Position numbers and translations under genes: made by a program | Part shown: piece by piece, positions 1 to 64,000 of the stretch | How the letters are laid out: each line of letters starts with the position of its first letter | Position numbering within the stretch: the first letter of the stretch is position 1 | Source: Escherichia coli | Lineage (GTDB): Bacteria; Pseudomonadota; Gammaproteobacteria; Enterobacterales; Enterobacteriaceae | Assembly: GCF_024700885.2 (NCBI RefSeq) | Contig: NZ_CP117016.1 | DNA: 64,000 bases | Reading direction: 5' to 3' (one strand) | The notes under the pieces: generated by a model | The model's input: the letters and a program-made list of their open reading frames with translations, nothing else | What the model was told of the DNA's origin: nothing | Database searches by the model: none

Positions 1-76
1 GAATAATCCAACACGAATATGATACTAAAACTTTTAAGATGTTTCATTTATCGCTATAGATGTTTCAAAATGTAAA
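1..76 (-). promoter_or_regulatory. ompC upstream regulatory region with OmpR-binding boxes (C1-C3); ompC itself lies beyond the left edge
   Basis: Reverse complement of 1-76 reads TTTACATTTTGAAACATCTATAGCGATAAATGAAACATCTTAAAAGTTTTAGTATCATATTCGTG, matching the ompC OmpR box series as I recall it; position divergent from micF fits. Confidence 0.6.
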
Positions 77-231
77 TAGAAGGGAACTTTTTAAGATTAT
101 TGCGGAATGGCGAAATAAGCACCTAACATCAAGCAATAATAATTCAAGGTTAAAATCAATAACTTATTCTTAAGTATTTGACAGCACTGAATGTCAAAAC
201 AAAACCTTCACTCGCAACTAGAATAACTCCC

Positions 232-324
232 GCTATCATCATTAACTTTATTTATTACCGTCATTCATTTCTGAATGTCTGTTTACCCCTATTTCAACCG
301 GATGCCTCGCATCCGGTTTTTTTT
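232..324 (+). ncRNA. micF: MicF antisense sRNA (represses ompF translation)
   Basis: Sequence GCTATCATCATTAACTTTATTTATTACCGTCATTCATTTCTGAATGTCTG...CGGATGCCTCGCATCCGGTTTTTTTT matches micF and ends in a hairpin plus T-run; located upstream of rcsD as in K-12. Confidence 0.85.
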
Positions 325-635
325 ACCCTTCTTTACACACTTTTCATTATTCTGTGCTACCACAGAAAAACTATAACGCTTGTTAACTATTTCACAAATA
401 ATTAACATCGGCATAATTTCCAGCAATCTTCGTTTATTTGCAATTAATTTCGTTGGGCTTTTTGTAGGTTATTTGTACAGCAAAATGGCGCTTGTACATC
501 TATTTCACCCAATGCAGGATGATAAATATCACGGGAGAATAGAGAATCATCAATCAGGTAAGAGTCTGGAATTTCACACTGTACCCTTTATACTGCCCTA
601 TCACTTCGCGAAGTTTTAACAGGTCATAAACACGA

Positions 636-3308
636 ATGCGTCAGAAAGAGACAACGGCCACGACCCGCTTTTCACTCCTACCGGGGAGCATTACCCGCTT
701 CTTTTTACTGTTGATCATTGTGTTACTGGTGACGATGGGGGTAATGGTACAAAGCGCCGTTAACGCCTGGCTGAAAGATAAAAGTTACCAGATTGTCGAC
801 ATTACCCACGCAATCCAAAAGCGCGTCGATACCTGGCGTTACGTGACCTGGCAGATCTACGACAACATTGCCGCGACGACCTCCCCCTCCTCCGGCGAAG
901 GTTTACAAGAGACGCGCCTGAAACAGGATGTCTACTATCTGGAAAAACCGCGCCGCAAAACGGAAGCGTTAATCTTTGGCTCTCACGACAACTCAACGCT
1001 TGAGATGACTCAGCGGATGTCCACTTATCTGGATACATTGTGGGGCGCAGAAAATGTACCGTGGTCGATGTATTACCTGAATGGTCAGGATAACAGTCTG
1101 GTGCTGATCTCAACCCTGCCCCTCAAAGATCTCACCTCCGGATTTAAAGAATCGACCGTCAGCGACATTGTTGATTCACGTCGTGCAGAGATGTTGCAAC
1201 AGGCCAACGCCCTCGATGAACGCGAAAGCTTTTCTAACATGCGCCGCCTGGCCTGGCAGAACGGTCATTACTTTACCTTGCGTACCACCTTTAACCAGCC
1301 GGGACATCTGGCAACGGTTGTGGCTTTTGATCTGCCGATTAATGATTTGATCCCACCGGGTATGCCGCTGGACAGTTTCCGCCTTGAGCCAGACGCGACG
1401 GCAACGGGAAACAATGATAATGAGAAAGAAGGGACGGATAGCGTCAGTATCCACTTTAACAGTACGAAGATTGAAATCTCCTCGGCACTCAACTCTACCG
1501 ATATGCGCCTGGTCTGGCAGGTTCCTTATGCCACCTTATTGCTGGATACGTTGCAAAACATTCTGCTGCCACTGCTGCTGAACATCGGTTTGCTGGCGCT
1601 GGCGTTATTTGGCTATACCACATTCCGCCATTTCTCCAGTCGCAGTACAGAAAGTCTACCCAACACGGCGGTCAATAACGAATTGCGCATTTTACGGGCA
1701 ATCAATGAAGAGATAGTCTCACTGCTGCCGCTCGGCCTGCTGGTTCACGATCAGGAATCGAACCGCACTGTCATAAGTAACAAAATTGCCGATCATTTGC
1801 TGCCGCATTTGAATCTGCAAAACATCACCACCATGGCGGAACAGCATCAGGGGATTATTCAGGCGACGATTAATAACGAGCTGTATGAGATCCGCATGTT
1901 CCGCAGCCAGGTCGCGCCGCGCACACAAATTTTCATTATTCGCGATCAGGATCGCGAAGTGCTGGTAAACAAGAAACTCAAGCAGGCGCAGCGTCTGTAT
2001 GAGAAAAACCAGCAGGGGCGGATGACCTTTATGAAAAACATTGGCGATGCGCTGAAAGAACCCGCACAGTCCCTGGCGGAGAGCGCGGCTAAACTCAACG
2101 CCCCGGAAAGCAAACAACTGGCGAATCAGGCTGATGTGCTGGTGCGGCTGGTCGATGAAATACAGTTAGCGAACATGCTTGCGGACGATAGCTGGAAAAG
2201 TGAGACGGTGCTGTTCTACGTGCAGGATTTGATTGATGAAGTTGTGCCTTCAGTGTTGCCTGCCATCAAGCGTAAAGGTCTGCAACTGCTGATTAACAAT
2301 CATCTGAAAGCACACGATATGCGCCGCGGCGATCGCGATGCCTTACGACGTATTTTGCTGTTACTGATACAATATGCCGTGACCTCAACGCAATTGGGAA
2401 AAATCACCCTTGAGGTTGATCAGGATGAGTCCTCCGAAGACCGCCTGACGTTCCGCATTCTGGACACTGGAGAAGGCGTAAGCATTCATGAAATGGATAA
2501 TTTGCACTTCCCGTTTATCAACCAGACCCAAAACGATCGCTATGGCAAGGCGGACCCGCTGGCATTCTGGCTGAGCGATCAACTGGCGCGTAAACTGGGC
2601 GGTCATTTAAACATCAAAACGCGGGATGGGCTTGGTACACGCTACTCTGTGCATATCAAAATGCTCGCAGCTGACCCGGAAGTTGAAGAGGAAGAAGAGC
2701 GATTACTGGATGATGTCTGCGTAATGGTGGATGTTACTTCGGCAGAAATTCGGAATATTGTCACTCGCCAGTTAGAAAATTGGGGTGCAACCTGTATCAC
2801 ACCCGATGAAAGATTAATTAGTCAAGATTATGATATCTTTTTAACGGATAATCCGTCTAATCTTACTGCCTCTGGCTTGCTTTTAAGCGATGATGAGTCT
2901 GGCGTACGGGAAATTGGGCCTGGTCAATTGTGCGTCAACTTCAATATGAGCAACGCTATGCAGGAAGCGGTCTTACAATTAATTGAAGTGCAACTGGCGC
3001 AGGAAGAGGTGACAGAATCGCCTCTGGGCGGAGATGAAAATGCGCAACTCCATGCCAGCGGCTATTATGCGCTCTTTGTAGACACAGTACCGGATGATGT
3101 TAAGAGGCTGTATACTGAAGCAGCAACCAGTGACTTTGCTGCGTTAGCCCAAACGGCTCATCGTCTTAAAGGCGTATTTGCCATGCTAAATCTGGTACCC
3201 GGCAAGCAGTTATGTGAAACGCTGGAACATCTGATTCGTGAGAAGGATGTTCCAGGAATAGAAAAATACATCAGCGACATTGACAGTTATGTCAAGAGCT
3301 TGCTGTAG
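636..3308 (+). CDS. rcsD: Rcs phosphorelay phosphotransfer protein RcsD (YojN), 890 aa
   Basis: ORF track 890 aa starting MRQKETTATTRFSLLPGS; ATG at 636; N-terminal membrane segment; synteny with rcsB immediately downstream. Confidence 0.93.
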   Translation: MRQKETTATTRFSLLPGSITRFFLLLIIVLLVTMGVMVQSAVNAWLKDKSYQIVDITHAIQKRVDTWRYVTWQIYDNIAATTSPSSGEGLQETRLKQDVYYLEKPRRKTEALIFGSHDNSTLEMTQRMSTYLDTLWGAENVPWSMYYLNGQDNSLVLISTLPLKDLTSGFKESTVSDIVDSRRAEMLQQANALDERESFSNMRRLAWQNGHYFTLRTTFNQPGHLATVVAFDLPINDLIPPGMPLDSFRLEPDATATGNNDNEKEGTDSVSIHFNSTKIEISSALNSTDMRLVWQVPYATLLLDTLQNILLPLLLNIGLLALALFGYTTFRHFSSRSTESLPNTAVNNELRILRAINEEIVSLLPLGLLVHDQESNRTVISNKIADHLLPHLNLQNITTMAEQHQGIIQATINNELYEIRMFRSQVAPRTQIFIIRDQDREVLVNKKLKQAQRLYEKNQQGRMTFMKNIGDALKEPAQSLAESAAKLNAPESKQLANQADVLVRLVDEIQLANMLADDSWKSETVLFYVQDLIDEVVPSVLPAIKRKGLQLLINNHLKAHDMRRGDRDALRRILLLLIQYAVTSTQLGKITLEVDQDESSEDRLTFRILDTGEGVSIHEMDNLHFPFINQTQNDRYGKADPLAFWLSDQLARKLGGHLNIKTRDGLGTRYSVHIKMLAADPEVEEEEERLLDDVCVMVDVTSAEIRNIVTRQLENWGATCITPDERLISQDYDIFLTDNPSNLTASGLLLSDDESGVREIGPGQLCVNFNMSNAMQEAVLQLIEVQLAQEEVTESPLGGDENAQLHASGYYALFVDTVPDDVKRLYTEAATSDFAALAQTAHRLKGVFAMLNLVPGKQLCETLEHLIREKDVPGIEKYISDIDSYVKSLL

Positions 3309-3324
3309 CAAGGTAGCCTATTAC

Positions 3325-3975
3325 ATGAACAATATGAACGTAATTATTGCCGATGACCATCCGATAGTCTTGTTCGGTATTCGCAAATCACTTGAGCAAA
3401 TTGAGTGGGTGAATGTTGTCGGCGAATTTGAAGACTCTACAGCACTGATCAACAACCTGCCGAAACTGGATGCGCATGTGTTGATTACCGATCTCTCCAT
3501 GCCTGGCGATAAGTACGGCGATGGCATTACCTTAATCAAGTACATCAAGCGCCATTTCCCAAGCCTGTCGATCATTGTTCTGACTATGAACAACAACCCG
3601 GCGATTCTTAGTGCGGTATTGGATCTGGATATCGAAGGGATCGTGCTGAAACAAGGTGCACCGACCGATCTGCCGAAAGCTCTCGCCGCGCTGCAGAAAG
3701 GGAAGAAATTTACCCCGGAAAGCGTTTCTCGCCTGTTGGAAAAAATCAGTGCTGGTGGTTACGGTGACAAGCGTCTCTCGCCAAAAGAGAGTGAAGTTCT
3801 GCGCCTGTTTGCTGAAGGCTTCCTGGTGACCGAGATCGCTAAAAAGCTGAACCGCAGTATCAAAACCATCAGTAGCCAGAAGAAATCTGCGATGATGAAG
3901 CTGGGTGTCGAGAACGATATTGCTCTGCTGAATTATCTCTCTTCTGTGACCTTAAGTCCGGCAGATAAAGACTAA
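3325..3975 (+). CDS. rcsB: Response regulator RcsB, 216 aa
   Basis: Start set to ATG at 3325 (MNNMNVIIADDHPIV...), giving 216 aa; the ORF-track start at 3280 is an upstream extension overlapping the rcsD 3' end. Confidence 0.95.
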   Translation: MNNMNVIIADDHPIVLFGIRKSLEQIEWVNVVGEFEDSTALINNLPKLDAHVLITDLSMPGDKYGDGITLIKYIKRHFPSLSIIVLTMNNNPAILSAVLDLDIEGIVLKQGAPTDLPKALAALQKGKKFTPESVSRLLEKISAGGYGDKRLSPKESEVLRLFAEGFLVTEIAKKLNRSIKTISSQKKSAMMKLGVENDIALLNYLSSVTLSPADKD

Positions 3976-3979
3976 TCAT

Positions 3980-4062
3980 CTGTAGGCCAGATAAGACGCG
4001 TCAGCGTCGCATCTGGCATTTGCACTGAATGCCAGATGCGGCGTAAACGCCTTATCCGTCCT
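3980..4062. repeat. REP (repetitive extragenic palindromic) elements between convergent rcsB and rcsC
   Basis: GCCTGATGCGACGCT / GCCGGATGCGGCGTAAACGCCTTATCCG-type palindromic units; yields the typical spurious MPDATL ORF in the track. Confidence 0.7.
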
Positions 4063-6910
4063 ACGAATCCCGCGATTTCCTGACCCTCTCGGCATATACC
4101 GTTAGCGTCTGTTTTATCACATCCAGCGTTACCGGCTTCGACAGGCAGCTGTCCATACCAGACTCCAGACACCGCTGCTTCTCTTCAGCCAACGCATTAG
4201 CAGTTACTCCGATTACCGGCAACGTCAGTCCCAACTGACGAATGCGTTGCGTCAAGCGGTAACCATCCATATTTGGCATGTTGACGTCGCTAAGCACGAT
4301 ATCAATATGATTCTTGCTAAGTACATTAAGCGCATCGACGCCATCATTCGCGGTTTTACATTGATAGCCCAACGATCCCAACTGATCTGCCAGAAGACGC
4401 CGGTTAATCGGATGATCATCCACAACCAGAATCATCATATCGTCGTTATCGCTGACCGCTTTGTCCGTCGACGGCAGAGCGTTAGCAGGATCATCGCTCT
4501 CCATCTCGATCAAATAAATACGCGCCAACAATGCCGGTAGCTCATGCGGGGCAGCCACACTGTGTACCCACTCCCCTGGCGCTTTCTCCAGCGGAATACC
4601 AATATGGCGACGACAGAAGGTCACTACCGCTCTACCCTGCCATTTTTTGCTCACTACCTCGTCAGTGATTAACACATCTTCGGGAGTCGGTTCCTGCCCT
4701 TCGTATGTTGTAACGACGATGCCGCTGCGCTGCAAACTGGTTTCCAGGAACTGACAGAGCGACGCATTGCGGACCGCCAGCCAGCAGCGTTTACCACTCA
4801 ACCCTTCCACGCCTTTTTTCTGCGGGTACTGAGCGCCGTACAACGGAATACGCACGGTAAACTGGCTGCCCATTCCCGGTTCTGAATCTACCGAGATGTC
4901 GCCGTCCATCATGCTGATCAGTTTTTCACAAATCGCCAGCCCCAGACCGGTCCCCTGGAAGTTACGCTGTACGCCCGTTCCGACCTGGAAGAAGGGATCA
5001 AACAAGCGCACCACTTCTTTCGCCGGAATCCCCACTCCGGTATCGCGAACGCGGATAGAGAGATAATCGCCATCAGCGCGAACATGCAAAACTATACAGC
5101 CGGTATCGGTGAATTTTATGGCGTTACTCAACAGGTTGGAGATGACCTGCTGTAAACGCATCGGGTCGCCATTTAAGGCCACTGGCACATCCGGTTCAAT
5201 AAAGCAGTACAAGCCTAGCTGCTTGCGTACCACCAGCGGTAAATAGTTGGCGGTGATGTGGTTCATCACTTCACGCGGTGAAAACTCACGCGGTTCGATC
5301 TTCAACTGTTCTGATTCAATTTTCGAGAAATCGAGAATATCGCTGATAATTTTCAACAACAGGCTGGAAGAGTTATTCATTGCCGTCACCAGCCGATCGA
5401 CGCCTTTCGGTAACTCTTTGGTTTGCAACAGATCCAGGTTACCGATAATGCCATACAGCGGCGTTCGCAGCTCATGACTGACGGTGGCAAGGAACATCGA
5501 TTTTGACTGGCTCGCCTGTTCCGCTGCTTGTGCCATCTCCTGCAACGACTCTTCCATCTTCACGCGCGAAGAAACATCCACCAGCACACAAATGGCCACG
5601 TTTTCATTACGATAGCGCGAATGGACGAAGCTGATTTGCAGATTGGTATTGTTGCTGGTCAGGACATCAACAAAATTGACCTGCTGCCCACAGATAATTT
5701 GTGTCAGCCGTTGGCGATCCTCATGCGTAAGCATATTGAGATAGGTATGCGCCAGTTCGTTACTTAAAATATTGACGCCATCAGCGGTACGCAAAATGCA
5801 GATACCCACTGGCGCGGAGGCGACAATCTTGCGATTAAACTGCTCATGTTCTTCCAGTCGCAGGGCGTCGCTTTCCGCCGGAATGAAAATACGTCGCTCG
5901 TACATCCGCGCGAGAGTAAACAATGCAGCTCCGGCAAGCACATTCAGCAAAATTGCGTTAAGGATCAACATGCGAATGCGTTCCAGCACCTTATCAACCG
6001 GCACCGAATACACGATGCTTAGCGATGAGGGTGGCAGATTTTTCTTCAGCACCAGCTCCCGGAACCCTTCCGTATAGCCAAACCAGGAGCGTTCCTGCAT
6101 CCAGCGAGGATCGCCCTTAATTTTGCTTTCTGGTCCGGTAAGCGAAATCAGGGTATGACCATTTTCATCAAGAATGGTAACCCCCATCGGCAACGTACCA
6201 GGTAAGAAAAAGTTCTCCATCCGGATGGTCTGCTCGACACCCAAAAGCGCCTGCAACCGGTTCGCCAGATAAACTGGCGTCAACGCGTAAAAATACCCGA
6301 CGCCAGGGCGCGGACCTTCGCTGATCCAGTAGAGGTTACTGCCGCTATCGTCTTGTGGTGCATTTCGATATTTATTGATGCGTTCATGCAAAGCTTTCAA
6401 CGCGGTATCGCGTTCCACTGGCATATCACGCAGACCGAAATTGGCCATGCAAAGGTTATCGCTGCCGATTAAAAATACCCGGTTGAGATCGTAAGCCGCA
6501 GAGAAATTATCGCGCCAGTAGCGCATAAACCACACCAATGACTCCAGAGAGCCTCGCCAGGTGTTACTCATTGCGGAACAATCGGAGTCGGCAAACAGCG
6601 GTTCAAACGCAGGCACATCCGCCTGCGTTTCTCGTCCACGCGGGGAAAGCACACCGTTTTCTGCCGATAAGCGATTTTCAGCTATGTACTTCAGCTCTTT
6701 CATCACATCAGAGGTACGTTGAATAAAGCGCTGAGCCTGATCGGAACTCAGATTAAATTCCTGACGAATTTCCGATTCTCGCTGATGTAACGCATTCACG
6801 ATGTAAAAAACGGATGAAAAAGCAATCAACAGCCAGAGCACTAACGCCAATGCTCGGAACATGTAGCGCGAGGCTTTCAGGGTTGTACGAAAAGAAGCAA
6901 GGTATTTCAA
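4061..6910 (-). CDS. rcsC: Hybrid sensor histidine kinase RcsC, 949 aa
   Basis: 949-aa ORF starting MKYLASFRTTLKASRYMF; start codon on the minus strand is TTG (6910-6908); histidine kinase H-box (SHELRTPL) and C-terminal receiver domain visible. Confidence 0.93.
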   Translation of the reverse strand: MKYLASFRTTLKASRYMFRALALVLWLLIAFSSVFYIVNALHQRESEIRQEFNLSSDQAQRFIQRTSDVMKELKYIAENRLSAENGVLSPRGRETQADVPAFEPLFADSDCSAMSNTWRGSLESLVWFMRYWRDNFSAAYDLNRVFLIGSDNLCMANFGLRDMPVERDTALKALHERINKYRNAPQDDSGSNLYWISEGPRPGVGYFYALTPVYLANRLQALLGVEQTIRMENFFLPGTLPMGVTILDENGHTLISLTGPESKIKGDPRWMQERSWFGYTEGFRELVLKKNLPPSSLSIVYSVPVDKVLERIRMLILNAILLNVLAGAALFTLARMYERRIFIPAESDALRLEEHEQFNRKIVASAPVGICILRTADGVNILSNELAHTYLNMLTHEDRQRLTQIICGQQVNFVDVLTSNNTNLQISFVHSRYRNENVAICVLVDVSSRVKMEESLQEMAQAAEQASQSKSMFLATVSHELRTPLYGIIGNLDLLQTKELPKGVDRLVTAMNNSSSLLLKIISDILDFSKIESEQLKIEPREFSPREVMNHITANYLPLVVRKQLGLYCFIEPDVPVALNGDPMRLQQVISNLLSNAIKFTDTGCIVLHVRADGDYLSIRVRDTGVGIPAKEVVRLFDPFFQVGTGVQRNFQGTGLGLAICEKLISMMDGDISVDSEPGMGSQFTVRIPLYGAQYPQKKGVEGLSGKRCWLAVRNASLCQFLETSLQRSGIVVTTYEGQEPTPEDVLITDEVVSKKWQGRAVVTFCRRHIGIPLEKAPGEWVHSVAAPHELPALLARIYLIEMESDDPANALPSTDKAVSDNDDMMILVVDDHPINRRLLADQLGSLGYQCKTANDGVDALNVLSKNHIDIVLSDVNMPNMDGYRLTQRIRQLGLTLPVIGVTANALAEEKQRCLESGMDSCLSKPVTLDVIKQTLTVYAERVRKSRDS

Positions 6911-7076
6911 AGGGGCGAAGCTCCGCCTCAGGTGACCGATGGAGTGTGGTTAAGGTAGCGGTAAAAGCGTGTTACCGCAATGTTCTCTCTTCTCTGGAAT
7001 ATGATACACCGCCGAGAAATCATCACCTTAACCTCTGATAATCGTCATATACCGGACAAGACTAGTGGATTTCAGC

Positions 7077-8903
7077 ATGCATTATATGAAGTGGATTTAT
7101 CCACGCCGCTTACGCAATCAAATGATCCTGATGGCAATCCTGATGGTCATTGTCCCAACGCTTACTATTGGTTATATCGTAGAAACGGAAGGACGTTCAG
7201 CAGTCTTATCTGAAAAAGAGAAAAAACTTTCTGCCGTGGTCAACCTGCTTAATCAGGCACTAGGCGATCGCTATGATCTCTACATCGACTTACCACGTGA
7301 GGAGCGTATCCGCGCATTAAATGCAGAACTTGCCCCCATTACCGAAAATATCACTCACGCCTTCCCTGGCATCGGCGCTGGTTATTACAACAAAACGCTG
7401 GATGCGATAATCACCTACGCGCCTTCAGCGCTATATCAGAATAATGTCGGCGTTACCATTGCCGCAGATCACCCTGGTCGCGAAGTCATGCGTACAAATA
7501 CCCCTTTGGTTTATTCAGGCAGGCAGGTGCGCGGCGATATTTTGAATTCAATGATCCCCATTGAGCGTAATGGTGAAATCCTCGGCTATATCTGGGCCAA
7601 TGAATTAACCGAAGATATTCGCCGCCAGGCCTGGAAAATGGATGTGAGGATTATCATTGTGCTCACCGCCGGTTTGCTGATAAGCCTGCTGTTGATTGTC
7701 CTTTTCTCCCGTCGCCTGAGCGCCAATATTGATATCATCACCGATGGCCTCTCGACTCTGGCGCAAAATATTCCCACTCGATTACCACAATTGCCCGGTG
7801 AAATGGGGCAAATCAGTCAGAGTGTTAACAACCTCGCCCAGGCACTGCGTGAAACGCGGACACTTAACGATCTGATTATTGAAAACGCTGCCGATGGCGT
7901 CATTGCCATTGACCGCCAGGGTGATGTAACCACCATGAACCCGGCAGCAGAAGTCATCACTGGCTATCAACGTCATGAACTGGTAGGGCAGCCTTACTCC
8001 ATGTTGTTCGACAATACTCAGTTCTACAGTCCAGTACTGGATACGCTGGAACATGGCACCGAACATGTAGCGCTGGAGATCAGTTTTCCAGGCCGTGACC
8101 GCACCATTGAACTCAGTGTCACTACCAGTCGTATTCATAACACGCATGGTGAAATGATAGGTGCTTTGGTGATTTTCTCTGATTTAACTGCCCGCAAAGA
8201 AACCCAGCGCCGCATGGCGCAAGCAGAACGCCTCGCCACACTGGGTGAGCTGATGGCTGGCGTCGCGCATGAAGTACGTAATCCGCTAACGGCTATTCGT
8301 GGTTATGTACAGATCTTGCGCCAACAAACCGGTGACCCAATACATCAGGAATATCTGTCCGTAGTACTCAAAGAAATCGATTCAATTAACAAAGTTATTC
8401 AGCAATTGCTCGAATTTTCACGTCCACGCCACAGTCAATGGCAACAAGTCAGCCTCAATGCATTGGTTGAAGAAACTCTGGTACTGGTACAAACCGCTGG
8501 CGTACAAGCGCGGATCGACTTCATAAGCGAACTGGATAATGAATTAAGCCCGATTAACGCCGATCGTGAACTGCTCAAACAGGTACTACTGAATATCCTG
8601 ATCAATGCCGTCCAGGCTATCAGTGCACGAGGGAAAATTCGCATTCGAACCTGGCAGTACAGCGACTCACAACAGGCCATTTCGATAGAGGACAACGGCT
8701 GTGGCATTGATCTCTCGCTGCAAAAAAAGATCTTCGATCCCTTTTTCACTACCAAAGCCTCAGGAACCGGGCTTGGTCTGGCGTTAAGTCAACGCATCAT
8801 TAATGCCCATCAGGGTGATATTCGCGTCGCCAGTTTGCCGGGCTACGGCGCAACCTTCACGCTTATTTTACCGATCAACCCGCAGGGAAATCAGACTGTA
8901 TGA
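7077..8903 (+). CDS. atoS: Sensor histidine kinase AtoS, 608 aa
   Basis: ATG at 7077 (MHYMKWIYPRRLRNQ...); HAMP/PAS region and H-box (AHEVRNPLTAI); overlaps the atoC start. Confidence 0.9.
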   Translation: MHYMKWIYPRRLRNQMILMAILMVIVPTLTIGYIVETEGRSAVLSEKEKKLSAVVNLLNQALGDRYDLYIDLPREERIRALNAELAPITENITHAFPGIGAGYYNKTLDAIITYAPSALYQNNVGVTIAADHPGREVMRTNTPLVYSGRQVRGDILNSMIPIERNGEILGYIWANELTEDIRRQAWKMDVRIIIVLTAGLLISLLLIVLFSRRLSANIDIITDGLSTLAQNIPTRLPQLPGEMGQISQSVNNLAQALRETRTLNDLIIENAADGVIAIDRQGDVTTMNPAAEVITGYQRHELVGQPYSMLFDNTQFYSPVLDTLEHGTEHVALEISFPGRDRTIELSVTTSRIHNTHGEMIGALVIFSDLTARKETQRRMAQAERLATLGELMAGVAHEVRNPLTAIRGYVQILRQQTGDPIHQEYLSVVLKEIDSINKVIQQLLEFSRPRHSQWQQVSLNALVEETLVLVQTAGVQARIDFISELDNELSPINADRELLKQVLLNILINAVQAISARGKIRIRTWQYSDSQQAISIEDNGCGIDLSLQKKIFDPFFTTKASGTGLGLALSQRIINAHQGDIRVASLPGYGATFTLILPINPQGNQTV

Positions 8904-10285
8904 CTGCTATTAATCGCATCCTTATTGTGGATGATGAAGATAATGTTCGCCGTATGCTGAGCACCGCTTTTGCACTACAAGGATTCGAAACACATTGTGC
9001 GAACAACGGGCGCACAGCATTACACCTGTTTGCCGATATTCACCCTGACGTGGTGTTGATGGATATCCGCATGCCAGAGATGGACGGCATCAAGACACTA
9101 AAGGAGATGCGCAGCCATGAGACACGGACACCCGTTATTCTGATGACGGCCTATGCTGAAGTGGAAACCGCCGTCGAAGCACTACGCTGCGGAGCCTTCG
9201 ACTATGTTATCAAACCGTTTGATCTCGATGAGTTGAATTTAATCGTTCAGCGCGCTTTACAACTCCAGTCAATGAAAAAAGAGATCCGTCATCTGCACCA
9301 GGCACTGAGCACCAGCTGGCAATGGGGGCACATTCTCACCAACAGCCCGGCGATGATGGACATCTGCAAAGACACCGCCAAAATTGCCCTTTCTCAGGCC
9401 AGCGTCTTGATTAGCGGTGAAAGCGGCACCGGGAAAGAGTTGATTGCCAGAGCGATTCACTACAATTCGCGGCGGGCAAAGGGGCCGTTCATTAAAGTCA
9501 ACTGCGCGGCGCTGCCGGAATCGTTGCTCGAAAGTGAACTGTTTGGTCATGAAAAAGGGGCATTTACTGGTGCACAAACCTTGCGTCAGGGATTATTTGA
9601 ACGTGCCAACGAAGGTACTCTGCTCCTCGACGAAATTGGCGAAATGCCGCTGGTACTGCAAGCCAAATTACTACGCATTCTGCAGGAACGGGAATTTGAA
9701 CGGATTGGCGGCCATCAGACCATAAAAGTTGATATCCGCATCATTGCTGCCACCAACCGCGACTTGCAGGCAATGGTGAAAGAAGGCACCTTCCGTGAAG
9801 ATCTCTTTTATCGCCTTAACGTTATTCATTTAATACTGCCGCCTCTGCGCGATCGCCGGGAAGATATTTCCCTGTTAGCTAATCACTTTTTGCAAAAATT
9901 CAGTAGTGAGAATCAGCGCGATATTATCGACATCGATCCGATGGCAATGTCACTGCTTACCGCCTGGTCATGGCCGGGAAATATTCGAGAGCTTTCCAAC
10001 GTTATTGAACGCGCCGTCGTGATGAATTCAGGCCCGATCATTTTTTCTGAGGATCTTCCGCCGCAGATTCGTCAGCCAGTCTGTAATGCTGGCGAGGTAA
10101 AAACATCCCCTGTCGGAGAGCGTAATTTAAAAGAGGAAATTAAACGCGTCGAAAAACGCATCATTATGGAAGTGCTGGAACAACAAGAAGGAAACCGAAC
10201 CCGCACTGCTTTAATGCTGGGCATCAGTCGCCGTGCATTGATGTATAAACTCCAGGAATACGGTATCGATCCGGCGGATGTATAA
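8900..10285 (+). CDS. atoC: Sigma-54-dependent response regulator AtoC, 461 aa
   Basis: Receiver domain, AAA+ sigma-54 activator core (GESGTGKE, GAFTGA motif) and C-terminal HTH; ATG at 8900 overlaps the atoS stop. Confidence 0.92.
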   Translation: MTAINRILIVDDEDNVRRMLSTAFALQGFETHCANNGRTALHLFADIHPDVVLMDIRMPEMDGIKTLKEMRSHETRTPVILMTAYAEVETAVEALRCGAFDYVIKPFDLDELNLIVQRALQLQSMKKEIRHLHQALSTSWQWGHILTNSPAMMDICKDTAKIALSQASVLISGESGTGKELIARAIHYNSRRAKGPFIKVNCAALPESLLESELFGHEKGAFTGAQTLRQGLFERANEGTLLLDEIGEMPLVLQAKLLRILQEREFERIGGHQTIKVDIRIIAATNRDLQAMVKEGTFREDLFYRLNVIHLILPPLRDRREDISLLANHFLQKFSSENQRDIIDIDPMAMSLLTAWSWPGNIRELSNVIERAVVMNSGPIIFSEDLPPQIRQPVCNAGEVKTSPVGERNLKEEIKRVEKRIIMEVLEQQEGNRTRTALMLGISRRALMYKLQEYGIDPADV

Positions 10286-10296
10286 CGCCAAAACTT

Positions 10297-10337
10297 GCTA
10301 TGCAGAAATTTGCACAGTGCGCAATTTTCTGCATAGC
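10297..10337 (+). promoter_or_regulatory. AtoC upstream activating site: 20-bp inverted repeat pair
   Basis: GCTATGCAGAAATTTGCACA-GTGCGCAATTTTCTGCATAGC is a near-perfect palindrome about 100 bp upstream of the sigma-54 promoter. Confidence 0.6.
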
Positions 10338-10419
10338 CGCTCATTCTCCTTATAAATCCCCATCCAATTTATCCCTTCATATTCAATTAGTTAAATAACA
10401 ACATTCAATAATCTCATTC

Positions 10420-10435
10420 TGGCACTCCCCTTGCT
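10420..10435 (+). promoter_or_regulatory. Sigma-54 (-24/-12) promoter of atoDAEB
   Basis: TGGCAC-N5-TTGCT with GG-to-GC spacing matching the RpoN consensus, 45 bp upstream of the atoD ATG. Confidence 0.6.
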
Positions 10436-10480
10436 ATTCCCTGACTGTACCCACAACGGTGTATGCAAGAGGGATAAAAA

Positions 10481-11143
10481 ATGAAAACAAAATTGATGAC
10501 ATTACAAGACGCCACCGGCTTCTTTCGTGACGGCATGACCATCATGGTGGGCGGATTTATGGGGATTGGCACTCCATCCCGCCTGGTTGAAGCATTACTG
10601 GAATCTGGTGTTCGCGACCTGACATTGATAGCCAATGATACCGCGTTTGTTGATACTGGCATCGGTCCGCTCATCGTCAATGGTCGAGTCCGCAAAGTGA
10701 TTGCTTCACATATCGGCACCAACCCGGAAACAGGTCGGCGCATGATATCTGGTGAGATGGACGTCGTTCTGGTGCCGCAAGGTACGCTAATCGAGCAAAT
10801 TCGCTGTGGTGGAGCTGGACTTGGTGGTTTTCTCACCCCAACGGGTGTCGGCACCGTCGTAGAGGAAGGCAAACAGACACTGACACTCGACGGTAAAACC
10901 TGGCTGCTCGAACGCCCACTGCGCGCCGACCTGGCGCTAATTCGCGCTCATCGTTGCGACACACTTGGCAACCTGACCTATCACCTTAGCGCCCGCAACT
11001 TTAACCCCCTGATAGCCCTTGCGGCTGATATCACGCTGGTAGAGCCAGATGAACTGGTCGAAACCGGCGAGCTGCAACCTGACCATATTGTCACCCCTGG
11101 TGCCGTTATCGACCACATCATCGTTTCACAGGAGAGCAAATAA
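10481..11143 (+). CDS. atoD: Acetate/acetoacetate CoA-transferase alpha subunit AtoD, 220 aa
   Basis: 220-aa [29 protein letters not shown]; operon context. Confidence 0.9.
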
Positions 11144-11793
11144 TGGATGCGAAACAACGTATTGCGCGCCGTGTGGCGCAAGAGCTTCGTGATGGTGACA
11201 TCGTTAACTTAGGGATCGGTTTACCCACAATGGTCGCCAATTATTTACCGGAGGGTATTCATATCACTCTGCAATCGGAAAACGGCTTCCTCGGTTTAGG
11301 CCCGGTCACGACAGCGCATCCAGATCTGGTGAACGCTGGCGGGCAACCGTGCGGTGTTTTACCCGGTGCAGCCATGTTTGATAGCGCCATGTCATTTGCG
11401 CTAATCCGCGGCGGTCATATTGATGCCTGCGTGCTCGGCGGTTTGCAAGTAGACGAAGAAGCAAACCTCGCGAACTGGGTAGTGCCTGGGAAAATGGTGC
11501 CCGGTATGGGTGGCGCGATGGATCTGGTGACCGGGTCGCGCAAAGTGATCATCGCCATGGAACATTGTGCCAAAGATGGTTCAGCAAAAATTTTGCGCCG
11601 CTGCACCATGCCACTCACTGCGCAACATGCGGTGCATATGCTGGTTACTGAACTGGCTGTCTTTCGTTTTATTGACGGCAAAATGTGGCTCACCGAAATT
11701 GCCGACGGGTGTGATTTAGCCACCGTGCGTGCCAAAACCGAAGCTCGGTTTGAAGTCGCCGCCGATCTGAATACGCAACGGGGTGATTTATGA
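11143..11793 (+). CDS. atoA: Acetate/acetoacetate CoA-transferase beta subunit AtoA, 216 aa
   Basis: 216-aa [31 protein letters not shown]; start overlaps the atoD stop. Confidence 0.9.
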   Translation: MDAKQRIARRVAQELRDGDIVNLGIGLPTMVANYLPEGIHITLQSENGFLGLGPVTTAHPDLVNAGGQPCGVLPGAAMFDSAMSFALIRGGHIDACVLGGLQVDEEANLANWVVPGKMVPGMGGAMDLVTGSRKVIIAMEHCAKDGSAKILRRCTMPLTAQHAVHMLVTELAVFRFIDGKMWLTEIADGCDLATVRAKTEARFEVAADLNTQRGDL

Positions 11794-13112
11794 TTGGTCG
11801 CATATCGCGTTTTATGACGCGTTTTGTCAGCCGGTGGCTTCCCGATCCACTGATCTTTGCCATGTTGCTGACATTGCTAACTTTCGTGATCGCGCTTTGG
11901 TTAACACCACAAACGCCGATCAGCATGGTGAAAATGTGGGGTGACGGTTTCTGGAACTTGCTGGCGTTTGGTATGCAGATGGCGCTTATCATCGTTACCG
12001 GTCATGCCCTTGCCAGCTCTGCTCCGGTAAAAAGTTTGCTGCGTACTGCCGCCTCCGCCGCAAAGACGCCCGTACAGGGCGTCATGCTGGTTACTTTCTT
12101 CGGTTCAGTCGCTTGTGTCATCAACTGGGGATTTGGTTTGGTTGTCGGCGCAATGTTTGCCCGTGAAGTCGCCCGCCGAGTACCCGGTTCTGATTATCCG
12201 TTGCTCATTGCCTGCGCCTACATTGGTTTTCTCACCTGGGGTGGCGGTTTCTCTGGCTCAATGCCTCTGTTGGCTGCAACACCGGGCAACCCGGTTGAGC
12301 ATATCGCCGGGCTGATCCCGGTGGGCGATACTCTGTTCAGTGGTTTTAACATTTTCATCACTGTGGCGTTGATTGTGGTGATGCCATTTATCACCCGCAT
12401 GATGATGCCAAAACCGTCTGACGTGGTGAGTATCGATCCGAAACTACTCATGGAAGAGGCTGATTTCCAAAAGCAGCTACCGAAAGATGCCCCACCATCC
12501 GAGCGACTGGAAGAAAGCCGCATTCTGACGTTGATCATCGGCGCACTCGGTATCGCTTACCTTGCGATGTACTTCAGCGAACATGGCTTCAACATCACCA
12601 TCAATACCGTCAACCTGATGTTTATGATTGCGGGTCTGCTGCTACATAAAACGCCAATGGCTTATATGCGTGCTATCAGCGCGGCAGCACGCAGTACTGC
12701 CGGTATTCTAGTGCAATTCCCCTTCTACGCTGGGATCCAACTGATGATGGAGCATTCCGGTCTGGGCGGACTCATTACCGAATTCTTCATCAATGTTGCG
12801 AACAAAGACACCTTCCCGGTAATGACCTTTTTTAGTTCTGCACTGATTAACTTCGCCGTTCCGTCTGGCGGCGGTCACTGGGTTATTCAGGGACCTTTCG
12901 TGATACCCGCAGCCCAGGCGCTGGGCGCTGATCTTGGTAAATCGGTAATGGCGATCGCCTACGGCGAGCAATGGATGAACATGGCACAACCATTCTGGGC
13001 GCTGCCAGCACTGGCAATCGCCGGACTCGGTGTCCGCGACATCATGGGCTATTGCATCACTGCCCTGCTCTTCTCCGGCGTCATTTTCGTCATTGGTTTA
13101 ACGCTGTTCTGA
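11790..13112 (+). CDS. atoE: Short-chain fatty acid transporter AtoE, 440 aa
   Basis: 440-aa polytopic membrane protein; start overlaps the atoA stop. Confidence 0.9.
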   Translation: MIGRISRFMTRFVSRWLPDPLIFAMLLTLLTFVIALWLTPQTPISMVKMWGDGFWNLLAFGMQMALIIVTGHALASSAPVKSLLRTAASAAKTPVQGVMLVTFFGSVACVINWGFGLVVGAMFAREVARRVPGSDYPLLIACAYIGFLTWGGGFSGSMPLLAATPGNPVEHIAGLIPVGDTLFSGFNIFITVALIVVMPFITRMMMPKPSDVVSIDPKLLMEEADFQKQLPKDAPPSERLEESRILTLIIGALGIAYLAMYFSEHGFNITINTVNLMFMIAGLLLHKTPMAYMRAISAAARSTAGILVQFPFYAGIQLMMEHSGLGGLITEFFINVANKDTFPVMTFFSSALINFAVPSGGGHWVIQGPFVIPAAQALGADLGKSVMAIAYGEQWMNMAQPFWALPALAIAGLGVRDIMGYCITALLFSGVIFVIGLTLF

Positions 13113-13142
13113 CGGCAACCCTACAGACAGAAGGAATAAAAA

Positions 13143-14327
13143 ATGAAAAATTGTGTCATCGTCAGTGCGGTACGTACTGCTATCGGTAGTTTTAACGGTT
13201 CACTCGCTTCCACCAGCGCCATCGACCTGGGGGCGACAGTAATTAAAGCCGCCATTGAACGTGCAAAAATCGATTCACTACACATTGATGAAGTGATTAT
13301 GGGTAACGTGTTGCAAGCCGGGTTGGGGCAAAATCCGGCACGTCAGGCACTGTTAAAAAGCGGGCTGGCAGAAACGGTGTGCGGATTCACGGTCAATAAA
13401 GTGTGTGGTTCGGGTCTTAAAAGTGTGGCGCTTGCCGCCCAGGCAATTCAGGCAGGTCAGGCGCAAAGCATTGTGGCGGGGGGTATGGAAAATATGAGTT
13501 TAGCGCCCTACTTACTCGATGCAAAAGCACGCTCTGGTTATCGTCTTGGAGACGGACAGGTTTATGACGTAATCCTGCGCGATGGTCTGATGTGCGCCAC
13601 CCATGGTTATCATATGGGGATTACCGCCGAGAACGTGGCCAAAGAGTACGGAATTACCCGAGAAATGCAGGATGAACTGGCGCTACATTCACAGCGTAAA
13701 GCGGCAGCCGCAATTGAGTCCGGTGCTTTTACAGCCGAAATCGTCCCGGTAAATGTTGTCACTCGGAAGAAAACCTTCGTCTTCAGTCAAGACGAATTCC
13801 CGAAAGCGGATTCTACGACTGAAGCGTTAGGCGCATTGCGCCCGGCCTTCGATAAAGCAGGAACAGTCACCGCCGGGAACGCGTCTGGTATTAACGACGG
13901 TGCTGCCGCTCTGGTGATTATGGAAGAATCTGCGGCGCTGGCAGCAGGCCTTACCCCCCTGGCTCGCATTAAAAGTTATGCCAGCGGTGGCGTGCCCCCC
14001 GCATTGATGGGTATGGGGCCAGTACCTGCCACGCAAAAAGCGTTACAACTGGCGGGGCTGCAACTGGCGGATATTGATCTCATTGAGGCTAATGAAGCAT
14101 TTGCTGCACAGTTCCTTGCCGTTGGGAAAACCCTGGGCTTTGATTCTGAGAAAGTGAATGTCAACGGCGGGGCCATCGCGCTCGGGCATCCTATCGGTGC
14201 CAGTGGTGCTCGTATTCTGGTCACACTATTACATGCCATGCAGGCACGCGATAAAACGCTGGGGCTGGCAACACTGTGCATTGGTGGCGGCCAGGGAATT
14301 GCGATGGTGATTGAACGGTTGAATTAA
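13143..14327 (+). CDS. atoB: Acetyl-CoA acetyltransferase (thiolase II) AtoB, 394 aa
   Basis: 394-aa [24 protein letters not shown]; thiolase active-site region NKVCGSGLK. Confidence 0.92.
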
Positions 14328-14406
14328 CAAATCAGAACCACTCGCATGGCGGGTGGTTATCTGTTTCAGCCACGATGCGCCAGAAACAGACTAAAGTCAG
14401 AAAAGT

Positions 14407-14431
14407 AAAGGGCCGAATTTTCGGCCCTTTT
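14407..14431. terminator. Bidirectional rho-independent terminator shared by convergent atoB and gyrA
   Basis: Perfect palindrome AAAGGGCCGAA-TT-TTCGGCCCTTT flanked by an A-run on one side and a T-run on the other; 8 bp from the gyrA stop. Confidence 0.7.
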
Positions 14432-14438
14432 AACTTGA

Positions 14439-17075
14439 TTACTCGTCAGCGTCGTCTGCGACATCATCGTCGCTTTCCACTTCCGGAGCGATTTCATCGT
14501 CCCCTTCCGCGGCACTGCCATCGATGGTATCCAGATCTTCCTCGTCAACCGGTTCAGCAACACGTTGCAGACCCACTACGTTTTCATCTTCCGCAGTACG
14601 GATGAGGATCACGCCCTGGGTGTTACGACCTACGATGCTGATTTCCGAAACGCGAGTACGTACCAGCGTACCGGCATCAGTGATCATCATGATCTGGTCG
14701 CAGTCATCTACCTGCACCGCGCCAACCACTAAACCGTTACGTTCGGTAACCTTGATGGAGATAACCCCTTTCGTCGCACGCGACTTAGTCGGGTATTCCG
14801 CCACTGCGGTACGTTTACCATAACCGTTCTGCGTTGCGGTGAGGATTGCGCCATCGCCACGAGGCACGATCAGAGAGACGACTTTATCGCCTTCACCTAA
14901 GCGAATACCGCGAACACCGGTGGTGTTGCAGCCCATCGCACGGACAGAAGACTCTTTAAAGCGCACCACTTTACCTTCGGCGGAGAACAGCATTACTTCA
15001 TCTTCGCCGCTGGTCAGGTCAACGCCGATCAGCTCATCGCCTTCAACCAGTTTGATCGCCACTTTACCGGCGGTACGCAGACGGTTGAATTCGGTGAGGA
15101 CGGTTTTCTTAACAGTACCGTTAGCGGTCGCCATGAAGACTTTCACGCCTTCTTCAAACTCGGTCACCGGCAGGATCGCGGTGATACGTTCGTCCTGCTC
15201 CAGCGGCAGCAGGTTGACAATCGGACGACCGCGCGCGCCACGAGTGGCTTCCGGCAACTGATAGACTTTCATCGAATAGACGCGACCACGGCTGGAGAAG
15301 CACAGAATATGGTCGTGGGTGTTCGCCACCAGCAGTCGGTCAATAAAGTCTTCTTCTTTAATACGTGCGGCAGATTTGCCTTTCCCGCCACGACGCTGCG
15401 CTTCGTATTCAGAAAGCGGCTGATACTTCACGTAGCCCTGGTGAGAGAGCGTCACAACCACATCTTCCTGAGTGATCAGATCTTCCAGGTTGATGTCTGC
15501 GCTGTTGGCGGTGATTTCAGTGCGACGTTTGTCACCGAACTGTTCACGAACCAGTTCCAGCTCTTCGCGGATCACTTCCATCAGACGATCGGCACTGCCA
15601 AGAATACGCAGCAGTTCTGCGATCTGATCCAGCAGCTCTTTATATTCGTCGAGCAGTTTTTCGTGCTCAAGGCCGGTCAGTTTCTGCAAACGCAGATCCA
15701 GAATCGCCTGGGCTTGCTGTTCGGTCAGGTAGTACAGACCGTCACGCACGCCGAACTCTGGCTCCAGCCATTCCGGACGCGCAGCATCATCGCCCGCACG
15801 TTCGAGCATGGCGGCAACGTTGCCCAACTGCCACGGATTAGCAACCAGCGCAGTTTTCGCTTCTGCAGGCGTCGGCGCATGACGGATCAGTTCGATGATC
15901 GGGTCGATGTTCGCCAGCGCCACGGCTAATGCTTCAAGGATATGAGCACGATCGCGAGCTTTACGCAGTTCGAAAATAGTACGACGGGTCACCACTTCAC
16001 GGCGGTGACGAACAAACGCCGCGATGATGTCTTTCAGGTTCATGATCTTCGGCTGACCATGGTGCAATGCCACCATGTTGATACCGAAAGAAACCTGCAA
16101 CTGGGTCTGGGAGTAGAGGTTGTTAAGCACAACTTCACCGACCGCATCGCGTTTCACTTCAATCACGATGCGCATACCGTCTTTGTCAGACTCGTCACGC
16201 AGCGCGCTGATGCCTTCCACGCGTTTTTCTTTTACCAGTTCCGCAATCTTCTCGATCAGGCGCGCTTTGTTCACCTGATACGGAATTTCGTGGACGATAA
16301 TGGTTTCACGTCCGGTTTTGGCGTCAACTTCCACTTCAGCACGGGCGCGGATATATACCTTGCCGCGACCGGTACGGTAAGCTTCTTCAATACCGCGACG
16401 ACCATTAATGATTGCCGCCGTCGGGAAGTCCGGCCCAGGAATGTGTTCCATCAGCCCTTCAATGCTGATGTCTTCATCATCGATATACGCCAGACAACCG
16501 TTGATGACTTCCGTCAGGTTGTGCGGCGGGATGTTGGTTGCCATACCTACGGCGATACCGGAAGAACCGTTCACCAGCAGGTTAGGAATTTTGGTTGGCA
16601 TGACGTCGGGAATTTTTTCCGTGCCGTCATAGTTATCAACGAAATCGACCGTCTCTTTTTCGAGATCGGCCATCAGTTCATGGGCAATTTTCGCCAGACG
16701 GATTTCCGTATAACGCATTGCCGCCGCAGAGTCGCCGTCGATGGAACCGAAGTTACCCTGACCGTCTACCAGCATGTAACGCAGCGAGAATGGCTGCGCC
16801 ATACGGACGATCGTGTCATAAACCGCCAAGTCACCATGGGGATGGTATTTACCGATTACGTCACCAACGACACGGGCAGATTTTTTATAGGCTTTGTTCC
16901 AGTCATTGCCTAGTACGTTCATGGCGTAAAGTACGCGACGGTGTACCGGCTTCAGGCCATCTCGGACATCTGGCAGCGCACGGCCAACAATGACCGACAT
17001 CGCATAATCCAGATAGGAGCTCTTCAGCTCTTCCTCAATGTTGACCGGTGTAATTTCTCTCGCAAGGTCGCTCAT
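14439..17075 (-). CDS. gyrA: DNA gyrase subunit A, 878 aa, carrying Ser83Leu (quinolone-resistance-determining region)
   Basis: [21 protein letters not shown]...; residues 80-87 read HGDLAVYD (wild type HGDSAVYD); codon 83 is TTG at 16829-16827 on the minus strand; Asp87 unchanged. Confidence 0.97.
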
Positions 17076-17221
17076 CTAACCGCTATCCCTCTACTGTATC
17101 CCGGATTCAAAGGTCGCAAATTATAACACAGCCGCGCAGTTTGAGGTAAACCTATACGCTTTATTCACATCCAATGCCTGATATACTCGTTTGTCTTGCC
17201 AATTACGGAGTAGAAGTGCCA

Positions 17222-17944
17222 ATGAATGCCGAAAAATCGCCGGTAAACCATAACGTAGACCACGAAGAGATCGCTAAATTTGAAGCTGTCGCCTCCCGCT
17301 GGTGGGATCTTGAAGGTGAGTTCAAACCGCTGCACCGCATTAACCCGCTGCGTCTGGGCTATATTGCCGAGCGTGCTGGCGGTTTATTTGGCAAAAAGGT
17401 GCTCGATGTCGGTTGTGGCGGCGGCATTCTGGCCGAGAGTATGGCGCGCGAAGGCGCGACGGTGACCGGTCTGGATATGGGCTTTGAGCCATTGCAGGTG
17501 GCAAAGCTGCACGCGCTGGAAAGCGGCATTCAGGTGGATTACGTGCAGGAAACCGTGGAAGAGCACGCGGCAAAACATGCCGGGCAGTATGATGTGGTGA
17601 CCTGCATGGAGATGCTGGAGCACGTGCCCGATCCGCAGTCAGTGGTAAGAGCCTGTGCGCAACTGGTGAAACCGGGCGGCGATGTCTTTTTCTCGACGCT
17701 TAACCGTAACGGCAAGTCGTGGCTGATGGCGGTGGTTGGCGCGGAATATATTTTGCGCATGGTGCCCAAAGGTACGCATGATGTGAAGAAGTTTATTAAA
17801 CCGGCAGAACTGCTTGGCTGGGTAGATCAGACAAGCCTTAAAGAGCGACATATAACCGGGTTACATTACAACCCGATCACTAATACTTTTAAACTCGGCC
17901 CCGGCGTCGATGTGAACTATATGCTGCACACGCAGAATAAGTGA
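17222..17944 (+). CDS. ubiG: Ubiquinone biosynthesis O-methyltransferase UbiG, 240 aa
   Basis: Start set to ATG at 17222 ([16 protein letters not shown]...); SAM-binding motif VLDVGCGGG; the ORF-track start at 17174 is an extension. Confidence 0.93.
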
Positions 17945-17959
17945 GGTTGTTGTTTGGAT

Positions 17960-18066
17960 TCATCCGGCAACCGCGCCAATGCCTGATGCGACGCTTGCCG
18001 CGCCTTATCAGGCCTACAAATGCTCCCGTAGGCCAGATAAGGCGTTTACGCCGCATCCGGCAATAG
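17960..18066. repeat. REP elements (BIME-like cluster) between ubiG and yfaL
   Basis: GCCTGATGCGACGCTTGCCGCGCCTTATCAGGCCTAC and GCCGGATGCGGCGTAAACGCCTTATCTGGCCTAC units; source of the spurious MPDATLAAPYQ ORF. Confidence 0.7.
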
Positions 18067-18083
18067 TGCCGGTCAGACAGCGA

Positions 18084-21000
18084 TTACCATTTCACCGTCA
18101 TCGACAAAAACCCTGCCGTCTGGGCAAAATCATCACTCCCTTTCTGCCACGCCACGCTACCACGCAGGGACACTCGCTGACTGATATTGCCCGTGACTCC
18201 CACTTTTAATTCACCCCGTTGCTTCACCGCATCGTCACTGATAGTGCTGCCATCTTCTTCAATTTCCGTCGCATGCGGATCGTGATAATAATTCAGATCT
18301 AATGTTGGTATGACATGAACAGCGGTACGCCATTCGCTGTGTAAACCCAGCCGCGTTTGAATATCATCACCCTGCGATTGTGACACGCGCGCATGGTTAG
18401 CGGCGGTAAAATCATCCTGCTGCACGCCCTGATAAATCACCTGCGCCTGCGGTTCAATCACCACACCACGCCCCGGTAACCACTGATACCCGGCTTCCAG
18501 CGAGGCGATAATCCCCGATGAGTGGTAATGATCCACGCCATCTTCATGTTCGGAAACATCATTGTTAAACCACGCGTATTGCAGCCAGCTATCCAGCCAG
18601 GCCCCCTGCTTCTGATTACCGTGCTGAAACCAGCTTGAGGTCAGACCAACGGCATAACCGTGGTTCTGGTTATCGGCGCGAGTTCCGGTCATATTCGAGC
18701 GGCTGTCGCCCTGGTTATCACTGTAGCCACCAACCGCCCCAAGCATCCACTCGCCATCCGTGCCCCAGCACCCGCTAAACAAGTCGCCGCTAAGCTGCAC
18801 CGTAGAAGTGTCTTCATGCTGAGCCAGTTGCCCCGCTGCTGTGTAATGATAATCTCCGCCGATAACACGTAAATTCAGCGTCTGACCATCGCCACCAGCG
18901 TGATCGTGTCGCTCCATCACAAACGCCTGATTTGCCGCCCGCAGGTTATTAAAATATCCACCAACTTTGGCATTCAACACCGGCTGGTAGGCAGGCGTAG
19001 GGTCCGGGGCCGGGTCGGGTGTTGGATCAGGATCCGGCGTGGGATCAGGATCGGGAGTCGGGTCTGGATCAGGTGGCGATGGTGGCGTTACTTCTTGCGA
19101 TCGCAGATACCAGTCGTTGTTATCTTCCACCAGCGTGTAGTCATATGCTCCCATATTGACGTAGCCGCTGCCTGCCAGACTGAATTGCGCATTGTTTTGA
19201 AACTGCGTTGGATCGGCTGCGAAATCAACCACTTTAATGCCTGTCGATGTCGGCTCACCAATCCCTGTAATGGAGTTAACCATCACAGTTGTGTTGCCAG
19301 CAGTATTACCGTTCATCACCAATTGATCGCTTACCGAGTCATCGCCGTTTAATTCGCTATCGAGCAGTAGCGTACCACCGCCGGTATAATCACCGTTTAC
19401 CGTCAGCGTGTCGCCAGCGACGCCATTTTGCAGGCTGACCGCACCGGACGTATTGGTCAGATTGCCATTAACTGTTACGTCGGAAAGATAAGTCAGGCTG
19501 TCAGTTTCAAGGTTGGTATTAAGCTCGCCTGTCAACGTCACGCCATCGGTGGCATTCACCAGCGTCCCATCGCCGTTAAACAGTGAGGCATTAAGGGCGA
19601 TGGAAGTATCCTGCCCGGTCAGGCGCAAAACCGTACCATCGCTGATGTCGATAGTGCCGCTGGAAGTAACATCAATTGACTGAATATCCTGATCCGCGCC
19701 AGTCTTGAACGTTGCCCCGTCACCGACCCACAGCGACGAAGCATAAGGGAAGATATCCGCTACATCGCCTTGCAGCGTGCCTTCTTCGACACGTACCGCC
19801 GACTGCGTCGTACCACTGGCGGTCATTTCCAGCGTACCCGCTCCCGTTTTAGTCAATGTGCTACCCTCATCCAGATGCTGCCCGCTGCTGTCAGCCATCA
19901 GTGCGCCCCACTGCGTGTCTACCCCCGCATCAACCGCCACTTCACCGTCGGCGCGCATTTCAATATCACGCCCGTGACCTGCTGCCTCTGAACGAGTATC
20001 AACGTCAGCGGTAATTTCCATCTCACTTTGTTGTTGGCTATCAGTAAAGATGAGCTGACGGTTTTCGTCGGTATTGCCAAGCTGCGAGTTGTCGCTCACC
20101 ACCAGCGTACCGGAAGCGATTTGCGTGGTGCCCAGGTAACTATTATTGTTTGCCAGGCTAACCAGCCCGTCGCCCGCATCGATCACCACGTAGACGCCAT
20201 CTTTCTCGTCGCCGCCGATATGCAAATTGTCGCCACCTGCGAGATCCACCACATCCTGACTGCCGATAACCGTACCGCCGCTGCCGCTGACTGCAAGGCC
20301 ATCGTTGTATGATGTGCCGCTCTGCCAGGTGGCGAAATCAGAGAGATCAAGCACGCCGCCGTTTAACACGATCGACTGCGGATCGTCCTGGAGAGCGGCA
20401 AGATCTGCCGCGTCGCCTTCCAGCGTAAGCACCGCGCCATCATCAACGACTATATCGCCAGTTAGCGCCATCGACTGAGCCCCTGCCAGCACGTAGCTGC
20501 CGTTTTGCGCAATGGTGAGCTGACCAGCACCTTCGATGGTGCCAGCAAAACTGCCCTGATTAACAGTAACGTTGCCACCAGCATCGATATTTAAAGTGCC
20601 ATTCTGAAAGCCCGTCAATGCGTGCACAAAAGTTTGTTGGGTCGAGCCAACGTTTAGCTCAGCCTGATTCTGATACTGATCAAGACTCCCTATCGTCAGA
20701 CCGTAGCAGTCTTGCGGATCGTCCTGGCAATGAGTATCTCCGACATTCATCAGGGAGTTGCTGCGACCCAGGGTAACCTCACCGTTTTCTATCTGCATCT
20801 CGCCAGTAAAGTCATTGTTATCTGCATTAAGTACCAGATCGCCGGAACCTGTTTTGGTGATTACCCCGGTACCAGCAATAGAGTCAACAACTCCGTCATT
20901 CTCTGTATTGCCGATAACCAGCGTTTTTCCGTCGGCAATATCAAAGGTAACTTCACTTAAGCCGAGATACATAAAGCCGCCCGCCTCAGTGGAAGGACCA

Positions 21001-21842
21001 TCCCCATAACCTGCTGCGCTGTTGTTCTCATCCACTAACACGCCGTTGTTCTGGCTGTAGCTGTCATCAACTGAAATATCAATAAGATAGGGAGCCGTCA
21101 CGCTATTGGTATAAATCGCCCCACCATATCCCTCAGCAGAGTTATTTGTAAATGCGGTGTTATTTATTATTGTGAAACCTGACGGATGCGTGATATTGCT
21201 ATTATTATCGGTGACATCGATTGCCCCTCCATCGCCATCACTGTAACTTGTTGATGTATATGCCTGGTTGTTATCAAAAATAACTTCACTTAAATAGACG
21301 TCATTGTTGATGGTATAAATTGCACCACCTTTGCCGTCATTAGCGATGTTATTGCGAAACACGGCGTTAGTGACACTTAAATCGACGACACCGGTATCGT
21401 TAGTACCAGAAGAATAGATTGCGCCACCATAGCCACCTGCAACGTTACCGGAAAAAATAACATTAGTAAGATTCAGCGTTGAGTTTTCTTTAGCAAATAT
21501 TGCCCCGCCGTTATTATATTCTCCTGAGACAGTATTATTGGCAAACAGAGTCATTCCAGTTTCATTTTCTGGCGATAGAGAAAACTCCGCTCCTTGTTGC
21601 AAAAATACGGCCCCACCGCTGGCGTTATTGGTCATATCCGAAAAAACCAGCCATTGCCCATCGGCGATGCTCCAGTCCTGCGTAATGCCTGAAAGGCTTT
21701 GCCTGCTGGCGTGACAACTCGCTTTGATATCATATCCCTGACATGAATCAATGGCCGCCGCGACACCGTTAGCAGAGAAAAGAGATGCAATCATTGACGG
21801 GAGTAAAGATAAATACTCCTTGCGTAGAAAAATAATCCGCAT
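18084..21842 (-). CDS. yfaL: AIDA-I-type autotransporter adhesin YfaL, 1252 aa
   Basis: 1252-aa ORF MRIIFLRKEYLSLLPSMIASLFSA (signal peptide); repetitive passenger domain; proline-rich PDPDPT linker; C-terminal beta-barrel ending ...SMTVKW. Confidence 0.9.
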   Translation of the reverse strand: MRIIFLRKEYLSLLPSMIASLFSANGVAAAIDSCQGYDIKASCHASRQSLSGITQDWSIADGQWLVFSDMTNNASGGAVFLQQGAEFSLSPENETGMTLFANNTVSGEYNNGGAIFAKENSTLNLTNVIFSGNVAGGYGGAIYSSGTNDTGVVDLSVTNAVFRNNIANDGKGGAIYTINNDVYLSEVIFDNNQAYTSTSYSDGDGGAIDVTDNNSNITHPSGFTIINNTAFTNNSAEGYGGAIYTNSVTAPYLIDISVDDSYSQNNGVLVDENNSAAGYGDGPSTEAGGFMYLGLSEVTFDIADGKTLVIGNTENDGVVDSIAGTGVITKTGSGDLVLNADNNDFTGEMQIENGEVTLGRSNSLMNVGDTHCQDDPQDCYGLTIGSLDQYQNQAELNVGSTQQTFVHALTGFQNGTLNIDAGGNVTVNQGSFAGTIEGAGQLTIAQNGSYVLAGAQSMALTGDIVVDDGAVLTLEGDAADLAALQDDPQSIVLNGGVLDLSDFATWQSGTSYNDGLAVSGSGGTVIGSQDVVDLAGGDNLHIGGDEKDGVYVVIDAGDGLVSLANNNSYLGTTQIASGTLVVSDNSQLGNTDENRQLIFTDSQQQSEMEITADVDTRSEAAGHGRDIEMRADGEVAVDAGVDTQWGALMADSSGQHLDEGSTLTKTGAGTLEMTASGTTQSAVRVEEGTLQGDVADIFPYASSLWVGDGATFKTGADQDIQSIDVTSSGTIDISDGTVLRLTGQDTSIALNASLFNGDGTLVNATDGVTLTGELNTNLETDSLTYLSDVTVNGNLTNTSGAVSLQNGVAGDTLTVNGDYTGGGTLLLDSELNGDDSVSDQLVMNGNTAGNTTVMVNSITGIGEPTSTGIKVVDFAADPTQFQNNAQFSLAGSGYVNMGAYDYTLVEDNNDWYLRSQEVTPPSPPDPDPTPDPDPTPDPDPTPDPAPDPTPAYQPVLNAKVGGYFNNLRAANQAFVMERHDHAGGDGQTLNLRVIGGDYHYTAAGQLAQHEDTSTVQLSGDLFSGCWGTDGEWMLGAVGGYSDNQGDSRSNMTGTRADNQNHGYAVGLTSSWFQHGNQKQGAWLDSWLQYAWFNNDVSEHEDGVDHYHSSGIIASLEAGYQWLPGRGVVIEPQAQVIYQGVQQDDFTAANHARVSQSQGDDIQTRLGLHSEWRTAVHVIPTLDLNYYHDPHATEIEEDGSTISDDAVKQRGELKVGVTGNISQRVSLRGSVAWQKGSDDFAQTAGFLSMTVKW
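19005..19100. repeat. Tandem short repeats encoding the proline-rich (PDPDPT)n linker inside yfaL
   Basis: Protein segment PPSPPDPDPTPDPDPTPDPDPTPDPAPDPTP; the DNA shows near-identical GGATC(A/C)GGA-type units. Confidence 0.6.
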
Positions 21843-22413
21843 ATTAATCTGACCATCATTTTCTATAAGACGGCATATTTAATCGCATTATACGATATGG
21901 GTTATTTTTCTTTTGTAAATTGTTCAACCCGGTGCAATGGCTATTTTGTTATTATTTCATGAATAATATCAGTGCGTCATAATTCAAGTTAATCACCTTA
22001 AGGGATATCAGTTATGTTTAAACTGAATTAAAGTAATGAATAATTTTCTTATAATATAAGGTAAATTAACAAAATGGCTTCGCATTTAACAACAACCGAA
22101 GAGAAAACAACCATTTCGACATCAACAATCGCTTACATTCGCTTATATATTGACCATAACTGATACATCAGATTATGTGATGACTCGTGCTTAGATCAAT
22201 TTTTGCAATCATTAGCCAAAAGATTAATAAACCATCTATATCAATTTATCTAACCTATTCTTCCGTTCAAGAAATCGCCGAACAGTTATTTTTAACAAAT
22301 TTTTCTCTTCCCATTGACTTTCCCGGACACCTTGTCTGACCTAAGGTGCGCGAAAGCCACTTTTTCCTTCCTGAGTTATCCACAAAGTTATGCACTTGCA
22401 AGAGGGCCATTTT

Positions 22414-22460
22414 CACACTATCTTGCAGTGAATCCCAAACATACCCCCTATATATAGTGT
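22414..22460 (+). promoter_or_regulatory. Putative NrdR boxes in the nrdAB promoter region
   Basis: CACACTATCTTGCAGTG and CCCTATATATAGTGT, two partially palindromic boxes about three helical turns apart, about 80-120 bp upstream of the nrdA ATG. Confidence 0.45.
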
Positions 22461-22537
22461 TCTAAGCAGCTTCCCTCACTACAGGTAGTCTGCATGAAAC
22501 TATTGCGGAAAGAATTCCAAAAACAGGTACGACATAC

Positions 22538-24823
22538 ATGAATCAGAATCTGCTGGTGACAAAGCGCGACGGTAGCACAGAGCGCATCAATCTCGACAAA
22601 ATCCATCGCGTTCTGGATTGGGCGGCAGAAGGACTGCATAACGTTTCGATTTCCCAGGTCGAACTGCGCTCCCACATTCAGTTTTATGACGGTATCAAGA
22701 CCTCTGACATCCACGAAACCATTATCAAGGCTGCCGCAGACCTGATCTCCCGTGATGCGCCGGATTATCAGTATCTCGCCGCGCGCCTGGCGATCTTCCA
22801 CCTGCGTAAAAAAGCCTACGGCCAGTTTGAGCCGCCTGCGCTGTACGACCACGTGGTGAAAATGATCGAGATGGGCAAATACGATAATCATCTGCTGGAA
22901 GACTACACGGAAGAAGAGTTCAAGCAGATGGACACGTTTATCGATCACGACCGTGATATGACCTTTTCTTATGCTGCGGTTAAGCAGCTGGAAGGCAAAT
23001 ATCTGGTGCAGAACCGTGTGACCGGCGAAATCTACGAAAGCGCCCAGTTCCTTTATATTCTGGTTGCCGCGTGCCTGTTCTCGAACTACCCGCGTGAAAC
23101 GCGCCTGCAATACGTGAAGCGTTTTTACGACGCGGTTTCCACATTTAAAATTTCGCTGCCGACGCCAATCATGTCCGGCGTGCGTACCCCGACTCGTCAG
23201 TTCAGCTCCTGCGTACTGATCGAGTGCGGTGACAGCCTGGATTCCATTAACGCCACCTCCAGCGCGATTGTTAAATACGTTTCCCAGCGTGCCGGGATCG
23301 GCATCAATGCCGGGCGTATTCGTGCGCTGGGTAGCCCGATTCGCGGTGGCGAAGCGTTCCATACCGGTTGTATTCCGTTCTATAAGCATTTCCAGACAGC
23401 GGTGAAATCCTGCTCTCAGGGCGGTGTGCGTGGCGGTGCGGCTACGCTGTTCTACCCGATGTGGCATCTGGAAGTTGAAAGCCTGCTGGTGTTGAAAAAC
23501 AACCGTGGGGTGGAAGGCAACCGCGTGCGTCATATGGACTACGGGGTACAAATCAACAAACTGATGTATACCCGTCTGCTGAAAGGTGAAGATATCACCC
23601 TGTTCAGCCCGTCCGACGTACCGGGGCTGTACGACGCGTTCTTCGCCGATCAGGAAGAGTTTGAACGCCTGTACACCAAATATGAGAAAGACGACAGCAT
23701 CCGCAAGCAGCGTGTGAAAGCCGTTGAGCTGTTCTCGCTGATGATGCAGGAACGTGCGTCTACCGGTCGTATCTATATTCAGAACGTTGACCACTGCAAT
23801 ACCCATAGCCCGTTTGATCCGGCCATCGCGCCAGTGCGCCAGTCTAACCTGTGCCTGGAAATCGCCCTGCCGACCAAACCGCTGAATGATGTCAACGACG
23901 AGAACGGTGAAATAGCGCTGTGTACGTTGTCTGCTTTCAACCTGGGCGCAATTAATAGCCTGGATGAACTGGAAGAGCTGGCGATTCTGGCGGTACGCGC
24001 ACTCGACGCGCTGCTGGACTATCAGGATTACCCGATCCCGGCCGCCAAACGTGGAGCGATGGGTCGTCGTACGCTGGGTATTGGTGTGATCAACTTCGCT
24101 TACTACCTGGCGAAGCACGGTAAACGCTACTCCGACGGCAGCGCCAACAACCTGACGCATAAAACCTTCGAAGCTATTCAGTATTACCTGCTGAAAGCCT
24201 CTAATGAGCTGGCGAAAGAGCAAGGCGCGTGCCCGTGGTTTAACGAAACCACTTACGCGAAAGGGATCCTGCCGATCGATACCTATAAGAAAGATCTGGA
24301 TGCCATCGCTAATGAGCCGCTGCATTACGACTGGGAAGCACTGCGTGAGTCAATCAAAACGCACGGCCTGCGTAACTCCACGCTTTCTGCTCTGATGCCG
24401 TCCGAGACCTCTTCGCAGATCTCTAACGCCACTAACGGTATTGAACCGCCGCGTGGTTACGTCAGCATCAAAGCGTCGAAAGACGGTATTCTGCGCCAGG
24501 TGGTGCCGGACTACGAGCATCTGCACGACGCCTATGAACTGCTGTGGGAAATGCCGGGTAACGATGGCTACCTGCAACTGGTGGGTATCATGCAGAAATT
24601 TATCGATCAGTCGATCTCTGCTAACACCAACTACGATCCGTCACGCTTCCCGTCAGGAAAAGTGCCGATGCAGCAACTGCTGAAAGACCTGCTCACCGCC
24701 TACAAATTCGGGGTCAAAACGCTGTATTATCAGAACACCCGTGACGGTGCTGAAGACGCACAAGACGATCTGGTACCGTCAATCCAGGACGATGGCTGCG
24801 AAAGCGGCGCATGTAAGATCTGA
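22538..24823 (+). CDS. nrdA: Ribonucleoside-diphosphate reductase 1 alpha subunit NrdA, 761 aa
   Basis: 761-aa ORF MNQNLLVTKRDGSTERINLDKIHRVLDWAAEG...; ATG at 22538. Confidence 0.97.
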   Translation: MNQNLLVTKRDGSTERINLDKIHRVLDWAAEGLHNVSISQVELRSHIQFYDGIKTSDIHETIIKAAADLISRDAPDYQYLAARLAIFHLRKKAYGQFEPPALYDHVVKMIEMGKYDNHLLEDYTEEEFKQMDTFIDHDRDMTFSYAAVKQLEGKYLVQNRVTGEIYESAQFLYILVAACLFSNYPRETRLQYVKRFYDAVSTFKISLPTPIMSGVRTPTRQFSSCVLIECGDSLDSINATSSAIVKYVSQRAGIGINAGRIRALGSPIRGGEAFHTGCIPFYKHFQTAVKSCSQGGVRGGAATLFYPMWHLEVESLLVLKNNRGVEGNRVRHMDYGVQINKLMYTRLLKGEDITLFSPSDVPGLYDAFFADQEEFERLYTKYEKDDSIRKQRVKAVELFSLMMQERASTGRIYIQNVDHCNTHSPFDPAIAPVRQSNLCLEIALPTKPLNDVNDENGEIALCTLSAFNLGAINSLDELEELAILAVRALDALLDYQDYPIPAAKRGAMGRRTLGIGVINFAYYLAKHGKRYSDGSANNLTHKTFEAIQYYLLKASNELAKEQGACPWFNETTYAKGILPIDTYKKDLDAIANEPLHYDWEALRESIKTHGLRNSTLSALMPSETSSQISNATNGIEPPRGYVSIKASKDGILRQVVPDYEHLHDAYELLWEMPGNDGYLQLVGIMQKFIDQSISANTNYDPSRFPSGKVPMQQLLKDLLTAYKFGVKTLYYQNTRDGAEDAQDDLVPSIQDDGCESGACKI

Positions 24824-24825
24824 TA

Positions 24826-24960
24826 TTGAGATGCCGGATGCGGCGTGAACGCCTTATCCGGCATACGGCTCGGTTTGTAGGCCTGATATGACGCGCCAGC
24901 GTCGCATCAGGCACAGGATGCGGCGTAAAATGCCTTATCCGGCATTAAACTCCCAACAGG
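24826..24960. repeat. REP/BIME cluster between nrdA and nrdB
   Basis: Several GCCGGATGCGGCGTGAACGCCTTATCCGGC-type units in alternating orientation; produces the spurious [15 protein letters not shown]. Confidence 0.7.
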
Positions 24961-24968
24961 ACACATTC

Positions 24969-26099
24969 ATGGCATATACCACCTTTTCACAGACGAAAAA
25001 TGATCAGCTCAAAGAACCGATGTTCTTTGGTCAGCCGGTCAACGTGGCTCGCTACGATCAGCAAAAATATGACATCTTCGAAAAGCTGATCGAAAAGCAG
25101 CTCTCTTTCTTCTGGCGTCCGGAAGAAGTTGACGTTTCTCGTGACCGTATCGATTACCAGGCACTGCCTGAACACGAAAAACACATCTTTATCAGCAACC
25201 TGAAATATCAGACGTTGCTGGACTCCATTCAGGGTCGCAGCCCGAACGTGGCACTGCTGCCGCTGATCTCGATCCCTGAACTGGAAACCTGGGTCGAAAC
25301 CTGGGCGTTCTCAGAAACCATTCACTCTCGTTCTTATACCCATATCATTCGTAATATCGTTAACGATCCGTCCGTTGTGTTTGATGATATCGTCACCAAC
25401 GAGCAGATCCAGAAACGTGCGGAAGGGATCTCCAGCTATTACGATGAGCTGATCGAAATGACCAGCTACTGGCATCTGCTGGGCGAAGGTACCCACACCG
25501 TTAACGGTAAAACCGTAACCGTTAGCCTGCGCGAGCTGAAGAAAAAACTGTATCTCTGCCTGATGAGCGTTAACGCGCTGGAAGCGATCCGCTTCTACGT
25601 CAGCTTTGCTTGTTCCTTTGCCTTTGCAGAACGCGAACTGATGGAAGGTAACGCCAAAATTATTCGCCTGATTGCCCGCGATGAAGCCCTGCACCTGACC
25701 GGTACTCAGCATATGCTGAATCTGCTGCGCAGCGGCGCGGATGATCCGGAGATGGCGGAAATTGCCGAAGAATGTAAGCAGGAATGCTATGACCTGTTTG
25801 TCCAGGCGGCACAGCAAGAGAAAGACTGGGCGGATTATCTGTTCCGTGACGGTTCGATGATTGGTCTGAATAAAGACATTCTCTGCCAGTACGTTGAATA
25901 CATCACCAATATCCGCATGCAGGCAGTCGGTTTGGATCTGCCGTTCCAGACTCGCTCCAACCCGATCCCGTGGATCAATACCTGGCTGGTGTCTGATAAC
26001 GTGCAGGTTGCTCCGCAGGAAGTGGAAGTCAGTTCTTATCTGGTCGGGCAGATTGACTCGGAAGTGGACACCGACGATTTGAGTAACTTCCAGCTCTGA
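24969..26099 (+). CDS. nrdB: Ribonucleoside-diphosphate reductase 1 beta subunit NrdB, 376 aa
   Basis: Start set to ATG at 24969 ([22 protein letters not shown]...); the ORF-track start at 24888 lies inside the REP cluster. Confidence 0.96.
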
Positions 26100-26353
26100 T
26101 GGCTCGCATTACCCTGCGCATCACTGGCACACAACTGCTGTGCCAGGATGAACACCCTTCCCTTCTGGCGGCGCTGGAATCCCACAATGTGGCGGTTGAG
26201 TACCAGTGCCGCGAAGGTTACTGCGGTTCCTGTCGCACGCGCCTTGTTGCAGGCCAGGTGGACTGGATTGCCGAACCGTTAGCCTTTATTCAGCCGGGGG
26301 AAATTTTGCCTTGTTGTTGCCGGGCAAAAGGCGATATTGAAATCGAGTTGTGA
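26099..26353 (+). CDS. yfaE: 2Fe-2S ferredoxin YfaE (NrdB radical maintenance), 84 aa
   Basis: 84-aa ORF with the cysteine pattern C..C..C...C; ATG overlaps the nrdB stop. Confidence 0.9.
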   Translation: MARITLRITGTQLLCQDEHPSLLAALESHNVAVEYQCREGYCGSCRTRLVAGQVDWIAEPLAFIQPGEILPCCCRAKGDIEIEL

Positions 26354-26368
26354 TCGGGTACTAGCGCC

Positions 26369-26402
26369 AGATACGACGCTTACGCGTATTATCTGGCCTA
26401 CA
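26369..26402. repeat. Degenerate REP-like palindrome between yfaE and inaA
   Basis: GCCAGATACGACGCTTACGCGTATTATCTGGCCTAC has 8-bp terminal inverted repeats and resembles REP. Confidence 0.4.
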
Positions 26403-26406
26403 ACGA

Positions 26407-27057
26407 TTACATGGCGTAGTAATACGCTTTCACCTGCTCCCAGTCCGCTTTGGGGATCGGCTCCAGATATTTTTCCAGCTGGCGGAAGTCATGATTAATC
26501 GCTTTATCGCGACGCAAGCGGCGACGACTTTTCTCCAGATCAAGAAATCCAGCTTCTGCCTTACCTTCTGTTTTCACATAGATATGGCGAACATAGCAAC
26601 AGCCATGCTGACGATTAACGCTATGCATTTTCTTAAACGCCAGCGCCACTGCTTTCAACATGGCTTGCCGTACTTCGTCAGAATAGGGCGTTACTGCATG
26701 CCGGGCATACCAGTCAGCAATGCTGATGAACCCCGCCATATCTTCAGTCACCAGCAACGCGCGCCATTCCCCCTCAATTTTCACCGCTTCACCAAAAACA
26801 ATCTTCGGCACGATGACACCAGCCCGTTCCAGTTCTTTAATTACCGCAACCTCACGGACAATCGTTGGTCGGCCGAACGGATAACGTACGGAATGAAACA
26901 GATGATGCGTCATGCGCTTTACATATAGCTTTTTGCCGTTGCGCTCGACGCATTGCACCCCGCTCATACCATTACGGCGATAGTTAGGCTCTTCAACCCA
27001 GTCGCCCTCTGTTGCCCACCAGTGATTAAATTCGTCGTGCTTTGCTGAAACTGCCAT
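26407..27057 (-). CDS. inaA: Acid-inducible protein InaA (lipopolysaccharide kinase family), 216 aa
   Basis: 216-aa ORF MAVSAKHDEFNHWWATEGDWVEEPNYRRNGMSGVQ; position after yfaE as in K-12. Confidence 0.88.
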   Translation of the reverse strand: MAVSAKHDEFNHWWATEGDWVEEPNYRRNGMSGVQCVERNGKKLYVKRMTHHLFHSVRYPFGRPTIVREVAVIKELERAGVIVPKIVFGEAVKIEGEWRALLVTEDMAGFISIADWYARHAVTPYSDEVRQAMLKAVALAFKKMHSVNRQHGCCYVRHIYVKTEGKAEAGFLDLEKSRRRLRRDKAINHDFRQLEKYLEPIPKADWEQVKAYYYAM

Positions 27058-27137
27058 ACCCTATCGCCTGTCATTTTTTATTTACAACAATGACTATAGG
27101 TGGTTACCTGCGAAAAATCTGAATGAAACGTGTCGTA

Positions 27138-28328
27138 TTAATGAATTTCTTTTGCCACTACTAGCGCGACACCGCTTTTACCCTTCATTTGCAGCGCATA
27201 GACTCCACCAGCCACTACCACTAATAGTGCACCCAGCAGATAAATCATTCGGTAGCCAGTATGTGCAACCATCATCCCCATCACACAGGCTCCCAGCGCC
27301 AGGCCTGCATCCATCGCATTGAAGAAGAGGGAGTTTGCGACACCGATTTTATGCGGTTCCACTGAACTGATAATCTGCGTCTGAAAAACTGGCGTCACGG
27401 AACCATACCCGATACCAATCAATGCGCCAGAAACAACCATCATTATGCTTCCCTGGGTGTAGCCGAGAACCACCAGTCCTACCGTAAAGAACACAAGGCA
27501 AGGGTAAACCACATATTTCGGTCCTTTTTTGTCGCAGACATTGCCGGTAAAGGTACGGCAAATCATCAGGAAGATAGCGTAGCAAAGCAGGAAATTACTG
27601 GCTGCCGACATCAGGTTAAGTTCGCGTGCATAAAGCGCCAGAAAAGCAGAAACCCCGGCATACGAAAAGGTCATAAAAAAGGTGACCATCGCAAATGGCA
27701 ACGCCGCGCGATCGAACATGGCGGCGAAGCCCATTTTCGGCGTTGAACCATCAGCATGGCTGATAACCGGCGGCACTGTCATAATCAGCGACAGAATAAT
27801 CCCCACCGCTGCCACGCCGGTGCATAGCCAGAAAGCCAGATTAAAGGCTTCCCAGCGCGCCATATTCAGACCAATCCACGGCCCGACCACCATTGCCATC
27901 CCCATTGCCAGAGAGAAAAAACTGATGCCCTCCCCACGTCGGGAGGCCGGGATCAGCCGCGCGGAAATCGTTCCTTTTACCGTAGTGATAACCCCGAAGG
28001 TAATACCATGAAGCACCCGAATAAAAAGCAGTGATTCAATTGAGTGGCAAAAAGGATACAGCGCAGTGACCACCAAAAAGGCCAGAGAAGAGAGCCCCAG
28101 AATAGTTTTATTCGAATATTTACCTACCCATTGCCCGGCAAAGGGGCGAATAACAATGGCGGCAATTAAAAATAAAGTCACCAACAAACCTGCTTTATCA
28201 GGAGAGGCATGCAAGCGGTCTGAGATATAAATTGGCAACAATGTTAGTAAAACATAAAAGACGAAGAAAATAATAAAGCTGATGATGGTTATTGCCCAAA
28301 AATCCTTCGTCCATAACTTCTCTTTCAT
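27138..28328 (-). CDS. MFS-family transporter, 396 aa, substrate unknown
   Basis: Twelve predicted hydrophobic segments; MFS-like loop motif (GKYSNKT / RLIPASRRGEG); divergent from the adjacent LysR regulator gene. Confidence 0.75.
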   Translation of the reverse strand: MKEKLWTKDFWAITIISFIIFFVFYVLLTLLPIYISDRLHASPDKAGLLVTLFLIAAIVIRPFAGQWVGKYSNKTILGLSSLAFLVVTALYPFCHSIESLLFIRVLHGITFGVITTVKGTISARLIPASRRGEGISFFSLAMGMAMVVGPWIGLNMARWEAFNLAFWLCTGVAAVGIILSLIMTVPPVISHADGSTPKMGFAAMFDRAALPFAMVTFFMTFSYAGVSAFLALYARELNLMSAASNFLLCYAIFLMICRTFTGNVCDKKGPKYVVYPCLVFFTVGLVVLGYTQGSIMMVVSGALIGIGYGSVTPVFQTQIISSVEPHKIGVANSLFFNAMDAGLALGACVMGMMVAHTGYRMIYLLGALLVVVAGGVYALQMKGKSGVALVVAKEIH

Positions 28329-28479
28329 ACCCTACCGCCTGTCAGGATGACGCACGCAGACAACACTCCCGTTACTGCGGTTGCGTCAAATTGTGATGTA
28401 CTTTGCAGAACAGAAGTATAAATGGCGGCATGCTATTAGAGAAATTAATCGTTTTAATATTATTGATTAGCAAACTCTA

Positions 28480-29358
28480 ATGACTCTTACCCAAATAAAT
28501 TCTTTACTCGCCGTGCTGGATTACGGTGGCTTTACTGAAGCCAGCAAGCGATTGTTCATGACGCAGTCGGCGGTAAGTCAGGCAATTGCTGCCCTCGAAC
28601 AAGAACTTGGCGTGAGTATACTGTTACGCGATCGCCGTAAAGCTATACAACTGACCGCAGCAGGTCATCGCATTGTGCATCATCTGCGCGCCATTAATCG
28701 GGAAGTGAACGCAGTAAAAGAGATAGCCGAGCAGGAAAAGCAGAACCCTCAAAGAACGCTGAGACTTGGTTGTTTCCCCAGCGTCTGCGCCTGTATCTTA
28801 CCGGCTGTGATTCGCTACTTTGAAATTCATCATCCGAATATAAAAATTATTCCTTTTGAGGAAAATAGCACAGCGATTATTGATTCCCTTCAGAATGAAT
28901 CCATTGATGCCGGTTTTGTTCATTTTCCGGTGAGCGGAATGTACTCCGTGCCCATTTATCAGGATAAATTCACCGTAGTGTTACCGCCCAACCATGCTCT
29001 GGCAAAAAACAGCACTATTACAGTGGAAGAGTTAATGGGTGAACCATTAATTATTAGTAAAGGACGCTATGAATTAAGCATTATGGCACTATTTAAAGAA
29101 AAGAATATTACCCCACAGATAAAATATGAATTTAATCACCCTGATACAGCGATCAGTTTTATTCGACAGGGATTAGGCATCGCCTTATTACCAGAGTTAA
29201 CGCTGAAAACCATTGCAGATGAATTGTGTTCCGTTCCTCTCGAACCAACCTTCTATCGACAGATTTCGTTGCTGGCTAAAGAAAAGCCGGTAGAAGGCAG
29301 TCCACTGTTTTTACTGCAAATGTGTACGGAACAACTCGTGGTGAGTGGAAAAATTTGA
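28480..29358 (+). CDS. LysR-family transcriptional regulator, 292 aa
   Basis: N-terminal LysR HTH (TQINSLLAVLDYGGFTEASKRLFMTQSAVSQAIAALEQELG) and C-terminal substrate-binding domain; divergently paired with the MFS gene; K-12 has a LysR-type pseudogene (yfaH) at this position. Confidence 0.8.
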   Translation: MTLTQINSLLAVLDYGGFTEASKRLFMTQSAVSQAIAALEQELGVSILLRDRRKAIQLTAAGHRIVHHLRAINREVNAVKEIAEQEKQNPQRTLRLGCFPSVCACILPAVIRYFEIHHPNIKIIPFEENSTAIIDSLQNESIDAGFVHFPVSGMYSVPIYQDKFTVVLPPNHALAKNSTITVEELMGEPLIISKGRYELSIMALFKEKNITPQIKYEFNHPDTAISFIRQGLGIALLPELTLKTIADELCSVPLEPTFYRQISLLAKEKPVEGSPLFLLQMCTEQLVVSGKI

Positions 29359-29513
29359 TGTAAGACATGAGATTGATGACAAATGCAAGACTGCCTGATT
29401 CGCCACACTTAGTTGTACTATAGCCTTTACCAGGCGTAATAATTCGTTTTCACCTGATTTTGGCCCACTTTGTGAATTGGCGATATATATTTATCCAGTT
29501 GGGAGAAGTGACA

Positions 29514-29645
29514 ATGACTCCAGGTAGAAATCGGTATGAAGCGCCCGACTCACTGTCAAAACCGATCGTTGAGAGTAATGACACTCCGGCGAACAGTACA
29601 CAGTTTACTCTGGAGCCATTCTCAATCTTCAAGTGGGATACCTAG
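29514..29645 (+). CDS. Hypothetical small protein, 43 aa (speculative)
   Basis: ATG at 29514 preceded by GGGAGAAG 5 nt upstream; encodes MTPGRNRYEAPDSLSKPIVESNDTPANSTQFTLEPFSIFKWDT; lies at the edge of the AT-rich island. Confidence 0.25.
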   Translation: MTPGRNRYEAPDSLSKPIVESNDTPANSTQFTLEPFSIFKWDT

Positions 29646-29823
29646 TAACTTTTCAGGGAAGTTATCAATATCTGTTTGTTACTTATTACCGTATTTATTA
29701 ACAATAATGATACTTTCTACCATGCGTAAAGGTCTTCGTAATAAAATGAGCTAAATTTGATAGTGAATATATTTTGCAAAGATTAGATTGTATCTTGTTA
29801 ACTCACAATACAAGGAATCATTT

Positions 29824-43109: not shown

Positions 43110-43280
43110 TTCGCTAAGAAAACGCTGACGCCTGAGTTCATTAAGCAGCAAATAGGCCGTGCTTTTAGGGATCCCCAATGTGTCAATGATCGTCGCAGCA
43201 CTACAGGGGCCAATGCGGGCAATCAAATTGAGAATATCAATAGCCCGTGTCAGGGCGGGAACTTTGCTTGATTCCAACAT
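43110..43280 (-). pseudogene. rhmR: N-terminal fragment of rhmR (IclR-type HTH), separated from the rest by the IS
   Basis: Encodes MLESSKVPALTRAIDILNLIARIGPCSAATIIDTLGIPKSTAYLLLNELRRQRFLS (IclR HTH), then reads into the IS end. Confidence 0.6.
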
Positions 43281-43499
43281 ACTGGACTCCAGTCTTAGAT
43301 ACTGGAATCAGTCTCGTTGCTCAGGGGGAGTAAAATTGTGAAGCGCATCAAATCCCGCTCCTCGTCCAGCGGACTGGAGAAATTACGCACAAATTTGTGA
43401 ATTAGCGCACGGATTTTTTCTTATTGAGTACAACAGGTTGGACAAATTTTGCCGGAGGGGGAATGTGCCGGTGCAGTAAACCGGCACAGAGTGGCGGAA

Positions 43500-44702
43500 T
43501 CAGACAGATAAAGTCATGGACTCAACAACCTCAATCCAGCCATGCTCACTGGCGATGTCCTGACCGTTTAACCAACGGCGCAGCATATTCAGTGCCATCA
43601 TTGCGCACACTTCCTGACGGATAGCCAGGCTGTAGCGTGTAGTGCTGAAACGTACACGCAGAGCGAAAGTGCCATCTGGCGTGGCTAGCGCAAAGTTGAG
43701 ATGCTCGTTCTCGAAACCCGAAACAGCCAGTGCCAGCCCGGCAAAATGGTTGGCCCGCCGTTCTGTAATCCAGTGCGCAGTTTGCGCCAGGGTTTCTTCC
43801 TGTGAAGGAACCACTTCACACGCCAGCAATGGAGCACCTGCGCGAGAAAGTTGCAAAGCCAATAAACCGCTGGTGAATTGCTCGCTCAACGTCAGGCTGA
43901 ACTGGCGGTTTTGCAATTCGCGACTGATCTGCGCGGGCAGTCCTTCGGTGCCTTCGAAAATCACGCTCTGTCCGGCAACACGTTTAACGTCCAGCCACAG
44001 TTTTTCCATCGCCTGTTGCTCGCTTGCCGGTCCGGTGAGTTTCAGTTCGATGATAGGCATTGAGGAGCGATAGCCCATTGTTACGCCCGGCGGCAGTTGT
44101 AGAGTGTCCAGGCTTTGTGCCAGATCGCTTTCCGAACGACCAAAGGTAGTTAAACGCAGACAAACCGGCGGCTGTGGTAAAGAAAAACGCTCGCGCAGAC
44201 GCGGCAGGATTTCGTGCTCGACCATCACCTTAAATTCTGACGGTACGCCGGGGGTAAAGAACATCAGGCAACGATTAAGCTGCACGGCAAAACCACAGGC
44301 GGTGCCTACCGGGTTATTGATAAATTCAGCACTGGCAGGTAGCTCCGCTTGTTTACGGTTGCTCGGTGCCATTACTCGTCCACGTTCGTGGAAATAGCGT
44401 TCCATCTCTTTGAGCCAGGCCTCATGCAGCACCAGGCCTTCACCTTTTGCTGTTGCAGCGGCGAGTGCGCTTAAATCATCACTGGTCGGCCCCAGCCCGC
44501 CGTTAACGATCAGCACATCGGCGTGCTGACTCCGTTCGCGAAGAATGGTCACTAAGTCATCAAGGTTATCCCCCACCGTATTGCGGCGAGATAATGGCAA
44601 CCCCTGATGAAAGAAAAAATCGGCCAGCCAGGCAGCGTTAGTGTCAACGATTTGCCCGTGTAACACTTCATCCCCGGTGGATAACATTTCCACTTTTAAC
44701 AT
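43500..44702 (-). CDS. yfaY: CinA-like competence/damage-inducible protein YfaY, 400 aa
   Basis: 400-aa ORF MLKVEMLSTGDEVLHGQIVDTNAAWLADFF (MoCF-binding domain at the N-terminus). Confidence 0.88.
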   Translation of the reverse strand: MLKVEMLSTGDEVLHGQIVDTNAAWLADFFFHQGLPLSRRNTVGDNLDDLVTILRERSQHADVLIVNGGLGPTSDDLSALAAATAKGEGLVLHEAWLKEMERYFHERGRVMAPSNRKQAELPASAEFINNPVGTACGFAVQLNRCLMFFTPGVPSEFKVMVEHEILPRLRERFSLPQPPVCLRLTTFGRSESDLAQSLDTLQLPPGVTMGYRSSMPIIELKLTGPASEQQAMEKLWLDVKRVAGQSVIFEGTEGLPAQISRELQNRQFSLTLSEQFTSGLLALQLSRAGAPLLACEVVPSQEETLAQTAHWITERRANHFAGLALAVSGFENEHLNFALATPDGTFALRVRFSTTRYSLAIRQEVCAMMALNMLRRWLNGQDIASEHGWIEVVESMTLSV

Positions 44703-44801
44703 GGTTATCTCCTGCTTTTGTTATCGAATCACTATAACGCAAAGGGAGATAAGGCGTAGTAAGAAACTGAATGGCGCGGCAGAATTCCGCGCCGGAAGGG
44801 A

Positions 44802-45344
44802 TCAGAAACTGGCGTTAACCCCAACATACGGGCCGTCAGCCACTGCGTTGTCGCGGTTACCGTCTTTACCCGACAGATTCAGGTAGCGATAACCCGCCTC
44901 AATACTGACTGGACGCATAATGGTGTAACGCGCGCCAGCATTCGCTTCCTCATAACTTTGAATACCGCTGGAGAGCGAATCCGGAGAGTAGTAATACTCG
45001 CCAAACAAACGGAAGTTGTTGCCAATTTTCCACTGCAAACCACCTCCTACCGCTGCGGCATAACCTTCATCGCCGTAATTCGGGTTGGTGTAAACGCCTT
45101 TTCCGCCAACGGTCGCCATTAACGGCCCGAGAGGCAGATTCAACCCCAGCCCCACGCCCGCGACGTCACCGTCGTCGTCGTTATGTGTCCAGTTACCGCT
45201 TAACGCCAGGCCCGTCGATTCAGTCCCAAAACCGACACCAATATTGGTGTATTCTTTACCCGCCTGGCCGCTGATGCTCATTGCATTGACCGATGCAGAA
45301 ACCAACAGCATTCCGGCCAGACCTGCTAGCGCAATTTTTTTCAT
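44802..45344 (-). CDS. yfaZ: Outer-membrane protein YfaZ, 180 aa
   Basis: Start set to ATG at 45344 (MKKIALAGLAGMLLVSASVNA signal peptide); beta-barrel-like C-terminus ending in F. Confidence 0.85.
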   Translation of the reverse strand: MKKIALAGLAGMLLVSASVNAMSISGQAGKEYTNIGVGFGTESTGLALSGNWTHNDDDGDVAGVGLGLNLPLGPLMATVGGKGVYTNPNYGDEGYAAAVGGGLQWKIGNNFRLFGEYYYSPDSLSSGIQSYEEANAGARYTIMRPVSIEAGYRYLNLSGKDGNRDNAVADGPYVGVNASF

Positions 45345-45622
45345 TTTCCCCTCTCCCACAAGCAATAAATCAAAATTCCCAAAGCTGCGGGATTGTACTG
45401 CCTGGCACAGAGGATTCAATGAGCGAAAAAAGGGATCTAGTCACTTATTGTAACTAAATACTTCTTAAATAATTAAACGCCGAAAAAATAAACACACTTT
45501 ATCGATACACACAAAAATAATAATAAGTGCAGTTATCATCGCAAAAGAGATTACTGTCACTTTCACATATTTCTGAGTTACCGTATTCTCATGGTTTCTT
45601 TTAATTTATAAGGAATACCCCT

Positions 45623-46048
45623 GTGCGACAACGGACTATTGTATGCCCTTTGATTCAAAATGATGGTGCTTATTTGCTGTGTAAAATGGCCGACGATCGC
45701 GGCGTTTTCCCCGGTCAATGGGCGCTTTCGGGTGGCGGCGTAGAGCCTGGCGAACGAATTGAAGAGGCACTACGCCGCGAAATTCGCGAAGAACTGGGAG
45801 AACAGCTGCTTTTGACAGAAATCACGCCGTGGACCTTCAGCGATGATATTCGCACCAAGACGTATGCAGATGGTCGCAAGGAAGAGATTTATATGATTTA
45901 CCTGATTTTTGACTGCGTTTCTGCCAACCGAGAAGTGAAAATAAACGAAGAGTTTCAGGACTACGCGTGGGTAAAACCTGAAGATCTGGCGCACTATGAT
46001 TTGAATGTCGCCACCCGAAAAACGTTACGTTTGAAAGGTCTTCTGTAA
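45623..46048 (+). CDS. nudI: Nudix hydrolase NudI (YfaO), 141 aa
   Basis: GTG start at 45623; Nudix box [24 protein letters not shown]. Confidence 0.9.
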
Positions 46049-46086
46049 TAATGATGACAGCCATTACTGGCTGTCAGATTGAAAAT

Positions 46087-46689
46087 TTAGTGGTTAACGA
46101 ATTCCCCATCCAGATAAACTTTGCCTTTTTCCACATGCATGACTAAACCATCCAGATAATCAGGTTTAAATGTCGCATCACGCTTATCTTTAGCAATATA
46201 TGTCAGGCAATGATTATGGGTGAAAATAACGATATTTTTATCAGGCGCTTTGCTTTGTAAGTCCTTAATTGCACTATAAATCTCATTACCGCACTGAAGA
46301 AGTCGTTTATCTACCGTCAGCTTTTTACCCGCTGAAAACCAGGTCGCCGACTGAATGGTCCGGACGGTATTACTGGAATAAAGATCGAAATCAGGGATAT
46401 CAGCACTAAAAGCGTTGCCCAGTTCACGGGCATCCTGGGTACCTTTGACCGTAATACCTGTTTTATCTGACAAGCATTGATTGGTTGAACGATCGCAACG
46501 TTCAGCATGGCGAAACAAAACGACAACCGGATGCTGCTGTGCCAGTCTGGCCAGCGTTTTATTGTCGATACGTGGCAAACCATTGCTACTCCAGGCGGCA
46601 TGAGTACCCAGTCCGGCAATTGCAGCGAGCGCCAGTAAAATGATGAAATATTTTTTTGACTTCAACGAAGAGCGGCAAAAAGCTAACAC
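46087..46689 (-). CDS. ais: Lipopolysaccharide core heptose(II)-phosphate phosphatase Ais, 200 aa
   Basis: Start set to GTG at 46689 ([25 protein letters not shown]); histidine-phosphatase RHAER motif. Confidence 0.85.
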
Positions 46690-46881
46690 GTAAACTCCAC
46701 CTATAGACAAGCGCAACCAGACAATTACCGTGAAATTGAGCGACATTTCTGGCGATAATTAGCAGTTGGTGTAATATTAAAAATCCTGCGATGCCGGCAA
46801 AATGCCTCAAAATTTTGCCAAATGCAAAGCCTAAATAAGAAAAAATATAAAAATTTCAATATTTACGTCTAATATTAGTTT

Positions 46882-46898
46882 CTTAAGGTTAAGTTAAT
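46882..46898 (+). promoter_or_regulatory. PmrA (BasR) box upstream of arnB
   Basis: CTTAAG-GTTAA-GTTAAT fits the YTTAAK-N5-YTTAAK direct-repeat consensus, about 80 bp upstream of the arnB start. Confidence 0.55.
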
Positions 46899-46978
46899 AT
46901 TCTATCCTTAGAATTTCGCTCCAAATGGCAAAATATACACAACACTCTTTATAGCAAATATAAGTGGACAGGTATTCA

Positions 46979-48136
46979 ATGGCGGAAGGAAAAGCAATGT
47001 CAGAATTTTTGCCTTTTTCGCGACCAGCAATGGGCGTGGAGGAACTCGCTGCAGTTAAAGAGGTTCTCGAATCCGGTTGGATCACAACCGGTCCGAAGAA
47101 TCAGGCGCTTGAACAAGCCTTTTGCCAGTTGACGGGAAATCAGCATGCCATCGCGGTCAGTTCAGCCACCGCCGGAATGCATATCACGCTAATGGCGTTG
47201 GAAATTGGCAAGGGCGATGAAGTGATTACGCCTTCCCTGACCTGGGTTTCAACCCTCAATATGATCTCCTTGTTGGGTGCAACGCCGGTAATGGTGGATG
47301 TCGACCGCGATACGCTGATGGTCACGCCTGAAACGATCGAAGCAGCCATTACGCCACGCACTAAAGCCATCATTCCGGTGCATTATGCCGGTGCGCCAGC
47401 AGATATTGACGCCATTCGCGCCATTGGCGAACGTTACGGCATCGCAGTTATCGAAGATGCTGCCCATGCCGTCGGTACGTATTACAAAGGCCGACATATT
47501 GGCGCAAAAGGTACCGCTATTTTTTCGTTTCACGCCATCAAAAATATTACCTGTGCGGAAGGTGGCCTGATTGTTACTGATAATGAAAACCTTGCCCGCC
47601 AGCTACGGATGCTAAAATTTCACGGTCTGGGTGTCGATGCCTATGACAGACAAACCTGGGGCCGTGCACCGCAAGCTGAAGTCTTAACGCCGGGCTATAA
47701 GTATAATCTGACCGATATTAACGCCGCGATTGCCCTAACCCAGTTAGCCAAACTAGAGCACCTCAACACCCGTCGGCGCGAAATTGCCCAGCAATATCAG
47801 CAAGCACTGGCAGCTCTCCCCTTTCAGCCATTAAGCCTTCCCGCCTGGCCGCACGTTCACGCCTGGCATCTGTTTATTATTCGTGTCGATGAACAACGTT
47901 GTGGTATCAGTCGCGATGCGTTGATGGAAGCATTAAAAGAAAGAGGCATTGGTACCGGGTTACATTTCCGCGCCGCTCACACACAAAAATATTATCGCGA
48001 GCGTTTTCCCACGCTGTCGTTACCGAATACCGAATGGAATAGCGAACGCATCTGTTCGTTGCCGCTGTTCCCGGATATGACCACCGCCGATGCCGACCGC
48101 GTCATCACAGCCCTTCAGCAACTCGCAGGACAATAA
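46979..48136 (+). CDS. arnB: UDP-4-amino-4-deoxy-L-arabinose aminotransferase ArnB, 385 aa (alternative start at 46997 gives 379 aa)
   Basis: [40 protein letters not shown]; DegT/ArnB aminotransferase family. Confidence 0.93.
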
Positions 48137-49107
<971 letters not shown>

Positions 49108-49108
<1 letters not shown>

Positions 49109-51090
49109 TGAAAACCGTCGTTTTTGCCTACCACGATATGGGATGCCTCGGTATTGAAGCCCTGCTGGCTGCCGGTTACGAAATTAGCGCCATTTTTACT
49201 CATACTGATAATCCCGGTGAAAAAGCCTTTTATGGTTCGGTAGCTCGTCTGGCGGCGGAAAGAGGCATTCCGGTTTATGCGCCAGATAACGTTAACCATC
49301 CGCTGTGGGTGGAACGCATTGCCCAACTCTCACCAGAGGTGATTTTCTCTTTTTATTATCGCCATCTTATTTGCGACGAGATTTTGCAGCTCGCTCCCGC
49401 AGGTGCATTTAATCTGCATGGTTCGCTGTTACCAAAATATCGTGGTCGCGCGCCGCTGAACTGGGTGCTGGTGAACGGTGAAACGGAAACTGGCGTTACA
49501 TTGCACCGAATGGTGAAACGTGCCGATGCCGGGGCCATTGTGGCGCAACTGCGCATTGCCATTGCGCCAGACGATATCGCCATTACGCTGCATCATAAGT
49601 TATGTCATGCCGCGCGCCAGCTACTGGAGCAGACATTACCCGCCATTAAACACGGTAATATTCTGGAAATCGCCCAGCGCGAAAACGAAGCCACCTGTTT
49701 TGGTCGCAGAACACCGGAAGACAGTTTCCTCGAATGGCATAAACCGGCATCCGTGCTGCACAACATGGTGCGTGCCGTTGCCGATCCGTGGCCGGGTGCC
49801 TTCAGCTATGTTGGTAATCAGAAATTTACCGTCTGGTCGTCACGCGTGCATTCTCATGCGCCTGCAGCACAGCCGGGGAGCGTGATTTCTGTAGCGCCAC
49901 TGCTGATTGCCTGTGGCGATGGCGCGCTGGAAATCGTCACCGGACAGGCGGGCGACGGCATTACTATGCAGGGCTCGCAATTAGCGCAGACGCTGGGCCT
50001 GGTGCAAGGTTCACGCTTGAATAGCCAGCCTGCCTGCACCGCCCGACGCCGTACCCGGGTACTCATCCTCGGGGTGAATGGCTTTATTGGCAACCATCTG
50101 ACAGAACGCCTGCTGCGCGAAGATCATTATAAAGTTTACGGTCTGGATATTGGCAGCGATGCGATAAGCCGTTTTCTGAATCATCCGCATTTTCACTTTG
50201 TCGAAGGCGATATCAGTATTCATTCCGAATGGATTGAGTATCACGTCAAAAAATGTGATGTCGTGTTGCCGCTGGTGGCGATAGCCACGCCGATTGAATA
50301 TACCCGCAACCCACTGCGCGTATTTGAACTCGATTTTGAAGAGAATCTACGCATTATCCGCTACTGCGTGAAGTACCGTAAGCGAATCATCTTCCCGTCG
50401 ACTTCAGAAGTTTATGGGATGTGTAGCGATAAATACTTCGATGAGGACCATTCTAATTTAATCGTCGGCCCGGTGAATAAACCACGCTGGATTTATTCGG
50501 TGTCTAAACAATTACTTGATCGAGTGATCTGGGCCTATGGCGAAAAAGAGGGTTTACAGTTCACCCTCTTCCGCCCGTTTAACTGGATGGGGCCACGACT
50601 GGATAACCTTAATGCAGCGCGAATTGGCAGCTCCCGCGCTATTACGCAACTCATTCTCAATCTGGTAGAAGGTTCACCGATTAAGCTGATTGATGGCGGA
50701 AAACAAAAACGCTGCTTTACTGATATTCGCGATGGTATCGAGGCGTTATACCGCATCATCGAAAATGCGGGAAATCGCTGCGACGGCGAAATTATCAACA
50801 TTGGCAATCCTGATAACGAAGCGAGTATTGAGGAACTGGGCGAGATGCTGCTGGCGAGCTTCGAAAAACATCCGCTGCGCCATCACTTCCCACCGTTTGC
50901 GGGCTTTCGCGTTGTCGAAAGTAGCAGCTACTACGGCAAAGGATATCAGGACGTAGAGCATCGTAAACCAAGCATCCGCAATGCCCGCCGCTGCCTGGAC
51001 TGGGAGCCGAAAATTGATATGCAGGAAACCATCGACGAAACGCTGGATTTCTTCCTGCGCACCGTTGATCTTACGGATAAACCATCATGA
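49108..51090 (+). CDS. arnA: Bifunctional UDP-glucuronic acid decarboxylase / UDP-Ara4N formyltransferase ArnA, 660 aa
   Basis: 660 aa; N-terminal formyltransferase and C-terminal NAD-dependent dehydrogenase ([10 protein letters not shown]). Confidence 0.95.
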
Positions 51091-51977
51091 CCAAAGTAGG
51101 CTTACGCATTGATGTCGATACCTTTCGTGGCACCCGTGAAGGCGTGCCGCGTCTGCTGGAAATCTTGAGTAAGCATAATATTCAGGCCAGCATTTTTTTC
51201 AGCGTCGGCCCGGACAATATGGGCCGCCATCTCTGGCGACTGGTGAAGCCAAGGTTTTTGTGGAAGATGCTGCGCTCAAACGCGGCATCGCTTTATGGCT
51301 GGGATATTTTACTGGCAGGTACGGCCTGGCCAGGTAAAGAGATTGGTCATGCCAATGCCGATATCATTCGTGAAGCGGCTAAACATCACGAAGTCGGCCT
51401 GCACGCCTGGGATCACCATGCCTGGCAAGCCCATAGCGGTAACTGGGATCGGCAAACAATGATCGACGATATCGCACGCGGCCTTCGCACCCTGGAAGAA
51501 ATTATCGGCCAACCGGTAACCTGCTCCGCAGCCGCTGGCTGGCGTGCCGACCAGCAGGTGATCGAAGCAAAAGAAGCGTTCCATTTGCGCTACAACAGCG
51601 ATTGTCGTGGGGCGATGCCGTTTCGGCCACTGCTCGAATCAGGAAACCCTGGCACTGCGCAAATTCCGGTGACCTTACCCACCTGGGATGAAGTGATTGG
51701 TCGGGATGTGAAAGCAGAAGATTTTAACGGTTGGTTACTCAACCGCATCCTGCGAGATAAAGGCACGCCGGTTTATACCATTCATGCAGAAGTTGAAGGC
51801 TGCGCTTATCAGCATAATTTTGTGGATCTCCTGAAACGCGCAGCCCAGGAAGGCATGACATTTTGCCCTTTAAGCGAACTGTTATCAGGGTCGTTGCCGC
51901 TCGGGCAAGTTGTTCGCGGAAATATTGCCGGACGTGAAGGCTGGCTGGGTTGCCAACAAATTGCGGGTAGTCGCTGA
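51087..51977 (+). CDS. arnD: 4-deoxy-4-formamido-L-arabinose-phosphoundecaprenol deformylase ArnD, 296 aa
   Basis: 296 aa; overlaps the arnA stop; polysaccharide deacetylase family. Confidence 0.93.
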
Positions 51978-53629
51978 TGAAATCGGTACGTTACCTTATC
52001 GGCCTCTTCGCGTTTATTGCCTGCTATTACCTGTTACCGATCAGCACGCGTCTGCTCTGGCAACCCGATGAAACGCGTTATGCGGAAATCAGTCGGGAAA
52101 TGCTGGCATCCGGCGACTGGATTGTGCCCCATTTGTTAGGGCTACGTTATTTCGAAAAACCCATTGCCGGATACTGGATTAACAGCATTGGGCAATGGCT
52201 ATTTGGCGCAAATAACTTTGGTGTGCGGGCAGGCGTTATCTTTGCGACCCTGTTAACTGCCGCGCTGGTGACCTGGTTTACTCTGCGCTTATGGCGCGAT
52301 AAACGTCTGGCATTACTCGCCGCAGTGATTTACCTCTCATTGTTCATTGTCTATGCCATCGGCACTTATGCCGTGCTCGATCCGTTTATTGCCTTCTGGC
52401 TGGTGGCGGGAATGTGCAGCTTCTGGCTGGCAATGCAGGCACAGACGTGGAAAGGCAAAAGCGCAGGATTTTTACTGCTGGGGATCACCTGCGGCATGGG
52501 GGTGATGACCAAAGGTTTTCTCGCCCTTGCCGTGCCGGTATTAAGCGTGCTGCCATGGGTGGCGACGCAAAAACGCTGGAAAGATCTCTTTATTTACGGC
52601 TGGCTGGCGGTCATCAGTTGCGTACTGACGGTTCTCCCTTGGGGACTGGCGATAGCGCAGCGGGAGCCTGACTTCTGGCACTATTTTTTCTGGGTTGAGC
52701 ATATTCAACGCTTTGCACTGGATGATGCCCAACATAGAGCTCCGTTCTGGTACTACTTGCCGGTCATCATTGCCGGTAGCCTGCCGTGGCTGGGATTACT
52801 CCCCGGAGCACTGTACGCAGGCTGGAAAAACCGCAAGCATTCCGCAACCGTCTATTTGTTGAGCTGGACGATAATGCCGCTGCTGTTTTTCTCCGTCGCT
52901 AAAGGCAAATTGCCCACCTATATTCTTTCCTGCTTTGCACCTCTGGCAATGCTGATGGCGCATTACGCTTTGCTGGCAGCAAAAAATAATCCTCTGGCGC
53001 TGCGGATTAATGGCTGGATTAACATCGCTTTTGGTGTCACTGGCATTATTGCCACATTTGTGGTCTCCCCATGGGGACCAATGAACACGCCAGTGTGGCA
53101 AACCTTCGAGAGCTATAAAGTCTTTTGTGCCTGGTCGATTTTTTCGCTATGGGCATTTTTCGGCTGGTACACCTTAACAAACGTCGAAAAGACCTGGTCT
53201 TTTGCCGCGCTTTGCCCGCTGGGGCTGGCGTTGCTGGTAGGATTTTCAATTCCTGACAGAGTCATGGAAGGAAAACATCCGCAATTTTTTGTCGAGATGA
53301 CACAAGAATCACTTCAGCCAAGCCGCTATATTCTTACTGATAGCGTCGGTGTTGCCGCAGGTCTGGCATGGAGCCTGCAACGCGATGACATCATCATGTA
53401 TCGCCAGACAGGTGAGTTGAAATACGGCCTTAATTATCCGGATGCGAAAGGGAGATTTGTCAGCGGTGATGAGTTCGCAAACTGGCTTAATCAACATCGT
53501 CAGGAGGGGATTATTACACTCGTGCTTTCGGTTGACCGCGATGAAGATATCAACAGTCTCGCCATTCCGCCCGCAGATGCCATCGATCGTCAGGAGCGTC
53601 TGGTGCTGATTCAGTATCGTCCCAAATGA
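51977..53629 (+). CDS. arnT: Undecaprenyl phosphate-alpha-L-Ara4N transferase ArnT, 550 aa
   Basis: 550-aa polytopic membrane protein [48 protein letters not shown]. Confidence 0.95.
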
Positions 53630-53961
53630 TCTGGCTAACATTAGTCTTTGCCAGCTTGCTTAGCGTTGCCGGGCAGTTGTGTCAGAAACAGGCAACCTGC
53701 TTTGTGGCGATAAACAAACGGCGCAAACATATCGTGCTGTGGCTGGGACTGGCGCTGGCTTGTCTTGGTCTTGCCATGGTGCTCTGGCTGCTGATCTTGC
53801 AGAACGTACCGGTAGGCATTGCCTACCCGATGTTAAGTATGAATTTTGTCTGGGTGACGCTGGCTGCAGTAAAACTGTGGCACGAGCCGGTATCACTGCG
53901 TCACTGGTGTGGGGTGGCATTCATTATTGGCGGCATTGTGATCCTCGGGAGTACCGTGTAA
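53626..53961 (+). CDS. arnE: Undecaprenyl-phosphate-Ara4N flippase subunit ArnE, 111 aa
   Basis: 111-aa small membrane protein; overlaps the arnT stop. Confidence 0.9.
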
Positions 53962-54347
53962 TGGGCCTGATGTGGGGATTATTCAGCGTCATTATCGCCT
54001 CCGCTGCGCAATTAAGCCTAGGTTTTGCGGCGAGTCATCTGCCGCCGATGACGCACTTATGGGATTTTATCGCGGCGCTGTTAGCTTTTGGCCTGGATGC
54101 CCGGATACTGTTACTCGGGCTGCTGGGTTATCTGCTTTCCGTTTTTTGTTGGTATAAAACGCTACATAAACTTGCGTTAAGCAAAGCCTATGCCTTGCTC
54201 AGTATGAGCTATGTGCTGGTATGGATTGCATCAATGATACTTCCCAGCTGGGAAGGAACTTTTTCGCTGAAGGCACTACTGGGAGTTGCTTGTATTATGA
54301 GCGGGTTGATGTTGATTTTCCTGCCCACGACAAAACAACGTTACTGA
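53961..54347 (+). CDS. arnF: Undecaprenyl-phosphate-Ara4N flippase subunit ArnF, 128 aa
   Basis: Start set to ATG at 53961 ([30 protein letters not shown]); the ORF-track 222-aa frame is an upstream extension through arnE. Confidence 0.88.
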
Positions 54348-54607
54348 GTTTTCCCTGCCGCTGTACACTGCCGTTCCCACTCATCGGGGCTATAACTGCT
54401 TGCCGAGAGGACTTTCACCGTATGCAGCTTTTCACGATTAATACAATAAAGCGCATTCTGCAAAGGGGAGAGTAAATCCCCCACTTTCACGGCGAAGTCA
54501 CTCTTCACTTCGGCGATCATTTTTATCGCGCCGCCAGCATCGCAGAGCATAAGTACATGTCTGTTATCTTGTTTATTGCAGCACGATTTTTTGACCAGCC
54601 ATTCCAT
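54341..54607 (-). CDS. pmrD: Signal-transduction connector protein PmrD, 88 aa
   Basis: Start set to ATG at 54607 ([35 protein letters not shown]); convergent 7-bp overlap with arnF. Confidence 0.9.
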
Positions 54608-54716
54608 TGCATTATCCTGTTTGCTAAGAGTTTTCACATCAATTTACAGATTAACAGATAAACTCTTTATCAACGGCAATGGAATGGCAGAAATGAGAAG
54701 TGAAACGGAGGGTTAA

Positions 54717-56072
54717 TTATTGCTGACGTTGCACCCACTCTTTTAGCGCCTGACGTGAAATTTTAATACCGCCGTTTTTCAGTTCAGGCGGCAACGTTAA
54801 CCAACGCACCGGTTGCTGAAAACGGGCCAGCTTATCTTTCACCCATTCGCCAAGATCAACGGTTTGCTGGTCATACTCCACCACCGCTACCGGTCGATGA
54901 CCAAACTCCTTGTCAGCAACGGGAACGATAAACACCTGCAAAACCGCAGGATGTGCAGCAATAACGCGCTCGACTTCTTCTGGCTGAATGCCTTCGCCAC
55001 CACTGAAGAACAGATTGTCTAAACGTCCGACAATGGTCAGCTTGCCATTATGCATCTCACCGCGATCGCGCGTGGCGTACCAGCCTTCATCATTAACCAG
55101 TGGAACCAGTTGCCCGTTACGCCAGTAACCTTCTGCCATGCTGGCAGCCCGCAGCCACACTTCGTCGTTTACGATTTTCACTTCCCGACCCGGCAGCGGC
55201 GAACCGACGTCTGCCAGACCGTCGGCTTCTTTCGCACACACTGTGGAGGCAAACTCGGTCAGACCATAGCCGCAAAAGCAACGAATCCCCTGCTCGCGCG
55301 CCTGTTCCGTCAACTCGACTGGAATTGCCGCACCACCAAGTAACACCGCTTTCAGGGAAACGGAACTGCGGTTAACCAGCAAACGCCAGAGTTGTGTTGG
55401 CACCAGTGAAGCGTGAGTACAGCCTGCCAGCATTTGCTCCAATGGCTGTTTATCACGTACCGTCATCCGCGCGCCAGCGTATAACCAGCGCCACATAATT
55501 CCCTGACCGGAGACGTGAAACAGCGGCAAAGAGAGCAACCAGTCATCGTGATCGCTAAACGGAATTAGCGATAACACCCCTTCAGCGCTGGCAAGATGGG
55601 CCTGGTAAGTATGAACAGCGGCTTTCGGCAAGCCAGTGGAGCCAGAGGTTAACGTCATTGAGCACAGACGCGTCGGCTGCCACGCAGCGGCATGTGCGCC
55701 TTCAACCAGCTGAATGTGCAGCGAAGTTAATGCCGGAAACGTGTTTTCCCCATCCGGCACCAGCGCAAATTGCAGCGTAAGATTGGGGAGCAATTCCTCA
55801 AGTAACGGTTGCGGCAGCTGTGGATTCACGGGCAGCACCCGCGCCCCGCATTGCAGTAACGCCAGCCAGGCCAGCAGCGTTTGCGGCGAATTCCACGCCC
55901 GCAACATCACGCCGCTGCCCTCAACAACGCCCTGTACCGCAAAGCCGGAGGCTAATTCATCGACGCGAGCACAAAGCTCGCGCCAGTTGAGTTGCTCGTC
56001 ATTGAGACGTAAGGCGATGGCTTCTCCCCGCACTTGCCGCCAGTGACGCCACGGCCAGTCAGAGAAGATCAT
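54717..56072 (-). CDS. menE: o-succinylbenzoate-CoA ligase MenE, 451 aa
   Basis: 451 aa; adenylate-forming enzyme motifs (TSGSTGLPK). Confidence 0.93.

Positions 56073-64000: not shown

Follow-up and report, generated by a model that had tools for sequence, protein, structure and literature searches.

We find that the four gene junctions described here carry ordinary members of the Escherichia coli family of repetitive extragenic palindromic units (REPs, or PUs), a reading to which we assign a probability of about 95%. The window, that is the whole 64-kb stretch of E. coli chromosome analysed, has the gene order rcsDBC-ato-gyrA-ubiG-yfaL-nrdAB-yfaE-inaA. The junctions are numbered as sites 1 (rcsB/rcsC), 2 (ubiG/yfaL), 3 (nrdA/nrdB, inside the nrdAB-yfaE operon) and 4 (yfaE/inaA, between convergent genes). 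Coordinates of the flanking genes were taken from an annotated genome that is 100% identical to the window:

3325–3975, + strand: rcsB
4061–6910, − strand: rcsC
17222–17944, + strand: ubiG
18084–21842, − strand: yfaL
22538–24823, + strand: nrdA
24969–26099, + strand: nrdB
26099–26353, + strand: yfaE
26407–27057, − strand: inaA

The preliminary description had placed REP units at these four junctions, and our consensus scans and Rfam searches locate them there, at the same positions or a few bases away. The units and the elements found with them are:

3982–4017, − strand: Z2-type REP, consensus score 30, also matched by regular expression, 6 nt past the rcsB stop codon (3973–3975)
3982–3992: tail of the site 1 Z2 REP, ATCTGGCCTAC, an IS621-like target with a tolerated position-4 mismatch
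4018–4029, no strand: head-to-head linker ATTTGCACTGAA, about 12–13 nt, within the full-length naRNA4 match
4030–4064, + strand: Y-type REP, consensus score 31, also matched by regular expression
17961–17971, no strand: REP-head-like fragment CATCCGGCAAC, inside a 12-bp segment absent from K-12
17981–18017, + strand: Z2-type REP, found by consensus alignment and regular expression, 36 nt past the ubiG stop codon
18007–18017: natural IS621 target ATCAGGCCTAC within the site 2 Z2 REP, CT core at 18014–18015
18028–18062, − strand: Y-type REP, consensus score 33, facing the Z2 unit tail-to-tail and separated from the yfaL stop codon by 21 nt
24832–24866, + strand: Y-type REP with the tail ATAC instead of CTAC, consensus score 31, 8 nt past the nrdA stop codon (24821–24823)
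24877–24912, − strand: Z2-type REP, consensus score 34, also matched by regular expression
24877–24887, − strand: second exact natural IS621 target, in the site 3 Z2 REP
24913–24950, + strand: degenerate Y-like third REP of site 3, no CTAC tail, 6 mismatches, consensus score 23 for the aligned part 24916–24943
24935–24970, − strand: homologue of yoaM, known from K-12, overlapping the nrdB start codon
26366–26401, + strand: Z2-like REP, consensus score 24, regular expression match with 4 mismatches, naRNA4 score 28.9 bits

The formal consensus scan that the description had called for was carried out by local alignment to the published consensus sequences of the three REP types Y, Z1 and Z2, as given in PMC11208160, with a reporting cut-off of 18. 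It returned eight units in 64 kb, all at the four junctions and with scores of 23–34, whereas the best score obtained from ten shuffled 64-kb sequences was 17; the rest of the window holds no REP match at or above the cut-off. A two-arm REP regular expression gave 7 matches in the window and 0 in 50 Markov shuffles, and its relaxed form produced beyond the four sites solely matches with 8–9 mismatches, which is the shuffle background. The units share the features of the family: they match the consensus as imperfect palindromes of 30–40 nt, are extragenic and have dispersed copies, and a CTAC/GTAG foot tetranucleotide is present in 6 of the 8. The two units that lack CTAC, 24832–24866 (ATAC at 24863–24866) and the degenerate third unit of site 3, may for this reason fail to serve TnpA-REP or IS621 as substrates. 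All units lie between annotated genes, the sole overlap being 4 nt at site 1, where rcsC takes its TAG stop codon (complement of 4061–4063) from the CTAC tail of the Y unit (4061–4064).

Similarity elsewhere in the genome, a point on which the REP assignment could have failed, was tested and copies were found. Across 5,426 genomes, queries spanning sites 1, 2 and 3 including their REPs had median counts of 5, 11 and 21 hit locations per genome, respectively. Eight REPs in 64 kb is the density implied by the K-12 count of 584 (PMC3333891), and the earlier characterization of these repeats as normal for E. coli thus agrees with both their density and their dispersal. The site 4 unit has no other copy in the genome detectable by megablast, which returned its own locus alone. 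Counted against this unit are its degeneracy, its 4 mismatches and its 28.9 bits.

The arrangement of the units corresponds to BIME-2, with alternating Y and Z2 units and short linkers. Sites 1 and 2 are single pairs, Z2(−) + Y(+) and Z2(+) + Y(−), site 3 consists of Y(+), Z2(−) and the degenerate Y(+), and site 4 is a single degenerate Z2-like unit. They do not correspond to BIME-1: no unit in the window is best matched by Z1, and linkers measure 10–13 nt. The intergenic RNAs at the four sites fold far better than shuffled sequences (z = −3.5 to −9.3). In the predicted structures, paired REP units join into a single long composite hairpin, and the site 4 RNA forms a stem with an internal 2 × 2 mismatch.

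Three of the four sites vary in REP number from strain to strain, with whole units gained or lost. This comparison of copy number had been proposed in the preliminary description, which suspected that the repeats could mediate local rearrangements, a suspicion that the variation and the IS621 insertions described below bear out. Our strain-variation figures come from evenly spaced samples of 39–59 genomes, except for two exact counts (1,684 REP-free and 34 IS621-bearing genomes). After rcsB, the window has 2 REPs and K-12 has 4, with a 114-bp indel between them. The ubiG-yfaL intergenic region measures 139 bp in the window and 127 bp in K-12. Between nrdA and nrdB there are 3 REPs in the window and 5 in K-12 and O157 (an 88-bp indel relative to K-12), and at least five alleles of this spacer occur among strains, with the site 3 query spans falling into length classes of 488, 545, 589, 626, 633 and 641 bp. 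Some strains have a Y/Z1 version of the junction, and one allele, present in 1,684 of 5,426 genomes (31%), is free of REPs; these spacers carry a different dispersed hairpin repeat, which starts ∼28 nt from the nrdA stop codon. The yfaE-inaA intergenic length is constant in 38 of 39 sampled genomes and differs by 1 bp in the remaining one. We also considered a REP-mediated origin for a 9.3-kb yfaP-yfaA difference from K-12 and rejected it, as no REP is found at either border in either strain.

IS621 provides a second kind of change. The sequence ATCAGGCCTAC is a natural target of this element, tolerant at position 4 and with a CT core (PMC11208160), and the window contains two exact copies of it plus three with the tolerated position-4 change. 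This makes 5 matches to the position-4-tolerant 11-mer compared with 0.06 expected. In 34 genomes (strain elppa4 and 33 others), IS621 interrupts the CTAC tail of the site 2 Z2 REP precisely at its CT (18014–18015). The element occupies this target in genomes that otherwise show 100% identity to the window throughout a compared region of 24.5 kb. No IS621 end sequences are found within the window, where all target sites are empty.

We assign functional roles to the window REPs by inference from published K-12 work. As RNA, REP hairpins would block 3′-to-5′ exonucleases and thereby stabilize the upstream message, and a hairpin within 15 nt of a stop codon would stall the terminating ribosome, lowering the amount of that gene product. 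Such stalling by REPs no more than 15 nt from a stop codon has been described with nrdAB as a reported example (Liang, Rudd & Deutscher 2015, as cited in PMC12306157). In the window, it would apply to rcsB, rcsC, nrdA, yfaE and inaA, whose stop codons lie 6, 0 (overlap), 8, 12 and 5 nt from a REP, respectively, the single site 4 unit having the yfaE stop codon upstream and that of inaA downstream. The REPs next to ubiG (36 nt) and yfaL (21 nt) fall outside the 15-nt limit. At the DNA level, gyrase would bind and cleave the Y units of BIME-2, and REPs would also serve as TnpA-REP substrates and IS621 targets.

The gyrase role can be compared with K-12 data. In the accessible entries of the Topo-seq supplement (PMC6379681), the K-12 nrdA-nrdB element is listed as a BIME-2 whose gyrase cleavage sites number 2, 3, 0 and 3 in the four conditions, and the same entries attribute 2 gyrase cuts at this junction to Espeli & Boccard 1997. 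Two further BIME-2 entries there, of 81 and 35 bp, which we matched by coordinate offset to ubiG-yfaL and yfaE-inaA, have no gyrase cleavage sites, and among these entries we did not find one for rcsB-rcsC. These gene names do not appear in the RepRanger supplements. If ribosome stalling occurs as in K-12, the strain-variable REP alleles next to the nrdA stop codon may set different NrdA:NrdB ratios and gyrase loading; we regard this as a tentative proposal that is more apt to fail than to hold. Should it be true, the nrdA-nrdB spacer would be a natural repeat-driven expression dial at an essential operon and not neutral junk.

The best-surviving alternative, which we nevertheless consider unlikely, is that the main role of the hairpins is to terminate or attenuate transcription, both between the convergent genes and inside nrdAB. 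Apart from the REP hairpins, the four intergenic regions contain no stable hairpin, and no other intrinsic terminator is predicted inside them. Espeli and colleagues reportedly found in 2001 that some BIMEs attenuate transcription, which fits such a role. The REP hairpins themselves have no T-run past the stem, however; no intrinsic terminator at all is predicted in any of the four regions, and the REP is missing from the nrdA-nrdB junction in nearly one-third of genomes. Moreover, nrdB and yfaE lie downstream of the site 3 BIME in the same operon, and termination there therefore cannot be efficient.

Less probable still is that site 1 is the gene for an naRNA4-like nucleoid-associated RNA, which would condense DNA together with HU. 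This idea draws on an end-to-end match to the 77-nt Rfam naRNA4 model (RF02564) at 3985–4061 on the − strand, with 73.8 bits compared with a gathering score of 59.5. Most REPs are transcribed, and it is the two-hairpin Y + Z2 structure rather than the exact sequence that matters for HU-dependent condensation (PMC4550694). RF02564, the only REP-pair model in Rfam, is however effectively a model of a Y + Z2 REP pair, so that any BIME-2 unit scores well; it matches at all our sites, although below threshold at sites 2, 3 and 4 (43.2, 51.6 and 28.9 bits). The characterized naRNA4 comes from REP325, located after yjdM and upstream of yjdN/phnB (PMC4550694), and site 1 differs from it in being at another locus and in having a single unit instead of six tandem ones. 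No promoter is predicted near site 1, and its two inverted REPs are predicted to pair into one long hairpin, not two.

The preliminary description further held that each site generates a spurious MPDATL-type open reading frame and that the repeats explain several small ORFs. The peptide results from translating the Z2 unit in a single frame (xTG CCT GAT GCG ACG CTx), and four such mechanically called frames cross the REPs:

3972–4172, − strand: 66-aa ORF with a GTG start, antisense to the rcsC 3′ end, a REP-frame artefact
17979–18209, + strand: 76-aa ORF with an ATG start, beginning with MPDATL, crossing both REPs before it enters yfaL in antisense
24714–24914, − strand: 66-aa ORF with a GTG start and first codons (V)PDATL, antisense to the nrdA 3′ end, a REP-frame artefact
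26337–26498, + strand: 53-aa ORF with a TTG start, reading APDTTL where it crosses the REP and lacking a Met there

Sites 1–3 indeed encode [M/V]PDATL, whereas site 4 reads APDTTL and has no start codon there, so that the claim stands for three sites and not for the fourth. At site 1, MPDATL begins at an internal ATG (4019) with 15 codons to the stop, giving MPDATLTRLIWPTDD.

It is very improbable that these ORFs are real small-protein genes overlapping the repeats by chance. The site 2 frame does have a clean ATG start and 76 codons, and at site 3 the yoaM homologue, translated in K-12 according to published evidence (bioRxiv 10.1101/511675) and conserved in the window, overlaps a REP: its last codons and stop codon come from the degenerate Y unit. 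Not every small ORF that touches a REP is thus spurious. For the MPDATL-type frames, however, the peptide motif is no more than one reading frame of the Z2 consensus and lengths are not conserved, with 76 aa in the window compared with 17 aa in K-12 at site 2, where a 1-nt linker indel cuts the frame, and 66 compared with 31 aa at site 3. Pfam gave no match for six REP ORFs, an exact-sequence look-up of four of them found none among ∼15 billion predicted proteins, and the PGAP annotation of the identical genome does not call them. Together, the non-conserved lengths and the missing family, annotation and collection matches largely refute the small-gene reading. The REPs account for the small MPDATL- and RIRH-type ORFs as well as for a false upstream extension of the nrdB ORF, and none of these should therefore be called as genes, in agreement with the earlier claim that the repeats explain them.

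That the palindromes are chance GC-rich inverted repeats is barely credible and is refuted by the shuffles, whose maximum score of 17 and 0 matches in 50 compare with observed scores of 23–34, and by the 5 occurrences of the 11-mer ATCNGGCCTAC where 0.06 were expected; all that speaks in its favor is that site 4 and the third unit of site 3 are degenerate.

The literature already covers REPs, BIME-2, gyrase cleavage at nrdA-nrdB, REP control of nrdA and the use of REPs as targets by IS621. The main value of identifying the four sites as REPs lies in annotation hygiene, and the analysis also marks the plastic spots of the region, namely three junctions where REP units are gained and lost, and the two exact targets of IS621.

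Among known systems, BIMEs have been defined, and their variation in number from strain to strain described, in PMC3333891. Compared with BIME-1 (RIP/RIB elements, made of Y + Z1 with a long L linker and an IHF site), the window likewise has inverted REP pairs, but it lacks a Z1 unit and an L linker. IS621, an IS110-family element with a bridge-RNA recombinase, has natural targets at the same sites that the window holds unoccupied. Closest are the known Y/Z2 BIME-2 elements, with which the window shares the consensus, the imperfect palindrome of 34–37 nt, the CTAC/GTAG foot, the alternating orientation, short linkers, intergenic position and strain-variable copy number. After rcsB, K-12 has an AT-rich 31-nt linker that is absent from the window; overall, the window differs from the K-12 BIME-2s in copy number and point changes alone.

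The whole 64 kb was scanned for REP units in three independent ways, using a two-arm pattern, local alignment to the consensus and Rfam. The two-arm pattern (GCCKGATGCGRCG ... CGYCTTATCMGGCCTAC, few mismatches permitted) gave seven matches, all within four sites, and none in 50 second-order Markov shuffles. Local alignment to the published Y (TGCCGGATGCGGCGTAAACGCCTTATCCGGCCTAC), Z1 (GCCTGATGCGCTACGCTTATCAGGCCTACG) and Z2 (GCCTGATGCGACGCTGGCGCGTCTTATCAGGCCTACG) consensus sequences (quoted in PMC11208160) located eight units with scores of 23–34 (maximum in ten shuffled windows, 17), all at these sites, and no further unit in the 64-kb window at or above the reporting cut-off of 18.

REP units in the window
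3982-4017, minus strand, Z2, rcsB/rcsC
4030-4064, plus strand, Y, rcsB/rcsC
17981-18017, plus strand, Z2, ubiG/yfaL
18028-18062, minus strand, Y, ubiG/yfaL
24832-24866, plus strand, Y, nrdA-nrdB
24877-24912, minus strand, Z2, nrdA-nrdB
24916-24943, plus strand, degenerate Y, nrdA-nrdB
26366-26401, plus strand, degenerate Z2-like, yfaE/inaA

The extra matches from a relaxed regex scan all carry 8–9 mismatches, the level of the shuffle background. Rfam contains no dedicated REP family; the naRNA4 model (RF02564, gathering score 59.5) describes a Y + linker + Z2 pair. This model matches end to end at 3985-4061 (minus strand, 73.8 bits) and below threshold at nrdA-nrdB (51.6 and 42.8 bits), ubiG-yfaL (43.2 and 38.5 bits) and yfaE-inaA (28.9 bits). 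As the model itself is a REP pair, the rcsB/rcsC match is no evidence for a separate RNA gene. The three scans agree that the four sites of the preliminary description are real, and its coordinates are right within a few bases. By every defining feature testable, the repeats belong to the E. coli REP family and are arranged as BIME-2-type units. Lacking both a Z1 unit and the L linker, they cannot be classed as BIME-1.

The chromosome of strain MLI114 is 100% identical to window bases 3000-27500, and at least a partial match to the region is present in 5,425 of 5,426 complete E. coli genomes. Gene coordinates come from the annotation of a 100%-identical genome (locus coordinate = window + 1).

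Genes flanking the repeats
3325-3975, plus strand, rcsB
4061-6910, minus strand, rcsC
17222-17944, plus strand, ubiG
18084-21842, minus strand, yfaL
22538-24823, plus strand, nrdA
24969-26099, plus strand, nrdB
26099-26353, plus strand, yfaE
26407-27057, minus strand, inaA

According to this annotation the repeats do lie at gene junctions, three of them convergent (rcsB/rcsC, ubiG/yfaL and yfaE/inaA) and one an intra-operon spacer (nrdA-nrdB). The rcsC TAG stop is supplied by the conserved CTAC tail of a Y-type REP (4061-4064, the same in K-12), so that gene and repeat share 4 nt. The intergenic RNAs have predicted folds far more stable than those of shuffles (for example −52 kcal/mol, z = −9.3, for rcsB-rcsC), and neither T-tracts nor other intrinsic terminators are predicted in the four spacers. 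Elsewhere in the window, Rfam places the MicF small RNA gene at 231-324 (plus strand, 116.8 bits); in the K-12 annotation micF lies between ompC and rcsD.

Each site had been proposed to generate a spurious MPDATL-type ORF. Read from its head, a Z2 unit gives xTG CCT GAT GCG ACG CTx, that is (M/V)PDATL, and this holds for the first three junctions; the degenerate unit at yfaE/inaA reads APDTTL and has no start codon there, which makes the word "each" too strong.

Small ORFs overlapping REP units
3972-4172, minus strand, GTG start, 66 aa, rcsB/rcsC; the MPDATL Met is internal, its ATG only 15 codons ahead of the stop
17979-18209, plus strand, ATG start, 76 aa, ubiG/yfaL
24714-24914, minus strand, GTG start, 66 aa, nrdA-nrdB
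yfaE/inaA, TTG ORF

Other REP frames yield PDKAFTPH and CRMRR/LIRPT peptides, and a mechanical nrdB ORF runs 27 codons further upstream, through the BIME. None of these ORFs is called in the PGAP annotation of the identical genome, none of six REP ORFs matches Pfam at E ≤ 1, and the exact sequences of four are absent from ∼15 billion predicted proteins. ORF length is not conserved either: small indels and an additional REP unit leave the K-12 counterparts at 17 aa (ubiG/yfaL) and 31 aa (nrdA-nrdB). The MPDATL-type ORFs are artefacts, as had been suspected, and identifying the REPs is useful for cleaning up small-ORF calls. One caveat is yoaM, an 11-codon K-12 gene annotated on the minus strand and overlapping the nrdB start, whose lacZ fusion is more active than an out-of-frame control (bioRxiv 10.1101/511675). 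Its homologue is conserved in the window (24935-24970, minus strand), where it runs antisense over the start of nrdB and takes its last codons and stop (GCC GGA TAA) from the degenerate Y unit.

We compared the spacers of the window and K-12 MG1655 directly, and estimated allele frequencies from 59 or 39 sampled genomes per site.

Spacer alleles
rcsB-rcsC: window 85 bp, 2 REPs; K-12 199 bp, 4 REPs; short allele in 11/59, long in 48/59
nrdA-nrdB: window 145 bp, 3 REPs; K-12 233 bp, 5 REPs; query spans (genomes) 488 (18), 543-546 (10), 589 (3), 626 (4), about 633 (23), 641 (1)
ubiG-yfaL: window 139 bp, 2 REPs; K-12 127 bp, 2 REPs; spans 539/540 in 12/39, 527 (22), 460 (5)
yfaE-inaA: window 53 bp, 1 REP; K-12 53 bp, 1 REP; span 453 bp in 38/39, 452 bp in one

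Unit number thus differs between window and K-12 at rcsB-rcsC and nrdA-nrdB, by clean whole-unit indels of 114 and 88 bp bordered by directly repeated REP sequence. At ubiG-yfaL it is the 460-bp class that differs: a fetched example has a 60-bp spacer with one variant REP. In the K-12 rcsB-rcsC spacer (L001:4829-5027, the MG1655 locus), an AT-rich 31-nt tail-to-tail linker, GATTCCCATTATTTCAACAAATTACATTAAA, joins two extra REPs to the conserved pair; the window lacks this linker, whose sequence seems to come close to the IHF consensus. A ∼9.3-kb yfaP-yfaQ-yfaS-yfaT-yfaA cluster, found in K-12 between atoB and gyrA (L001:15295-24793), is absent from the atoB-gyrA spacer of the window (14328-14438). 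REP scans of window and K-12 found no REP at its borders in either strain, so this difference is not REP-mediated.

At nrdA-nrdB, fetched examples include an O157 allele with five REPs, a B2-type allele with Y/Z1 pairs and, for the 488-bp class, an 88-bp spacer with zero REPs (L003:201-288, strain RIVM_C037794, corresponding to window 24824-24968). The REP-free spacer occurs in 1,684 of the 5,426 complete genomes (31%) and contains another kind of GC-rich hairpin, CCCTCTCCC-CTTGC-GGGAGAGGG, followed by TTAGGGTGAGGGG. This hairpin is itself a dispersed repeat (median 15 places per genome), presumably akin to the 'box C' repeat.

Among the ten best matches to the region, five exceed the window in length by 1,280 bp. 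In strain elppa4 this additional segment lies in the ubiG-yfaL spacer (L008:14946-16364), is annotated "IS110-like element IS621 family transposase" and represents a 1,280-bp IS621. IS621 is a bridge-RNA recombinase element of the IS110 family. The insertion point is the CT of the CTAC tail in the Z2 unit after ubiG (window 18014-18015); in elppa4, a CT flanks the element on each side, and its termini are ...ACAGTAT and TGTAT.... A junction-specific query found the same insertion in 34 of 5,426 genomes, and several carriers match the window at 100% identity in the rest of the compared 24.5-kb region. The natural IS621 target is ATCAGGCCTAC, tolerant at position 4, and REPs are known IS621 targets (PMC11208160).

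IS621 target matches in the window (5 observed, 0.06 expected)
18007-18017, plus strand, exact target ATCAGGCCTAC
24877-24887, minus strand, exact target ATCAGGCCTAC
3982-3992, minus strand, variant ATCTGGCCTAC
18028-18038, minus strand, variant ATCTGGCCTAC
26391-26401, plus strand, variant ATCTGGCCTAC

IS621 end sequences are absent from the window itself. Together, the unit-number changes between strains and the IS insertion bear out the remark that the repeats could mediate local rearrangements.

Beyond the REP identity, hairpin potential, stop-codon positions, lack of terminators, polymorphism and IS621 targeting observed directly here, we infer functional roles from the K-12 literature. 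The hairpins may shield the message upstream of them against exonucleases that attack from the 3′ end (Newbury et al. 1987; Higgins et al. 1988; both cited in PMC12306157). Ribosome stalling and lowered translation are described for REPs that lie fewer than 16 nt away from a stop codon, and the nrdAB transcript is the case reported (Liang, Rudd & Deutscher 2015, cited in PMC12306157). Stop-to-REP distances are 6 nt for rcsB, 8 for nrdA, 12 for yfaE and 5 for inaA, and the rcsC stop codon lies inside a REP tail; translation at these positions would be reduced by analogy, with ubiG (36 nt) and yfaL (21 nt) beyond the stalling limit. The Y units might also serve as gyrase cleavage sites, since BIME-2 elements are cleaved by gyrase mostly in Y units (PMC6379681). 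For the K-12 nrdA-nrdB BIME-2, the supplement of that paper counts 2 (Cfx), 3 (RifCfx), 0 (microcin) and 3 (oxolinic acid) cleavage sites and records that Espeli & Boccard 1997 found two cuts; its 81-bp and 35-bp entries, assigned by coordinate offset to ubiG-yfaL and yfaE-inaA, list zero. The units could likewise be substrates of TnpA-REP, which binds, cleaves and recombines REPs and requires a GTAG tetranucleotide and a stem mismatch (PMC3333891), and their Y+Z2 RNAs may act with HU, as such RNAs can contribute to nucleoid condensation (PMC4550694).

If the K-12 mechanism generalises, the nrdA-nrdB alleles would make NrdA output strain-dependent, a modest testable idea and not a discovery. 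That allelic series, including its REP-free member, is the least ordinary point of a REP finding that is correct but ordinary: everything of substance, the specific nrdA-nrdB element included, is already known from the literature.

Follow-up and report, generated by a model that had tools for sequence, protein, structure and literature searches.

The analysed window, a 64,000-nucleotide stretch of Escherichia coli contig NZ_CP117016.1, carries the ato locus between rcsC (4061–6910) and gyrA (14439–17075), both on the minus strand; the layout and the gene names follow the open reading frame map and the RefSeq annotation of E. coli strain 1190, a 100%-identical genome. On the plus strand, atoS (7077–8903; HAMP, PAS, HisKA and HATPase_c domains) is followed by atoC (8900–10285), which encodes an NtrC-family sigma-54 enhancer-binding response regulator of 461 aa. 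The four-gene atoDAEB operon (10481–14327, plus strand) comprises, by domain content and RefSeq annotation, atoD (10481–11143) and atoA (11143–11793), both with a CoA_trans domain, atoE (11790–13112; SCFA_trans domain) and atoB (13143–14327; Thiolase_N/C domains). The 195-bp gap between atoC and atoD houses both a 41-bp dyad and a –24/–12 element.

AtoS, AtoC, AtoD, AtoA, AtoE and AtoB all had their K-12 lengths, no internal stops and zero to five substitutions each relative to K-12, and their domains were as expected. AtoS carried five substitutions and no stops, and AtoC carried two, with the wild-type Ile at residue 129. In AtoC, the Response_reg (residues 7–115), Sigma54_activat (145–311; E 1.5e-75), AAA_lid_14 and HTH_8 (415–454) domains were all found, and D55, the Walker A motif GESGTGKE and the GAFTGA loop were visible in the translation. 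AtoC thus has the full bEBP domain set, including GAFTGA, of a cognate activator of a sigma-54 promoter. These results bear out the original prediction that the ato system is intact in this strain. At the far end of the locus, gyrA directly adjoins atoB in this strain and in strain 1190 (gap 14328–14438), whereas in K-12 a cluster of yfaP, yfaQ and an alpha-2-macroglobulin-family gene (yfaS) sits between atoB and gyrA; this interval is a strain-specific presence/absence polymorphism beside the ato locus.

A repeat search located the dyad, which belongs to neither strand, at 10297–10337, exactly where a near-perfect inverted repeat had been predicted and with the predicted sequence. Its two 20-nt arms (10297–10316 and 10318–10337) are 90% complementary and have a single unpaired base, G10317, between them, so that the arms of 20 and 21 nt described earlier resolve into 20 + 1 + 20 = 41 bp. 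The region reads gatgtaTAAcgccaaaactt followed by GCTATGCAGAAATTTGCACA, G, TGCGCAATTTTCTGCATAGC and cgctc, where 10297–10337 corresponds to GCTATGCAGAAATTTGCACA G TGCGCAATTTTCTGCATAGC; the outer heptamers are TATGCAG/CTGCATA and the inner heptamers TTGCACA/TGCGCAA. The dyad begins 11 nt past the atoC stop codon, and 104 bp separate its centre from the GG of the –24 element downstream, in keeping with the predicted distance of about 100 bp. We estimate the chance of 18 of 20 complementary positions at fixed spacing at ~1e-9 per position, which is negligible over 64 kb, and the retention of the dyad in other genera rules out a chance origin.

In K-12, a DNase I footprint described by Matta and colleagues in 2007 is said to extend over two 20-bp stretches, from –146 to –107. 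The arm at 10297–10316 (GCTATGCAGAAATTTGCACA) and the reverse complement of 10318–10337 (GCTATGCAGAAAATTGCGCA) are base for base the K-12 AtoC sites, and their offsets from atoD are the same (10297 = 10481 – 184; 10318 = 10481 – 163). Both K-12 sites upstream of atoD, GCTATGCAGAAATTTGCACA (plus strand, –184 to –165) and GCTATGCAGAAAATTGCGCA (minus strand, –163 to –144), were positive for AtoC binding (PMC3118216, Table 5), which upholds the prediction that the palindrome is an AtoC site. In the passages of the same paper that cite Matta et al. (2007), the 40-bp palindrome is described as an experimentally verified AtoC site that governs AtoC binding and acetoacetate inducibility, is bound in vivo (ChIP) and drives sigma-54-dependent expression (PMC3118216). 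From the identity to the K-12 sites, AtoC is predicted to bind the dyad in this strain as well.

An AtoD scan with one genome per species yielded 80 loci. In 34 of them (L003–L036), an AtoC-like coding match with 70–99% identity to the window AtoC lay directly upstream of atoD; these loci came from Escherichia, Citrobacter, Edwardsiella, Atlantibacter, Raoultella, Serratia, Symbiopectobacterium, Entomohabitans and other Enterobacteriaceae. All 34 bore the 41-bp dyad, at –177 to –198 from the ATG, and the AtoC-like match ended 4–21 nt before the dyad in most of them and 42–103 nt before it in Edwardsiella. Two Buttiauxella loci (L043 and L053) had a similar dyad at –199 whose centre was 2 nt long, and Budvicia, Limnobaculum, Leminorella, Yersinia and Photorhabdus carried GTGCACA-CC-TGTGCAA-N4-TTGCAC upstream of a –24/–12 element at –63 to –66. 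The distance from the dyad centre to the GG fell mainly into two classes, 103–107 bp in one set of genera and 117–119 bp in another, with a lone outlier at 97 bp (Edwardsiella piscicida); the 10–16 bp between the classes is roughly one helical turn, as face-of-helix constraints on looping predict.

Among 28 distinct dyad sequences, 89.8% of the cells were complementary, and changes had occurred on both arms at 11 of the 20 dyad positions. Double-change cells numbered 46, compared to 17.1 ± 3.1 in shuffles (0 of 500 shuffles reached the observed value), and at most seven were found when the partner was slid by 1–3 columns as a control. Compensatory changes thus preserve the dyad symmetry. The inner heptamers TTGCRCA/TGYGCAA were nearly invariant, which suggests TTGCRCA as the core heptamer for AtoC, and the outer arms varied by genus and co-varied with each other (GCTATGCAG in E. 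coli, GCCAGGCAA in Atlantibacter, CCTGAGAAGG in Serratia and AACCTGACAAAA in Buttiauxella). The AtoC recognition helix LGISRRALMYKLQEY is the same as in K-12 and invariant across these genera, and the helix that precedes it is variable. Since the outer arms differ yet stay complementary while the recognition helix does not change, something else may maintain the 41-bp symmetry. Candidates beyond recognition-helix contacts would be co-evolution with the variable first HTH helix, a cruciform, an RNA hairpin at the atoC stop, or template-switching correction of a quasi-palindrome, and we regard such an additional maintainer as unlikely.

The inner heptamers are themselves asymmetric (10314/10320 in the window; columns 22/28 of the alignment): in 25 of the 28 species, one arm carries TTGCACA and the other the complement of TTGCGCA, and the arm that carries the A flips between genera. 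By type, 18 of the 28 cells were A/C, six were G/T, one was otherwise non-complementary and three were fully complementary. Each 20-bp arm may represent one dimer site of the form TrTGCAr-N4-TTGCACA, and the right-hand site of the Budvicia/Yersinia group is a perfect 18-bp dyad. The two putative dimer sites would be centred 21 bp apart, on one helix face.

Compensatory maintenance of complementarity is also expected of a structured RNA. We considered whether the main role of the palindrome might be that of an RNA hairpin (a terminator or stabiliser) at the 3' end of the atoSC transcript rather than that of a protein-binding site. The palindrome lies only 11 nt past the atoC stop in most species, and as RNA it folds strongly (–23.3 kcal/mol, z = –5.15). 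However, the stem is not followed by a U tract, and a terminator scan of the plus strand came up empty. Neither was there a bias towards G.U pairs: the outer 17 pairs, read on the plus strand, held 19 G.U, 13 A.C and 24 transversion mismatches, and 11 of the 19 G.U cells stemmed from the terminal pair. Furthermore, conservation is highest in the innermost TTGCRCA-N-TGYGCAA, the portion that would form the loop and not the stem of a hairpin, Morganella carries a canonical terminator of its own ahead of the AtoC-like site, and binding of AtoC to the palindrome DNA has been published (PMC3118216). With a strong fold but neither a U tract nor an excess of G.U over A.C, a hairpin or terminator was rejected as the main function and is very unlikely; the dyad is better read as the AtoC upstream activating sequence.

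In the Morganella loci (L040–L044), the canonical intrinsic terminator, with its T run (e.g. AAAAAAACACGGTGAAAAT/AATTTCACCGTGTTTTTTTG), is found at about –252 from atoD, with atoC on one side and, at about –212, a degenerate AtoC-like site on the other. No such terminator was found in E. coli, and read-through from atoSC into atoDAEB may thus differ between genera.

When 21 intergenic regions were aligned, four conserved blocks stood out from a spacer that was otherwise scrambled and could not be aligned: the dyad; ATTCAATnAGTTAA; CTGGCAY-N5-TTGCW-ATTCCC; and, in the 5' UTR, GTACCCA..GG.GTATGC with the Shine-Dalgarno sequence. The second block belongs to an IHF-like site, ATTCAATTAGTTA (10381–10393, plus strand), which has one mismatch to WATCAANNNNTTR and its centre ~34 bp ahead of the –24 GG. 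The IHF pattern gave 69 matches in the window compared to 57 expected, so that the match by itself is not significant; ATTCAATnAGTTAA is, however, the only conserved block of the otherwise diverged spacer in Escherichia, Citrobacter, Edwardsiella and Raoultella. In most cases an A-rich tract comes before it (in Citrobacter, for instance, AAAAATAA), but the window has no such A-richness at that point in E. coli; the Serratia copy is a perfect AATCAACTCGTTG. IHF is reportedly required in K-12, according to the abstract of the 2007 study by Matta and colleagues. A literature search for IHF together with AtoC returned nothing usable.

The third block holds the sigma-54 –24/–12 element, CTGGCACTCCCCTTGCT, at 10419–10435 on the plus strand, with GG at 10421–10422 and GC at 10433–10434. 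A direct read gave tggcac at 10420–10425, tcccc at 10426–10430 and ttgct at 10431–10435, in a region that reads cattcTGGCACtccccTTGCTattcc; the TGGCAC-N5-TTGCT predicted at 10420–10435 was thus correct in both position and letters. This 16-mer, TGGCACTCCCCTTGCT, has zero mismatches to TGGCAC-N5-TTGCW, and its GG and GC are exactly 10 bp apart. The atoD ATG follows the C of the –12 GC at a distance of 47 nt, and the upstream activating sequence, 104 bp upstream of the –24 GG, is within the range of about 80–150 bp for enhancer-dependent promoters. In the 64-kb window, the pattern TGGCACNNNNNTTGCW matched twice, compared to 0.19 matches expected from shuffles. The other match (TGGCACCACGGTTGCT; 59083–59098, plus strand) is antisense within menD; the published sigma-54 ChIP-seq tables that were searched held no site there, only a different one in menH, and the TGGCAC-N5-TTGCT at 59083 is probably a chance match.

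In K-12, the excerpted site table of a sigma-54 ChIP-seq study places site OS21 upstream of atoD, with the motif CTGGCACTCCCCTTGCT and a distance of 35 (Bonocora et al., 2015; PMC4591121), and the 17-mer at 10419–10435 in the window is identical to it. OS21 has a motif score of 9.39 and an adjacent value of 5, among the lower ones in the table excerpt (PMC4591121); we take the value of 5 beside the peak to be the ChIP enrichment, and read the 'C' mark on OS21 in that table as denoting a previously confirmed promoter. In addition, genomic SELEX with RpoN gave a peak in the interval from atoC to atoD (Shimada et al., 2021; PMC8743547). Both datasets agree with the predicted sigma-54 promoter. 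A comparison of 231 bp to MG1655 revealed five differences, at 10287, 10400, 10402, 10405 and 10439, all in the 195-bp intergenic region and all outside the dyad, the IHF-like block and the GG/GC hexamers. Position 10439, between the –12 element and the start, is C here and G in K-12; C is the majority state across species, which makes K-12 the outlier.

Across species, TGGCAY-N5-TTGCW began at –60 to –62 in the loci with the dyad, and the C of the GC was 46–48 nt from the atoD ATG in the 34 species measured. A –24/–12 motif was found at –56 to –66 in about 45 of the 80 loci with atoD homologues, and several Bacillaceae AtoD homologues had a –24/–12 match too. CTGGCA and TTGC were invariant in the 21 aligned species, next to an upstream spacer that could not be aligned, which indicates purifying selection on the core promoter element relative to its flanks. 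This cross-species footprint, in ~35 Enterobacterales species, is independent comparative support for the published sites. The rival view, in which atoDAEB depends on a sigma-70 promoter or on transcripts reading through from atoSC and the TGGCAC-N5-TTGCT is incidental, is scarcely credible. No terminator is detectable between atoC and atoD, which makes some read-through plausible, and the match antisense to menD indicates that the motif can occur with no known function. However, a consensus scan of 10100–10600 found no sigma-70-like promoter (0 compared to 0.9 expected), with no –35/–10 pair in the region, and a sigma-70 promoter was rejected; sigma-54 occupies the –24/–12 motif in vivo in K-12 (table excerpt of PMC4591121), the motif is fixed 46–48 nt from the ATG in about 35 species amid diverged flanks, and the neighbouring regulator AtoC is a sigma-54-specific activator.

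With the C of the GC set at –12, the transcription start of the sigma-54 promoter is predicted at 10446. The K-12 sites at –146 to –107, as reported for the 2007 study by Matta and colleagues, would place +1 at about 10443, and the predicted start is given as 10443–10446 (plus strand). Position 10446 is 35 nt before the ATG, equal to the distance of 35 given for atoD in the excerpted ChIP-seq table (PMC4591121). The 5' UTR would then span 10447–10480 (plus strand), with the block GTACCCACAACGGTGTATGC at 10447–10466 and the Shine-Dalgarno sequence AGAGGGA at 10468–10474. This block, just past the predicted start, is strongly conserved across genera, with the consensus GTACCCA-N4-GG-N-GTATGC. 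The fold of the consensus was weak (–2.0 kcal/mol, with one compensatory pair), and a literature search for atoD together with Spot 42 or other sRNAs found nothing specific. The block could reflect constraints on the start site or the open complex, or could be a site for a post-transcriptional regulator.

Taken together, these results leave us highly confident that the element is the enhancer-dependent sigma-54 promoter of atoDAEB. Its predicted activation by AtoC agrees with the identity of the published K-12 sites, the bEBP domains of AtoC and the conservation across species. The feature is already known, as it has been characterised in K-12 since 2007 and is included in sigma-54 ChIP-seq and gSELEX datasets, and its form here is canonical. 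In the literature on K-12, binding of AtoC to the dyad, occupancy by sigma-54 and inducibility by acetoacetate have been demonstrated on the identical sequence. The strain studied here contributes the presence and exact identity of the elements, intact genes, and the deep conservation of three cis blocks and their spacing.

Activation in this strain would proceed as follows. Sigma-54 RNA polymerase would rest as a closed complex on CTGGCAC-N5-TTGCT (10419–10435). Acetoacetate would be sensed through the AtoS kinase, leading to phosphorylation of AtoC, dimers of which would occupy both 20-bp halves of 10297–10337, probably one dimer per half, ~104 bp or roughly ten helical turns above the –24 element. 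Assembly of AtoC would produce an active AAA+ oligomer, and an IHF-type bend at a putative site around 10381–10393 would bring this oligomer to the polymerase. ATP hydrolysis, coupled through the GAFTGA loop, would then open the promoter, and transcription from a predicted start at ~10443–10446 would run through atoD, atoA, atoE and atoB.

The atoC-atoD intergenic region was present in 3,923 of 5,426 complete E. coli genomes, and the whole 7.3-kb ato locus was matched in 3,931, of which 3,898 had a coverage of 80% or more. The other 1,495 complete genomes (~28%) gave no match to the locus, which is in line with the earlier statement that many E. coli lack it. Two genomes had disruptions: hit H20 (NZ_CP116976.1) aligned to the 361-base promoter query over its first 229 bases only, with the break just before the –24 element, and H23 (NZ_AP027716.1) had an IS1 transposase within the ato locus, so that natural knock-outs of the promoter or locus exist.

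The original prediction had also held that catabolism of both acetoacetate and short-chain fatty acids is probably functional. Wild-type K-12, which has the same inducible system, does not use butyrate unless atoC is constitutive (PMC2965739), and I129S is the constitutive AtoC allele of LS5218 (PMC5699524). Given this requirement in K-12 and the Ile at position 129 here, the safe prediction for this strain is growth on acetoacetate, as expected from the intact system, but not on butyrate or valerate, and only the acetoacetate part of the earlier claim is retained. The strain can be annotated as having an acetoacetate-inducible AtoSC-atoDAEB system with every known cis and trans component intact. 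This bears on the prediction of acetoacetate use, on acetoacetate biosensors and on polyhydroxyalkanoate engineering with the strain or the promoter; the discovery value is small, as the element has already been characterised in K-12.

The closest known system is the K-12 atoDAEB promoter (Matta et al., 2007, J Bacteriol 189:6324; Pilalis et al., 2011, PMC3118216), which is the same element at the same locus. The dyad is identical at 41 of 41 positions, as is the –24/–12 17-mer, and the distances to the atoD ATG are equal (–184 and –61). The differences are the five intergenic SNPs outside the defined elements and, downstream of atoB, the yfaP-yfaQ-alpha-2-macroglobulin cluster of K-12. The paradigm of enhancer-dependent sigma-54 promoters is the NtrC-dependent glnAp2. 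As established knowledge has it, glnAp2 and the ato promoter share a GG-N10-GC core and paired dyads with TGCA-containing half-sites, which lie over 100 bp upstream and serve an NtrC-family response regulator; in both, activation relies on oligomerisation driven by phosphorylation and on ATP hydrolysis. They differ in the signal, which is acetoacetate via AtoS for ato and nitrogen status via NtrB for glnAp2, and in the layout of the sites, since ato has its TTGCRCA/TGYGCAA heptamers in one continuous 41-bp dyad whereas glnAp2 has two separated 17-bp sites; moreover, an IHF-like site is present at ato, while glnAp2 works without IHF. The Salmonella prpBCDE operon (PrpR/IHF/sigma-54), as cited in a passage of PMC2965739, is likewise a catabolic operon for a short-chain acid under the control of a bEBP, IHF and RpoN. 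PrpR, however, is a one-component bEBP; it detects 2-methylcitrate, and its gene is divergently transcribed. AtoC is instead the response regulator of a two-component system, and its gene lies immediately upstream of the operon in the same orientation.

Follow-up and report, generated by a model that had tools for sequence, protein, structure and literature searches.

The window, i.e., the whole stretch of 64,000 nucleotides of Escherichia coli DNA analyzed in this study, very likely contains an ancestral-type junction between atoB and gyrA that was never occupied by the yfa genes. The yfa block located between the two genes in strain K-12 would then represent an old insertion. This interpretation is based on sequence comparisons of the junction with K-12, other E. 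coli genomes, and related Enterobacteriaceae.

Anatomy of the atoB-gyrA junction

The convergent genes atoB and gyrA end in stop codons that are separated by 111 bp, and the spacer contains a perfect palindrome, all of which is directly visible in the sequence and had been noted in the first-pass annotation. The gene identities were taken from NCBIfam matches and from the RefSeq annotation of a near-identical genome, strain MLI114 (human stool, Mali), which differs from the window by 1 base in 50 kb and by 0 over the remaining 14.5 kb. The features of the locus are as follows:

13143-14327, + strand: atoB (acetyl-CoA acetyltransferase), last gene of atoDAEB; open reading frame (ORF), NCBIfam thiolase matches, RefSeq annotation
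14328-14438, no strand: atoB/gyrA spacer of 111 bp, the yfa-less (unoccupied) allele; shared without differences by 26 of 5,426 complete E. coli genomes
14329-14402, - strand (transposase sense): miniature element of ~73 nt with homology to the left end of the IS200 family; ends uncertain by a few nt
14336-14358, + strand: hairpin 1, 10-bp stem with tail ATCTGTTTCA, terminator-like; 9 nt past the atoB stop
14360-14390, no strand: hairpin 2 of the miniature element, 8-bp stem TCTGTTTC/GAAACAGA; repeat and fold analysis
14407-14430, - strand: perfect 11+11 palindrome, predicted ancestral-type intrinsic terminator of gyrA, plausibly bidirectional
14439-14475, - strand: allele-specific 3' end of gyrA (stop and last 12 codons), ancestral distal acidic tail
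14439-17075, - strand: gyrA, 878 codons, S83L; ORF, NCBIfam, RefSeq annotation

In K-12 MG1655, the genes yfaP, yfaQ, yfaS (a pseudogene), yfaT, and yfaA occupy ~9.5 kb between atoB and gyrA (L001, 3295-12793), whereas the window has no A2M-family, DUF2138, MagC, DUF2300, or YfaP genes at this position. atoB and gyrA are thus not adjacent in K-12, and the statement in the first-pass annotation that a cluster including yfaS lies between them there, and is absent here, was confirmed. Alignment of the window to both K-12 flanks revealed that homology on the left side ends at the atoB stop codon and on the right restarts only at position 14476, 37 nt inside gyrA, so that the two sequences are unalignable from the atoB stop to gyrA codon 866. 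Both flanks diverge from K-12 by 1-2%, which is ordinary for E. coli. The spacer matches neither flank of the K-12 block, and nothing in 14328-14475 could be aligned to the block or its edges; neither a yfa remnant nor a K-12-type flank was found there. The check proposed in the first-pass annotation, an alignment to K-12 and other E. coli genomes with a search for remnants at the junction, thus recovered no traces of yfa genes. Furthermore, GyrA comprises 878 amino acids in the window versus 875 in K-12, where it ends in ...DVDDEPEEE (APEVDVDDEPEEE), the last 12 codons being different, and the gyrA terminator sequence reads GGGCCGAAAATTCGGCCC in the window versus GGGAGCTATCTCCC in K-12. As judged from these alignments, a clean removal of the K-12 block would not have produced the window junction.

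The spacer comprises three hairpins (14336-14358, 14360-14390, and 14407-14430) with fold z-scores of -6.3 and -5.4 against shuffled sequences on the two strands. The third is the perfect inverted repeat AAAGGGCCGAA/TTCGGCCCTTT with 11-nt arms, the sole repeat of such quality in the 64-kb window (0 in 20 shuffles; fold z-scores of about -4.5 on both strands). It forms a stem of 10-11 bp with 6 G-C pairs and starts 8 nt past the gyrA stop. A terminator scan called hairpin 1 on the + strand and the palindrome on the - strand, where the tail ACTTTTCTGA follows the CCCTTT stem end. On the + strand, the palindrome is followed by a short T-run, TTTT, and then by AACTTG, and the full stem was not called by the scan. 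Termination by the palindrome in both directions is plausible: with A/T runs on both sides, it may stop RNA polymerase arriving from either gene, and it resembles known bidirectional intrinsic terminators in being a perfect, GC-rich palindrome between convergent genes that is bordered by A-rich and T-rich sequence. Unlike such systems, however, the window does not rely on one shared element, as a second terminator-like hairpin is located on a mobile-element remnant beside atoB. This hairpin 1 is an atoB-proximal terminator candidate and probably ends the atoDAEB transcripts. The proposal of one shared terminator in the first-pass annotation therefore holds only in part: the palindrome represents the conserved, predicted terminator of gyrA, which could act both ways, but atoB has a terminator-like hairpin of its own. 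An Rfam scan of 14250-14500 at a permissive threshold assigned no family; sraA and AgrB appeared only at 18-19 bits against gathering thresholds of 40-56, and these sub-threshold matches were driven by the terminator.

The atoB-proximal part of the spacer (14329-14402) matched single-copy sequences in 23 other E. coli genomes with 79-88% identity. These copies are located in two lambdoid prophage regions and one O-antigen cluster and have the same edges each time, and sharp-edged copies were found in four unrelated Escherichia contexts. In the O-antigen cluster, the element interrupts an IS630-family transposase gene as an exact insertion of 74 nt, as seen by comparison with two uninterrupted copies. 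Metagenomes were searched with a 21-nt degenerate core of the element, which retrieved ~40 distinct sequences; all but four represented ~65 nt at the terminus of IS200-type elements measuring ~700 bp. A Pfam Y1_Tnp ORF adjoins one of these IS200-like left ends (L063), and relatives on plasmids are annotated as IS200/IS605 family, ISDha13-like. Across the IS200-like left ends, the sequence and length of hairpins 2 and 3 are variable, but their self-complementarity is kept. Together, these similarities indicate that the spacer piece is a miniature element derived from an IS200 left end, a small side discovery of this analysis. Like the ends of IS200/IS605 elements and their PATE- or MITE-like derivatives, it aligns over ~65 terminal nt including the subterminal hairpins and forms a discrete insertion with no obvious target duplication, but it is far smaller than the described derivatives, consists of essentially one end only, and occurs in at most one copy per genome. 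Full-length IS200-like copies have (G/A)TAA at their flanks, which corresponds to a TTAC/TTAT target read on the opposite strand; in the Escherichia mini-copies, neither a consistent target nor right-end homology was identified. A cognate full-length IS was not detected among the E. coli genomes, and in plasmid and phage collections the element gave a weak match to one E. albertii plasmid and a match to one phage (Chlobot).

Members of the metagenomic IS200-like family are present in L063 (1600-2345 and 8126), L066, L077, L092, L103, and L107. The family also includes shorter derivatives that combine the right half of the left-end hairpin with a different sequence, ...GGGG(T/A)CATAGCA, and these probably represent MITE-like forms with internal deletions. 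A relationship of the spacer element to IS200C of strain E2348/69 or to ISEc46 in the window was considered and dismissed, the similarity being weak and probably due to chance. ISEc46 itself, with an IS200/IS605 tnpA and a TnpB/InsQ RNA-guided endonuclease gene, adjoins yfaU at ~41023-43280; it is flanked by fragments of a truncated helix-turn-helix and an IclR-family regulator and apparently disrupts the regulator region for rhamnonate utilisation. We also rejected the idea that the K-12 atoB terminator is a remnant of hairpin 1, as would result from an insertion inside the element: the alignment was no better than shuffles (657/2000), the match to the IS200 left-end consensus was borderline (15/2000), and the similar stem is K-12-specific.

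Junction types in the Enterobacteriaceae and the yfa cassette

A single genome of each bacterial species was scanned for DVADDADE directly preceding a stop codon; this yielded 30 loci, 29 of them from Enterobacteriaceae other than E. coli. These represent at least 12 genera including Salmonella, Citrobacter, Kluyvera, Enterobacter, Trabulsiella, Pseudocitrobacter, Superficieibacter, Shimwellia, Cedecea, Pluralibacter, Dryocola, and others. The last ten GyrA residues of this tail were invariant in all 29 species and in SCPM-O-B-8794 (see below), and the fetched flanks of the 30 loci contained no yfa genes. In most of the 29 species, a hairpin of the AAAGGGCC...GGCCCTTT type directly follows gyrA. 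Judged by eye, the stems of the gyrA hairpins covary among species (GGGCCGG, GGCCGGTT, GAGCCGGT, and GGGCCAGC). In its generic shape, the K-12 terminator, AAAAGGGAG...CTCCCTT, equals the ancestral ones, the stem in C. amalonaticus being GGGAGGC. Due to this likeness, the insertion cannot be delimited on its right side at single-nucleotide resolution, and the tail may have changed in a separate, earlier event.

The 30th locus is from strain SCPM-O-B-8794, which is labelled E. coli and is as distant from E. coli as E. albertii (nucleotide identity of 95.6-95.8% for gyrA and 89% for atoE-atoB). In this strain, atoE-atoB adjoin gyrA with an orthologous spacer of 115 bp, which differs from the window spacer by 10 substitutions in 111 nt (~9%) and one 4-nt indel and has diverged to the same degree as the flanking ato (11%) and gyrA (4.4%) genes. 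atoB is also directly convergent on gyrA in Enterobacteriaceae LSJC7 and a MAG, which represent another genus-level group. The miniature element was found in the spacers of E. coli and SCPM-O-B-8794 and was absent from the LSJC7-type junction, a distribution which suggests that it entered the spacer early in Escherichia. Based on these directly observed outgroup states, the tail, terminator, and gene adjacency of the window appear to be ancestral, and those of K-12 derived. The 12 ancestral codons and the orthologous spacer could not be regenerated by a deletion, which indicates that the site was never occupied and that the yfa block is an insertion. The first-pass annotation had likewise favored an insertion in K-12 over a scarred deletion here, and the outgroups bear this out. 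The reason it gave, the cleanness of the junction, fails, as the last 12 gyrA codons and the terminator differ from K-12 and the spacer holds the element derived from an IS200 end.

A record labelled Chryseobacterium sp. 18061 (L036) contained enterobacterial GyrA and UbiG, 89% and 87% identical to those of the window, and a region downstream of gyrA nearly identical to that of "Citrobacter sp. 18056". This record is probably mislabelled or contaminated; its GyrA tail has an internal duplication.

The K-12 yfa products match the Pfam families DUF2138, MagC, MG2/A2M_BRD/A2M, DUF2300, and YfaP_C, and yfaP-Q-S-T-A is the E. coli counterpart of the type-II bacterial alpha-2-macroglobulin operon, magABCDEF, of Pseudomonas aeruginosa. 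[quoted passage not shown] None of this operon is present in the window. The identity of YfaA is 100% within E. coli and 91% in E. albertii, then 71%, 63%, and ~50% or lower. The copy with 71% identity is part of an enteric metagenome scaffold, where the five genes follow pgsA and a Gly-Cys-Leu tRNA cluster in the same order, and the copy with 63% identity lies in the cys region of Entomohabitans, again with the same five genes in the same order. The occurrence of the same five-gene cassette at different chromosomal sites indicates that the yfa genes move as a unit. In the metagenome scaffold, three apparent tRNA genes (recognized by eye) form the pgsA-linked cluster immediately upstream of the cassette (L055, 9332-10000), a typical integration position of genomic islands. 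New for the mag/yfa operon are this behavior as a transposable cassette at different sites and the probable damage to the 3' end of gyrA upon its arrival in Escherichia.

In E. albertii, gyrA (875 amino acids, with the derived tail and spacer) is followed by yfaA-T-S-Q-P, ~180 nt of the atoS 5' end, and rcsC. The nucleotide identity between E. albertii and K-12 is 86-93% for the yfa genes, 94% for gyrA, and 93% for ubiG, and the yfa level is thus typical for this species pair. Because the insertion and the altered gyrA end are also present in E. albertii, the insertion appears to be old and to predate the split of E. coli and E. albertii, the latter having later lost ato. With 53.3%, the GC content of the yfa block gave no compositional signal against the flanks (53.1-53.6%). 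A cassette-borne origin of the K-12 gyrA tail and spacer was tried as an explanation and rejected, as no significant similarity was found upstream of yfaA at other sites. A protein-database search for other ...DVDDEPEEE tails returned only Escherichia fragments; such a short query retrieves fragments only and says nothing on donors.

Loss of ato on the other side of yfa gives the locus three allelic states. In ~1,500 E. coli (e.g., O157:H7 Z892) and in E. albertii, rcsC lies directly beside yfaP and the ato operon is gone, leaving a decayed remnant of the atoS 5' end (92% identity over 475 nt in E. albertii, 78% over 69 nt in O157; coordinates 6784-7258 in the window, 19326-19800 in L054, and 4728-5001 in L059). 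In strain AH04, which carries yfa, an IS1A is inserted in the 73-bp atoB-yfaP spacer beside a frameshifted atoB (L060, 4288-4985), and this copy shows that the short convergent spacers at the locus are recurrent targets of mobile elements.

Frequency and possible histories of the yfa-less allele

A junction of the window type was present in 26 of the 5,426 complete E. coli genomes, with one hit in each, and the K-12-type yfaA-gyrA junction in 5,396 (~99.4%). The yfa genes therefore constitute a nearly core operon, and the empty site is a rare state. By calling the difference a strain-specific indel, the first-pass annotation rightly identified a presence/absence difference but understated its age and spread: the insertion is ancient and occurs in 5,396 of 5,426 E. 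coli and in E. albertii, and it is the survival of the unoccupied allele that is unusual. Our search of the literature on the distribution of yfaS, yfaP, and yfaA found nothing on this polymorphism. Twenty-four of the 26 empty-site genomes belong to one clone, identical across an 8-kb test region, which was obtained from humans, poultry, dogs, and water and includes O166:H15 outbreak strains. The other two, 19KM1831 and N3, have flanks that differ from the window by 1-4% and an identical junction of 153 bp. In N3, atoB is frameshifted (L008, 11545-12728), and ato function is thus decaying in this lineage. In its flanks, the window resembles K-12 more closely than it resembles 19KM1831 or N3, and neither a shared flank haplotype nor a divergent recombination tract was found among the empty-site genomes.

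True deletions of yfa genes look different. The yfaQ-yfaS interior was found in 5,383 genomes and was missing from 43 of 5,426, among which 26 have the ancestral junction. The remaining ~17 must be deletions that keep the K-12 junction, because 5,396 genomes have retained it. In 06-00048, for example, the middle of the yfa block was lost, while the 875-residue gyrA with the K-12 tail, the K-12 spacers, and fragments of yfaP and yfaA were kept.

We propose that, in the common ancestor of E. coli and E. albertii, the five-gene type-II alpha-2-macroglobulin cassette (yfaA-T-S-Q-P, 9.5 kb) was inserted at the atoB-gyrA junction. The same replacement would have removed ~150 bp, comprising the spacer, the terminator, and the last 12 gyrA codons, and left 9 new codons (...DVDDEPEEE) together with a different terminator. 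The window clone and two other lineages may have kept the old allele as a long-lived variant of low frequency or may have regained it through homologous recombination with a closely related yfa-less organism; gyrA would have kept its ancestral form of 878 codons with a 38-residue acidic tail. The phylogenetic placement is at odds with a simple story, as E. albertii is occupied and some E. coli and another Escherichia lineage are empty. From the insertion shared with E. albertii it follows that the empty allele either persisted through or re-entered the E. coli radiation.

If the ancestor of the clone had been K-12-like, a secondary loss of yfaP-yfaA might have left a tidy junction. Deletions in this region are exemplified by the ~17 genomes mentioned above, and the nearest yfa-carrying relatives of the window clone, such as YDC107, are 99.0-99.2% identical to it across 8 kb. 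Nevertheless, we consider such a deletion very improbable, since it cannot recreate 12 ancestral codons, the ancestral terminator, and a spacer orthologous to that of another Escherichia, and it would have to leave 14328-14475 free of any yfa remnant or K-12-type flank. The chance that the block is missing owing to an assembly collapse appears negligible, as 26 genomes that were finished independently, and that come from several countries and hosts, share the identical junction, which is also present in a metagenome contig (L083). A history that deserves more attention is introgression, in which the empty-site E. coli once carried yfa and the block was replaced by recombination, with crossovers in atoB and gyrA, from a closely related yfa-less donor. 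The insertion is older than the split of E. coli and E. albertii, yet the empty allele is found in 26 of 5,426 genomes of three lineages, which share the 153-bp junction while their flanks differ, and with SCPM-O-B-8794 a yfa-less Escherichia lineage exists. However, the flanks of the window are ordinary E. coli up to the junction and no closer to SCPM-O-B-8794 than those of K-12, and its spacer is ~9% different from that of SCPM-O-B-8794, so that any donor must have been an unsampled, E. coli-like organism; moreover, zero differences in 153 bp are weakly informative. We regard this route as a realistic possibility, albeit one with a probability well short of even.

Instead of a single replacement, an unrelated local mutation might have rewritten the gyrA tail and terminator in the ancestor of E. 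coli and E. albertii, with the cassette being inserted downstream afterwards. This sequence of two events agrees with the resemblance of the K-12 terminator to some ancestral-type forms such as that of C. amalonaticus, with the lack of a cassette-borne homolog of the K-12 tail or spacer elsewhere, and with the variation of GyrA tails in a few other enterics. By contrast, tail type and yfa occupancy were perfectly associated in all genomes examined (5,422 E. coli, E. albertii, SCPM-O-B-8794, and 29 other species), and the non-homologous stretch extends unbroken from the tail through the spacer. These observations render two events unlikely, and we infer that one event, the arrival of the cassette, also changed the acidic distal end of GyrA.

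The acidic tail of GyrA and supercoiling

The acidic C-terminal tail of GyrA is known as a "rheostat" (Rovinskiy et al. 2019, PMC6463007; reportedly also Tretter and Berger 2012). The tail comprises 38 residues, 20 of them acidic, in the window and 35 residues, 19 of them acidic, in K-12. In chromosomal chimeras, supercoil density and fitness were controlled in a species-specific manner by the C-terminal 35 residues in E. coli GyrA (19 acidic) and the C-terminal 38 in Salmonella GyrA (20 acidic) (Rovinskiy et al. 2019, PMC6463007). The figures for K-12 and the window thus equal those published for E. coli and Salmonella. In contrast to the proteins in that study, however, the window GyrA is a natural chimera, which combines an E. 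coli body and proximal tail with ancestral (Salmonella-like) distal 12 residues. Neither the origin of the tail difference nor a polymorphism within E. coli is discussed there (PMC6463007). The segment that differs between the occupied and unoccupied alleles holds approximately half of the tail differences between E. coli and Salmonella and the whole length difference of 3 residues.

At codon 83 (16827-16829), the gyrA gene of the window has TTG where K-12 has TCG, which corresponds to S83L, the classic first-step substitution in fluoroquinolone resistance. Codon 87 is wild type, and D678E is also present.

The position of the indel boundary inside an essential gene sets this case apart from the routine presence or absence of an accessory operon. 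For approximately half of the tail difference between E. coli and Salmonella, a concrete origin can be offered, namely one ancient cassette insertion. Whether the arrival of the cassette, by rewriting the GyrA tail, also contributed to the higher, "addictive" supercoiling set point of E. coli compared to Salmonella is a speculative and rather doubtful extension of this idea. If it were true, the ~0.5% of E. coli with the ancestral tail, including the fluoroquinolone-resistant S83L clone, would operate a gyrase "rheostat" with measurably different properties or harbor compensatory changes. Natural isolates with an E. coli gyrase body and the ancestral distal tail, i.e., MLI114, O166:H15 JNE, poultry GPEC, N3, and 19KM1831, are ready material for studying the "rheostat" model without engineering, and the empty-site strains are at the same time naturally devoid of the mag/yfa operon.

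What the first reader, a model, noticed from the sequence alone, without database searches (positions are those of the whole stretch)
16827..16829. gyrA carries the classic quinolone-resistance substitution Ser83Leu (TCG to TTG)
Translating gyrA from its ATG (minus strand, 17075) gives residues 80-87 HGDLAVYD. The wild-type E. coli quinolone-resistance-determining region is HGDSAVYD, so codon 83 has changed from TCG to TTG (plus-strand base 16828 is A rather than G). Asp87 is unchanged. Ser83Leu is the most common first-step mutation conferring nalidixic acid resistance and reduced fluoroquinolone susceptibility, so this chromosome is probably from a quinolone-exposed clinical isolate or a NalR laboratory derivative.
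Basis: partly seen in the sequence, partly recalled or inferred. Interest (0 to 1): 0.8.

Follow-up and report, generated by a model that had tools for sequence, protein, structure and literature searches.

The report
Known gyrA Ser83Leu quinolone-resistance mutation
The DNA gyrase gene in this E. coli window does carry the textbook Ser83Leu quinolone-resistance mutation, but it is one of the commonest resistance mutations known and has already been published, with drug-susceptibility data, for this strain.

Summary
gyrA lies at window 14439..17075 on the minus strand. Codon 83 (16829..16827) is TTG (Leu), plus-strand base 16828 is A, and Asp87 is unchanged.

The window matches E. coli MLI114 (NZ_CP117013.1) at 63,999 of 64,000 bases. 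MLI114 is an ST349, CTX-M-15 ESBL isolate from the stool of a soldier in Mali. Its paper (PMC10198576) already lists gyrA:p.S83L as the only quinolone determinant, with ciprofloxacin MIC 0.125 mg/L (S) and moxifloxacin 0.5 mg/L (R).

Eight genomes carrying the rare 878-aa gyrA form have TCG (Ser) at codon 83. Seven of them differ from the window only at that base and one synonymous site. Leu83 is therefore a derived C-to-T point mutation, not a lineage polymorphism.

ParC (QRDR), ParE and GyrB of MLI114 are wild type, so this is a first-step, low-level mutant.

Exact 31-mer counts put S83L in about 2,294 of 5,061 typed complete E. coli genomes (45%).

Mechanism, from the literature: Leu83 disrupts the Ser83/Asp87-anchored water-metal ion bridge to the quinolone.

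Verdict: real, correctly interpreted, already known, low interest.

The main side observation is that this lineage keeps the GyrA C-terminal tail typical of other Enterobacteriaceae and lacks the yfaP-yfaA island. Only 26 of 5,426 complete E. coli genomes share that arrangement.

The parts
14439..17075 (-). gyrA coding sequence (878 aa plus stop), DNA gyrase subunit A
   Evidence: ORF list. NCBIfam TIGR01063 gyrA at 1307.9 bits against a cut-off of 877. PDB E. coli GyrA chains match with E = 0. Identical to the annotated gyrA of MLI114, protein WP_143118939.1.
16827..16829 (-). Codon 83, TTG (Leu). Wild type is TCG (Ser). The changed base is plus-strand 16828 (A instead of G).
   Evidence: TCG is found in K-12 and in eight genomes carrying the 878-aa gyrA form: 1190, SW4848, JNE21-003, AST20, elppa4, GPEC856, 19AR0646 and N3.
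16815..16817 (-). Codon 87, GAC (Asp), wild type. [quoted passage not shown]
16758..16877 (-). Quinolone-resistance-determining region (codons 67-106). Identical to K-12 in protein sequence except for S83L.
   Evidence: The QRDR boundaries are taken from general knowledge.
16710..16712 (-). Codon 122, the catalytic tyrosine of GyrA, intact.
   Evidence: The residue's role is taken from general knowledge.
14439..14475 (-). The 3' end of gyrA, encoding the tail ...[12 protein letters not shown]. It differs from the K-12 tail ...DVDDEPEEE*. It is not part of the resistance mechanism but marks the rare allele background.

Best explanation
What it is: a chromosomal target-site quinolone-resistance mutation. 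A single C-to-T transition in codon 83 of gyrA (TCG to TTG) arose on the native gyrA allele of an ST349 E. coli. It replaces Ser83 with Leu in the quinolone-binding region of DNA gyrase subunit A.

[quoted passage not shown] The bulkier leucine disrupts that bridge, so quinolones stabilise cleavage complexes much less efficiently.

Expected phenotype: Asp87, the ParC QRDR, ParE and GyrB are all wild type, and no plasmid-borne quinolone determinant is reported. The result is therefore a low-level, first-step phenotype. The ciprofloxacin MIC is about 8-fold or more above wild type but still in the 'susceptible' category. Moxifloxacin is categorised as resistant. Nalidixic acid resistance is expected but unmeasured.

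Basis of each step: the sequence facts and the genome background are shown here. The MICs and the enzyme mechanism come from published work.
For: Sequence:
- TTG at codon 83 in the correct frame of a bona fide gyrA.

Derived state:
- Seven genomes with the same 2,637-nt allele differ from the window only at nt 248 (codon 83, TCG) and at synonymous nt 2397.
- The 25 kb around gyrA is virtually identical (0-3 mismatches, judged from bit scores) in the closest S83L and Ser83 lineage genomes. This points to a point mutation in situ rather than an imported foreign allele.

Source and published phenotype:
- The window equals MLI114 at 63,999 of 64,000 bases.
- The MLI114 paper and its supplement list gyrA:p.S83L on chromosome CP117013. 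They give CIP MIC 0.125 (S) and MOX 0.5 (R), and describe the isolate as 'positive for gyrA S83L only'.

Other targets in MLI114:
- ParC differs from K-12 only by D475E, outside the QRDR. ParE and GyrB are identical to K-12.

Causality and mechanism from the literature:
- In isogenic MG1655, S83L raises the ciprofloxacin MIC from 0.016 to 0.38 mg/L with relative fitness 1.01 (PMC2714960).
- Purified GyrA S83L gyrase shows strongly reduced ciprofloxacin-induced cleavage. Ser83 and Asp87 anchor the water-metal ion bridge. Leu acts by steric disruption, whereas Ala83 does not cause resistance (PMC9917921).
Against: - No resistance phenotype was measured here.
- Nalidixic acid was not among the drugs in the MLI114 paper's table.
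- The sibling isolate MLI121 also carries S83L but was categorised as susceptible to both ciprofloxacin (0.25) and moxifloxacin (0.25). The clinical category is therefore borderline, although both MICs are well above the 0.016 mg/L of wild-type MG1655.
- The window is not base-perfect to the MLI114 record (one SNP, in arnC), so strain identity is 'MLI114 or an immediate sibling or assembly version'.
Confidence: 0.97

Rival explanations
1. Leu83 is the natural residue of this divergent gyrA allele (878 aa, rare in E. coli). It would then be a neutral lineage polymorphism, not a selected resistance mutation.
For: The allele is unusual. Only 29 of 5,425 genomes are at least 99% identical, and only 26 share its 3' end.
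Against: Seven genomes with the same allele encode Ser83 (TCG) and differ from the window only at that base plus one synonymous site: 1190, SW4848, JNE21-003, AST20, elppa4, GPEC856 and 19AR0646. N3, a more distant 878-aa allele, also has Ser. The wild-type lineage protein WP_001281252.1 is the majority form.
Confidence: 0.01
2. The T at codon 83 is a sequencing or assembly error.
For: It is a single base. The window also carries one other base (49003) that differs from the RefSeq record.
Against: The base is identical in the RefSeq MLI114 record. It is also identical in the independent genomes JNE070796 and MS1685. The authors' own resistance-gene calls report S83L for both MLI114 and MLI121. 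The elevated fluoroquinolone MICs match.
Confidence: 0.005
3. The resistant allele was imported by homologous recombination from another, already resistant E. coli lineage, as described for ST1193. It would then not have arisen by point mutation within ST349.
For: Recombinational acquisition of mutant gyrA and parC alleles is documented in E. coli (abstract of PMC13127887).
Against: The allele is the lineage's own rare 878-aa allele with only nt 248 changed. A foreign donor would have brought the common E. coli gyrA form, whose 3' end only 26 of 5,426 genomes lack. Only 29 of 5,425 genomes have a gyrA at least 99% identical to this one. The flanking 25 kb is essentially identical to Ser83 lineage genomes. 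Transfer between ST349 members cannot be excluded.
Confidence: 0.02
4. The chromosome is a nalidixic-acid-resistant laboratory derivative of a K-12-type strain.
For: S83L is readily selected on nalidixic acid in the laboratory.
Against: gyrA differs from K-12 at 80 aligned positions. The flanks are about 97-98% identical to K-12, and the 9.5-kb yfaP-yfaA segment of K-12 is absent. The window matches a field isolate from Mali.
Confidence: 0.005
5. The strain is a high-level fluoroquinolone-resistant multi-step mutant, and S83L is just one of several target mutations.
For: On the same codon-85 background, 1,371 of the 1,890 S83L genomes also carry D87N.
Against: Asp87 is wild type in the window. 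In MLI114 the ParC QRDR, ParE and GyrB are wild type. The ciprofloxacin MIC is 0.125 mg/L, and no qnr gene is listed for this strain. The single-mutant haplotype is itself common, with 412 genomes.
Confidence: 0.01

Closest known systems
E. coli gyrA S83L, the classic first-step QRDR mutation (for example the isogenic MG1655 derivative LM378 in PMC2714960, and purified GyrA-S83L gyrase in PMC9917921)
   Same: Same gene, same codon, same TCG-to-TTG change and same single-mutant genotype. The low-level ciprofloxacin MIC shift is of the same kind: 0.38 mg/L in LM378 and 0.125 mg/L in MLI114.
   Different: The allele background differs. It is an ST349-type gyrA with D678E, about 70 silent differences and an 878-aa C-terminal tail, against 875 aa in K-12. 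The host is a wild ESBL isolate.
Multi-step fluoroquinolone-resistant E. coli genotype: GyrA S83L + D87N + ParC S80I (for example LM693 in PMC2714960, MIC 32 mg/L)
   Same: It shares the first mutation of the pathway, on the common GTT85 haplotype.
   Different: D87 and ParC S80/E84 are wild type, as are ParE and GyrB. The MIC is about 250-fold lower.
GyrA S83A (seen in isolate MLI105 of the same study, and as a purified enzyme in PMC9917921)
   Same: [quoted passage not shown]
   Different: Ala83 does not cause quinolone resistance in the enzyme assay, whereas Leu83 does, through steric disruption. The window has Leu.
Other ST349 / O166:H15 E. coli carrying WP_143118939.1 (JNE070796 and MS1685; JNE21-009 by inference from its score)
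   Same: Identical GyrA protein, including S83L. Their gyrA DNA differs from the window only at synonymous nt 2397.
   Different: Different hosts and countries (Japan, human; USA, chicken). It is not known whether they share the mutation by descent or acquired it independently.

Membership tests
DNA gyrase subunit A (GyrA; NCBIfam TIGR01063, equivalog) | Whole-protein score above the curated cut-off, and better than the ParC models | tested here: met
   TIGR01063 scores 1307.9 bits against a cut-off of 877. The Gram-negative ParC model scores 578.9, below its cut-off of 628.9. PDB E. coli GyrA chains match with E = 0.
DNA gyrase subunit A (GyrA; NCBIfam TIGR01063, equivalog) | Catalytic Tyr122 and an intact QRDR context (HPHGD-x-AVYD) | tested here: met
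   Residue 122 is Y, and the QRDR (67-106) is identical to K-12 except at residue 83.
DNA gyrase subunit A (GyrA; NCBIfam TIGR01063, equivalog) | Conserved chromosomal context (ubiG divergent upstream) | tested here: met
   ubiG starts at 17174 (+), divergent from gyrA, as in K-12 and MLI114.
Target-site quinolone resistance mutation GyrA S83L | Leu codon at position 83 in the correct reading frame | tested here: met
   TTG at 16829..16827 (-).
Target-site quinolone resistance mutation GyrA S83L | Ser is the ancestral residue on the same allele background, so Leu is a derived mutation | tested here: met
   Seven same-allele genomes, plus N3 and K-12, have TCG.
Target-site quinolone resistance mutation GyrA S83L | Reduced quinolone susceptibility of the carrying strain | not testable with these tools
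   Literature only. MLI114 has CIP MIC 0.125 and MOX 0.5 (R), with no other determinant (PMC10198576). The isogenic MG1655 mutant shows a 24-fold rise in ciprofloxacin MIC (PMC2714960). Nalidixic acid was not measured.
High-level (multi-step) fluoroquinolone-resistant genotype | A second GyrA change at Asp87 | tested here: not met
   Codon 87 is GAC (Asp).
High-level (multi-step) fluoroquinolone-resistant genotype | ParC S80/E84, ParE or GyrB QRDR substitutions | tested here: not met
   In MLI114, ParC residues 76-88 are PHGDSACYEAMVL, the same as K-12. ParE and GyrB are identical to K-12. These genes lie outside the window and were read from the matching public genome.
K-12 laboratory NalR derivative | K-12 sequence background around gyrA | tested here: not met
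   gyrA differs from K-12 at 80 aligned positions. The yfaP-yfaA island is absent, and the flanks are 96.8-98.4% identical.

The most novel reading that the evidence does not exclude
The resistance mutation itself is not novel. The most novel reading still open has two parts.

First, S83L may have arisen several independent times within ST349. Human isolates from Mali and Japan and a US chicken isolate all carry it, while close relatives from the same Japanese O166:H15 collection are wild type.

Second, the lineage's rare GyrA form might change the fitness or resistance effect of S83L relative to the K-12-type enzyme. That form has the C-terminal tail typical of other Enterobacteriaceae, and the yfaP-yfaA island is absent.

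Nothing here tests either idea.
Probability: 0.05. Interest if true: 0.25.

Novelty: already known. Interest (0 to 1): 0.08.

Why it matters
The value is practical rather than scientific. The mutation marks this chromosome as a first-step quinolone-resistant ESBL E. coli. Such a strain is one or two further target mutations (GyrA D87N, ParC S80I) away from high-level fluoroquinolone resistance. In isogenic K-12 strains S83L and those added target mutations carried no measurable fitness cost (PMC2714960). The mutation also helps identify the window's source. It adds nothing new to the biology of gyrase or of resistance. The mutation, its mechanism, its prevalence and its presence in this strain are all already documented.

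Tried and rejected
- I looked for the sibling genome MLI121 (CP117016), to see whether the window comes from it rather than from MLI114. It is not in the collection.
- I tested whether the one base separating the window from MLI114 (49003, in arnC) is a known lineage variant. No complete E. coli genome has it. The exact ArnC protein turns up only on two short metagenome or read-assembly contigs. The exact source record therefore remains 'MLI114 or an immediate relative or assembly version'.
- I considered whether Leu83 is simply the normal residue of a divergent allele. This was rejected using same-allele Ser83 genomes.
- I considered a K-12 laboratory origin and a multi-step resistant genotype. 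Both were rejected.
- I considered using the 25-kb flank to decide whether S83L in ST349 is clonal or recurrent. The flank is virtually invariant across the lineage, so it has no resolving power.
- The long plus-strand ORFs inside gyrA (15309..15929 and 15942..16913) are antisense to a highly conserved gene. I treated them as spurious.
- Efflux regulators (marR, acrR, soxR) and the plasmids of MLI114 were not inspected directly. For plasmid-mediated determinants I relied on the paper's resistance-gene tables.

Full report
**1. The observation**

- The minus strand of window 16700..17200 and the ORF list show an 878-codon ORF at 14439..17075 (-), starting at the ATG at 17075.
- Codon 83 occupies 16829..16827 and reads TTG. 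Residues 80-87 are HGDLAVYD (CAT GGT GAC TTG GCG GTT TAT GAC). Plus-strand base 16828 is A.
- The ORF is gyrA by every test:
  - NCBIfam TIGR01063 scores 1307.9 bits against a cut-off of 877.
  - E. coli GyrA PDB chains match with E = 0.
  - The RefSeq annotation of the matching genome calls it gyrA.
- K-12 MG1655 gyrA has TCG (Ser) at codon 83 and HGDSAVYD.
- Asp87 is unchanged, Tyr122 is present, and the rest of the QRDR equals K-12.

**2. Where the window comes from**

- The gyrA sequence is 100% identical to E. coli MLI114 (NZ_CP117013.1).
- Window 1..37075 matches that record with zero mismatches.
- Window 34512..64000 matches it with one mismatch, at 49003.
- MLI114 is a CTX-M-15 ESBL E. 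coli, ST349 (Pasteur ST678). It was isolated from the stool of a European soldier with diarrhoea in Koulikoro, Mali.
- The paper's supplement lists 'gyrA:p.S83L' on chromosome CP117013.
- The text says MLI114 was 'positive for gyrA S83L only'. It gives a ciprofloxacin MIC of 0.125 mg/L (S) and a moxifloxacin MIC of 0.5 mg/L (R).
- The finding is therefore already published for this strain, or for an immediate sibling or assembly version of it.

**3. A derived mutation, not a lineage polymorphism**

- This gyrA allele is rare. Only 29 of 5,425 complete E. coli genomes are at least 99% identical to it.
- Against K-12 it differs at 80 aligned positions. The protein differences are S83L, D678E and a different C-terminal tail.
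- That raised the possibility that Leu83 is simply this allele's normal residue. It is not.
  - Seven genomes with the same allele carry TCG: 1190, SW4848, JNE21-003, AST20, elppa4, GPEC856 and 19AR0646.
  - They differ from the window only at nt 248 (codon 83) and at synonymous nt 2397.
  - They encode WP_001281252.1. The S83L form is WP_143118939.1.
  - N3, a more distant 878-aa allele, also has Ser83.
- S83L is shared with JNE070796 (O166:H15, Japan) and MS1685 (chicken, USA), both verified.
- JNE21-009 probably also carries it. This is inferred from its one-mismatch score.
- The surrounding 25 kb is essentially identical in mutant and wild-type lineage members.
- The simplest history is a C-to-T transition in situ. 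Import of a foreign resistant allele is excluded, because the allele is the lineage's own.

**4. How far along the resistance pathway the strain is**

- parC, parE and gyrB lie outside the window, so I read them from the MLI114 record and compared them with K-12.
- ParC differs only by D475E. Its QRDR, PHGDSACYEAMVL, has wild-type S80 and E84.
- ParE and GyrB are identical to K-12.
- The paper reports no qnr gene or other plasmid-borne determinant for this strain.
- This is therefore a single, first-step mutant.
- Published isogenic data agree with its phenotype (PMC2714960):
  - S83L alone raises the ciprofloxacin MIC of MG1655 from 0.016 to 0.38 mg/L (24-fold), with relative fitness 1.01.
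  - The triple S83L + D87N + ParC S80I mutant reaches 32 mg/L.
- Nalidixic acid resistance is expected from general knowledge. It was not measured in the MLI114 study.

**5. Mechanism (literature, not tested here)**

- Ser83 and Asp87 anchor a water-metal ion bridge between the quinolone and E. coli gyrase.
- Purified GyrA-S83L gyrase shows strongly reduced ciprofloxacin-induced DNA cleavage even at 500 uM drug.
- S83A does not confer resistance. The authors conclude that the bulky leucine sterically disrupts the bridge (PMC9917921).

**6. How common it is**

I used exact 31-mers that cover codons 77-86. They are built so that any mismatch at codon 83 or at the third base of codon 85 abolishes the 28-base seed. 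Counts in 5,426 complete E. coli genomes:

| Haplotype | Genomes |
|---|---|
| Leu83 / GTT85 | 1,890 |
| Leu83 / GTC85 | 404 |
| Ser83 / GTT85 | 2,056 |
| Ser83 / GTC85 | 711 |

- S83L is therefore present in 2,294 of 5,061 typed genomes (45%). The remaining 365 genomes were not typed by these four probes.
- On the GTT85 background, 412 genomes are S83L with wild-type D87, like this window. Another 1,371 also carry D87N.
- The collection is biased towards clinical and resistant isolates. Even so, the mutation is plainly commonplace.

**7. Verdict**

- The laboratory-derivative alternative is excluded. Quinolone exposure of this particular isolate is unknowable.
- The feature is already known at every level: residue, mechanism, epidemiology and this strain. 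Interest is low.

**8. Side observations**

*(a) GyrA tail and the missing yfaP-yfaA island*
- GyrA here ends ...[14 protein letters not shown] (878 aa). K-12 ends ...EVDVDDEPEEE (875 aa).
- Homology with K-12 breaks inside the last ~30-40 nt of gyrA and resumes just past the atoB stop codon. K-12's 9.5-kb yfaP-yfaA segment is absent, and atoB lies 111 nt from the gyrA stop.
- Only 26 of 5,426 complete E. coli genomes share this 3' end.
- The same tail, E[S/T][10 protein letters not shown], is found in Salmonella enterica subsp. arizonae, Citrobacter, Enterobacter, Kluyvera and Cedecea.
- It therefore looks ancestral, with the usual E. coli tail derived together with the yfa island.
- From memory, the acidic tail of E. 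coli GyrA modulates DNA wrapping and supercoiling. Both tail versions are strongly acidic, so I expect no functional difference.

*(b) Private variant in arnC*
- Window 49003 is A where MLI114 has G. No complete E. coli genome matches the window's 61-mer around it exactly; the 5,395 that match differ by at least one base.
- The change is ArnC Met288Ile.
- The exact protein occurs on only two short public contigs.

*(c) Insertion element in rhmR*
- An ISEc46 (IS200/IS605 tnpA plus tnpB) sits between two fragments of the rhmR/yfaX regulator.
- No rhmD is annotated there.

*(d) A gyrA copy on a plasmid-labelled record*
- One gyrA copy in the collection, with S83L and D87N, lies on a record labelled as a plasmid.
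- I did not follow this up.

Noticed in passing
window 14331..14475 (gyrA 3' end and the gyrA-atoB spacer): GyrA here is 878 aa and ends ...[13 protein letters not shown]-12 is 875 aa and ends ...DVDDEPEEE. The break in homology with K-12 lies inside the last codons of gyrA. K-12's 9.5-kb yfaP-yfaQ-yfaS-yfaT-yfaA segment is absent, so atoB sits 111 nt from the gyrA stop. Only 26 of 5,426 complete E. coli genomes have this 3' end. The same tail occurs in Salmonella arizonae, Citrobacter, Enterobacter, Kluyvera and Cedecea. It therefore looks ancestral, with the common E. coli tail derived.
   Followed up: partly
window 49003 (arnC, 48140..49108 +, codon 288): This is the only base in 64,000 that differs from the MLI114 RefSeq record: A instead of G, giving ArnC Met288Ile. 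None of the 5,395 complete E. coli genomes that match this 61-mer matches it exactly; each differs by at least one base. The exact protein is found only on two short metagenome or read-assembly contigs. It may be a private variant, an assembly-version difference or an error. MLI114 is colistin-susceptible according to the paper.
   Followed up: partly
window ~41023..43280: An ISEc46 element lies between two annotated fragments of an HTH/IclR regulator (rhmR/yfaX). Its IS200/IS605 tnpA is at about 42617..43042 and its tnpB/InsQ at about 41391..42560. No rhmD (yfaW) gene is annotated between the regulator fragment and the rhmT-like MFS transporter. This suggests an insertion with an adjacent deletion. 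It is seen only in the RefSeq annotation of MLI114.
   Followed up: no
window 14679 (gyrA codon 799, third base): A synonymous ACT where every other sequenced member of the lineage has ACC. Within the complete-genome collection it is private to MLI114 and this window.
   Followed up: yes
window ~29824..30894: A CDS annotated in MLI114 as a frameshifted hypothetical protein (pseudogene). It lies between glpQ and a LysR-family regulator.
   Followed up: no
E. coli genome collection (not in the window): One gyrA copy in the collection lies on a record labelled as a plasmid. It carries the S83L + D87N haplotype. It may be a mislabelled or misassembled replicon, or a genuine second copy. The record was not identified.
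   Followed up: no
MLI114 chromosome 744890..747148 (parC, outside the window; L009 29891..32149): ParC carries D475E relative to K-12. The change is outside the QRDR. S80 and E84 are wild type.
   Followed up: yes
window 15309..15929 (+) and 15942..16913 (+): Two long ORFs (206 and 323 aa) run antisense to gyrA. They are not annotated in MLI114. I regard them as chance ORFs on the opposite strand of a conserved gene.
   Followed up: no

Follow-up and report, generated by a model that had tools for sequence, protein, structure and literature searches.

The gyrA gene in the stretch of Escherichia coli DNA analysed here (64,000 nucleotides, hereafter the window) ends in an acidic tail that differs from the tail of the K-12 protein. 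We consider it quite probable that this end of the gene belongs to an ancestral, uninserted haplotype that has been moved by recombination, with an E. fergusonii-like genome as its most likely source, and that the difference may bear on the function of the acidic tail of GyrA. The gene was identified from the list of open reading frames, from Pfam and from its DNA match to K-12, and the parts of it that matter here are the following.

14439..17075, minus strand: gyrA coding sequence, 878 codons plus stop
16827..16829, minus strand: codon 83, which encodes Leu (TTG) in place of the Ser (TCG) of K-12 and so gives the quinolone-resistance substitution S83L
14478..14555, minus strand: proximal acidic tail, residues 841-866, the same as in K-12 and with seven conservative differences from Salmonella arizonae
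14439..14477, minus strand: variant distal tail, codons 867-878 plus the TAA stop, which replaces K-12 codons 867-875 (DVDDEPEEE)

The first 2,600 bases of the gene share 97.7% DNA identity with K-12 gyrA, and ubiG adjoins it, as in annotated genomes. The encoded protein has the N-terminal topoisomerase IV/gyrase A domain (PF00521, 541 bits, residues 32-507) and the catalytic Tyr122 (codon TAT at 16710-16712). Likewise, six PF03989 repeats (256 bits) and a GyrA box, QRRGGKG, at residue 560 are present, which is the make-up of the six-bladed beta-pinwheel. Up to Val866 the window GyrA differs from K-12 GyrA only by S83L and D678E, and within the QRDR Ser83Leu is present while Asp87 is unchanged.

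The original prediction, which concerned positions 14439-14520 (the stop codon and the final 26 codons), held that the tail differs from that of K-12 in both length and sequence. Comparison of the translations bears this out. The gyrA gene of K-12 MG1655 (NC_000913 2336793-2339420) encodes a protein of 875 residues with the C-terminal end APEVDVDDEPEEE, as against 878 residues in the window, and when the two proteins are aligned their tails are not identical. The window tail comprises 38 residues, 20 of them acidic, whereas the K-12 tail comprises 35 residues, 19 of them acidic. The first 26 residues are the same in the two tails, both of which are acidic and contain no basic residues; the window then continues with 12 residues (867-878, encoded at 14442-14477) where K-12 has the nine residues DVDDEPEEE, its terminator is a different one, and the yfa cluster lies downstream in K-12 only. 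The window does not, in other words, have the K-12-type 35-residue tail with a DVDDEPEEE end and yfaA downstream. This is a real, deterministic difference in sequence, to which chance does not apply, and an assembly artefact is ruled out by the presence of the same tail in 26 complete genomes and in over 1,200 contigs from public assemblies.

When the DNA of the window is aligned with that of K-12, or with that of AST215 (the yfa-positive E. coli strain nearest to it in this region), the match breaks off at 14330, which is 3 bases beyond the atoB stop, and resumes at 14476 within gyrA codon 867. On the gyrA side the first base that differs from K-12 is 14475, and homology holds to 14476. Given this break in the alignments, the difference in the tail marks one edge of a polymorphism in which a 9.5-kb gene cluster is either present or absent. 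The features at this junction are as follows.

13143..14327, plus strand: atoB (acetyl-CoA acetyltransferase), 98.1% identical to K-12 atoB, the left flank of the polymorphism
14331..14475, no strand assigned: a 145-bp segment without a homologue in K-12-type genomes, standing where 9,523 bp sit in K-12
14336..14358, plus strand: intrinsic terminator hairpin of atoB, from a terminator scan
14407..14430, minus strand: intrinsic terminator hairpin of gyrA, a 10-bp stem followed by a U-rich run, from a terminator scan

In the window, atoB is convergent with gyrA and lies 111 bp from the gyrA stop. The 145 bp hold 12 gyrA codons and the stop, the gyrA terminator hairpin (RNA fold of -17.4 to -18.9 kcal/mol, z -4.9), a spacer and the atoB terminator hairpin (RNA fold of -17.3 kcal/mol, z -3.6). 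In their place, the 9,523 bp of K-12 and AST215 hold yfaP-yfaQ-yfaS-yfaT-yfaA, another gyrA downstream region and the last nine gyrA codons; yfaS is a gene of the alpha-2-macroglobulin family and is a pseudogene in K-12. An Rfam scan of 14250-14550 gave no match near a gathering score, the best being 19 bits against a threshold of 44.

The two forms of the junction were placed in a wider setting with an outgroup scan, which used a degenerate pattern that favours tails of the form IAPE[VA][DE]xDD[DE], took one genome per species and returned approximately 100 enterobacterial gyrA 3' ends among the matches listed; representatives of E. marmotae, E. ruysiae, E. whittamii, E. coli and E. fergusonii are absent among these matches. 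Nearly all of the enterobacterial gyrA ends among the matches listed are variants of the distal 12-residue tail of the window, and those from Salmonella enterica subsp. arizonae, Citrobacter amalonaticus S646 and Enterobacter sp. R1, again among the matches listed, have its exact 12 residues. The same 12 residues are found in strain SCPM-O-B-8794, which was deposited as E. coli, and in E. fergusonii. At 78-81% DNA identity, the homology that the window shares with Citrobacter and Salmonella spans the stop codon and stops precisely where the gyrA terminator hairpin ends; this hairpin is conserved as GGGCCG...CGGCCC, so that the window has both the distal tail and the terminator of the enterobacterial type. 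Among the matches listed, the convergent neighbour of gyrA is rcsC in most genera and atoB in Citrobacter, Atlantibacter and a few others. The DVDDEPEEE tail occurs among the matches listed in Escherichia only (E. albertii, sp. E1V33 and sp. MOD1-EC7003), each time with yfaA downstream. Since the outgroups Salmonella, Citrobacter and Enterobacter have the same tail and terminator, and since in Citrobacter gyrA also faces atoB, these comparisons show the window to carry the ancestral enterobacterial end of gyrA, and the C-terminus of K-12 to be the derived one.

The yfa-positive state of E. albertii is 85-92% identical to that of K-12, indicating that both states are old in the genus. E. albertii is usually placed outside the group formed by E. 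coli and E. fergusonii. Given that its junction is nevertheless of the inserted type, the distribution is not accounted for by one clean insertion on the species tree.

In most E. coli and in E. albertii the yfaP-yfaQ-yfaS-yfaT-yfaA cluster sits between atoB and gyrA, and on the gyrA side the insertion reaches into the gene. There it has overwritten the 12 final codons together with the stop and the terminator that followed them, and has supplied nine other codons (DVDDEPEEE) and other sequence downstream. The window keeps the haplotype without the insertion: atoB with its terminator, the spacer, and the older gyrA terminator and 12 codons, 145 bp altogether. Its GyrA therefore has 878 residues. 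The opposite course of events would be a recent deletion of the yfa cluster in situ that fused gyrA to new sequence and produced a novel tail by accident. The cluster is indeed missing at this locus, with one breakpoint within gyrA, and other deletions within the cluster exist (46 genomes have no yfaS match, as compared with 26 that carry the variant). However, Salmonella, Citrobacter, Enterobacter and E. fergusonii have homologues of both the 12 codons and the terminator, and the 145-bp segment was found nowhere in the yfa-positive E. coli genomes among 5,426 complete genomes. A deletion could therefore not have produced the segment, and an origin by de novo deletion, which the homology to the outgroups refutes, is extremely improbable.

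The variant tail together with the intergenic segment was found in 26 of the 5,426 complete RefSeq E. coli genomes (0.5%), while 5,398 of them have the K-12-type junction of gyrA tail and yfaA. As many as 24 of the 26 match the window at approximately 100% identity across 25 kb and represent one clone, whose members include O166:H15 strains as well as isolates from humans, chickens, a dog and water. Of these, strain MLI114 is closest to the window, and it also matches window positions 24512-64000 with one mismatch. Strains N3 and 19KM1831, by comparison, are 98.3-98.5% identical to the window over 25 kb, a distance like that between unrelated E. coli. In all three of the variant complete genomes whose annotation was inspected, gyrA faces atoB with no yfa genes between them, and the same arrangement was observed in eight of eight further contexts of the N3-type protein. 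In a large protein collection, five exact 878-residue forms occur on at least 1000, 104, 85, 22 and 17 contigs, respectively, and the form on 85 contigs is the S83L form of the window. The allele is proportionally rare, yet its absolute numbers are high and RefSeq already contains it.

These carriers also bear on the relation between the tail and S83L, which the original prediction had taken to be unrelated. The two changes do occur in one protein in the window, as would be expected if the tail were a compensatory or co-selected change tied to the quinolone-resistance mutation. Against this, strain 1190, which belongs to the same clone and shows 2 differences over 22.7 kb, combines the same tail with Ser83, and Ser83 accompanies the same tail in N3, 19KM1831, SCPM-O-B-8794 and E. 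fergusonii as well. The Ser83 form is also far commoner than the S83L form, occurring on at least 1000 contigs versus 85. Because the clone-mate 1190 and the other Ser83 carriers have the same tail, the tail is independent of S83L, as had been supposed; a link between the two is refuted by these carriers and we give it almost no credence.

Outside E. coli, an exact-protein look-up recovered E. fergusonii: the N3-type protein of 878 residues is encoded in CP042945.1 and CP057104.1, which papers identify as E. fergusonii ATCC 35471 and RHB38-C01. In the E. fergusonii genomes examined, the uninserted form is the usual state, and their segment is nearly the same. As in the window, the gene order in E. 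fergusonii is ubiG / gyrA / atoB-atoE-atoA-atoD, and its GyrA of 878 residues has the same sequence as the protein of E. coli N3; it is nonetheless another species, and the flanking genes diverge accordingly. DNA identity between E. fergusonii and the window is 97.0-97.5% for gyrA, 93.3% for atoB and only 84% for atoE-atoA-atoD, as compared with 98.7% for the tail plus spacer. The 145-bp segment of E. fergusonii differs from that of the window by one substitution and one 1-base indel, whereas the 130 bp of atoB that follow have 10-12 differing sites and the adjoining 150 bp of gyrA have 4-7. The segment thus shows 2 differences against an expectation of 4-10; the corresponding Poisson P is 0.003-0.25, depending on the rate used, and concerns 145 bp only. 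This near-identity suggests gene flow, without proving it.

A second lineage with the uninserted form, represented by SCPM-O-B-8794 (locus L020), shares only 88% identity with the window across 9.9 kb. Its tail plus spacer is 93% identical to that of the window, with approximately 11 differing sites and a 4-nt insertion in the segment. These values also speak to a recent import of the tail from Salmonella or Citrobacter, an idea to which the identity of the distal 12 residues with those of Salmonella arizonae and Citrobacter amalonaticus lends some appeal. The DNA of the tail region is only 78-81% identical to that of those genera, however, as opposed to 98.7% for E. fergusonii and 93% for the other Escherichia lineage, and a Salmonella or Citrobacter donor is disfavoured to the point of being very improbable indeed.

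Among the E. coli carriers, the segments show 0-1 differences while the flanks differ by 1.5-4%. The immediate flanks of these carriers are E. coli-like and not E. fergusonii-like. N3, 19KM1831, L127 and L133 share a patch of atoB at approximately 14093-14190 that resembles E. fergusonii and SCPM-O-B-8794. When compared with AST215, the window is near-identical on both outer sides and 1.5% divergent across gyrA positions 14476-16500, a pattern resembling that of a recombination tract with one end at the junction. Given that the haplotype is rare and sits in ordinary E. coli flanks that differ by 1.5-4%, we infer that it is a young allele that has probably spread among E. coli backgrounds by homologous recombination. 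The crossovers of such transfers would lie in gyrA and in atoB.

It is conceivable, though rather unlikely, that the uninserted haplotype is instead an old rare polymorphism kept in E. coli since before the species split, without any transfer from E. fergusonii, and that the near-identity of the segments reflects constraint on the two terminators and the acidic codons, or chance. The gyrA and atoB flanks of the carriers are ordinary E. coli and no nearer to other Escherichia than are those of yfa-positive strains, approximately 47 of the 145 bases lie within hairpins, and 2 differences in 145 bp would not be unusual at a gyrA-like substitution rate (P ~0.25). The divergence of SCPM-O-B-8794 in this same segment, at approximately 11 sites plus the 4-nt insertion, argues in turn that constraint is weak, and flanks that are 1.5-4% apart around segments with 0-1 differences point to an allele that is young and has spread. 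On the sequence comparisons made here, an E. fergusonii-like donor is the most likely source of the uninserted haplotype in these strains.

As for what the altered tail might do, PMC11626157, which cites Tretter & Berger 2012, describes the acidic tail of GyrA as required for efficient supercoiling, and as thought to control the wrapping of DNA on the C-terminal domain. The tail has been reported as the element that makes the E. coli and Salmonella gyrases differ in vivo (Rovinskiy et al. 2019, PMC6463007). That study gives the E. coli tail as 35 residues with 19 acidic and the Salmonella tail as 38 residues with 20 acidic, and proposes that the 'stronger' Salmonella tail favours DNA release. 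Swaps of the tail between E. coli and Salmonella, in which all 35 or 38 residues were exchanged, had strong effects in vivo, and the slow growth of E. coli with Salmonella GyrA was cured by the 35-residue E. coli tail alone (PMC6463007).

The residue counts of the window tail equal the figures published for Salmonella, so that it is of the Salmonella type in length and charge. The entire difference in length and charge between the tails of the two species falls in the distal part, where the window is the same as Salmonella. Its proximal 26 residues, on the other hand, do not have the Salmonella form: they are those of K-12 and depart from Salmonella by seven conservative differences (E/D four times, T/A, A/V and V/A). 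The window tail is thus a hybrid of two characterised forms, with a K-12 proximal part and a Salmonella-type distal part. Likeness to Salmonella extends to the length, the acidic count, the distal 12 residues and DNA that is homologous through the terminator hairpin, whereas the rest of the window protein is E. coli-type and its downstream neighbour is atoB where Salmonella has rcsC.

By analogy with these studies, the tail of the window GyrA would act as a disordered acidic C-terminal tail that competes with DNA for the beta-pinwheel domain, and it would in this way tune wrapping, processivity and the supercoiling set point. The published 'rheostat' model would predict a shift towards a Salmonella-like, less processive gyrase, and the enzyme encoded in the window may be closer to the Salmonella gyrase in its tail-dependent properties. 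The difference had been put down to neutral lineage variation, and this was right only in part. Local drift does not describe a tail that is the end of a structural polymorphism of 145 bp versus 9.5 kb and that is found in several unrelated flanking backgrounds. Given that the tail matches that of Salmonella in length and acidic count, and that the published swaps had strong effects in vivo (PMC6463007), its neutrality should not be assumed. The evident fitness of the carrier lineages, which account for more than 1,200 contigs, is equally well compatible with near-neutrality. A bolder reading, which we regard as doubtful and put forward very tentatively, is that the 878-residue allele is a natural 'rheostat' variant which, through a tail of Salmonella length and charge, measurably lowers processivity and the chromosomal supercoiling set point in the carriers and in E. 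fergusonii, and that one recombination event both brought it into E. coli from E. fergusonii and took away the alpha-2-macroglobulin cluster. If this were true, the regulatory tail of an essential enzyme would be exchanged together with an accessory cluster.

Insertions of genomic islets that overwrite the 3' end of a neighbouring gene are a general phenomenon. The K-12 arrangement resembles them in that a 9.5-kb accessory cluster reaches with one edge into a coding sequence and provides the gene with another C-terminus and another terminator; it differs in that gyrA is essential and the part replaced is a regulatory tail. Nothing that would mark a mobile element, such as an integrase, a tRNA or repeats, was noticed in passing at the edges. 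In the open-access text searched, no published description of this polymorphism was found. The feature is real and structurally richer than was first supposed, and it is made up of known parts that are already in databases. For pipelines that use a K-12 gyrA reference, carriers will show a mismatch at the 3' end and a protein of 878 residues, neither of which is an error or related to resistance. For the biology of E. coli, the 'reference' C-terminus of an essential protein, as found in K-12, is a by-product of the insertion of an accessory cluster, and the ancestral end is still in circulation, at low frequency. The carrier E. coli strains and E. fergusonii offer a ready-made natural test of the tail model, and of the dependence of E. 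coli on its own tail.

A megablast search of 5,426 complete RefSeq E. coli genomes returned no yfaS match in 46 of them, whereas the variant gyrA end, which encodes an 878-amino-acid GyrA and in which a 145-bp segment (14331-14475) replaces the yfa cluster, is present in only 26. The difference between these counts indicates that about 20 genomes carry other deletions inside the yfa cluster and have kept the K-12-type gyrA tail. One such deletion is found in PSJ-12, where a CoA-transferase gene adjoins the DUF1175 gene. In each search made, one record typed as a plasmid contained the gyrA 3' end; the likely explanation is that a chromosomal replicon was mislabelled or that the assembly is at fault.

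Identity between Escherichia species falls sharply across the junction between gyrA and the atoD-atoA-atoE-atoB genes (10481-14327). When the window is compared with the E. fergusonii loci L128 and L130, identity is 97% in gyrA and 93% in atoB, but only 84% in atoE-atoA-atoD. The corresponding values against SCPM-O-B-8794, a genome deposited as E. coli, are 96%, 90% and 86-88%. Judged from these sequence comparisons, the ato operon seems to be much more divergent between species than the neighbouring genes are.

Within atoB, a run of approximately eight variants (about 14093-14190) is common to N3, 19KM1831, L127 and L133, all E. coli that carry the variant gyrA end, and to E. fergusonii and SCPM-O-B-8794. 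The run is absent from the window, L131 and the yfa-positive strains K-12 and AST215. In N3, 19KM1831, L127 and L133, it may be what is left of a longer imported tract. The atoB gene of N3 is marked as frameshifted in its annotation (L003 12234-13417).

Eleven genomes of the window's clone have an extra 1.28 kb between ubiG and yfaL, at about 18000-18200 in window coordinates, and the window is without it. Annotation of elppa4, the single clone-mate inspected, and of MLI114, a near-identical genome, places the following elements:

L126 (elppa4) 18208-19188: the extra sequence between ubiG and yfaL; IS621 (IS110-like) element.
Window about 41391-43042 (from MLI114): ISEc46, an IS200/IS605-like element encoding TnpA and the RNA-guided endonuclease TnpB/InsQ.

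In the MLI114 annotation, truncated pieces of regulators of the helix-turn-helix and IclR families border ISEc46, beside yfaU and MFS transporter genes.

At residue 678 of GyrA, the window encodes glutamate (GAA, 15042-15044) and K-12 encodes aspartate (GAC). This D678E change, which the window has in common with its clone-mate 1190, 19KM1831, SCPM-O-B-8794 and Escherichia sp. E1V33, is a common polymorphism without relation to the tail. The tail itself has an Ala-to-Pro change in 19KM1831 and an Ala-to-Val change in P0007, a GyrA protein found on 446 contigs that also carries S83L and D87Y. Outside the window, P0008 is an E. coli GyrA of 883 amino acids that occurs on 12 contigs; in its acidic tail, the stretch EGDDEIAP is duplicated in tandem. 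Natural variation is tolerated by the GyrA tail.

Follow-up and report, generated by a model that had tools for sequence, protein, structure and literature searches.

Two questions are raised by the proline-rich stretch of the autotransporter gene yfaL in the window (throughout, the whole 64,000-nucleotide stretch of Escherichia coli DNA that was analysed), namely whether it is a linker between the passenger and the β-barrel, and whether its DNA repeats make its length vary, as a reading made from the letters alone had proposed. We consider it highly probable (about 0.8) that the tract is a Pro/Asp/Thr-rich spacer of the AIDA-I type, which is polymorphic in length through the in-frame gain and loss of units and of which the window carries a stable allele.

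The gene itself is securely identified. The coding sequence (positions 18084..21842, minus strand; 1252 residues in the list of open reading frames and its translation) encodes an AIDA-I-family autotransporter adhesin and matches the NCBIfam equivalog NF007285 over its full length (protein residues 1–1252 on model positions 1–1250) with 2760.8 bits against a curated cutoff of 1459, which places it in the YfaL/EhaC equivalog. Its chromosomal position is the one of yfaL, flanked in the window by ubiG/gyrA and nrdAB, and an annotated yfaL that is 100% identical to the window is found in strain 1190, with the RefSeq gene order nrdA-ypaB-yfaL-ubiG-gyrA. The protein begins with MRIIFLRKEYLSLLPSMIASLFSANGVAA, a putative signal peptide of the extended kind. 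A plus-strand open reading frame (18900..19352; 150 residues, GTG start) runs antisense over the proline-rich tract, and we take it as a mechanical reading frame within a well-supported gene. YfaL is a known adhesin of E. coli, usually poorly expressed, and it serves as a surface-display scaffold too.

The domain order of YfaL is that of a classical (type Va) autotransporter, with a β-helical passenger, an autochaperone, a helix, and a PF03797 barrel, besides a match to the AIDA-I transport unit 4MEE (E=2.1e-34); PATR and PMP repeats were also matched by Pfam. The autochaperone domain AC_1 (residues 794–904, positions 19131..19463, minus strand; Pfam PF18883, E=1.6e-18) forms the C-terminal end of the β-helical passenger and aligns with 4MEE and with the IcsA autochaperone structures 3ML3 and 5KE1. 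In the AlphaFold2 (AF2) model of YfaL (pLDDT 93.3, pTM 0.89), the passenger β-strands run to residue 914, and the last hairpin, YDYTLVEDNNDWYLR (residues 900–914, positions 19101..19145, minus strand; strands at 101–108 and 111–115 in query numbering), lies directly upstream of the tract, its motif being kept across the family with Y103, W112, Y113, and L114 (query numbering) invariant or nearly so. On the other side lies a predicted α-helical linker, AKVGGYFNNLRAANQ (residues 958–972, positions 18927..18971, minus strand; query 159–173), a region that aligns with 4MEE from chain residue 150 onwards and that, by analogy with the autotransporter structures described in PMC9289746, would be expected inside the barrel pore. 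The β-barrel translocator follows (residues 988–1251, positions 18090..18881, minus strand; PF03797, TIGR01414, and AF2 strands at query 189–452), with PF03797 matched at residues 991–1230 (E=1.9e-33) and TIGR01414 at E=1.5e-111.

The tract, PPSPPDPDPTPDPDPTPDPDPTPDPAPDPTP, occupies residues 920–950 (minus strand), and the proline-rich peptide given in the sequence-only reading is found there exactly; its placement at 19005..19100 was off by about 12–15 nucleotides, the true span being 18993..19085. Proline makes up 17 of the 31 residues (55%), compared with 15 of the remaining 1222 residues of YfaL (1.2%), and three exact PDPDPT units follow one another, so the proline enrichment and the repetition are far beyond chance. 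The position is that of a junction, between the end of AC_1 at 904 (or of the hairpin at 914) and the start of the helix at 958. DSSP assignment of the AF2 model gives coil over residues 915–953, the stretch that links the last hairpin to the helix and barrel, and the absence of regular secondary structure that accompanies the proline enrichment is thus a prediction. Nowhere in the model is the confidence lower than in the tract (mean pLDDT 73–85), yet this value is moderate and not very low, so the term “disordered” would go further than the model does. Taken together, AC_1 at 794–904, the β-domain at 991–1230, the alignment with 4MEE, and the predicted coil bear out the earlier description of a proline-rich linker between passenger and barrel.

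A spacer of this kind is not peculiar to YfaL. Among 111 diverse homologues, taken as representatives of clusters at 50% identity, 84 have at least 25% proline at the homologous junction, often in short tandem motifs, and the junction itself has a median length of 37 residues (range 20–96). A direct homologue search gave few distant relatives, its matches being dominated by near-identical fragments of which the majority were partial proteins of Shigella sonnei. The closest solved structure is 4MEE, the AIDA-I transport unit, whose alignment with YfaL flanks the tract, taking in the autochaperone end (...WYLTS) before it and the helix and barrel after it. The junction of AIDA-I has about 11 residues compared with about 42 in YfaL (the tract and its short flanks), which makes the tract an insertion with respect to 4MEE; none of the solved structures covers it. 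In TibA, a self-associating autotransporter of enterotoxigenic E. coli, a proline-rich domain (residues 627–677) separates the junction (autochaperone) region from the membrane-embedded domain (PMC3835316), in the same topological position as the tract of YfaL, although the TibA segment is longer (about 50 residues) and belongs to another passenger subfamily. Our literature search found no paper combining YfaL with “proline-rich”. The YfaL/EhaC proteins of K-12 and O157:H7 are like that of the window in locus (ubiG-nrdA), in domain order, and in having three PDPDPT units.

At the DNA level, the window allele is far from a regular array. Its three 18-nt units, all on the minus strand and all encoding PDPDPT, are CCTGATCCAGACCCGACT (19056..19073), which differs from each of the other two at 5 of 18 positions, CCCGATCCTGATCCCACG (19038..19055), which lies within the array 19024–19070 called by Tandem Repeats Finder, and CCGGATCCTGATCCAACA (19020..19037), which has the 11-nt exact repeat GATCCTGATCC in common with the second unit. 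They are followed by a degenerate tail encoding PDPAPDPTP (18993..19019, minus strand), which by codon-level allele comparison is 6 nt, or two residues, longer than the tail PDPEPTP of K-12, O157, and B; the 701 nt around it are about 95.4–95.7% identical to K-12 and O157. Tandem Repeats Finder describes the tract as having period 18 with 2.6 copies and 82% matches. The pairwise differences between units are 5, 5, and 3 per 18 nt, and the longest exact direct repeat of the allele is 11 nt; “near-identical DNA repeats” was therefore an overstatement for units that are 72–83% identical. All 13 differences fall on third codon positions and are synonymous, so the peptide appears to be preserved by selection, and this exact conservation in the face of DNA drift argues that the PDPDPT pattern is itself constrained.

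The length of the tract differs among strains, contrary to what a single fixed repeat number would predict, and this part of the earlier proposal stands. In samples of 5,419 complete E. coli genomes, we found tract lengths of 60, 72, 78, 96, and 102 nt, all of them in frame, with the 96-nt class making up 67%, the 78-nt class 21%, the 102-nt class (that of the window) 7.5%, the 72-nt class 2.5%, and the 60-nt class less than 1%. These shares come from the lengths of aligned spans in two spread samples of 60 matches each (120 in all), and the tracts were read directly in about 14–16 small fetched regions; every fetched coding sequence with an altered tract length is open and annotated as intact yfaL. 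We abandoned an allele census by identity bands with short allele-specific queries, given that overlapping BLAST pieces get joined, a synthetic four-copy query even scoring 100% on two-copy alleles (record span 238), and record spans together with fetched sequences were used instead. At an assumed 3.1 Å per residue, a fully extended tract would cover about 5.3–9.6 nm over the observed range, and any adjustment of how far the adhesin projects from the surface, as had been suggested, may therefore amount to about 4 nm at most.

Evidence of recent unit gain and loss comes from an allele family other than that of the window, found in 1,233 genomes, whose 18-nt units are perfect and present in one, two, or three copies. 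Two copies are the rule, in 57 of 60 sampled members (about 95%). Over 16.3 kb, the one-, two-, and three-copy haplotypes differ by 1–4 SNPs and by no other indel: O111:H8 TW05614 (one copy) and O111:NM 14614 (two copies) are separated by a single SNP without another indel, and strains 97_3250 (two copies) and 2313 (three copies) by 3 SNPs. Likewise, AR0374 and DEC9B have no difference in 699 nt of flank and yet are one 18-nt unit apart. The one-copy alleles occur on two flanking haplotypes, as do the three-copy alleles. Judged by these haplotype comparisons, this family has recently gained or lost whole 18-nt units. Alleles with four or more units were absent from the 60 sampled members, and a four-copy allele was also absent from the 60 matches listed for the synthetic four-copy query, where one could hide among tied matches. 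In contrast, the window allele type (102 nt, about 7.5% of genomes) kept its length in 60 of its 60 closest relatives. The longest exact repeat is 20–38 nt in the perfect-unit family versus 11 nt in the window allele, a contrast of unstable perfect and stable imperfect units that rests on two allele families and to which lineage effects may contribute. The expectation that such a tract is prone to length variation thus holds across strains and within the perfect-unit family, and is not borne out among the 60 closest relatives of the very allele in which it was formulated. With about 95% of even the perfect-unit family keeping two copies, the variation reads as a slow polymorphism and not as a fast switch.

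We judge it very unlikely that the tract is a switch like a contingency locus or a Periscope protein, whose fast, adaptive changes in length would raise or retract the adhesin relative to LPS or capsule. Such a switch would fit the unit numbers that differ between almost identical haplotypes and recur on different flanking backgrounds, and for other adhesins the notion that repeat number tunes surface exposure is established (PMC9704523). In Periscope proteins, in-frame changes in repeat number alter a stalk that bears a distal domain, and the variability tracks the identity of the DNA repeats (PMC9704523); in yfaL, repeat number does vary among close relatives along with DNA identity, the perfect units varying and the degenerate ones being invariant. 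Nevertheless, a Periscope stalk consists of many highly identical repeats, each of them a domain that folds independently, whereas the PDPDPT unit of YfaL is a predicted coil of six residues and about 2 nm, present in only one to three copies with four-copy alleles missing from the sampled and listed alleles, and the shortest and longest observed tracts are at most about 4 nm apart. The dominance of two copies in the perfect-repeat family and the invariance of the 60 nearest relatives of the degenerate window allele also speak against a switch. Phase variation by change of frame or promoter spacing is rejected because the units are of 18 or 6 nt and all length classes are in frame, and the long identical array of a contingency locus is not what is seen here, with three units at 72–83% identity in the window and three perfect units as the maximum elsewhere. 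A further idea, slightly less likely again than the fast switch, is that the spacer length is selected to match the thickness of the O-antigen or capsule, so that gain and loss of PDPDPT would be a miniature, non-domain “periscope” and the contrast of perfect and scrambled units would reflect selection on evolvability.

The opposite possibility, that the length classes are old lineage-specific alleles spread by recombination without ongoing gain or loss of units, we hold to be about as improbable as that last idea. It accounts well for the 96-nt class being common to K-12, B, O157:H7, and the divergent alleles of SF-173 and FDAARGOS_1251 (89.9% and 88.7% identical to the window over the 701-nt query), for the 102-nt and 72-nt classes appearing in groups of matches of equal identity to the query, and for the invariance of the window type in close relatives. 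It is already contradicted for the perfect-repeat family, where one, two, and three copies stand on haplotypes 1–4 SNPs apart, AR0374 and DEC9B differ by a unit between identical flanks, and both the one-copy and the three-copy alleles sit on two flank haplotypes each. Still less probable is immune selection on an exposed epitope, instead of spacing, as the driver of the variation. The model for it is Bordetella pertactin, whose R1 and R2 are short proline-rich tandem repeats with slow-timescale differences in copy number among alleles, like those of YfaL (PMC8931430), and amino acid substitutions between the tract alleles of YfaL do exist (S/L at PPSPP, P to Q in O157, and D/E/A/I near the tail). 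However, R1 and R2 have other motifs and are loops on or near the β-helix, whereas the tract of YfaL is at the passenger–barrel junction; for pertactin, selection by immunity in the vaccine era has been suggested, with nothing comparable known for YfaL; none of the antibodies in the pertactin study engaged R1 or R2 (PMC8931430); and unit differences that are all synonymous in the window are the opposite of diversifying selection. Artefacts of assembly or sequencing are an extremely improbable source of the length differences, even though short-read Shigella sonnei assemblies do break within the tract, given that in finished genomes every difference falls at a unit boundary and is an exact multiple of 6 or 18 nt, that at least 22 independent one-copy assemblies exist and about 1,000 two-copy genomes are indicated, and that the reading frames stay open and annotated as intact.

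In the preferred reading, that of an AIDA-I-type spacer polymorphic by in-frame unit gain and loss, the tract would connect the folded end of the passenger (the autochaperone cap, to residue 914) with the α-helix 958–972, which would plug the 12-stranded outer-membrane barrel. The tract is most likely extended and non-globular on the cell surface, where it would keep the β-helical adhesin off the barrel, and its length may influence adhesion. Strain differences in length would arise when replication slippage, or unequal recombination between units, adds or removes whole 18-nt units or 6-nt sub-units in frame, at a frequency presumably set by how identical the units are. We infer slippage from the pattern of unit changes, although the same pattern would result from unequal homologous recombination or from gene conversion between alleles. 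Because drift has altered the units of the window allele at synonymous sites and left the peptide exact, the window would hold a stable 31-residue version and not an active switch.

In summary, the tract is real, ordinary, and already known in kind, given that proline-rich junction spacers are common in the family of YfaL, and beyond housekeeping it is of little importance. A modest practical point is that yfaL alleles come in length classes of 17–31 spacer residues, which is relevant to typing or to display constructs. The locus also offers a clean case from nature in which the purity of a repeat governs its indel rate, given that perfect 18-nt units still change their copy number, while synonymously diverged units for the same peptide do not.

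The proline-rich tract lies in a minus-strand ORF of 1252 codons (18084..21842 in the ORF list), identified as yfaL/ehaC by its full-length match to the NCBIfam equivalog NF007285 (2760.8 bits vs. a cutoff of 1459), and YfaL has been grouped with MisL, ShdA, IcsA, and EhaA in the Group 8 adhesin autotransporters (PMC9289746). The RefSeq-annotated yfaL of strain 1190, 100% identical to the window across the region, is flanked by nrdA/ypaB on one side and by ubiG/gyrA on the other. Antisense to yfaL and crossing the tract is an ORF of 150 aa with a GTG start (18900..19352, plus strand), probably a mechanical ORF. In the vicinity, gyrA (14439..17075, minus strand) encodes 878 aa vs. the 875 normally found; the acidic tail at the C-terminus of the protein (14439..14492) differs from the ...EIAPEVDVDDEPEEE of DEC9B/K-12-like strains, and the longer form is also the one that RefSeq annotates in strain 1190. 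The glpQ-inaA interval of strain 1190, which is of the window's strain type (8507..12263 of its fetched region, L024), carries a hypothetical gene with a frameshift, an intact regulator of the LysR family, and an MFS transporter; in O26/O111-type strains (L015, 1754..2095), it holds only short pseudogene remnants.

The translated ORF contains, exactly, the peptide quoted by the sequence-only reading, PPSPPDPDPTPDPDPTPDPDPTPDPAPDPTP, at residues 920-950 (18993..19085, minus strand); the limits of 19005..19100 given by that reading were thus off by about 12-15 nt. Proline makes up 17 of the 31 residues of the tract vs. 15 of the 1222 in the remainder of the protein, and this richness is no chance feature. 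The placement between passenger and beta-barrel was also correct, with the Pfam autochaperone domain AC_1 (residues 794-904) on one side and the autotransporter beta-domain (991-1230) on the other. In a structure predicted for residues 800-1252 from an alignment of 85 sequences (mean pLDDT 93.3, pTM 0.89), the beta-strands end with a last hairpin, YDYTLVEDNNDWYLR (900-914), followed by a continuous coil that encloses the tract (915-953) and has the model's lowest confidence (block means 73-85), an alpha-helix (958-972), and the barrel (988-1251). The nearest solved structure, 4MEE (the AIDA-I transport unit), matches YfaL before and after the tract (query 9-118 with chain 29-138; 161-447 with chain 150-463), and because the alignment breaks at the tract, the junction is seen to measure about 11 residues in AIDA-I vs. 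about 42 in YfaL. By this alignment, the tract is an insertion relative to AIDA-I, precisely where the passenger cap meets the pore helix.

When 5,426 complete E. coli genomes were searched with a 701-nt query that includes the tract, 5,419 gave a match and 7 gave none for the yfaL region; one match sits on a record classed as plasmid. Two samples of 60 rows each were drawn at even spacing from the ranking, and in these 120 rows, the lengths of the aligned spans gave tracts of 96 nt (80 rows), 78 nt (25), 102 nt, which is the window's type (9), 72 nt (3), and 60 nt (1), while the weakest match, one genome present in both samples, has a large deletion. In the 14 fetched examples whose tracts were read directly, every length difference lies within the tract and in frame, so the repeat number is not identical in all alleles, and the expected variability among strains is borne out.

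Tandem Repeats Finder reports a period of 18 nt and 2.6 copies in the window allele, whose three minus-strand PDPDPT units are CCTGATCCAGACCCGACT (19056-19073), CCCGATCCTGATCCCACG (19038-19055), and CCGGATCCTGATCCAACA (19020-19037). The peptide units are perfect, with a DNA identity of just 72-83%; since the units differ pairwise at 5, 5, and 3 of 18 positions and the longest exact direct repeat is 11 nt (GATCCTGATCC), their description as near-identical DNA repeats was overstated. All 13 differences are synonymous and at third codon positions, which means that selection has kept the peptide units as the DNA drifted; this same divergence takes away most of the slippage substrate in the window allele.

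The tracts sort into two allele families. The first, with synonymously diverged units and a tract ending in ...PDPEPTP or ...PDPAPDPTP, comprises the alleles of the window, K-12, B, and O157:H7 together with two more divergent ones, SF-173 (89.9% identity to the window over the 701-nt query) and FDAARGOS_1251 (88.7%); a 96-nt tract is common to K-12, B, O157, SF-173, and FDAARGOS_1251, and the window's 102-nt type is of equal length in 60 of 60 closest relatives, which are 98.9-100% identical over 281 nt. The allele of O157:H7 strain 3384 (L002) has a Pro-to-Gln change inside the repeat (PDPDPTQDPDPT, CCG to CAG). The second family, found in 1,233 genomes with a family-specific query, ends in ...PDPIP and carries one, two, or three copies of the perfect unit CCTGACCCAACACCCGAT. 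In a 60-row sample, 57 alleles had two copies (3 of these have SNPs and were called from two sequenced examples), one had three, and two had one; four-copy alleles were absent from this sample. Exact repeats reach 20 nt in alleles with two copies and 38 nt in those with three, vs. a maximum of 11 nt in the window.

We consider it likely, with a probability of roughly 80%, that the tract is an extended extracellular spacer linking the folded passenger to the pore helix, and that the number of units in its short in-frame DNA repeat shifts slowly, through slippage or through unequal exchange among units, with a rate dependent on unit identity. The view that the length classes are only old lineage alleles fits the window's family well, but it is contradicted for the perfect-unit family, where copies 1, 2, and 3 occur on haplotypes 1-4 SNPs apart over 16.3 kb of flank: TW05614 O111:H8 (one copy) and 14614 O111:NM (two) differ by 1 SNP with no further indel, 97_3250 (two) and 2313 (three) by 3 SNPs, and DEC9B (one) and 2313 by 4, while AR0374 (two) and DEC9B show no difference in a 699-nt flank. 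These unit changes are recent and, within the sample, are confined to perfect-unit alleles; moreover, because one-copy and three-copy alleles each lie on two distinct upstream haplotypes, the sequences suggest that gain and loss happened repeatedly. The length instability originally proposed is thus seen in the perfect-unit family and not in the window type, which is invariant in its closest relatives and has so short an exact repeat; slippage itself we infer as the mechanism.

The tract is unlikely to be a fast switch of the contingency or Periscope type, given that all length changes are in frame, that there are just 1-3 units, that about 95% of the variable family keeps two copies, that the window allele does not vary in its relatives, and that YfaL units are not folded domains as the Periscope definition has it (PMC9704523). 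That the peptide units are conserved exactly argues against immune-driven variation, and an assembly artefact is excluded, since exact unit-sized differences recur across many finished genomes.

Other deletions also meet the tract. In VTB97022v (L006, junction near position 236), an in-frame deletion of 168 nt runs between two copies of the 12-nt direct repeat CTGATCCCACGC; one copy belongs to the autochaperone region (FAADPT) and the other to the tract. The deletion takes out the passenger's last hairpin in a gene still annotated as intact, and it is recent, given flanks that match K-12 at 99.8% identity. By inspection, the 72-nt allele corresponds to the loss of 24 nt between repeats of GATCC. 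A metagenomic YfaL fragment of 445 aa (P0009) has YDYT fused to PAYQP and lacks both the DWYLRSQ end of the hairpin and the tract in its entirety. The tract of strain A8 (L026) has a D-to-N change giving PDPNPT, and the yfaL of that strain, which contains an internal stop, is annotated as a pseudogene. In Shigella sonnei, many short-read assemblies give partial YfaL proteins, and the tract sequence also reads PPNPNPTPDPDPT; since one contig ends within the tract at ...CCGGATCCTG (L020, 1780..1909) and another starts at CGGCCCCTACGCCT (L021/L023, 1..40), an insertion is suggested there, probably an IS element.

The gene, its architecture, and linkers of this kind are already known, and the tract is also in the K-12 reference protein; we found no discussion of the YfaL tract specifically in the open-access literature. 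What we add is small, a count of tract lengths among strains and a comparison of perfect with degenerate alleles, and does not amount to a new kind of feature. Distant relatives (29-38% identity) all have, between the conserved motifs ...NWYL(T/R)S and ...RPE..Y..N, a segment that is P-[D/E/T]-rich. When 1.84 billion cluster representatives were searched, both anchor motifs were present in 111 of the top hits, with junctions of 20-96 aa (median 37) and, in 84 of them, at least 25% proline, frequently arranged in short tandem motifs (for example PDPTPEPT, PQPQP, and PEPEP). In TibA, a segment at the equivalent position, between its junction region and membrane domain, bears the name “proline-rich domain” (PMC3835316), and in pertactin, the proline-rich repeat regions vary in copy number among alleles on a slow timescale (PMC8931430). 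The YfaL tract is thus a typical case of a widespread feature. We infer an extended polyproline-like conformation, and any functional effect of tract length would be putative; at an assumed 3.1 A per residue, 17-31 residues would span about 5.3-9.6 nm, or about 1.9 nm per unit, and it is plausible that tract length may adjust, on a small scale, how far the adhesin projects from the cell.

Follow-up and report, generated by a model that had tools for sequence, protein, structure and literature searches.

The closest described counterpart of the locus analyzed here is O-island 97 (OI-97) of E. coli O157:H7 EDL933, which carries z3494 and z3495. A 2024 study (Wang et al. 2024, PMC10819331) reported that Z3495 promotes LEE expression via rcsF in EHEC, with binding to the rcsF promoter detected by both EMSA and ChIP-qPCR, and that the z3495 mutant, not the z3494 mutant, shows lower LEE expression, adherence, and mouse colonization. 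In the published assays, the z3494 deletion mutant was without phenotype, and the same work recognized an MFS_YfcJ domain in z3494 (PMC10819331). Candidate sugar-efflux genes include yfcJ and yhhS (PMC3429515), and YfcJ-like proteins have been tied to efflux (PMC3429515) but also to cytochrome bo3 biogenesis (PMC10588857). Our survey of the literature on STM2280, STM2281, yfaH, ECs3122, and ECs3123 recovered nothing functional; ECs3124 proved to be glpQ. A further point of comparison is provided by the classical divergent LysR modules, which combine negative autoregulation and T-N11-A boxes with a recognition site around -65 and activation sites around -35.

An intact divergent pair corresponding to OI-97

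The window, i.e., the whole 64-kb stretch of E. coli DNA that was analyzed, contains the following genes at this locus:

26407-27057: inaA, the neighbor on the transporter side
27138-28328, minus strand: MFS transporter gene, 396 aa (ORF and Pfam MFS_1; orthologue of EHEC z3494, YfcJ-like)
28480-29358, plus strand: LysR-type transcriptional regulator gene, 292 aa (ORF, HTH_1, and LysR_substrate; orthologue of EHEC z3495)
from 31115: glpQ, the neighbor on the regulator side

The transporter and regulator genes are divergent, lie 151 bp apart, and are flanked by inaA and glpQ. In searches against Pfam, the transporter matched MFS_1 (2.9e-58, 197.9 bits; cut-off 33.4) over residues 14-336 and a second stretch, such that both six-helix halves are covered. 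The regulator showed the architecture and length (~300 aa) characteristic of LysR-type proteins, with an N-terminal HTH_1 domain (residues 3-63, 2.5e-18, 66 bits) and a C-terminal LysR_substrate domain (residues 88-267, 5.1e-37, 128 bits). The intact divergent MFS/LysR pair proposed in the earlier note is thus confirmed, with ORFs at exactly these coordinates and Pfam matches for both products. Both ORFs equal in length their orthologues in seven compared strains or species and are free of internal stops, and the approximate dN/dS for the pair (0.03-0.15) points to purifying selection; together, these features argue that both genes are real and under selection and that the ORFs did not arise by chance.

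The pair is OI-97 of EDL933 and was therefore already known. Examination of z3494/z3495 in EDL933 placed them at the same chromosomal site as the window pair, and the loci of EDL933 and 86-24 share the order inaA-MFS-LysR-hypothetical-glpQ. Amino-acid identity to the O157 copies reaches 98.5% for the transporter and 98.6% for the regulator, although the window strain itself is not O157. The published lambda-Red and cloning primers (PMC10819331, Table S3) map to 27205-27244 with one mismatch and to 28442-28482 and 29359-29398 with none, the latter two, at 0 mismatches, being the arms of the z3495 knockout. Consequently, the view of this locus as uncharacterized has to be abandoned, as its regulator is the one studied experimentally in EHEC (PMC10819331).

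Ancestral position, deletion in K-12, and states across E. coli

In MG1655, only the pseudogene yfaH (b2238, 2349687-2349893) lies between inaA (b2237) and glpQ (b2239). Alignment of this region to the window resolved the following features:

27245-29123: 1,879-bp segment absent from K-12 (K-12-to-window alignment, exact reconstruction)
27237-27244, plus strand: left copy of the 8-bp direct repeat CAGATAAA (deletion junction)
29116-29123, plus strand: right copy of the 8-bp direct repeat CAGATAAA (deletion junction)
29124-29358, plus strand: part of the regulator gene surviving in K-12 as yfaH (NF007272 match and nucleotide alignment)

We conclude that yfaH is the leftover of a 1,879-bp deletion between the two CAGATAAA repeats, i.e., a 3' remnant of the window regulator gene. 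Relative to the window, the losses in K-12 comprise 90% of the transporter gene at its 5' end, the promoter region between the two genes, and ~215 codons from the start of the regulator gene, and with them the HTH domain and most of the effector domain. What it keeps is 107 bp of the transporter 3' end (seen as a 105-bp remnant in DH5alpha) and the last ~240 bp of the regulator, this regulator remnant being 91.5% identical to the window at the nucleotide level. In agreement with this, NF007272, the NCBIfam model of the 68-aa YfaH fragment, matches residues 226-292 of the regulator (4e-43). The MG1655 annotation, the K-12 alignment, and the NF007272 match thus concur with the statement that K-12 has only a LysR-type pseudogene here; instead of two intact genes, its site holds remnants only.

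We recovered the divergent pair from 24 Enterobacterales species, the carriers being Escherichia spp., Salmonella, Citrobacter, Kluyvera, Klebsiella, Pseudocitrobacter, Superficieibacter, Phytobacter, Pluralibacter, and Leminorella. Synteny held on examination of these orthologues: nrd/yfaE and/or glp genes flank the pair in 23 of the 24 species, placing it between nrdAB-yfaE and glp, while the flanking nrd/yfaE/glp markers were not detected in Leminorella. The transporter dS of ~1.6 is typical of E. coli-Salmonella orthologues, and no integrase, IS element, mobility gene, or tRNA borders the pair, whose GC content is 0.46 against a window mean of 0.51. Shared with other enterobacterial species at the same site and devoid of such mobility genes or tRNA, the pair does not behave as a horizontal island. 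Comparative sequence evidence indicates that it is ancestral to Enterobacterales and varies within E. coli through repeated deletions.

To gauge this variation, we surveyed 5,426 complete E. coli genomes. The pair is intact in 1,216 (22%), reduced to the K-12-type junction in 3,130 (58%), and without trace in 1,060 (20%), the last representing a B2-type loss. B2-type strains align 19 bp into the transporter 3' end, and the ~70 bp between this transporter remnant and the glpQ terminator matched none of the fetched loci. A second, deeply divergent allele of the regulator gene is also present in the species, and in some genomes IS1 or IS5 has inserted within or close to the pair, or into the neighboring island. 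The 5-kb region of the window is 100% identical to that of canine strain 1190 and 97.2% identical to that of O157.

Between the regulator gene and glpQ lies a compositionally distinct segment:

29368-31082: AT-rich island, GC 0.34, 1.7 kb (junction alignments)
29824-30894: orphan ORF of the AT-rich island, 356 aa

This island is found in 1,045 genomes but does not occur in the other species of Escherichia, in Salmonella, or in Citrobacter; unlike the pair, it therefore displays two attributes expected of a horizontal island, namely absence from the site in related species and atypical composition. Its ORF has no family matches in Pfam or NCBIfam, and searches of the island ORF and the pair against defense-system and phage libraries returned no meaningful matches. 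All four combinations of the pair deletion (27245-29123) and the island indel (29368-31082) occur among E. coli genomes, which identifies them as independent indels. Hence, the 27.1-31.1 kb stretch is not the single accessory segment the earlier note took it for, and the AT-rich island looks like a separate, E. coli-specific insertion.

According to the published view, OI-97 was laterally acquired, independently by EHEC/EPEC and some ExPEC, with K-12 representing the ancestral empty site. This view can draw on the fact that 78% of the complete E. coli genomes lack the pair, its GC content somewhat under the window mean, a two-clade distribution read as independent acquisition (PMC10819331), and the divergent second regulator allele, which indicates that recombination has acted at the locus. 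We nevertheless consider it very unlikely: the K-12 site is not empty and retains the two ends of the pair, fused at the 8-bp repeat, B2-type strains retain their 19-bp alignment into the transporter, and a syntenic pair of ordinary transporter dS occupies the site in other enterobacterial species, with neither mobility genes nor a tRNA beside it. The loss of the pair from most E. coli, together with the IS1 and IS5 insertions noted above, could also suggest that the window strain carries a decaying, non-functional pair that is heading toward the K-12 state. This is hardly credible, given full-length ORFs without stops, 98-99.5% protein identity to the other intact alleles of this type in E. 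coli, low dN/dS, and intact operator dyads (see below). The identity of the pair with OI-97, its deletion in K-12, and its ancestral origin are all nearly certain. The 'laterally acquired' interpretation of OI-97 (PMC10819331) is at odds with the synteny found here, and a reading of the pair as an acquired accessory module likewise fails against a constant chromosomal position across Enterobacterales and losses by deletion.

Conserved dyads in the divergent promoter region

Phylogenetic footprinting of the intergenic region delineated a set of conserved elements:

28329-28479: divergent promoter/operator region, 151 bp (footprint of 24 and 6 sequences)
28466-28481: dyad A, ATTAG-N6-CTAAT, candidate recognition site, overlapping the LysR start codon, ~-65 from the putative transporter start
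28444-28458: dyad B, ATTAA-N5-TTAAT, candidate activation site, ~-43 (palindrome search and pattern match)
28435-28449: dyad C, ATTAA-N5-CTAAT, ~-34 (conservation, palindrome, and pattern match)
28415-28420, minus strand: TATACT, candidate transporter -10 hexamer (conserved -10-like hexamer)
28392-28397, minus strand: ATCACA, between the dyads and the transporter start, in 23/24 sequences

Overall, the dyad footprint is one of conserved arms and variable spacers. The arms of dyad A are kept in nearly all species, with a single-base change in a few, whereas its spacer varies; dyad B is nearly invariant across the 24 sequences; and dyad C overlaps dyad B one helical turn off, on top of a weak -35. 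The three dyads are the sole matches to the pattern ATTAR-N5/6-YTAAT in the 64-kb window (0.51 expected), and in practically all of the fetched enterobacterial loci they reappear at this intergenic position and nowhere else. Dyads B and C fit T-N11-A, while dyad A, being N6-spaced, corresponds to T-N10/12-A and does not. The region between the divergent genes accordingly contains T-N11-A boxes of the LysR type that are conserved in 24 species and unique in the window.

The position of the candidate -10 reads TATACT in Escherichia, Salmonella, and Citrobacter and TATAAT or TATTAT in Kluyvera and Klebsiella. A strict sigma-70 consensus scan of the intergenic region called no promoter, so the -10 in our model is drawn from conservation only, and the -65/-43/-34 geometry depends on it through the putative transcription start. 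The locus shares with classical LysR modules the divergent layout, an HTH_1 plus LysR_substrate protein, and three dyads (two of them T-N11-A) spaced at -65/-43/-34 from that putative start; it differs from them in the N6 spacer of dyad A. The closest named regulators in NCBIfam, namely GltC, CidR, AlsR, CynR, and HcaR, all score far under the cut-off against the window regulator.

The sole exception to ATCACA is CTCACA in one Citrobacter youngae, and no conserved RNA structure was found around this element. A cis-regulatory RNA in the transporter leader was considered and rejected: Rfam gave a single, spurious sub-threshold match (Yar_1), the RNAalifold consensus over 19 species was practically unstructured, at -0.24 kcal/mol with no compensatory pairs, and the single-sequence fold had a z-score of -1.33.

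Transporter family and proposed regulation

Among named families, the transporter scores best in NCBIfam against PRK05122, PRK12382, and CntE, all far under cut-off. With the YfcJ/YhhS-type models it shares end-to-end alignment (residues 10-380) and the 12-helix MFS_1 architecture. However, it falls well short of equivalog status (PRK05122, 109.6 bits vs 374; PRK12382, 85.3 vs 364) and is an orthologue of neither, instead forming a separate subfamily recognizable by the N-terminus MKEKLWTKDF. The homology search for its MFS subfamily thus returned a YfcJ-like protein, yet one below the YfcJ/YhhS cut-offs. On a plain Kyte-Doolittle scan rather than a dedicated predictor, the hydropathy peaks fell into 11-12 segments, interrupted at residues 183-207, consistent with ~12 transmembrane helices and a central cytoplasmic loop, as in MFS proteins. 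DHA-type drug/H+ antiporters bear the antiporter motif C, G-x8-G-x3-GP-x2-GG, in TM5. The corresponding segment of the transporter, GISFFSLAMGMAMVVGPWIG, which includes GMAMVVGPWIG, reads G-x8-G-x5-GP-x2-G and represents a partial motif C only.

By sequence, the best solved-structure match is NorA, the DHA1 multidrug exporter of S. aureus (PDB 7lo7, 8ttf; E ~2e-13), with the alignment confined to the N-terminal six-helix half and hence a resemblance at the superfamily level only. The key acidic residues of NorA are located in the C-terminal half, beyond the aligned part. More generally, PDB matches to the transporter and the regulator remain at the superfamily level and indicate neither substrate nor inducer. 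As named models for both proteins score far below cut-off, homology does not allow a substrate or an inducer to be assigned, in keeping with the earlier note, which had left the substrate unassigned. The full-length NCBIfam and PDB similarities are chiefly to exporters (YfcJ/YhhS-type models, CntE, NorA, and SotB). Distant homologues of the transporter in Firmicutes are 30-55% identical, share the N-terminus MKEKLWTK, and sit beside a divergent LysR or an upstream MarR gene. Across enterobacterial and Firmicutes loci, the only recurrent neighbors are regulators (LysR, MarR) and Usp, and no catabolic or assimilation gene is conserved beside the pair in the 24 enterobacterial or ~12 Firmicutes loci.

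We propose that the pair constitutes an ancestral enterobacterial regulator-transporter module between nrdAB-yfaE and the glp genes. The regulator would bind the three conserved dyads, which lie at ~-65 and, overlapping each other, at ~-43 and ~-34 of a weak transporter promoter, and from there would repress its own gene. Once bound by a small-molecule inducer, it would activate transcription of the transporter, a putative 12-helix, proton-coupled YfcJ-like MFS protein that would most likely export the inducer or a related compound. The match of the -65/-43/-34 spacing from the conserved -10-like hexamer to the textbook LysR layout supports this mechanism, and the regulator probably controls the transporter through the dyads. 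The account as a whole is, in our judgment, a quite likely one, this grading being a blend of its parts.

Regarding direction, the balance of similarities tilts toward export. If the transporter were instead an importer, the regulator would sense an external nutrient or cofactor and induce its uptake, with metabolism encoded elsewhere. Uptake systems with divergent LysR-transporter pairs are known, the transporter has partial matches to symporter families (aromatic acid/H+ at 57 bits, PgtP, galactonate), its motif C is incomplete, and a YfcJ-like protein was reported as necessary for cytochrome bo3 cofactor supply (PMC10588857). Import is nonetheless the less favored option, and on the whole unlikely, as no catabolic or assimilation gene is conserved near the pair in the loci compared, the best full-length similarities are exporters, and some Firmicutes homologues are under a MarR-type regulator and adjoin a Usp gene, a typical efflux or stress context. 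It is also conceivable that the regulator acts mainly as a global or virulence regulator (rcsF to LEE), with the transporter a mere neighbor rather than a target, as the LEE, adherence, and mouse colonization effects confined to the z3495 mutant and the EMSA and ChIP-qPCR results at the rcsF promoter would suggest (PMC10819331). We regard this as improbable, because the two genes stay paired in species without LEE and even in different phyla, 24 species share the intergenic dyads, and the rcsF upstream region in K-12 has no copy of the dyad. Moreover, the ChIP enrichments are only ~2.3-fold, lie mostly in highly expressed genes, and are listed with K-12-like coordinates; with such coordinates, the cognate intergenic site could not be scored. 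An rcsF/LEE role and control of the transporter by the regulator are mutually compatible.

Extending the regulator-exporter model, we tentatively suggest that the conserved job of the regulator in all Enterobacterales may be the induction of a YfcJ-like exporter by a gut- or host-derived compound. The rcsF/LEE effect might then be a recent co-option or an overexpression artefact, the repeated E. coli losses (58% K-12-type, 20% B2-type) could reflect selection against the module in some niches, and the triple-dyad operator could serve as a handle on the inducer.

What the present analysis adds to the earlier work is the ancestral origin of the pair, the frequencies of its states in E. coli, the separate AT-rich indel, and the three conserved dyads. 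Its weight is modest, and the locus neither opens nor resolves a long-standing question. The operator dyads offer a concrete and cheap route to the regulator-transporter link and the inducer. Viewing the locus as an ancestral module that was deleted, and not as an acquired virulence island, alters the reading of the EHEC phenotype, and the case illustrates that 'islands' defined against K-12 can be mere K-12 deletions.

An intact transporter–regulator pair at the OI-97 locus

The earlier note had reported an intact, divergent MFS transporter/LysR regulator pair between inaA and glpQ. This core held in the ORF list and Pfam searches, which placed both genes precisely as follows, 151 bp apart:

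27138–28328, minus strand: transporter ORF, 396 aa (ORF list; Pfam MFS_1, 2.9e-58)
28480–29358, plus strand: regulator ORF, 292 aa (ORF list; N-terminal HTH_1, residues 3–63; LysR_substrate, residues 88–267)

On one side of the pair lie nrdA, nrdB, yfaE and inaA, and on the other a single orphan ORF within AT-rich sequence, followed by glpQ, glpT and glpA. E. coli strain 1190, isolated from a dog, matches the surrounding 5 kb (26300–31300) at 100% identity, and its annotation names the two genes "MFS transporter" and "LysR family transcriptional regulator".

Through the EHEC EDL933 locus tags, we located a published account of O-island 97 (OI-97), a 2,006-bp region comprising z3494 (MFS protein, MFS_YfcJ motif) and z3495 (LysR-type regulator) (Wang et al. 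2024, Microorganisms 12:140, PMC10819331). Mapping the homology arms of its knockout primers (Table S3) onto the window placed them at 27205–27244 (1 mismatch), 28442–28482 and 29359–29398 (0 mismatches each). The EDL933 and 86-24 chromosomes share the gene order of the window (inaA-MFS-LysR-hypothetical-glpQ), and its proteins are 98.5% (transporter) and 98.6% (regulator) identical to the O157 copies. The pair is the already known OI-97 locus, a point on which the earlier reading needed amending, as it did on the pair's origin and on the adjacent AT-rich island.

Ancestry of the pair and its loss within E. coli

The pair has been described as laterally acquired (PMC10819331), and the earlier note had placed it in a variable accessory segment; our comparisons point in the opposite direction, to an ancestral pair. 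Salmonella, Klebsiella, Kluyvera and Citrobacter have transporter orthologues of ~85% identity, at the same chromosomal place in every case examined, the usual order being ubiG-nrdA-nrdB-yfaE-MFS<>LysR-glpQ/glpT or glpABC. With each species represented by one genome, a scan recovered the divergent pair in 24 Enterobacterales species, with nrd/yfaE and/or glp genes adjoining it in 23; in Leminorella neither flanking marker was detected.

Carriers of the pair in the species scan
Escherichia and Salmonella: three non-coli Escherichia species; Salmonella enterica subsp. arizonae and diarizonae
Other genera: seven Citrobacter, four Kluyvera, Klebsiella spallanzanii, Pseudocitrobacter, Superficieibacter, Phytobacter, Pluralibacter

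All orthologues compared have equal lengths (396 and 292 aa), and comparisons with appreciable, unsaturated dS gave dN/dS of 0.03–0.09 for the transporter and 0.05–0.15 for the regulator. The E. coli–Salmonella transporter dS of ~1.6 is as expected of vertical orthologues. In Salmonella, Citrobacter, Kluyvera and Klebsiella, yfaE directly abuts the transporter gene (loci L008–L036 against window inaA, 26407–27057); since the intervening inaA is confined to Escherichia and Pseudocitrobacter, it is inaA, not the pair, that is the lineage-specific insertion here.

In K-12, the pseudogene yfaH (b2238) is, as the earlier note had stated, the sole entry between inaA (b2237) and glpQ (b2239) of MG1655, and the two intact genes are not found there: aligning K-12 to the window revealed that 27245–29123 (1,879 bp) is missing. 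The octamer CAGATAAA bounds the deleted segment (27237–27244 and 29116–29123) and survives in K-12 as one copy, the signature of microhomology-mediated deletion. The deletion took the promoter region and approximately the first 215 regulator codons, together with the 5' 90% of the transporter gene; a 105-bp remnant of the transporter C-terminal end is also present in the DH5alpha annotation. An NCBIfam equivalog derived from the 68-aa YfaH fragment aligns with window regulator residues 226–292 (4e-43). The K-12 remnant is 91.5% identical to the window and its flanking genes 96–98%, an extra divergence expected for a pseudogene.

States of the locus in 5,426 complete E. coli genomes
Pair intact (K-12-deleted segment present): 1,216 genomes (22%)
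K-12-type junction: 3,130 genomes (58%)
Neither remnant traceable (e.g. ST131/O25b:H4): 1,060 genomes (20%)

In the remnant-less strains, homology to the window ends 19 bp into the transporter 3' end, which suggests a second, larger deletion. Such B2-type strains retain ~200 bp from inaA to glpQ (1059–1260 in the O25b:H4 ST131 locus L007), including a decayed ~19-bp trace of the transporter 3' end and ~70 bp without a match in any fetched locus.

Among carriers, the regulator gene and intergenic region exist as two deeply divergent alleles (window ~28150–29370 against strain XD35, L006), with ~76% nucleotide and 84% amino-acid identity, saturated dS and flanks at 97–100%. Of the 1,216 pair carriers, about 99 (e.g. 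O145 RM9467, ZH142) lie within the 80–90% identity band. This pattern suggests that recombination or introgression acted on the locus long ago. Separately, E. coli contamination of a Collinsella metagenome bin almost certainly accounts for a 3.5-kb contig labelled 'MAG: Collinsella sp.', which bears the regulator (99%), island ORF (98%) and transporter (98%) of E. coli.

The adjacent AT-rich island

The island lies between the regulator gene and glpQ:

29368–31082: AT-rich island, 1.7 kb, GC 0.34, present in 1,045 genomes
29824–30894: orphan ORF, 356 aa

The ORF gave zero matches in Pfam, NCBIfam, PADLOC and PHROG. The proposal that 27.1–31.1 kb behaves as a single accessory segment did not survive comparison, as pair and island vary independently, in all four combinations.

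Combinations of pair and island in E. coli
Both: 710 genomes (window, O157:H7)
Pair without island: strain elppa5
K-12 deletion with island: WCHEC020032 (IS1 inserted in this example)
Neither: K-12

Given these combinations, and the island's absence from other Escherichia species and other genera among the loci compared, it is a separate, E. coli-specific insertion. In some lineages IS1 lies inside it. Between the window and O157 versions of the ORF there is a compensated double frameshift (residues 199–209), which explains why the strain 1190 annotation flags the gene as 'frameshifted'.

Candidate operator, regulator targets and transport direction

An alignment of the intergenic region across 24 strains and species revealed a sharp footprint of three dyads with variable spacers and conserved arms (one base off in a few species):

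28466–28481: dyad ATTAG-N6-CTAAT, overlapping the regulator start codon
28444–28458: dyad ATTAA-N5-TTAAT, fitting T-N11-A
28435–28449: dyad ATTAA-N5-CTAAT, fitting T-N11-A and overlapping the preceding dyad
28415–28420, transporter direction: conserved −10-like hexamer TATACT
28392–28397, minus strand: ATCACA (other strand TGTGAT), between the dyads and the transporter start codon

T-N11-A is the box expected of LysR-type regulators. Across the 64-kb window, ATTAR-N5/6-YTAAT has three matches, all in this intergenic region, against 0.51 expected, and in other loci the pattern recurs at the equivalent position and practically nowhere else. A strict promoter scan made no call at TATACT; were it the −10, the dyad centres would fall at about −65, −43 and −34, with a weak −35 under the third, a geometry that would fit a classical recognition site plus two activation sites. 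ATCACA is kept in 23 of the 24 sequences (CTCACA in one Citrobacter youngae); its complement resembles a CRP half-site, and no conserved RNA structure was found around it.

Deletion of z3495 reportedly reduces LEE transcription, adherence to HeLa cells and colonisation of mice, deletion of z3494 gives no phenotype, and Z3495 binds the rcsF promoter (PMC10819331). The K-12 rcsF upstream region contains zero copies of the conserved dyad, suggesting that rcsF is not a primary, conserved target; this does not disprove the reported binding. The published Z3495 ChIP-seq peaks are enriched only ~2.3-fold (log2 ~1.2–1.8) and mostly cover rRNA and strongly expressed genes (Supplementary Table S4). Peaks are also listed on glpQ/T and glpABC, adjoining the locus. 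The table follows MG1655 numbering (glpA peak 2352683–2353187 within glpA, 2352647–2354275); if a K-12-like reference served for read mapping, no peak at the cognate z3494-z3495 region could have been scored.

In the family search proposed in the earlier note, the transporter aligned best over its full length with YfcJ/YhhS-type models and with CntE, the staphylopine exporter, every score falling far short of its cut-off. These likenesses favour an exporter, as do NorA and SotB as best solved-structure matches, a partial antiporter motif in TM5 and the finding of no linked metabolic genes beside the pair; with moderate confidence, we consider export likelier than import. Firmicutes homologues (30–55% identity, same MKEKLWTK N-terminus) have a LysR gene as divergent neighbour in Neobacillus and Desulfosporosinus, an upstream MarR gene in its place in Cytobacillus and Gottfriedia, and a downstream Usp gene in Bacillus sp. 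EB600 and Neobacillus soli; no conserved adjoining catabolic gene was found at these loci. The predicted operator sites offer a way to test for inducer and substrate, for the direction of transport and for the link between regulator and transporter.

Follow-up and report, generated by a model that had tools for sequence, protein, structure and literature searches.

The locus lies in a stretch of 64,000 nucleotides of Escherichia coli DNA (64 kb, hereafter the window). Here nudI, ais (minus strand), arnB, arnC, arnA, arnD, arnT, arnE and arnF (plus strand), pmrD (minus strand) and menE, menC, menB and menH (minus strand) follow one another in the same order as in K-12 MG1655. The sequence of the window is almost the same as that of E. 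coli strain 1190 (NZ_CP023386.1): the 18.3 kb around the locus contain 3 mismatches, the first 38 kb contain 2, and the last 9.5 kb agree throughout. The gene calls were scored against NCBIfam models, with the curated equivalog cut-offs and over the full model length. In the following list each bit score is given against the cut-off of its model.

46087-46689, minus strand: ais, a pmrG-like LPS core heptose(II)-phosphate phosphatase, 200 aa, GTG start (NF011945, 392 bits against 142)
46997-48136, plus strand: arnB, UDP-4-amino-4-deoxy-L-arabinose aminotransferase, 379 aa (NF008658, 742 bits against 631; 380/385 identical to K-12)
48140-49108, plus strand: arnC, undecaprenyl-phosphate 4-deoxy-4-formamido-L-arabinose transferase, 322 aa (NF007986, 671 against 529; 321/322 identical to K-12)
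49108-51090, plus strand: arnA, bifunctional formyltransferase and UDP-glucuronate oxidative decarboxylase, 660 aa (NF005998, 1258 against 777; 651/660 identical to K-12)
51087-51977, plus strand: arnD, deformylase, 296 aa (NF011923, 521 bits against 382)
51977-53629, plus strand: arnT, lipid A L-Ara4N transferase, 550 aa (NF009784, 815 bits against 567)
53626-53961, plus strand: arnE, flippase subunit, 111 aa (NF011625, 209 bits against 92)
53961-54347, plus strand: arnF, flippase subunit, 128 aa (NF002816, 139 bits against 99)
54341-54607, minus strand: pmrD, connector protein, 88 aa (NF011994, 174 bits against 96; 86/88 identical to K-12)

The seven arn proteins and PmrD all score above the equivalog cut-offs over the whole model. 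Ais, divergent from arnB and identical to its K-12 counterpart at 199 of 200 residues, scores above the cut-off of the subfamily model NF011945 and does not reach the one set for the PmrG equivalog. From arnB to arnF, as well as in pmrD and ais, the lengths are those of K-12, internal stop codons are absent, and amino-acid identity ranges from 97 to 99.7%. An earlier sequence-only reading of this DNA had called all seven arn genes intact, and the reference lengths, the order B-C-A-D-T-E-F on one strand and the equivalog scores bear this out. It had also described the genes as tightly overlapping, which applies to five of the six junctions: arnC/arnA, arnD/arnT and arnE/arnF overlap by 1 nt, and arnA/arnD (ATGA) and arnT/arnE by 4 nt. 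The arnB/arnC junction is the exception, with a 3-nt gap between the stop (48136) and the start (48140). The overlapping stop and start codons suggest that translation of the arn genes is coupled. At the far end of the operon, pmrD on the minus strand is convergent with arnF, again as claimed, and the two 3' ends overlap by 7 nt (54341-54347). Terminator-like sites at this junction occur at chance level only. Upstream of pmrD (54608-54716), a direct reading of the sequence finds the hexamers AGTTTA, TGTTAA and TGTAAA, 8 bp apart, an arrangement distinct from the canonical PhoP box TGTTTA-N5-TGTTTA.

Several further features are seen elsewhere in the window. In gyrA (14439-17075, minus strand), codon 83 (16827-16829) is TTG (Leu), as against TCG (Ser) in the near-identical strain 1190, and residue 87 is still Asp; S83L is the classic first step towards quinolone resistance. 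According to the annotation of strain 1190, a copy of ISEc46 (IS200/IS605 family) separates two fragments of an IclR/HTH regulator (rhmR/yfaX) at about 41023-43280, with tnpB at about 41391-42560 (minus strand) and tnpA at about 42617-43042 (plus strand). In the same annotation the MFS transporter and yfaY have no rhmD (yfaW) between them, which suggests a disrupted L-rhamnonate locus. A hypothetical gene between glpQ and a LysR-family regulator (about 29824-30894) is annotated there as a frameshifted pseudogene. Rfam matches comprise MicF RNA (231-324, plus strand) and naRNA4 (3985-4061, minus strand).

The region between the divergent genes ais and arnB extends from 46690 to 46978, or to 46996 with the arnB start at ATG 46997. 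The upstream boundary had been drawn at 46747 in the sequence-only reading, which implies an ais start at ATG 46746; this start is not upheld, the annotated one being GTG 46689 in both K-12 and strain 1190. At the other boundary, ATG 46979 is annotated as the arnB start in K-12 (385 aa) and ATG 46997 in RefSeq/PGAP (379 aa). Across the genera aligned, ATG 46997 is invariant together with its AAGGA ribosome-binding site, whereas ATG 46979 is not. Of 5426 complete E. coli genomes, 5415 contain a match to the intergenic DNA, which is chromosomal in every case. The region contains the following elements.

46882-46898, plus strand: PmrA (BasR) box CTTAAGGTTAAGTTAAT, read directly from the sequence as CTTAAG, GTTAA and GTTAAT
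46882-46887, plus strand: half-site 1, CTTAAG, the first hexamer of the box
46893-46898, plus strand: half-site 2, GTTAAT, the second hexamer, preceded by the 5-bp spacer GTTAA
46909-46914, plus strand: predicted -10 hexamer TAGAAT of the arnB promoter, 10 bp past the box, with T, A and the final T invariant in the alignment
46920-46996, plus strand: predicted arnB 5' leader of about 75 nt, placed from the position of the -10 hexamer

CTTAAG-N5-GTTAAT is present on the plus strand exactly where it had been reported, and its two hexamers, separated by the 5-bp spacer, form a direct repeat with half-sites 11 bp apart. Its agreement with the PmrA direct-repeat consensus, also claimed from the sequence, depends on the form of the consensus. 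Verified Salmonella boxes are quoted as CTTAAG-N5-XTTAAT, which the arnB box fits exactly (PMC3973317). The strict form YTTAAK-N5-YTTAAK is missed by one base because half-site 2 starts with G rather than Y, and it has no match anywhere in the 64 kb window. The strict consensus is too narrow, and relaxed forms of the motif were therefore used for the scans. With CTTAAG-N5-NTTAAT, YTTAAK-N5-NTTAAK and YTTAAK-N6-YTAAK, the box is the sole match on both strands of the window, where about 0.17 matches to the motif would be expected by chance with one mismatch allowed. On the minus strand, a look-alike with one mismatch, CTTAAGAATAAGTTATT, occupies 158-174, close to micF on its upstream side; it is probably a chance match in AT-rich DNA.

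Conservation of the box was followed from strains of E. coli to other genera. Base for base, the box is identical in K-12 MG1655 and five other sampled E. coli strains. The promoter region was then aligned for E. coli, Escherichia sp. E1V33, E. albertii, six Citrobacter, Phytobacter and one further enterobacterium. The positions without variation in that alignment are concentrated in two places, CTTAAGG.T.A.TTAA and the hexamer 10 bp downstream (its T, A and final T), and the flanks vary. A scan for ArnB in species-representative genomes gave 80 Enterobacterales loci, Salmonella being absent from the 80, and 78 of them have enough upstream DNA. An exact YTTAAK-N6-YTAAK box occurs on the arnB strand, 81-300 nt upstream of arnB, in 57 of these 78 species, against 0.4 expected from composition-matched shuffles; on the opposite strand such boxes occur at 4 loci. 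Across the Enterobacterales, TAnnnT lies exactly 10 bp 3' of the box in 68 of 73 boxes, and the half-sites of the 73 boxes are spaced by 11 bp.

Two related loci show rearrangements beside these elements. In E. coli EC5931 (NZ_CP104592.1, a blood isolate), the match to the window sets in only at CTTAAG, the first half-site, and a gene for an IS1 transposase is annotated some 55 bp further upstream; IS1 appears to have inserted beside the PmrA box and to have taken the place of the DNA on the upstream side of the arnB promoter. Citrobacter amalonaticus has the box and the -10 hexamer as in E. coli, about 330 nt upstream of arnB, and carries an insertion of about 200 bp in the arnB leader, which by eye resembles an enterobacterial repeat of the ERIC type.

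The fixed 10-bp geometry across species places the -10 hexamer of the window at TAGAAT (46909-46914) and the box at the -35 position. A separate -35 element is missing from the arnB promoter; the box sits in its place, 115 nt upstream of ATG 46997. A generic sigma-70 scan did not call this promoter and returned two matches, against 1.2 expected by chance; the miss is to be expected, since the promoter would be activator-dependent and is devoid of a -35 element. PhoB pho box promoters, of the OmpR/PhoB family, have a direct repeat one helical turn apart, 10 bp upstream of the -10 hexamer, and no -35 element. The arnB promoter resembles them in layout and differs in regulator and half-site sequence, so that the likeness is an analogy of mechanism and not of membership.

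Compared with the arnB promoter of K-12, the box is identical, the -10 hexamer reads TAGAAT instead of TAAAAT, and there are four more SNPs on the upstream, ais-facing side of the box. TAAAAT is also found in the other sampled E. coli. Full identity to the window over 46868-46917 is confined to 139 of 5401 E. coli genomes, and all sampled others carry TAAAAT. The G of TAGAAT is common to E. albertii and Escherichia sp. E1V33, both of which have TAGCAT. Transcription probably starts near 46920-46923, as judged from the -10 position. The predicted leader has no significant fold (z = 0.07) and matches no Rfam family, and no riboswitch or attenuator signal was seen in it. A 9-codon open reading frame at 46925 within the leader was dismissed, as it is not conserved in Citrobacter.

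Among known systems, the closest are Salmonella pbgP (pmrH/arnB) and K-12 arnB (yfbE), which have the same divergent ais/pmrG, the same downstream arnBCADTEF and CTTAAG-N5-XTTAAT (PMC3973317); for Salmonella pbgP the comparison is with the published consensus and not a direct sequence alignment. Box1 of Klebsiella pneumoniae pbgP, TCTTAATATTATCCTAAGC, has the same position, the 11-bp periodicity of half-sites and TAnnnT 10 bp downstream. Its half-sites are CTTAAT/CCTAAG, as against CTTAAG/GTTAAT here, and Klebsiella pbgP is further equipped with a PhoP box and a second promoter that depends on PhoP, an arrangement that E. coli lacks (PMC2565834). This Klebsiella box has been footprinted with PmrA by DNase I and examined in a structural study (PMC2565834; PMC3973317), and in the present set the Klebsiella and Raoultella loci carry this PmrA-footprinted box, CTTAATATTATCCTAAG, at the position of the arnB box.

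For the binding of PmrA, and for the dependence of induction on PmrA/BasR in K-12, the published record is followed here. A K-12 P_arnB-gfp reporter is induced by Fe, low pH and low Mg, and this induction requires pmrA and partly pmrD (bioRxiv 10.1101/2020.05.05.080051). Constitutive basS or basR alleles raise arnB-lacZ 31- to 72-fold in K-12 (PMC8151780), and a K-12 yfbE::gfp fusion is basS-dependent (PMC2270907). In a comparison of orthologues, yfbE is among the genes with conserved instances of the PmrA motif (E. coli, Y. pestis) (PMC1525208). A PmrA motif is also marked in the E. coli (EPEC) arn promoter, where its departure from the consensus is called 'a slight modification' (PMC10729948). 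In the literature searched, which stops short of the early primary papers, no PmrA/BasR footprint or mapped transcription start was found for the E. coli arnB promoter. Identity with K-12, conservation across species and the published data together support the reading of the element as a PmrA/BasR box upstream of arnB. The 17-bp direct repeat at 46882-46898 is, very probably, the operator for phosphorylated PmrA (BasR) at the arnB promoter.

That the box is a chance match in AT-rich intergenic DNA, with no regulatory role, has next to no probability. The AT-richness of the region, the one-base departure from the strict consensus and the one-mismatch look-alike at 158-174 speak for it, but the box is unique in the window, and a chance occurrence is effectively refuted by the counts over species (57 of 78 against 0.4), by the columns that are invariant at the box and the -10 hexamer while the flanks vary, and by the constant distance to the -10 that 68 of 73 boxes keep. 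The sign of the regulation has been questioned as well. A model for EPEC O125ac:H6 has PmrA at the box repress the arn promoter by occluding RNA polymerase, on the grounds that a predicted sigma-70 site falls within the PmrA motif and that a pmrA qseC double mutant over-expresses arnB (PMC10729948). Such repression is very improbable for the present promoter: the constitutive basS/basR alleles act in the opposite sense in K-12 (PMC8151780), induction of P_arnB-gfp requires pmrA (bioRxiv 10.1101/2020.05.05.080051), and a box 10 bp before the -10, with no -35 (68/73), is the layout of an activator-dependent promoter.

Two other proposals leave PmrA at the box and add a second function to it. The paralogous response regulator QseB~P, which can be phosphorylated by PmrB, may share the box or even be its main user, and QseBC and PmrAB would then cross-regulate at this point; as an addition to the main explanation this is possible, though it is the less probable course. 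A 60-mer EMSA probe containing the exact box string (ATTTACGTCTAATATTAGTTTCTTAAGGTTAAGTTAATATTC...) is shifted by phosphorylated QseB, PmrA not having been used in that assay, and arnB is constitutively up in the pmrA qseC double mutant (PMC10729948). The box also contains three overlapping TTAAK units (46883, 46889 and 46894), which could offer PmrA and QseB alternative binding registers. On the other hand, the best intergenic match to the quoted QseB consensus, GCGATAATTAGCAGTT (46752-46767, plus strand, 1 mismatch), lies nearer to ais, about 115 bp upstream of the box, and falls outside the 60-mer; conservation across species tracks the PmrA half-site pattern and the fixed -10 spacing; and the K-12 reporter needs pmrA for its induction (bioRxiv 10.1101/2020.05.05.080051). 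A further speculation, to which little credence is given, is that the TAGAAT allele may alter basal or induced arn expression, and hence polymyxin tolerance, in its lineage, or that the TTAAK units give PmrA and QseB different registers. The remaining proposal is that a single PmrA site activates both transcription units, the box serving the divergent ais promoter too. This is unlikely. It would account for the absence of a second full PmrA box on either strand of 46690-46996, where the best minus-strand candidates have at least 2 mismatches, and it is compatible with the half-site CTTAAG being its own reverse complement, with a minus-strand sigma-70-like promoter (TAGACG-16-TATATT, 46871 to 46844) that begins 11 bp from the box, and with the place of ais in the PmrA regulon of Salmonella (PMC1525208). 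However, direct-repeat sites of the OmpR/PhoB type are directional, and read on the minus strand the box departs from the motif at 2 positions. The promoter match on that strand is at chance level (2 matches against 1.2 expected), and the comparison of orthologues did not find a conserved PmrA motif for ais outside Salmonella (PMC1525208).

With the repeat taken as the operator for phosphorylated PmrA, a PmrA~P dimer would bind the two hexamers head-to-tail, 11 bp or one helical turn apart. With its end 10 bp short of the predicted -10 hexamer TAGAAT, the box would stand in for the -35 element, and the bound PmrA would recruit sigma-70 RNA polymerase, as PhoB does at pho boxes; this mode of recruitment is modelled on PhoB. 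Transcription would proceed from near 46920-46923 through the unstructured leader of about 75 nt into arnBCADTEF, where the overlapping stop and start codons may favour coupled translation. The arn products are expected to make and flip undecaprenyl-phosphate-L-Ara4N and to transfer L-Ara4N to lipid A, which would bind less polymyxin and cationic peptide as a result. PmrD, encoded convergently, would connect PhoPQ signals to PmrA~P. The statement of the sequence-only reading that inducible Ara4N modification looks functional holds for the structural genes and the cis element, both of which are intact, whereas inducibility is not demonstrable from the window, as the regulator genes basRS (pmrAB), along with phoPQ and eptA, lie outside it.

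In conclusion, the locus is the known PmrA/BasR-activated arnB promoter followed by an ordinary, intact arn-pmrD locus, and it has already been described; the site, the operon and the regulation are all textbook, and no new biology is added. For the in silico prediction of PmrA-activated promoters, the composite of PmrA box, 10 bp and TAnnnT is far more specific than the consensus of the half-sites by itself. The E. coli strain analysed here has the standard chromosomal machinery and the cis switch for inducible L-Ara4N modification of lipid A, a pathway that bears on tolerance to polymyxin and colistin and to host peptides.
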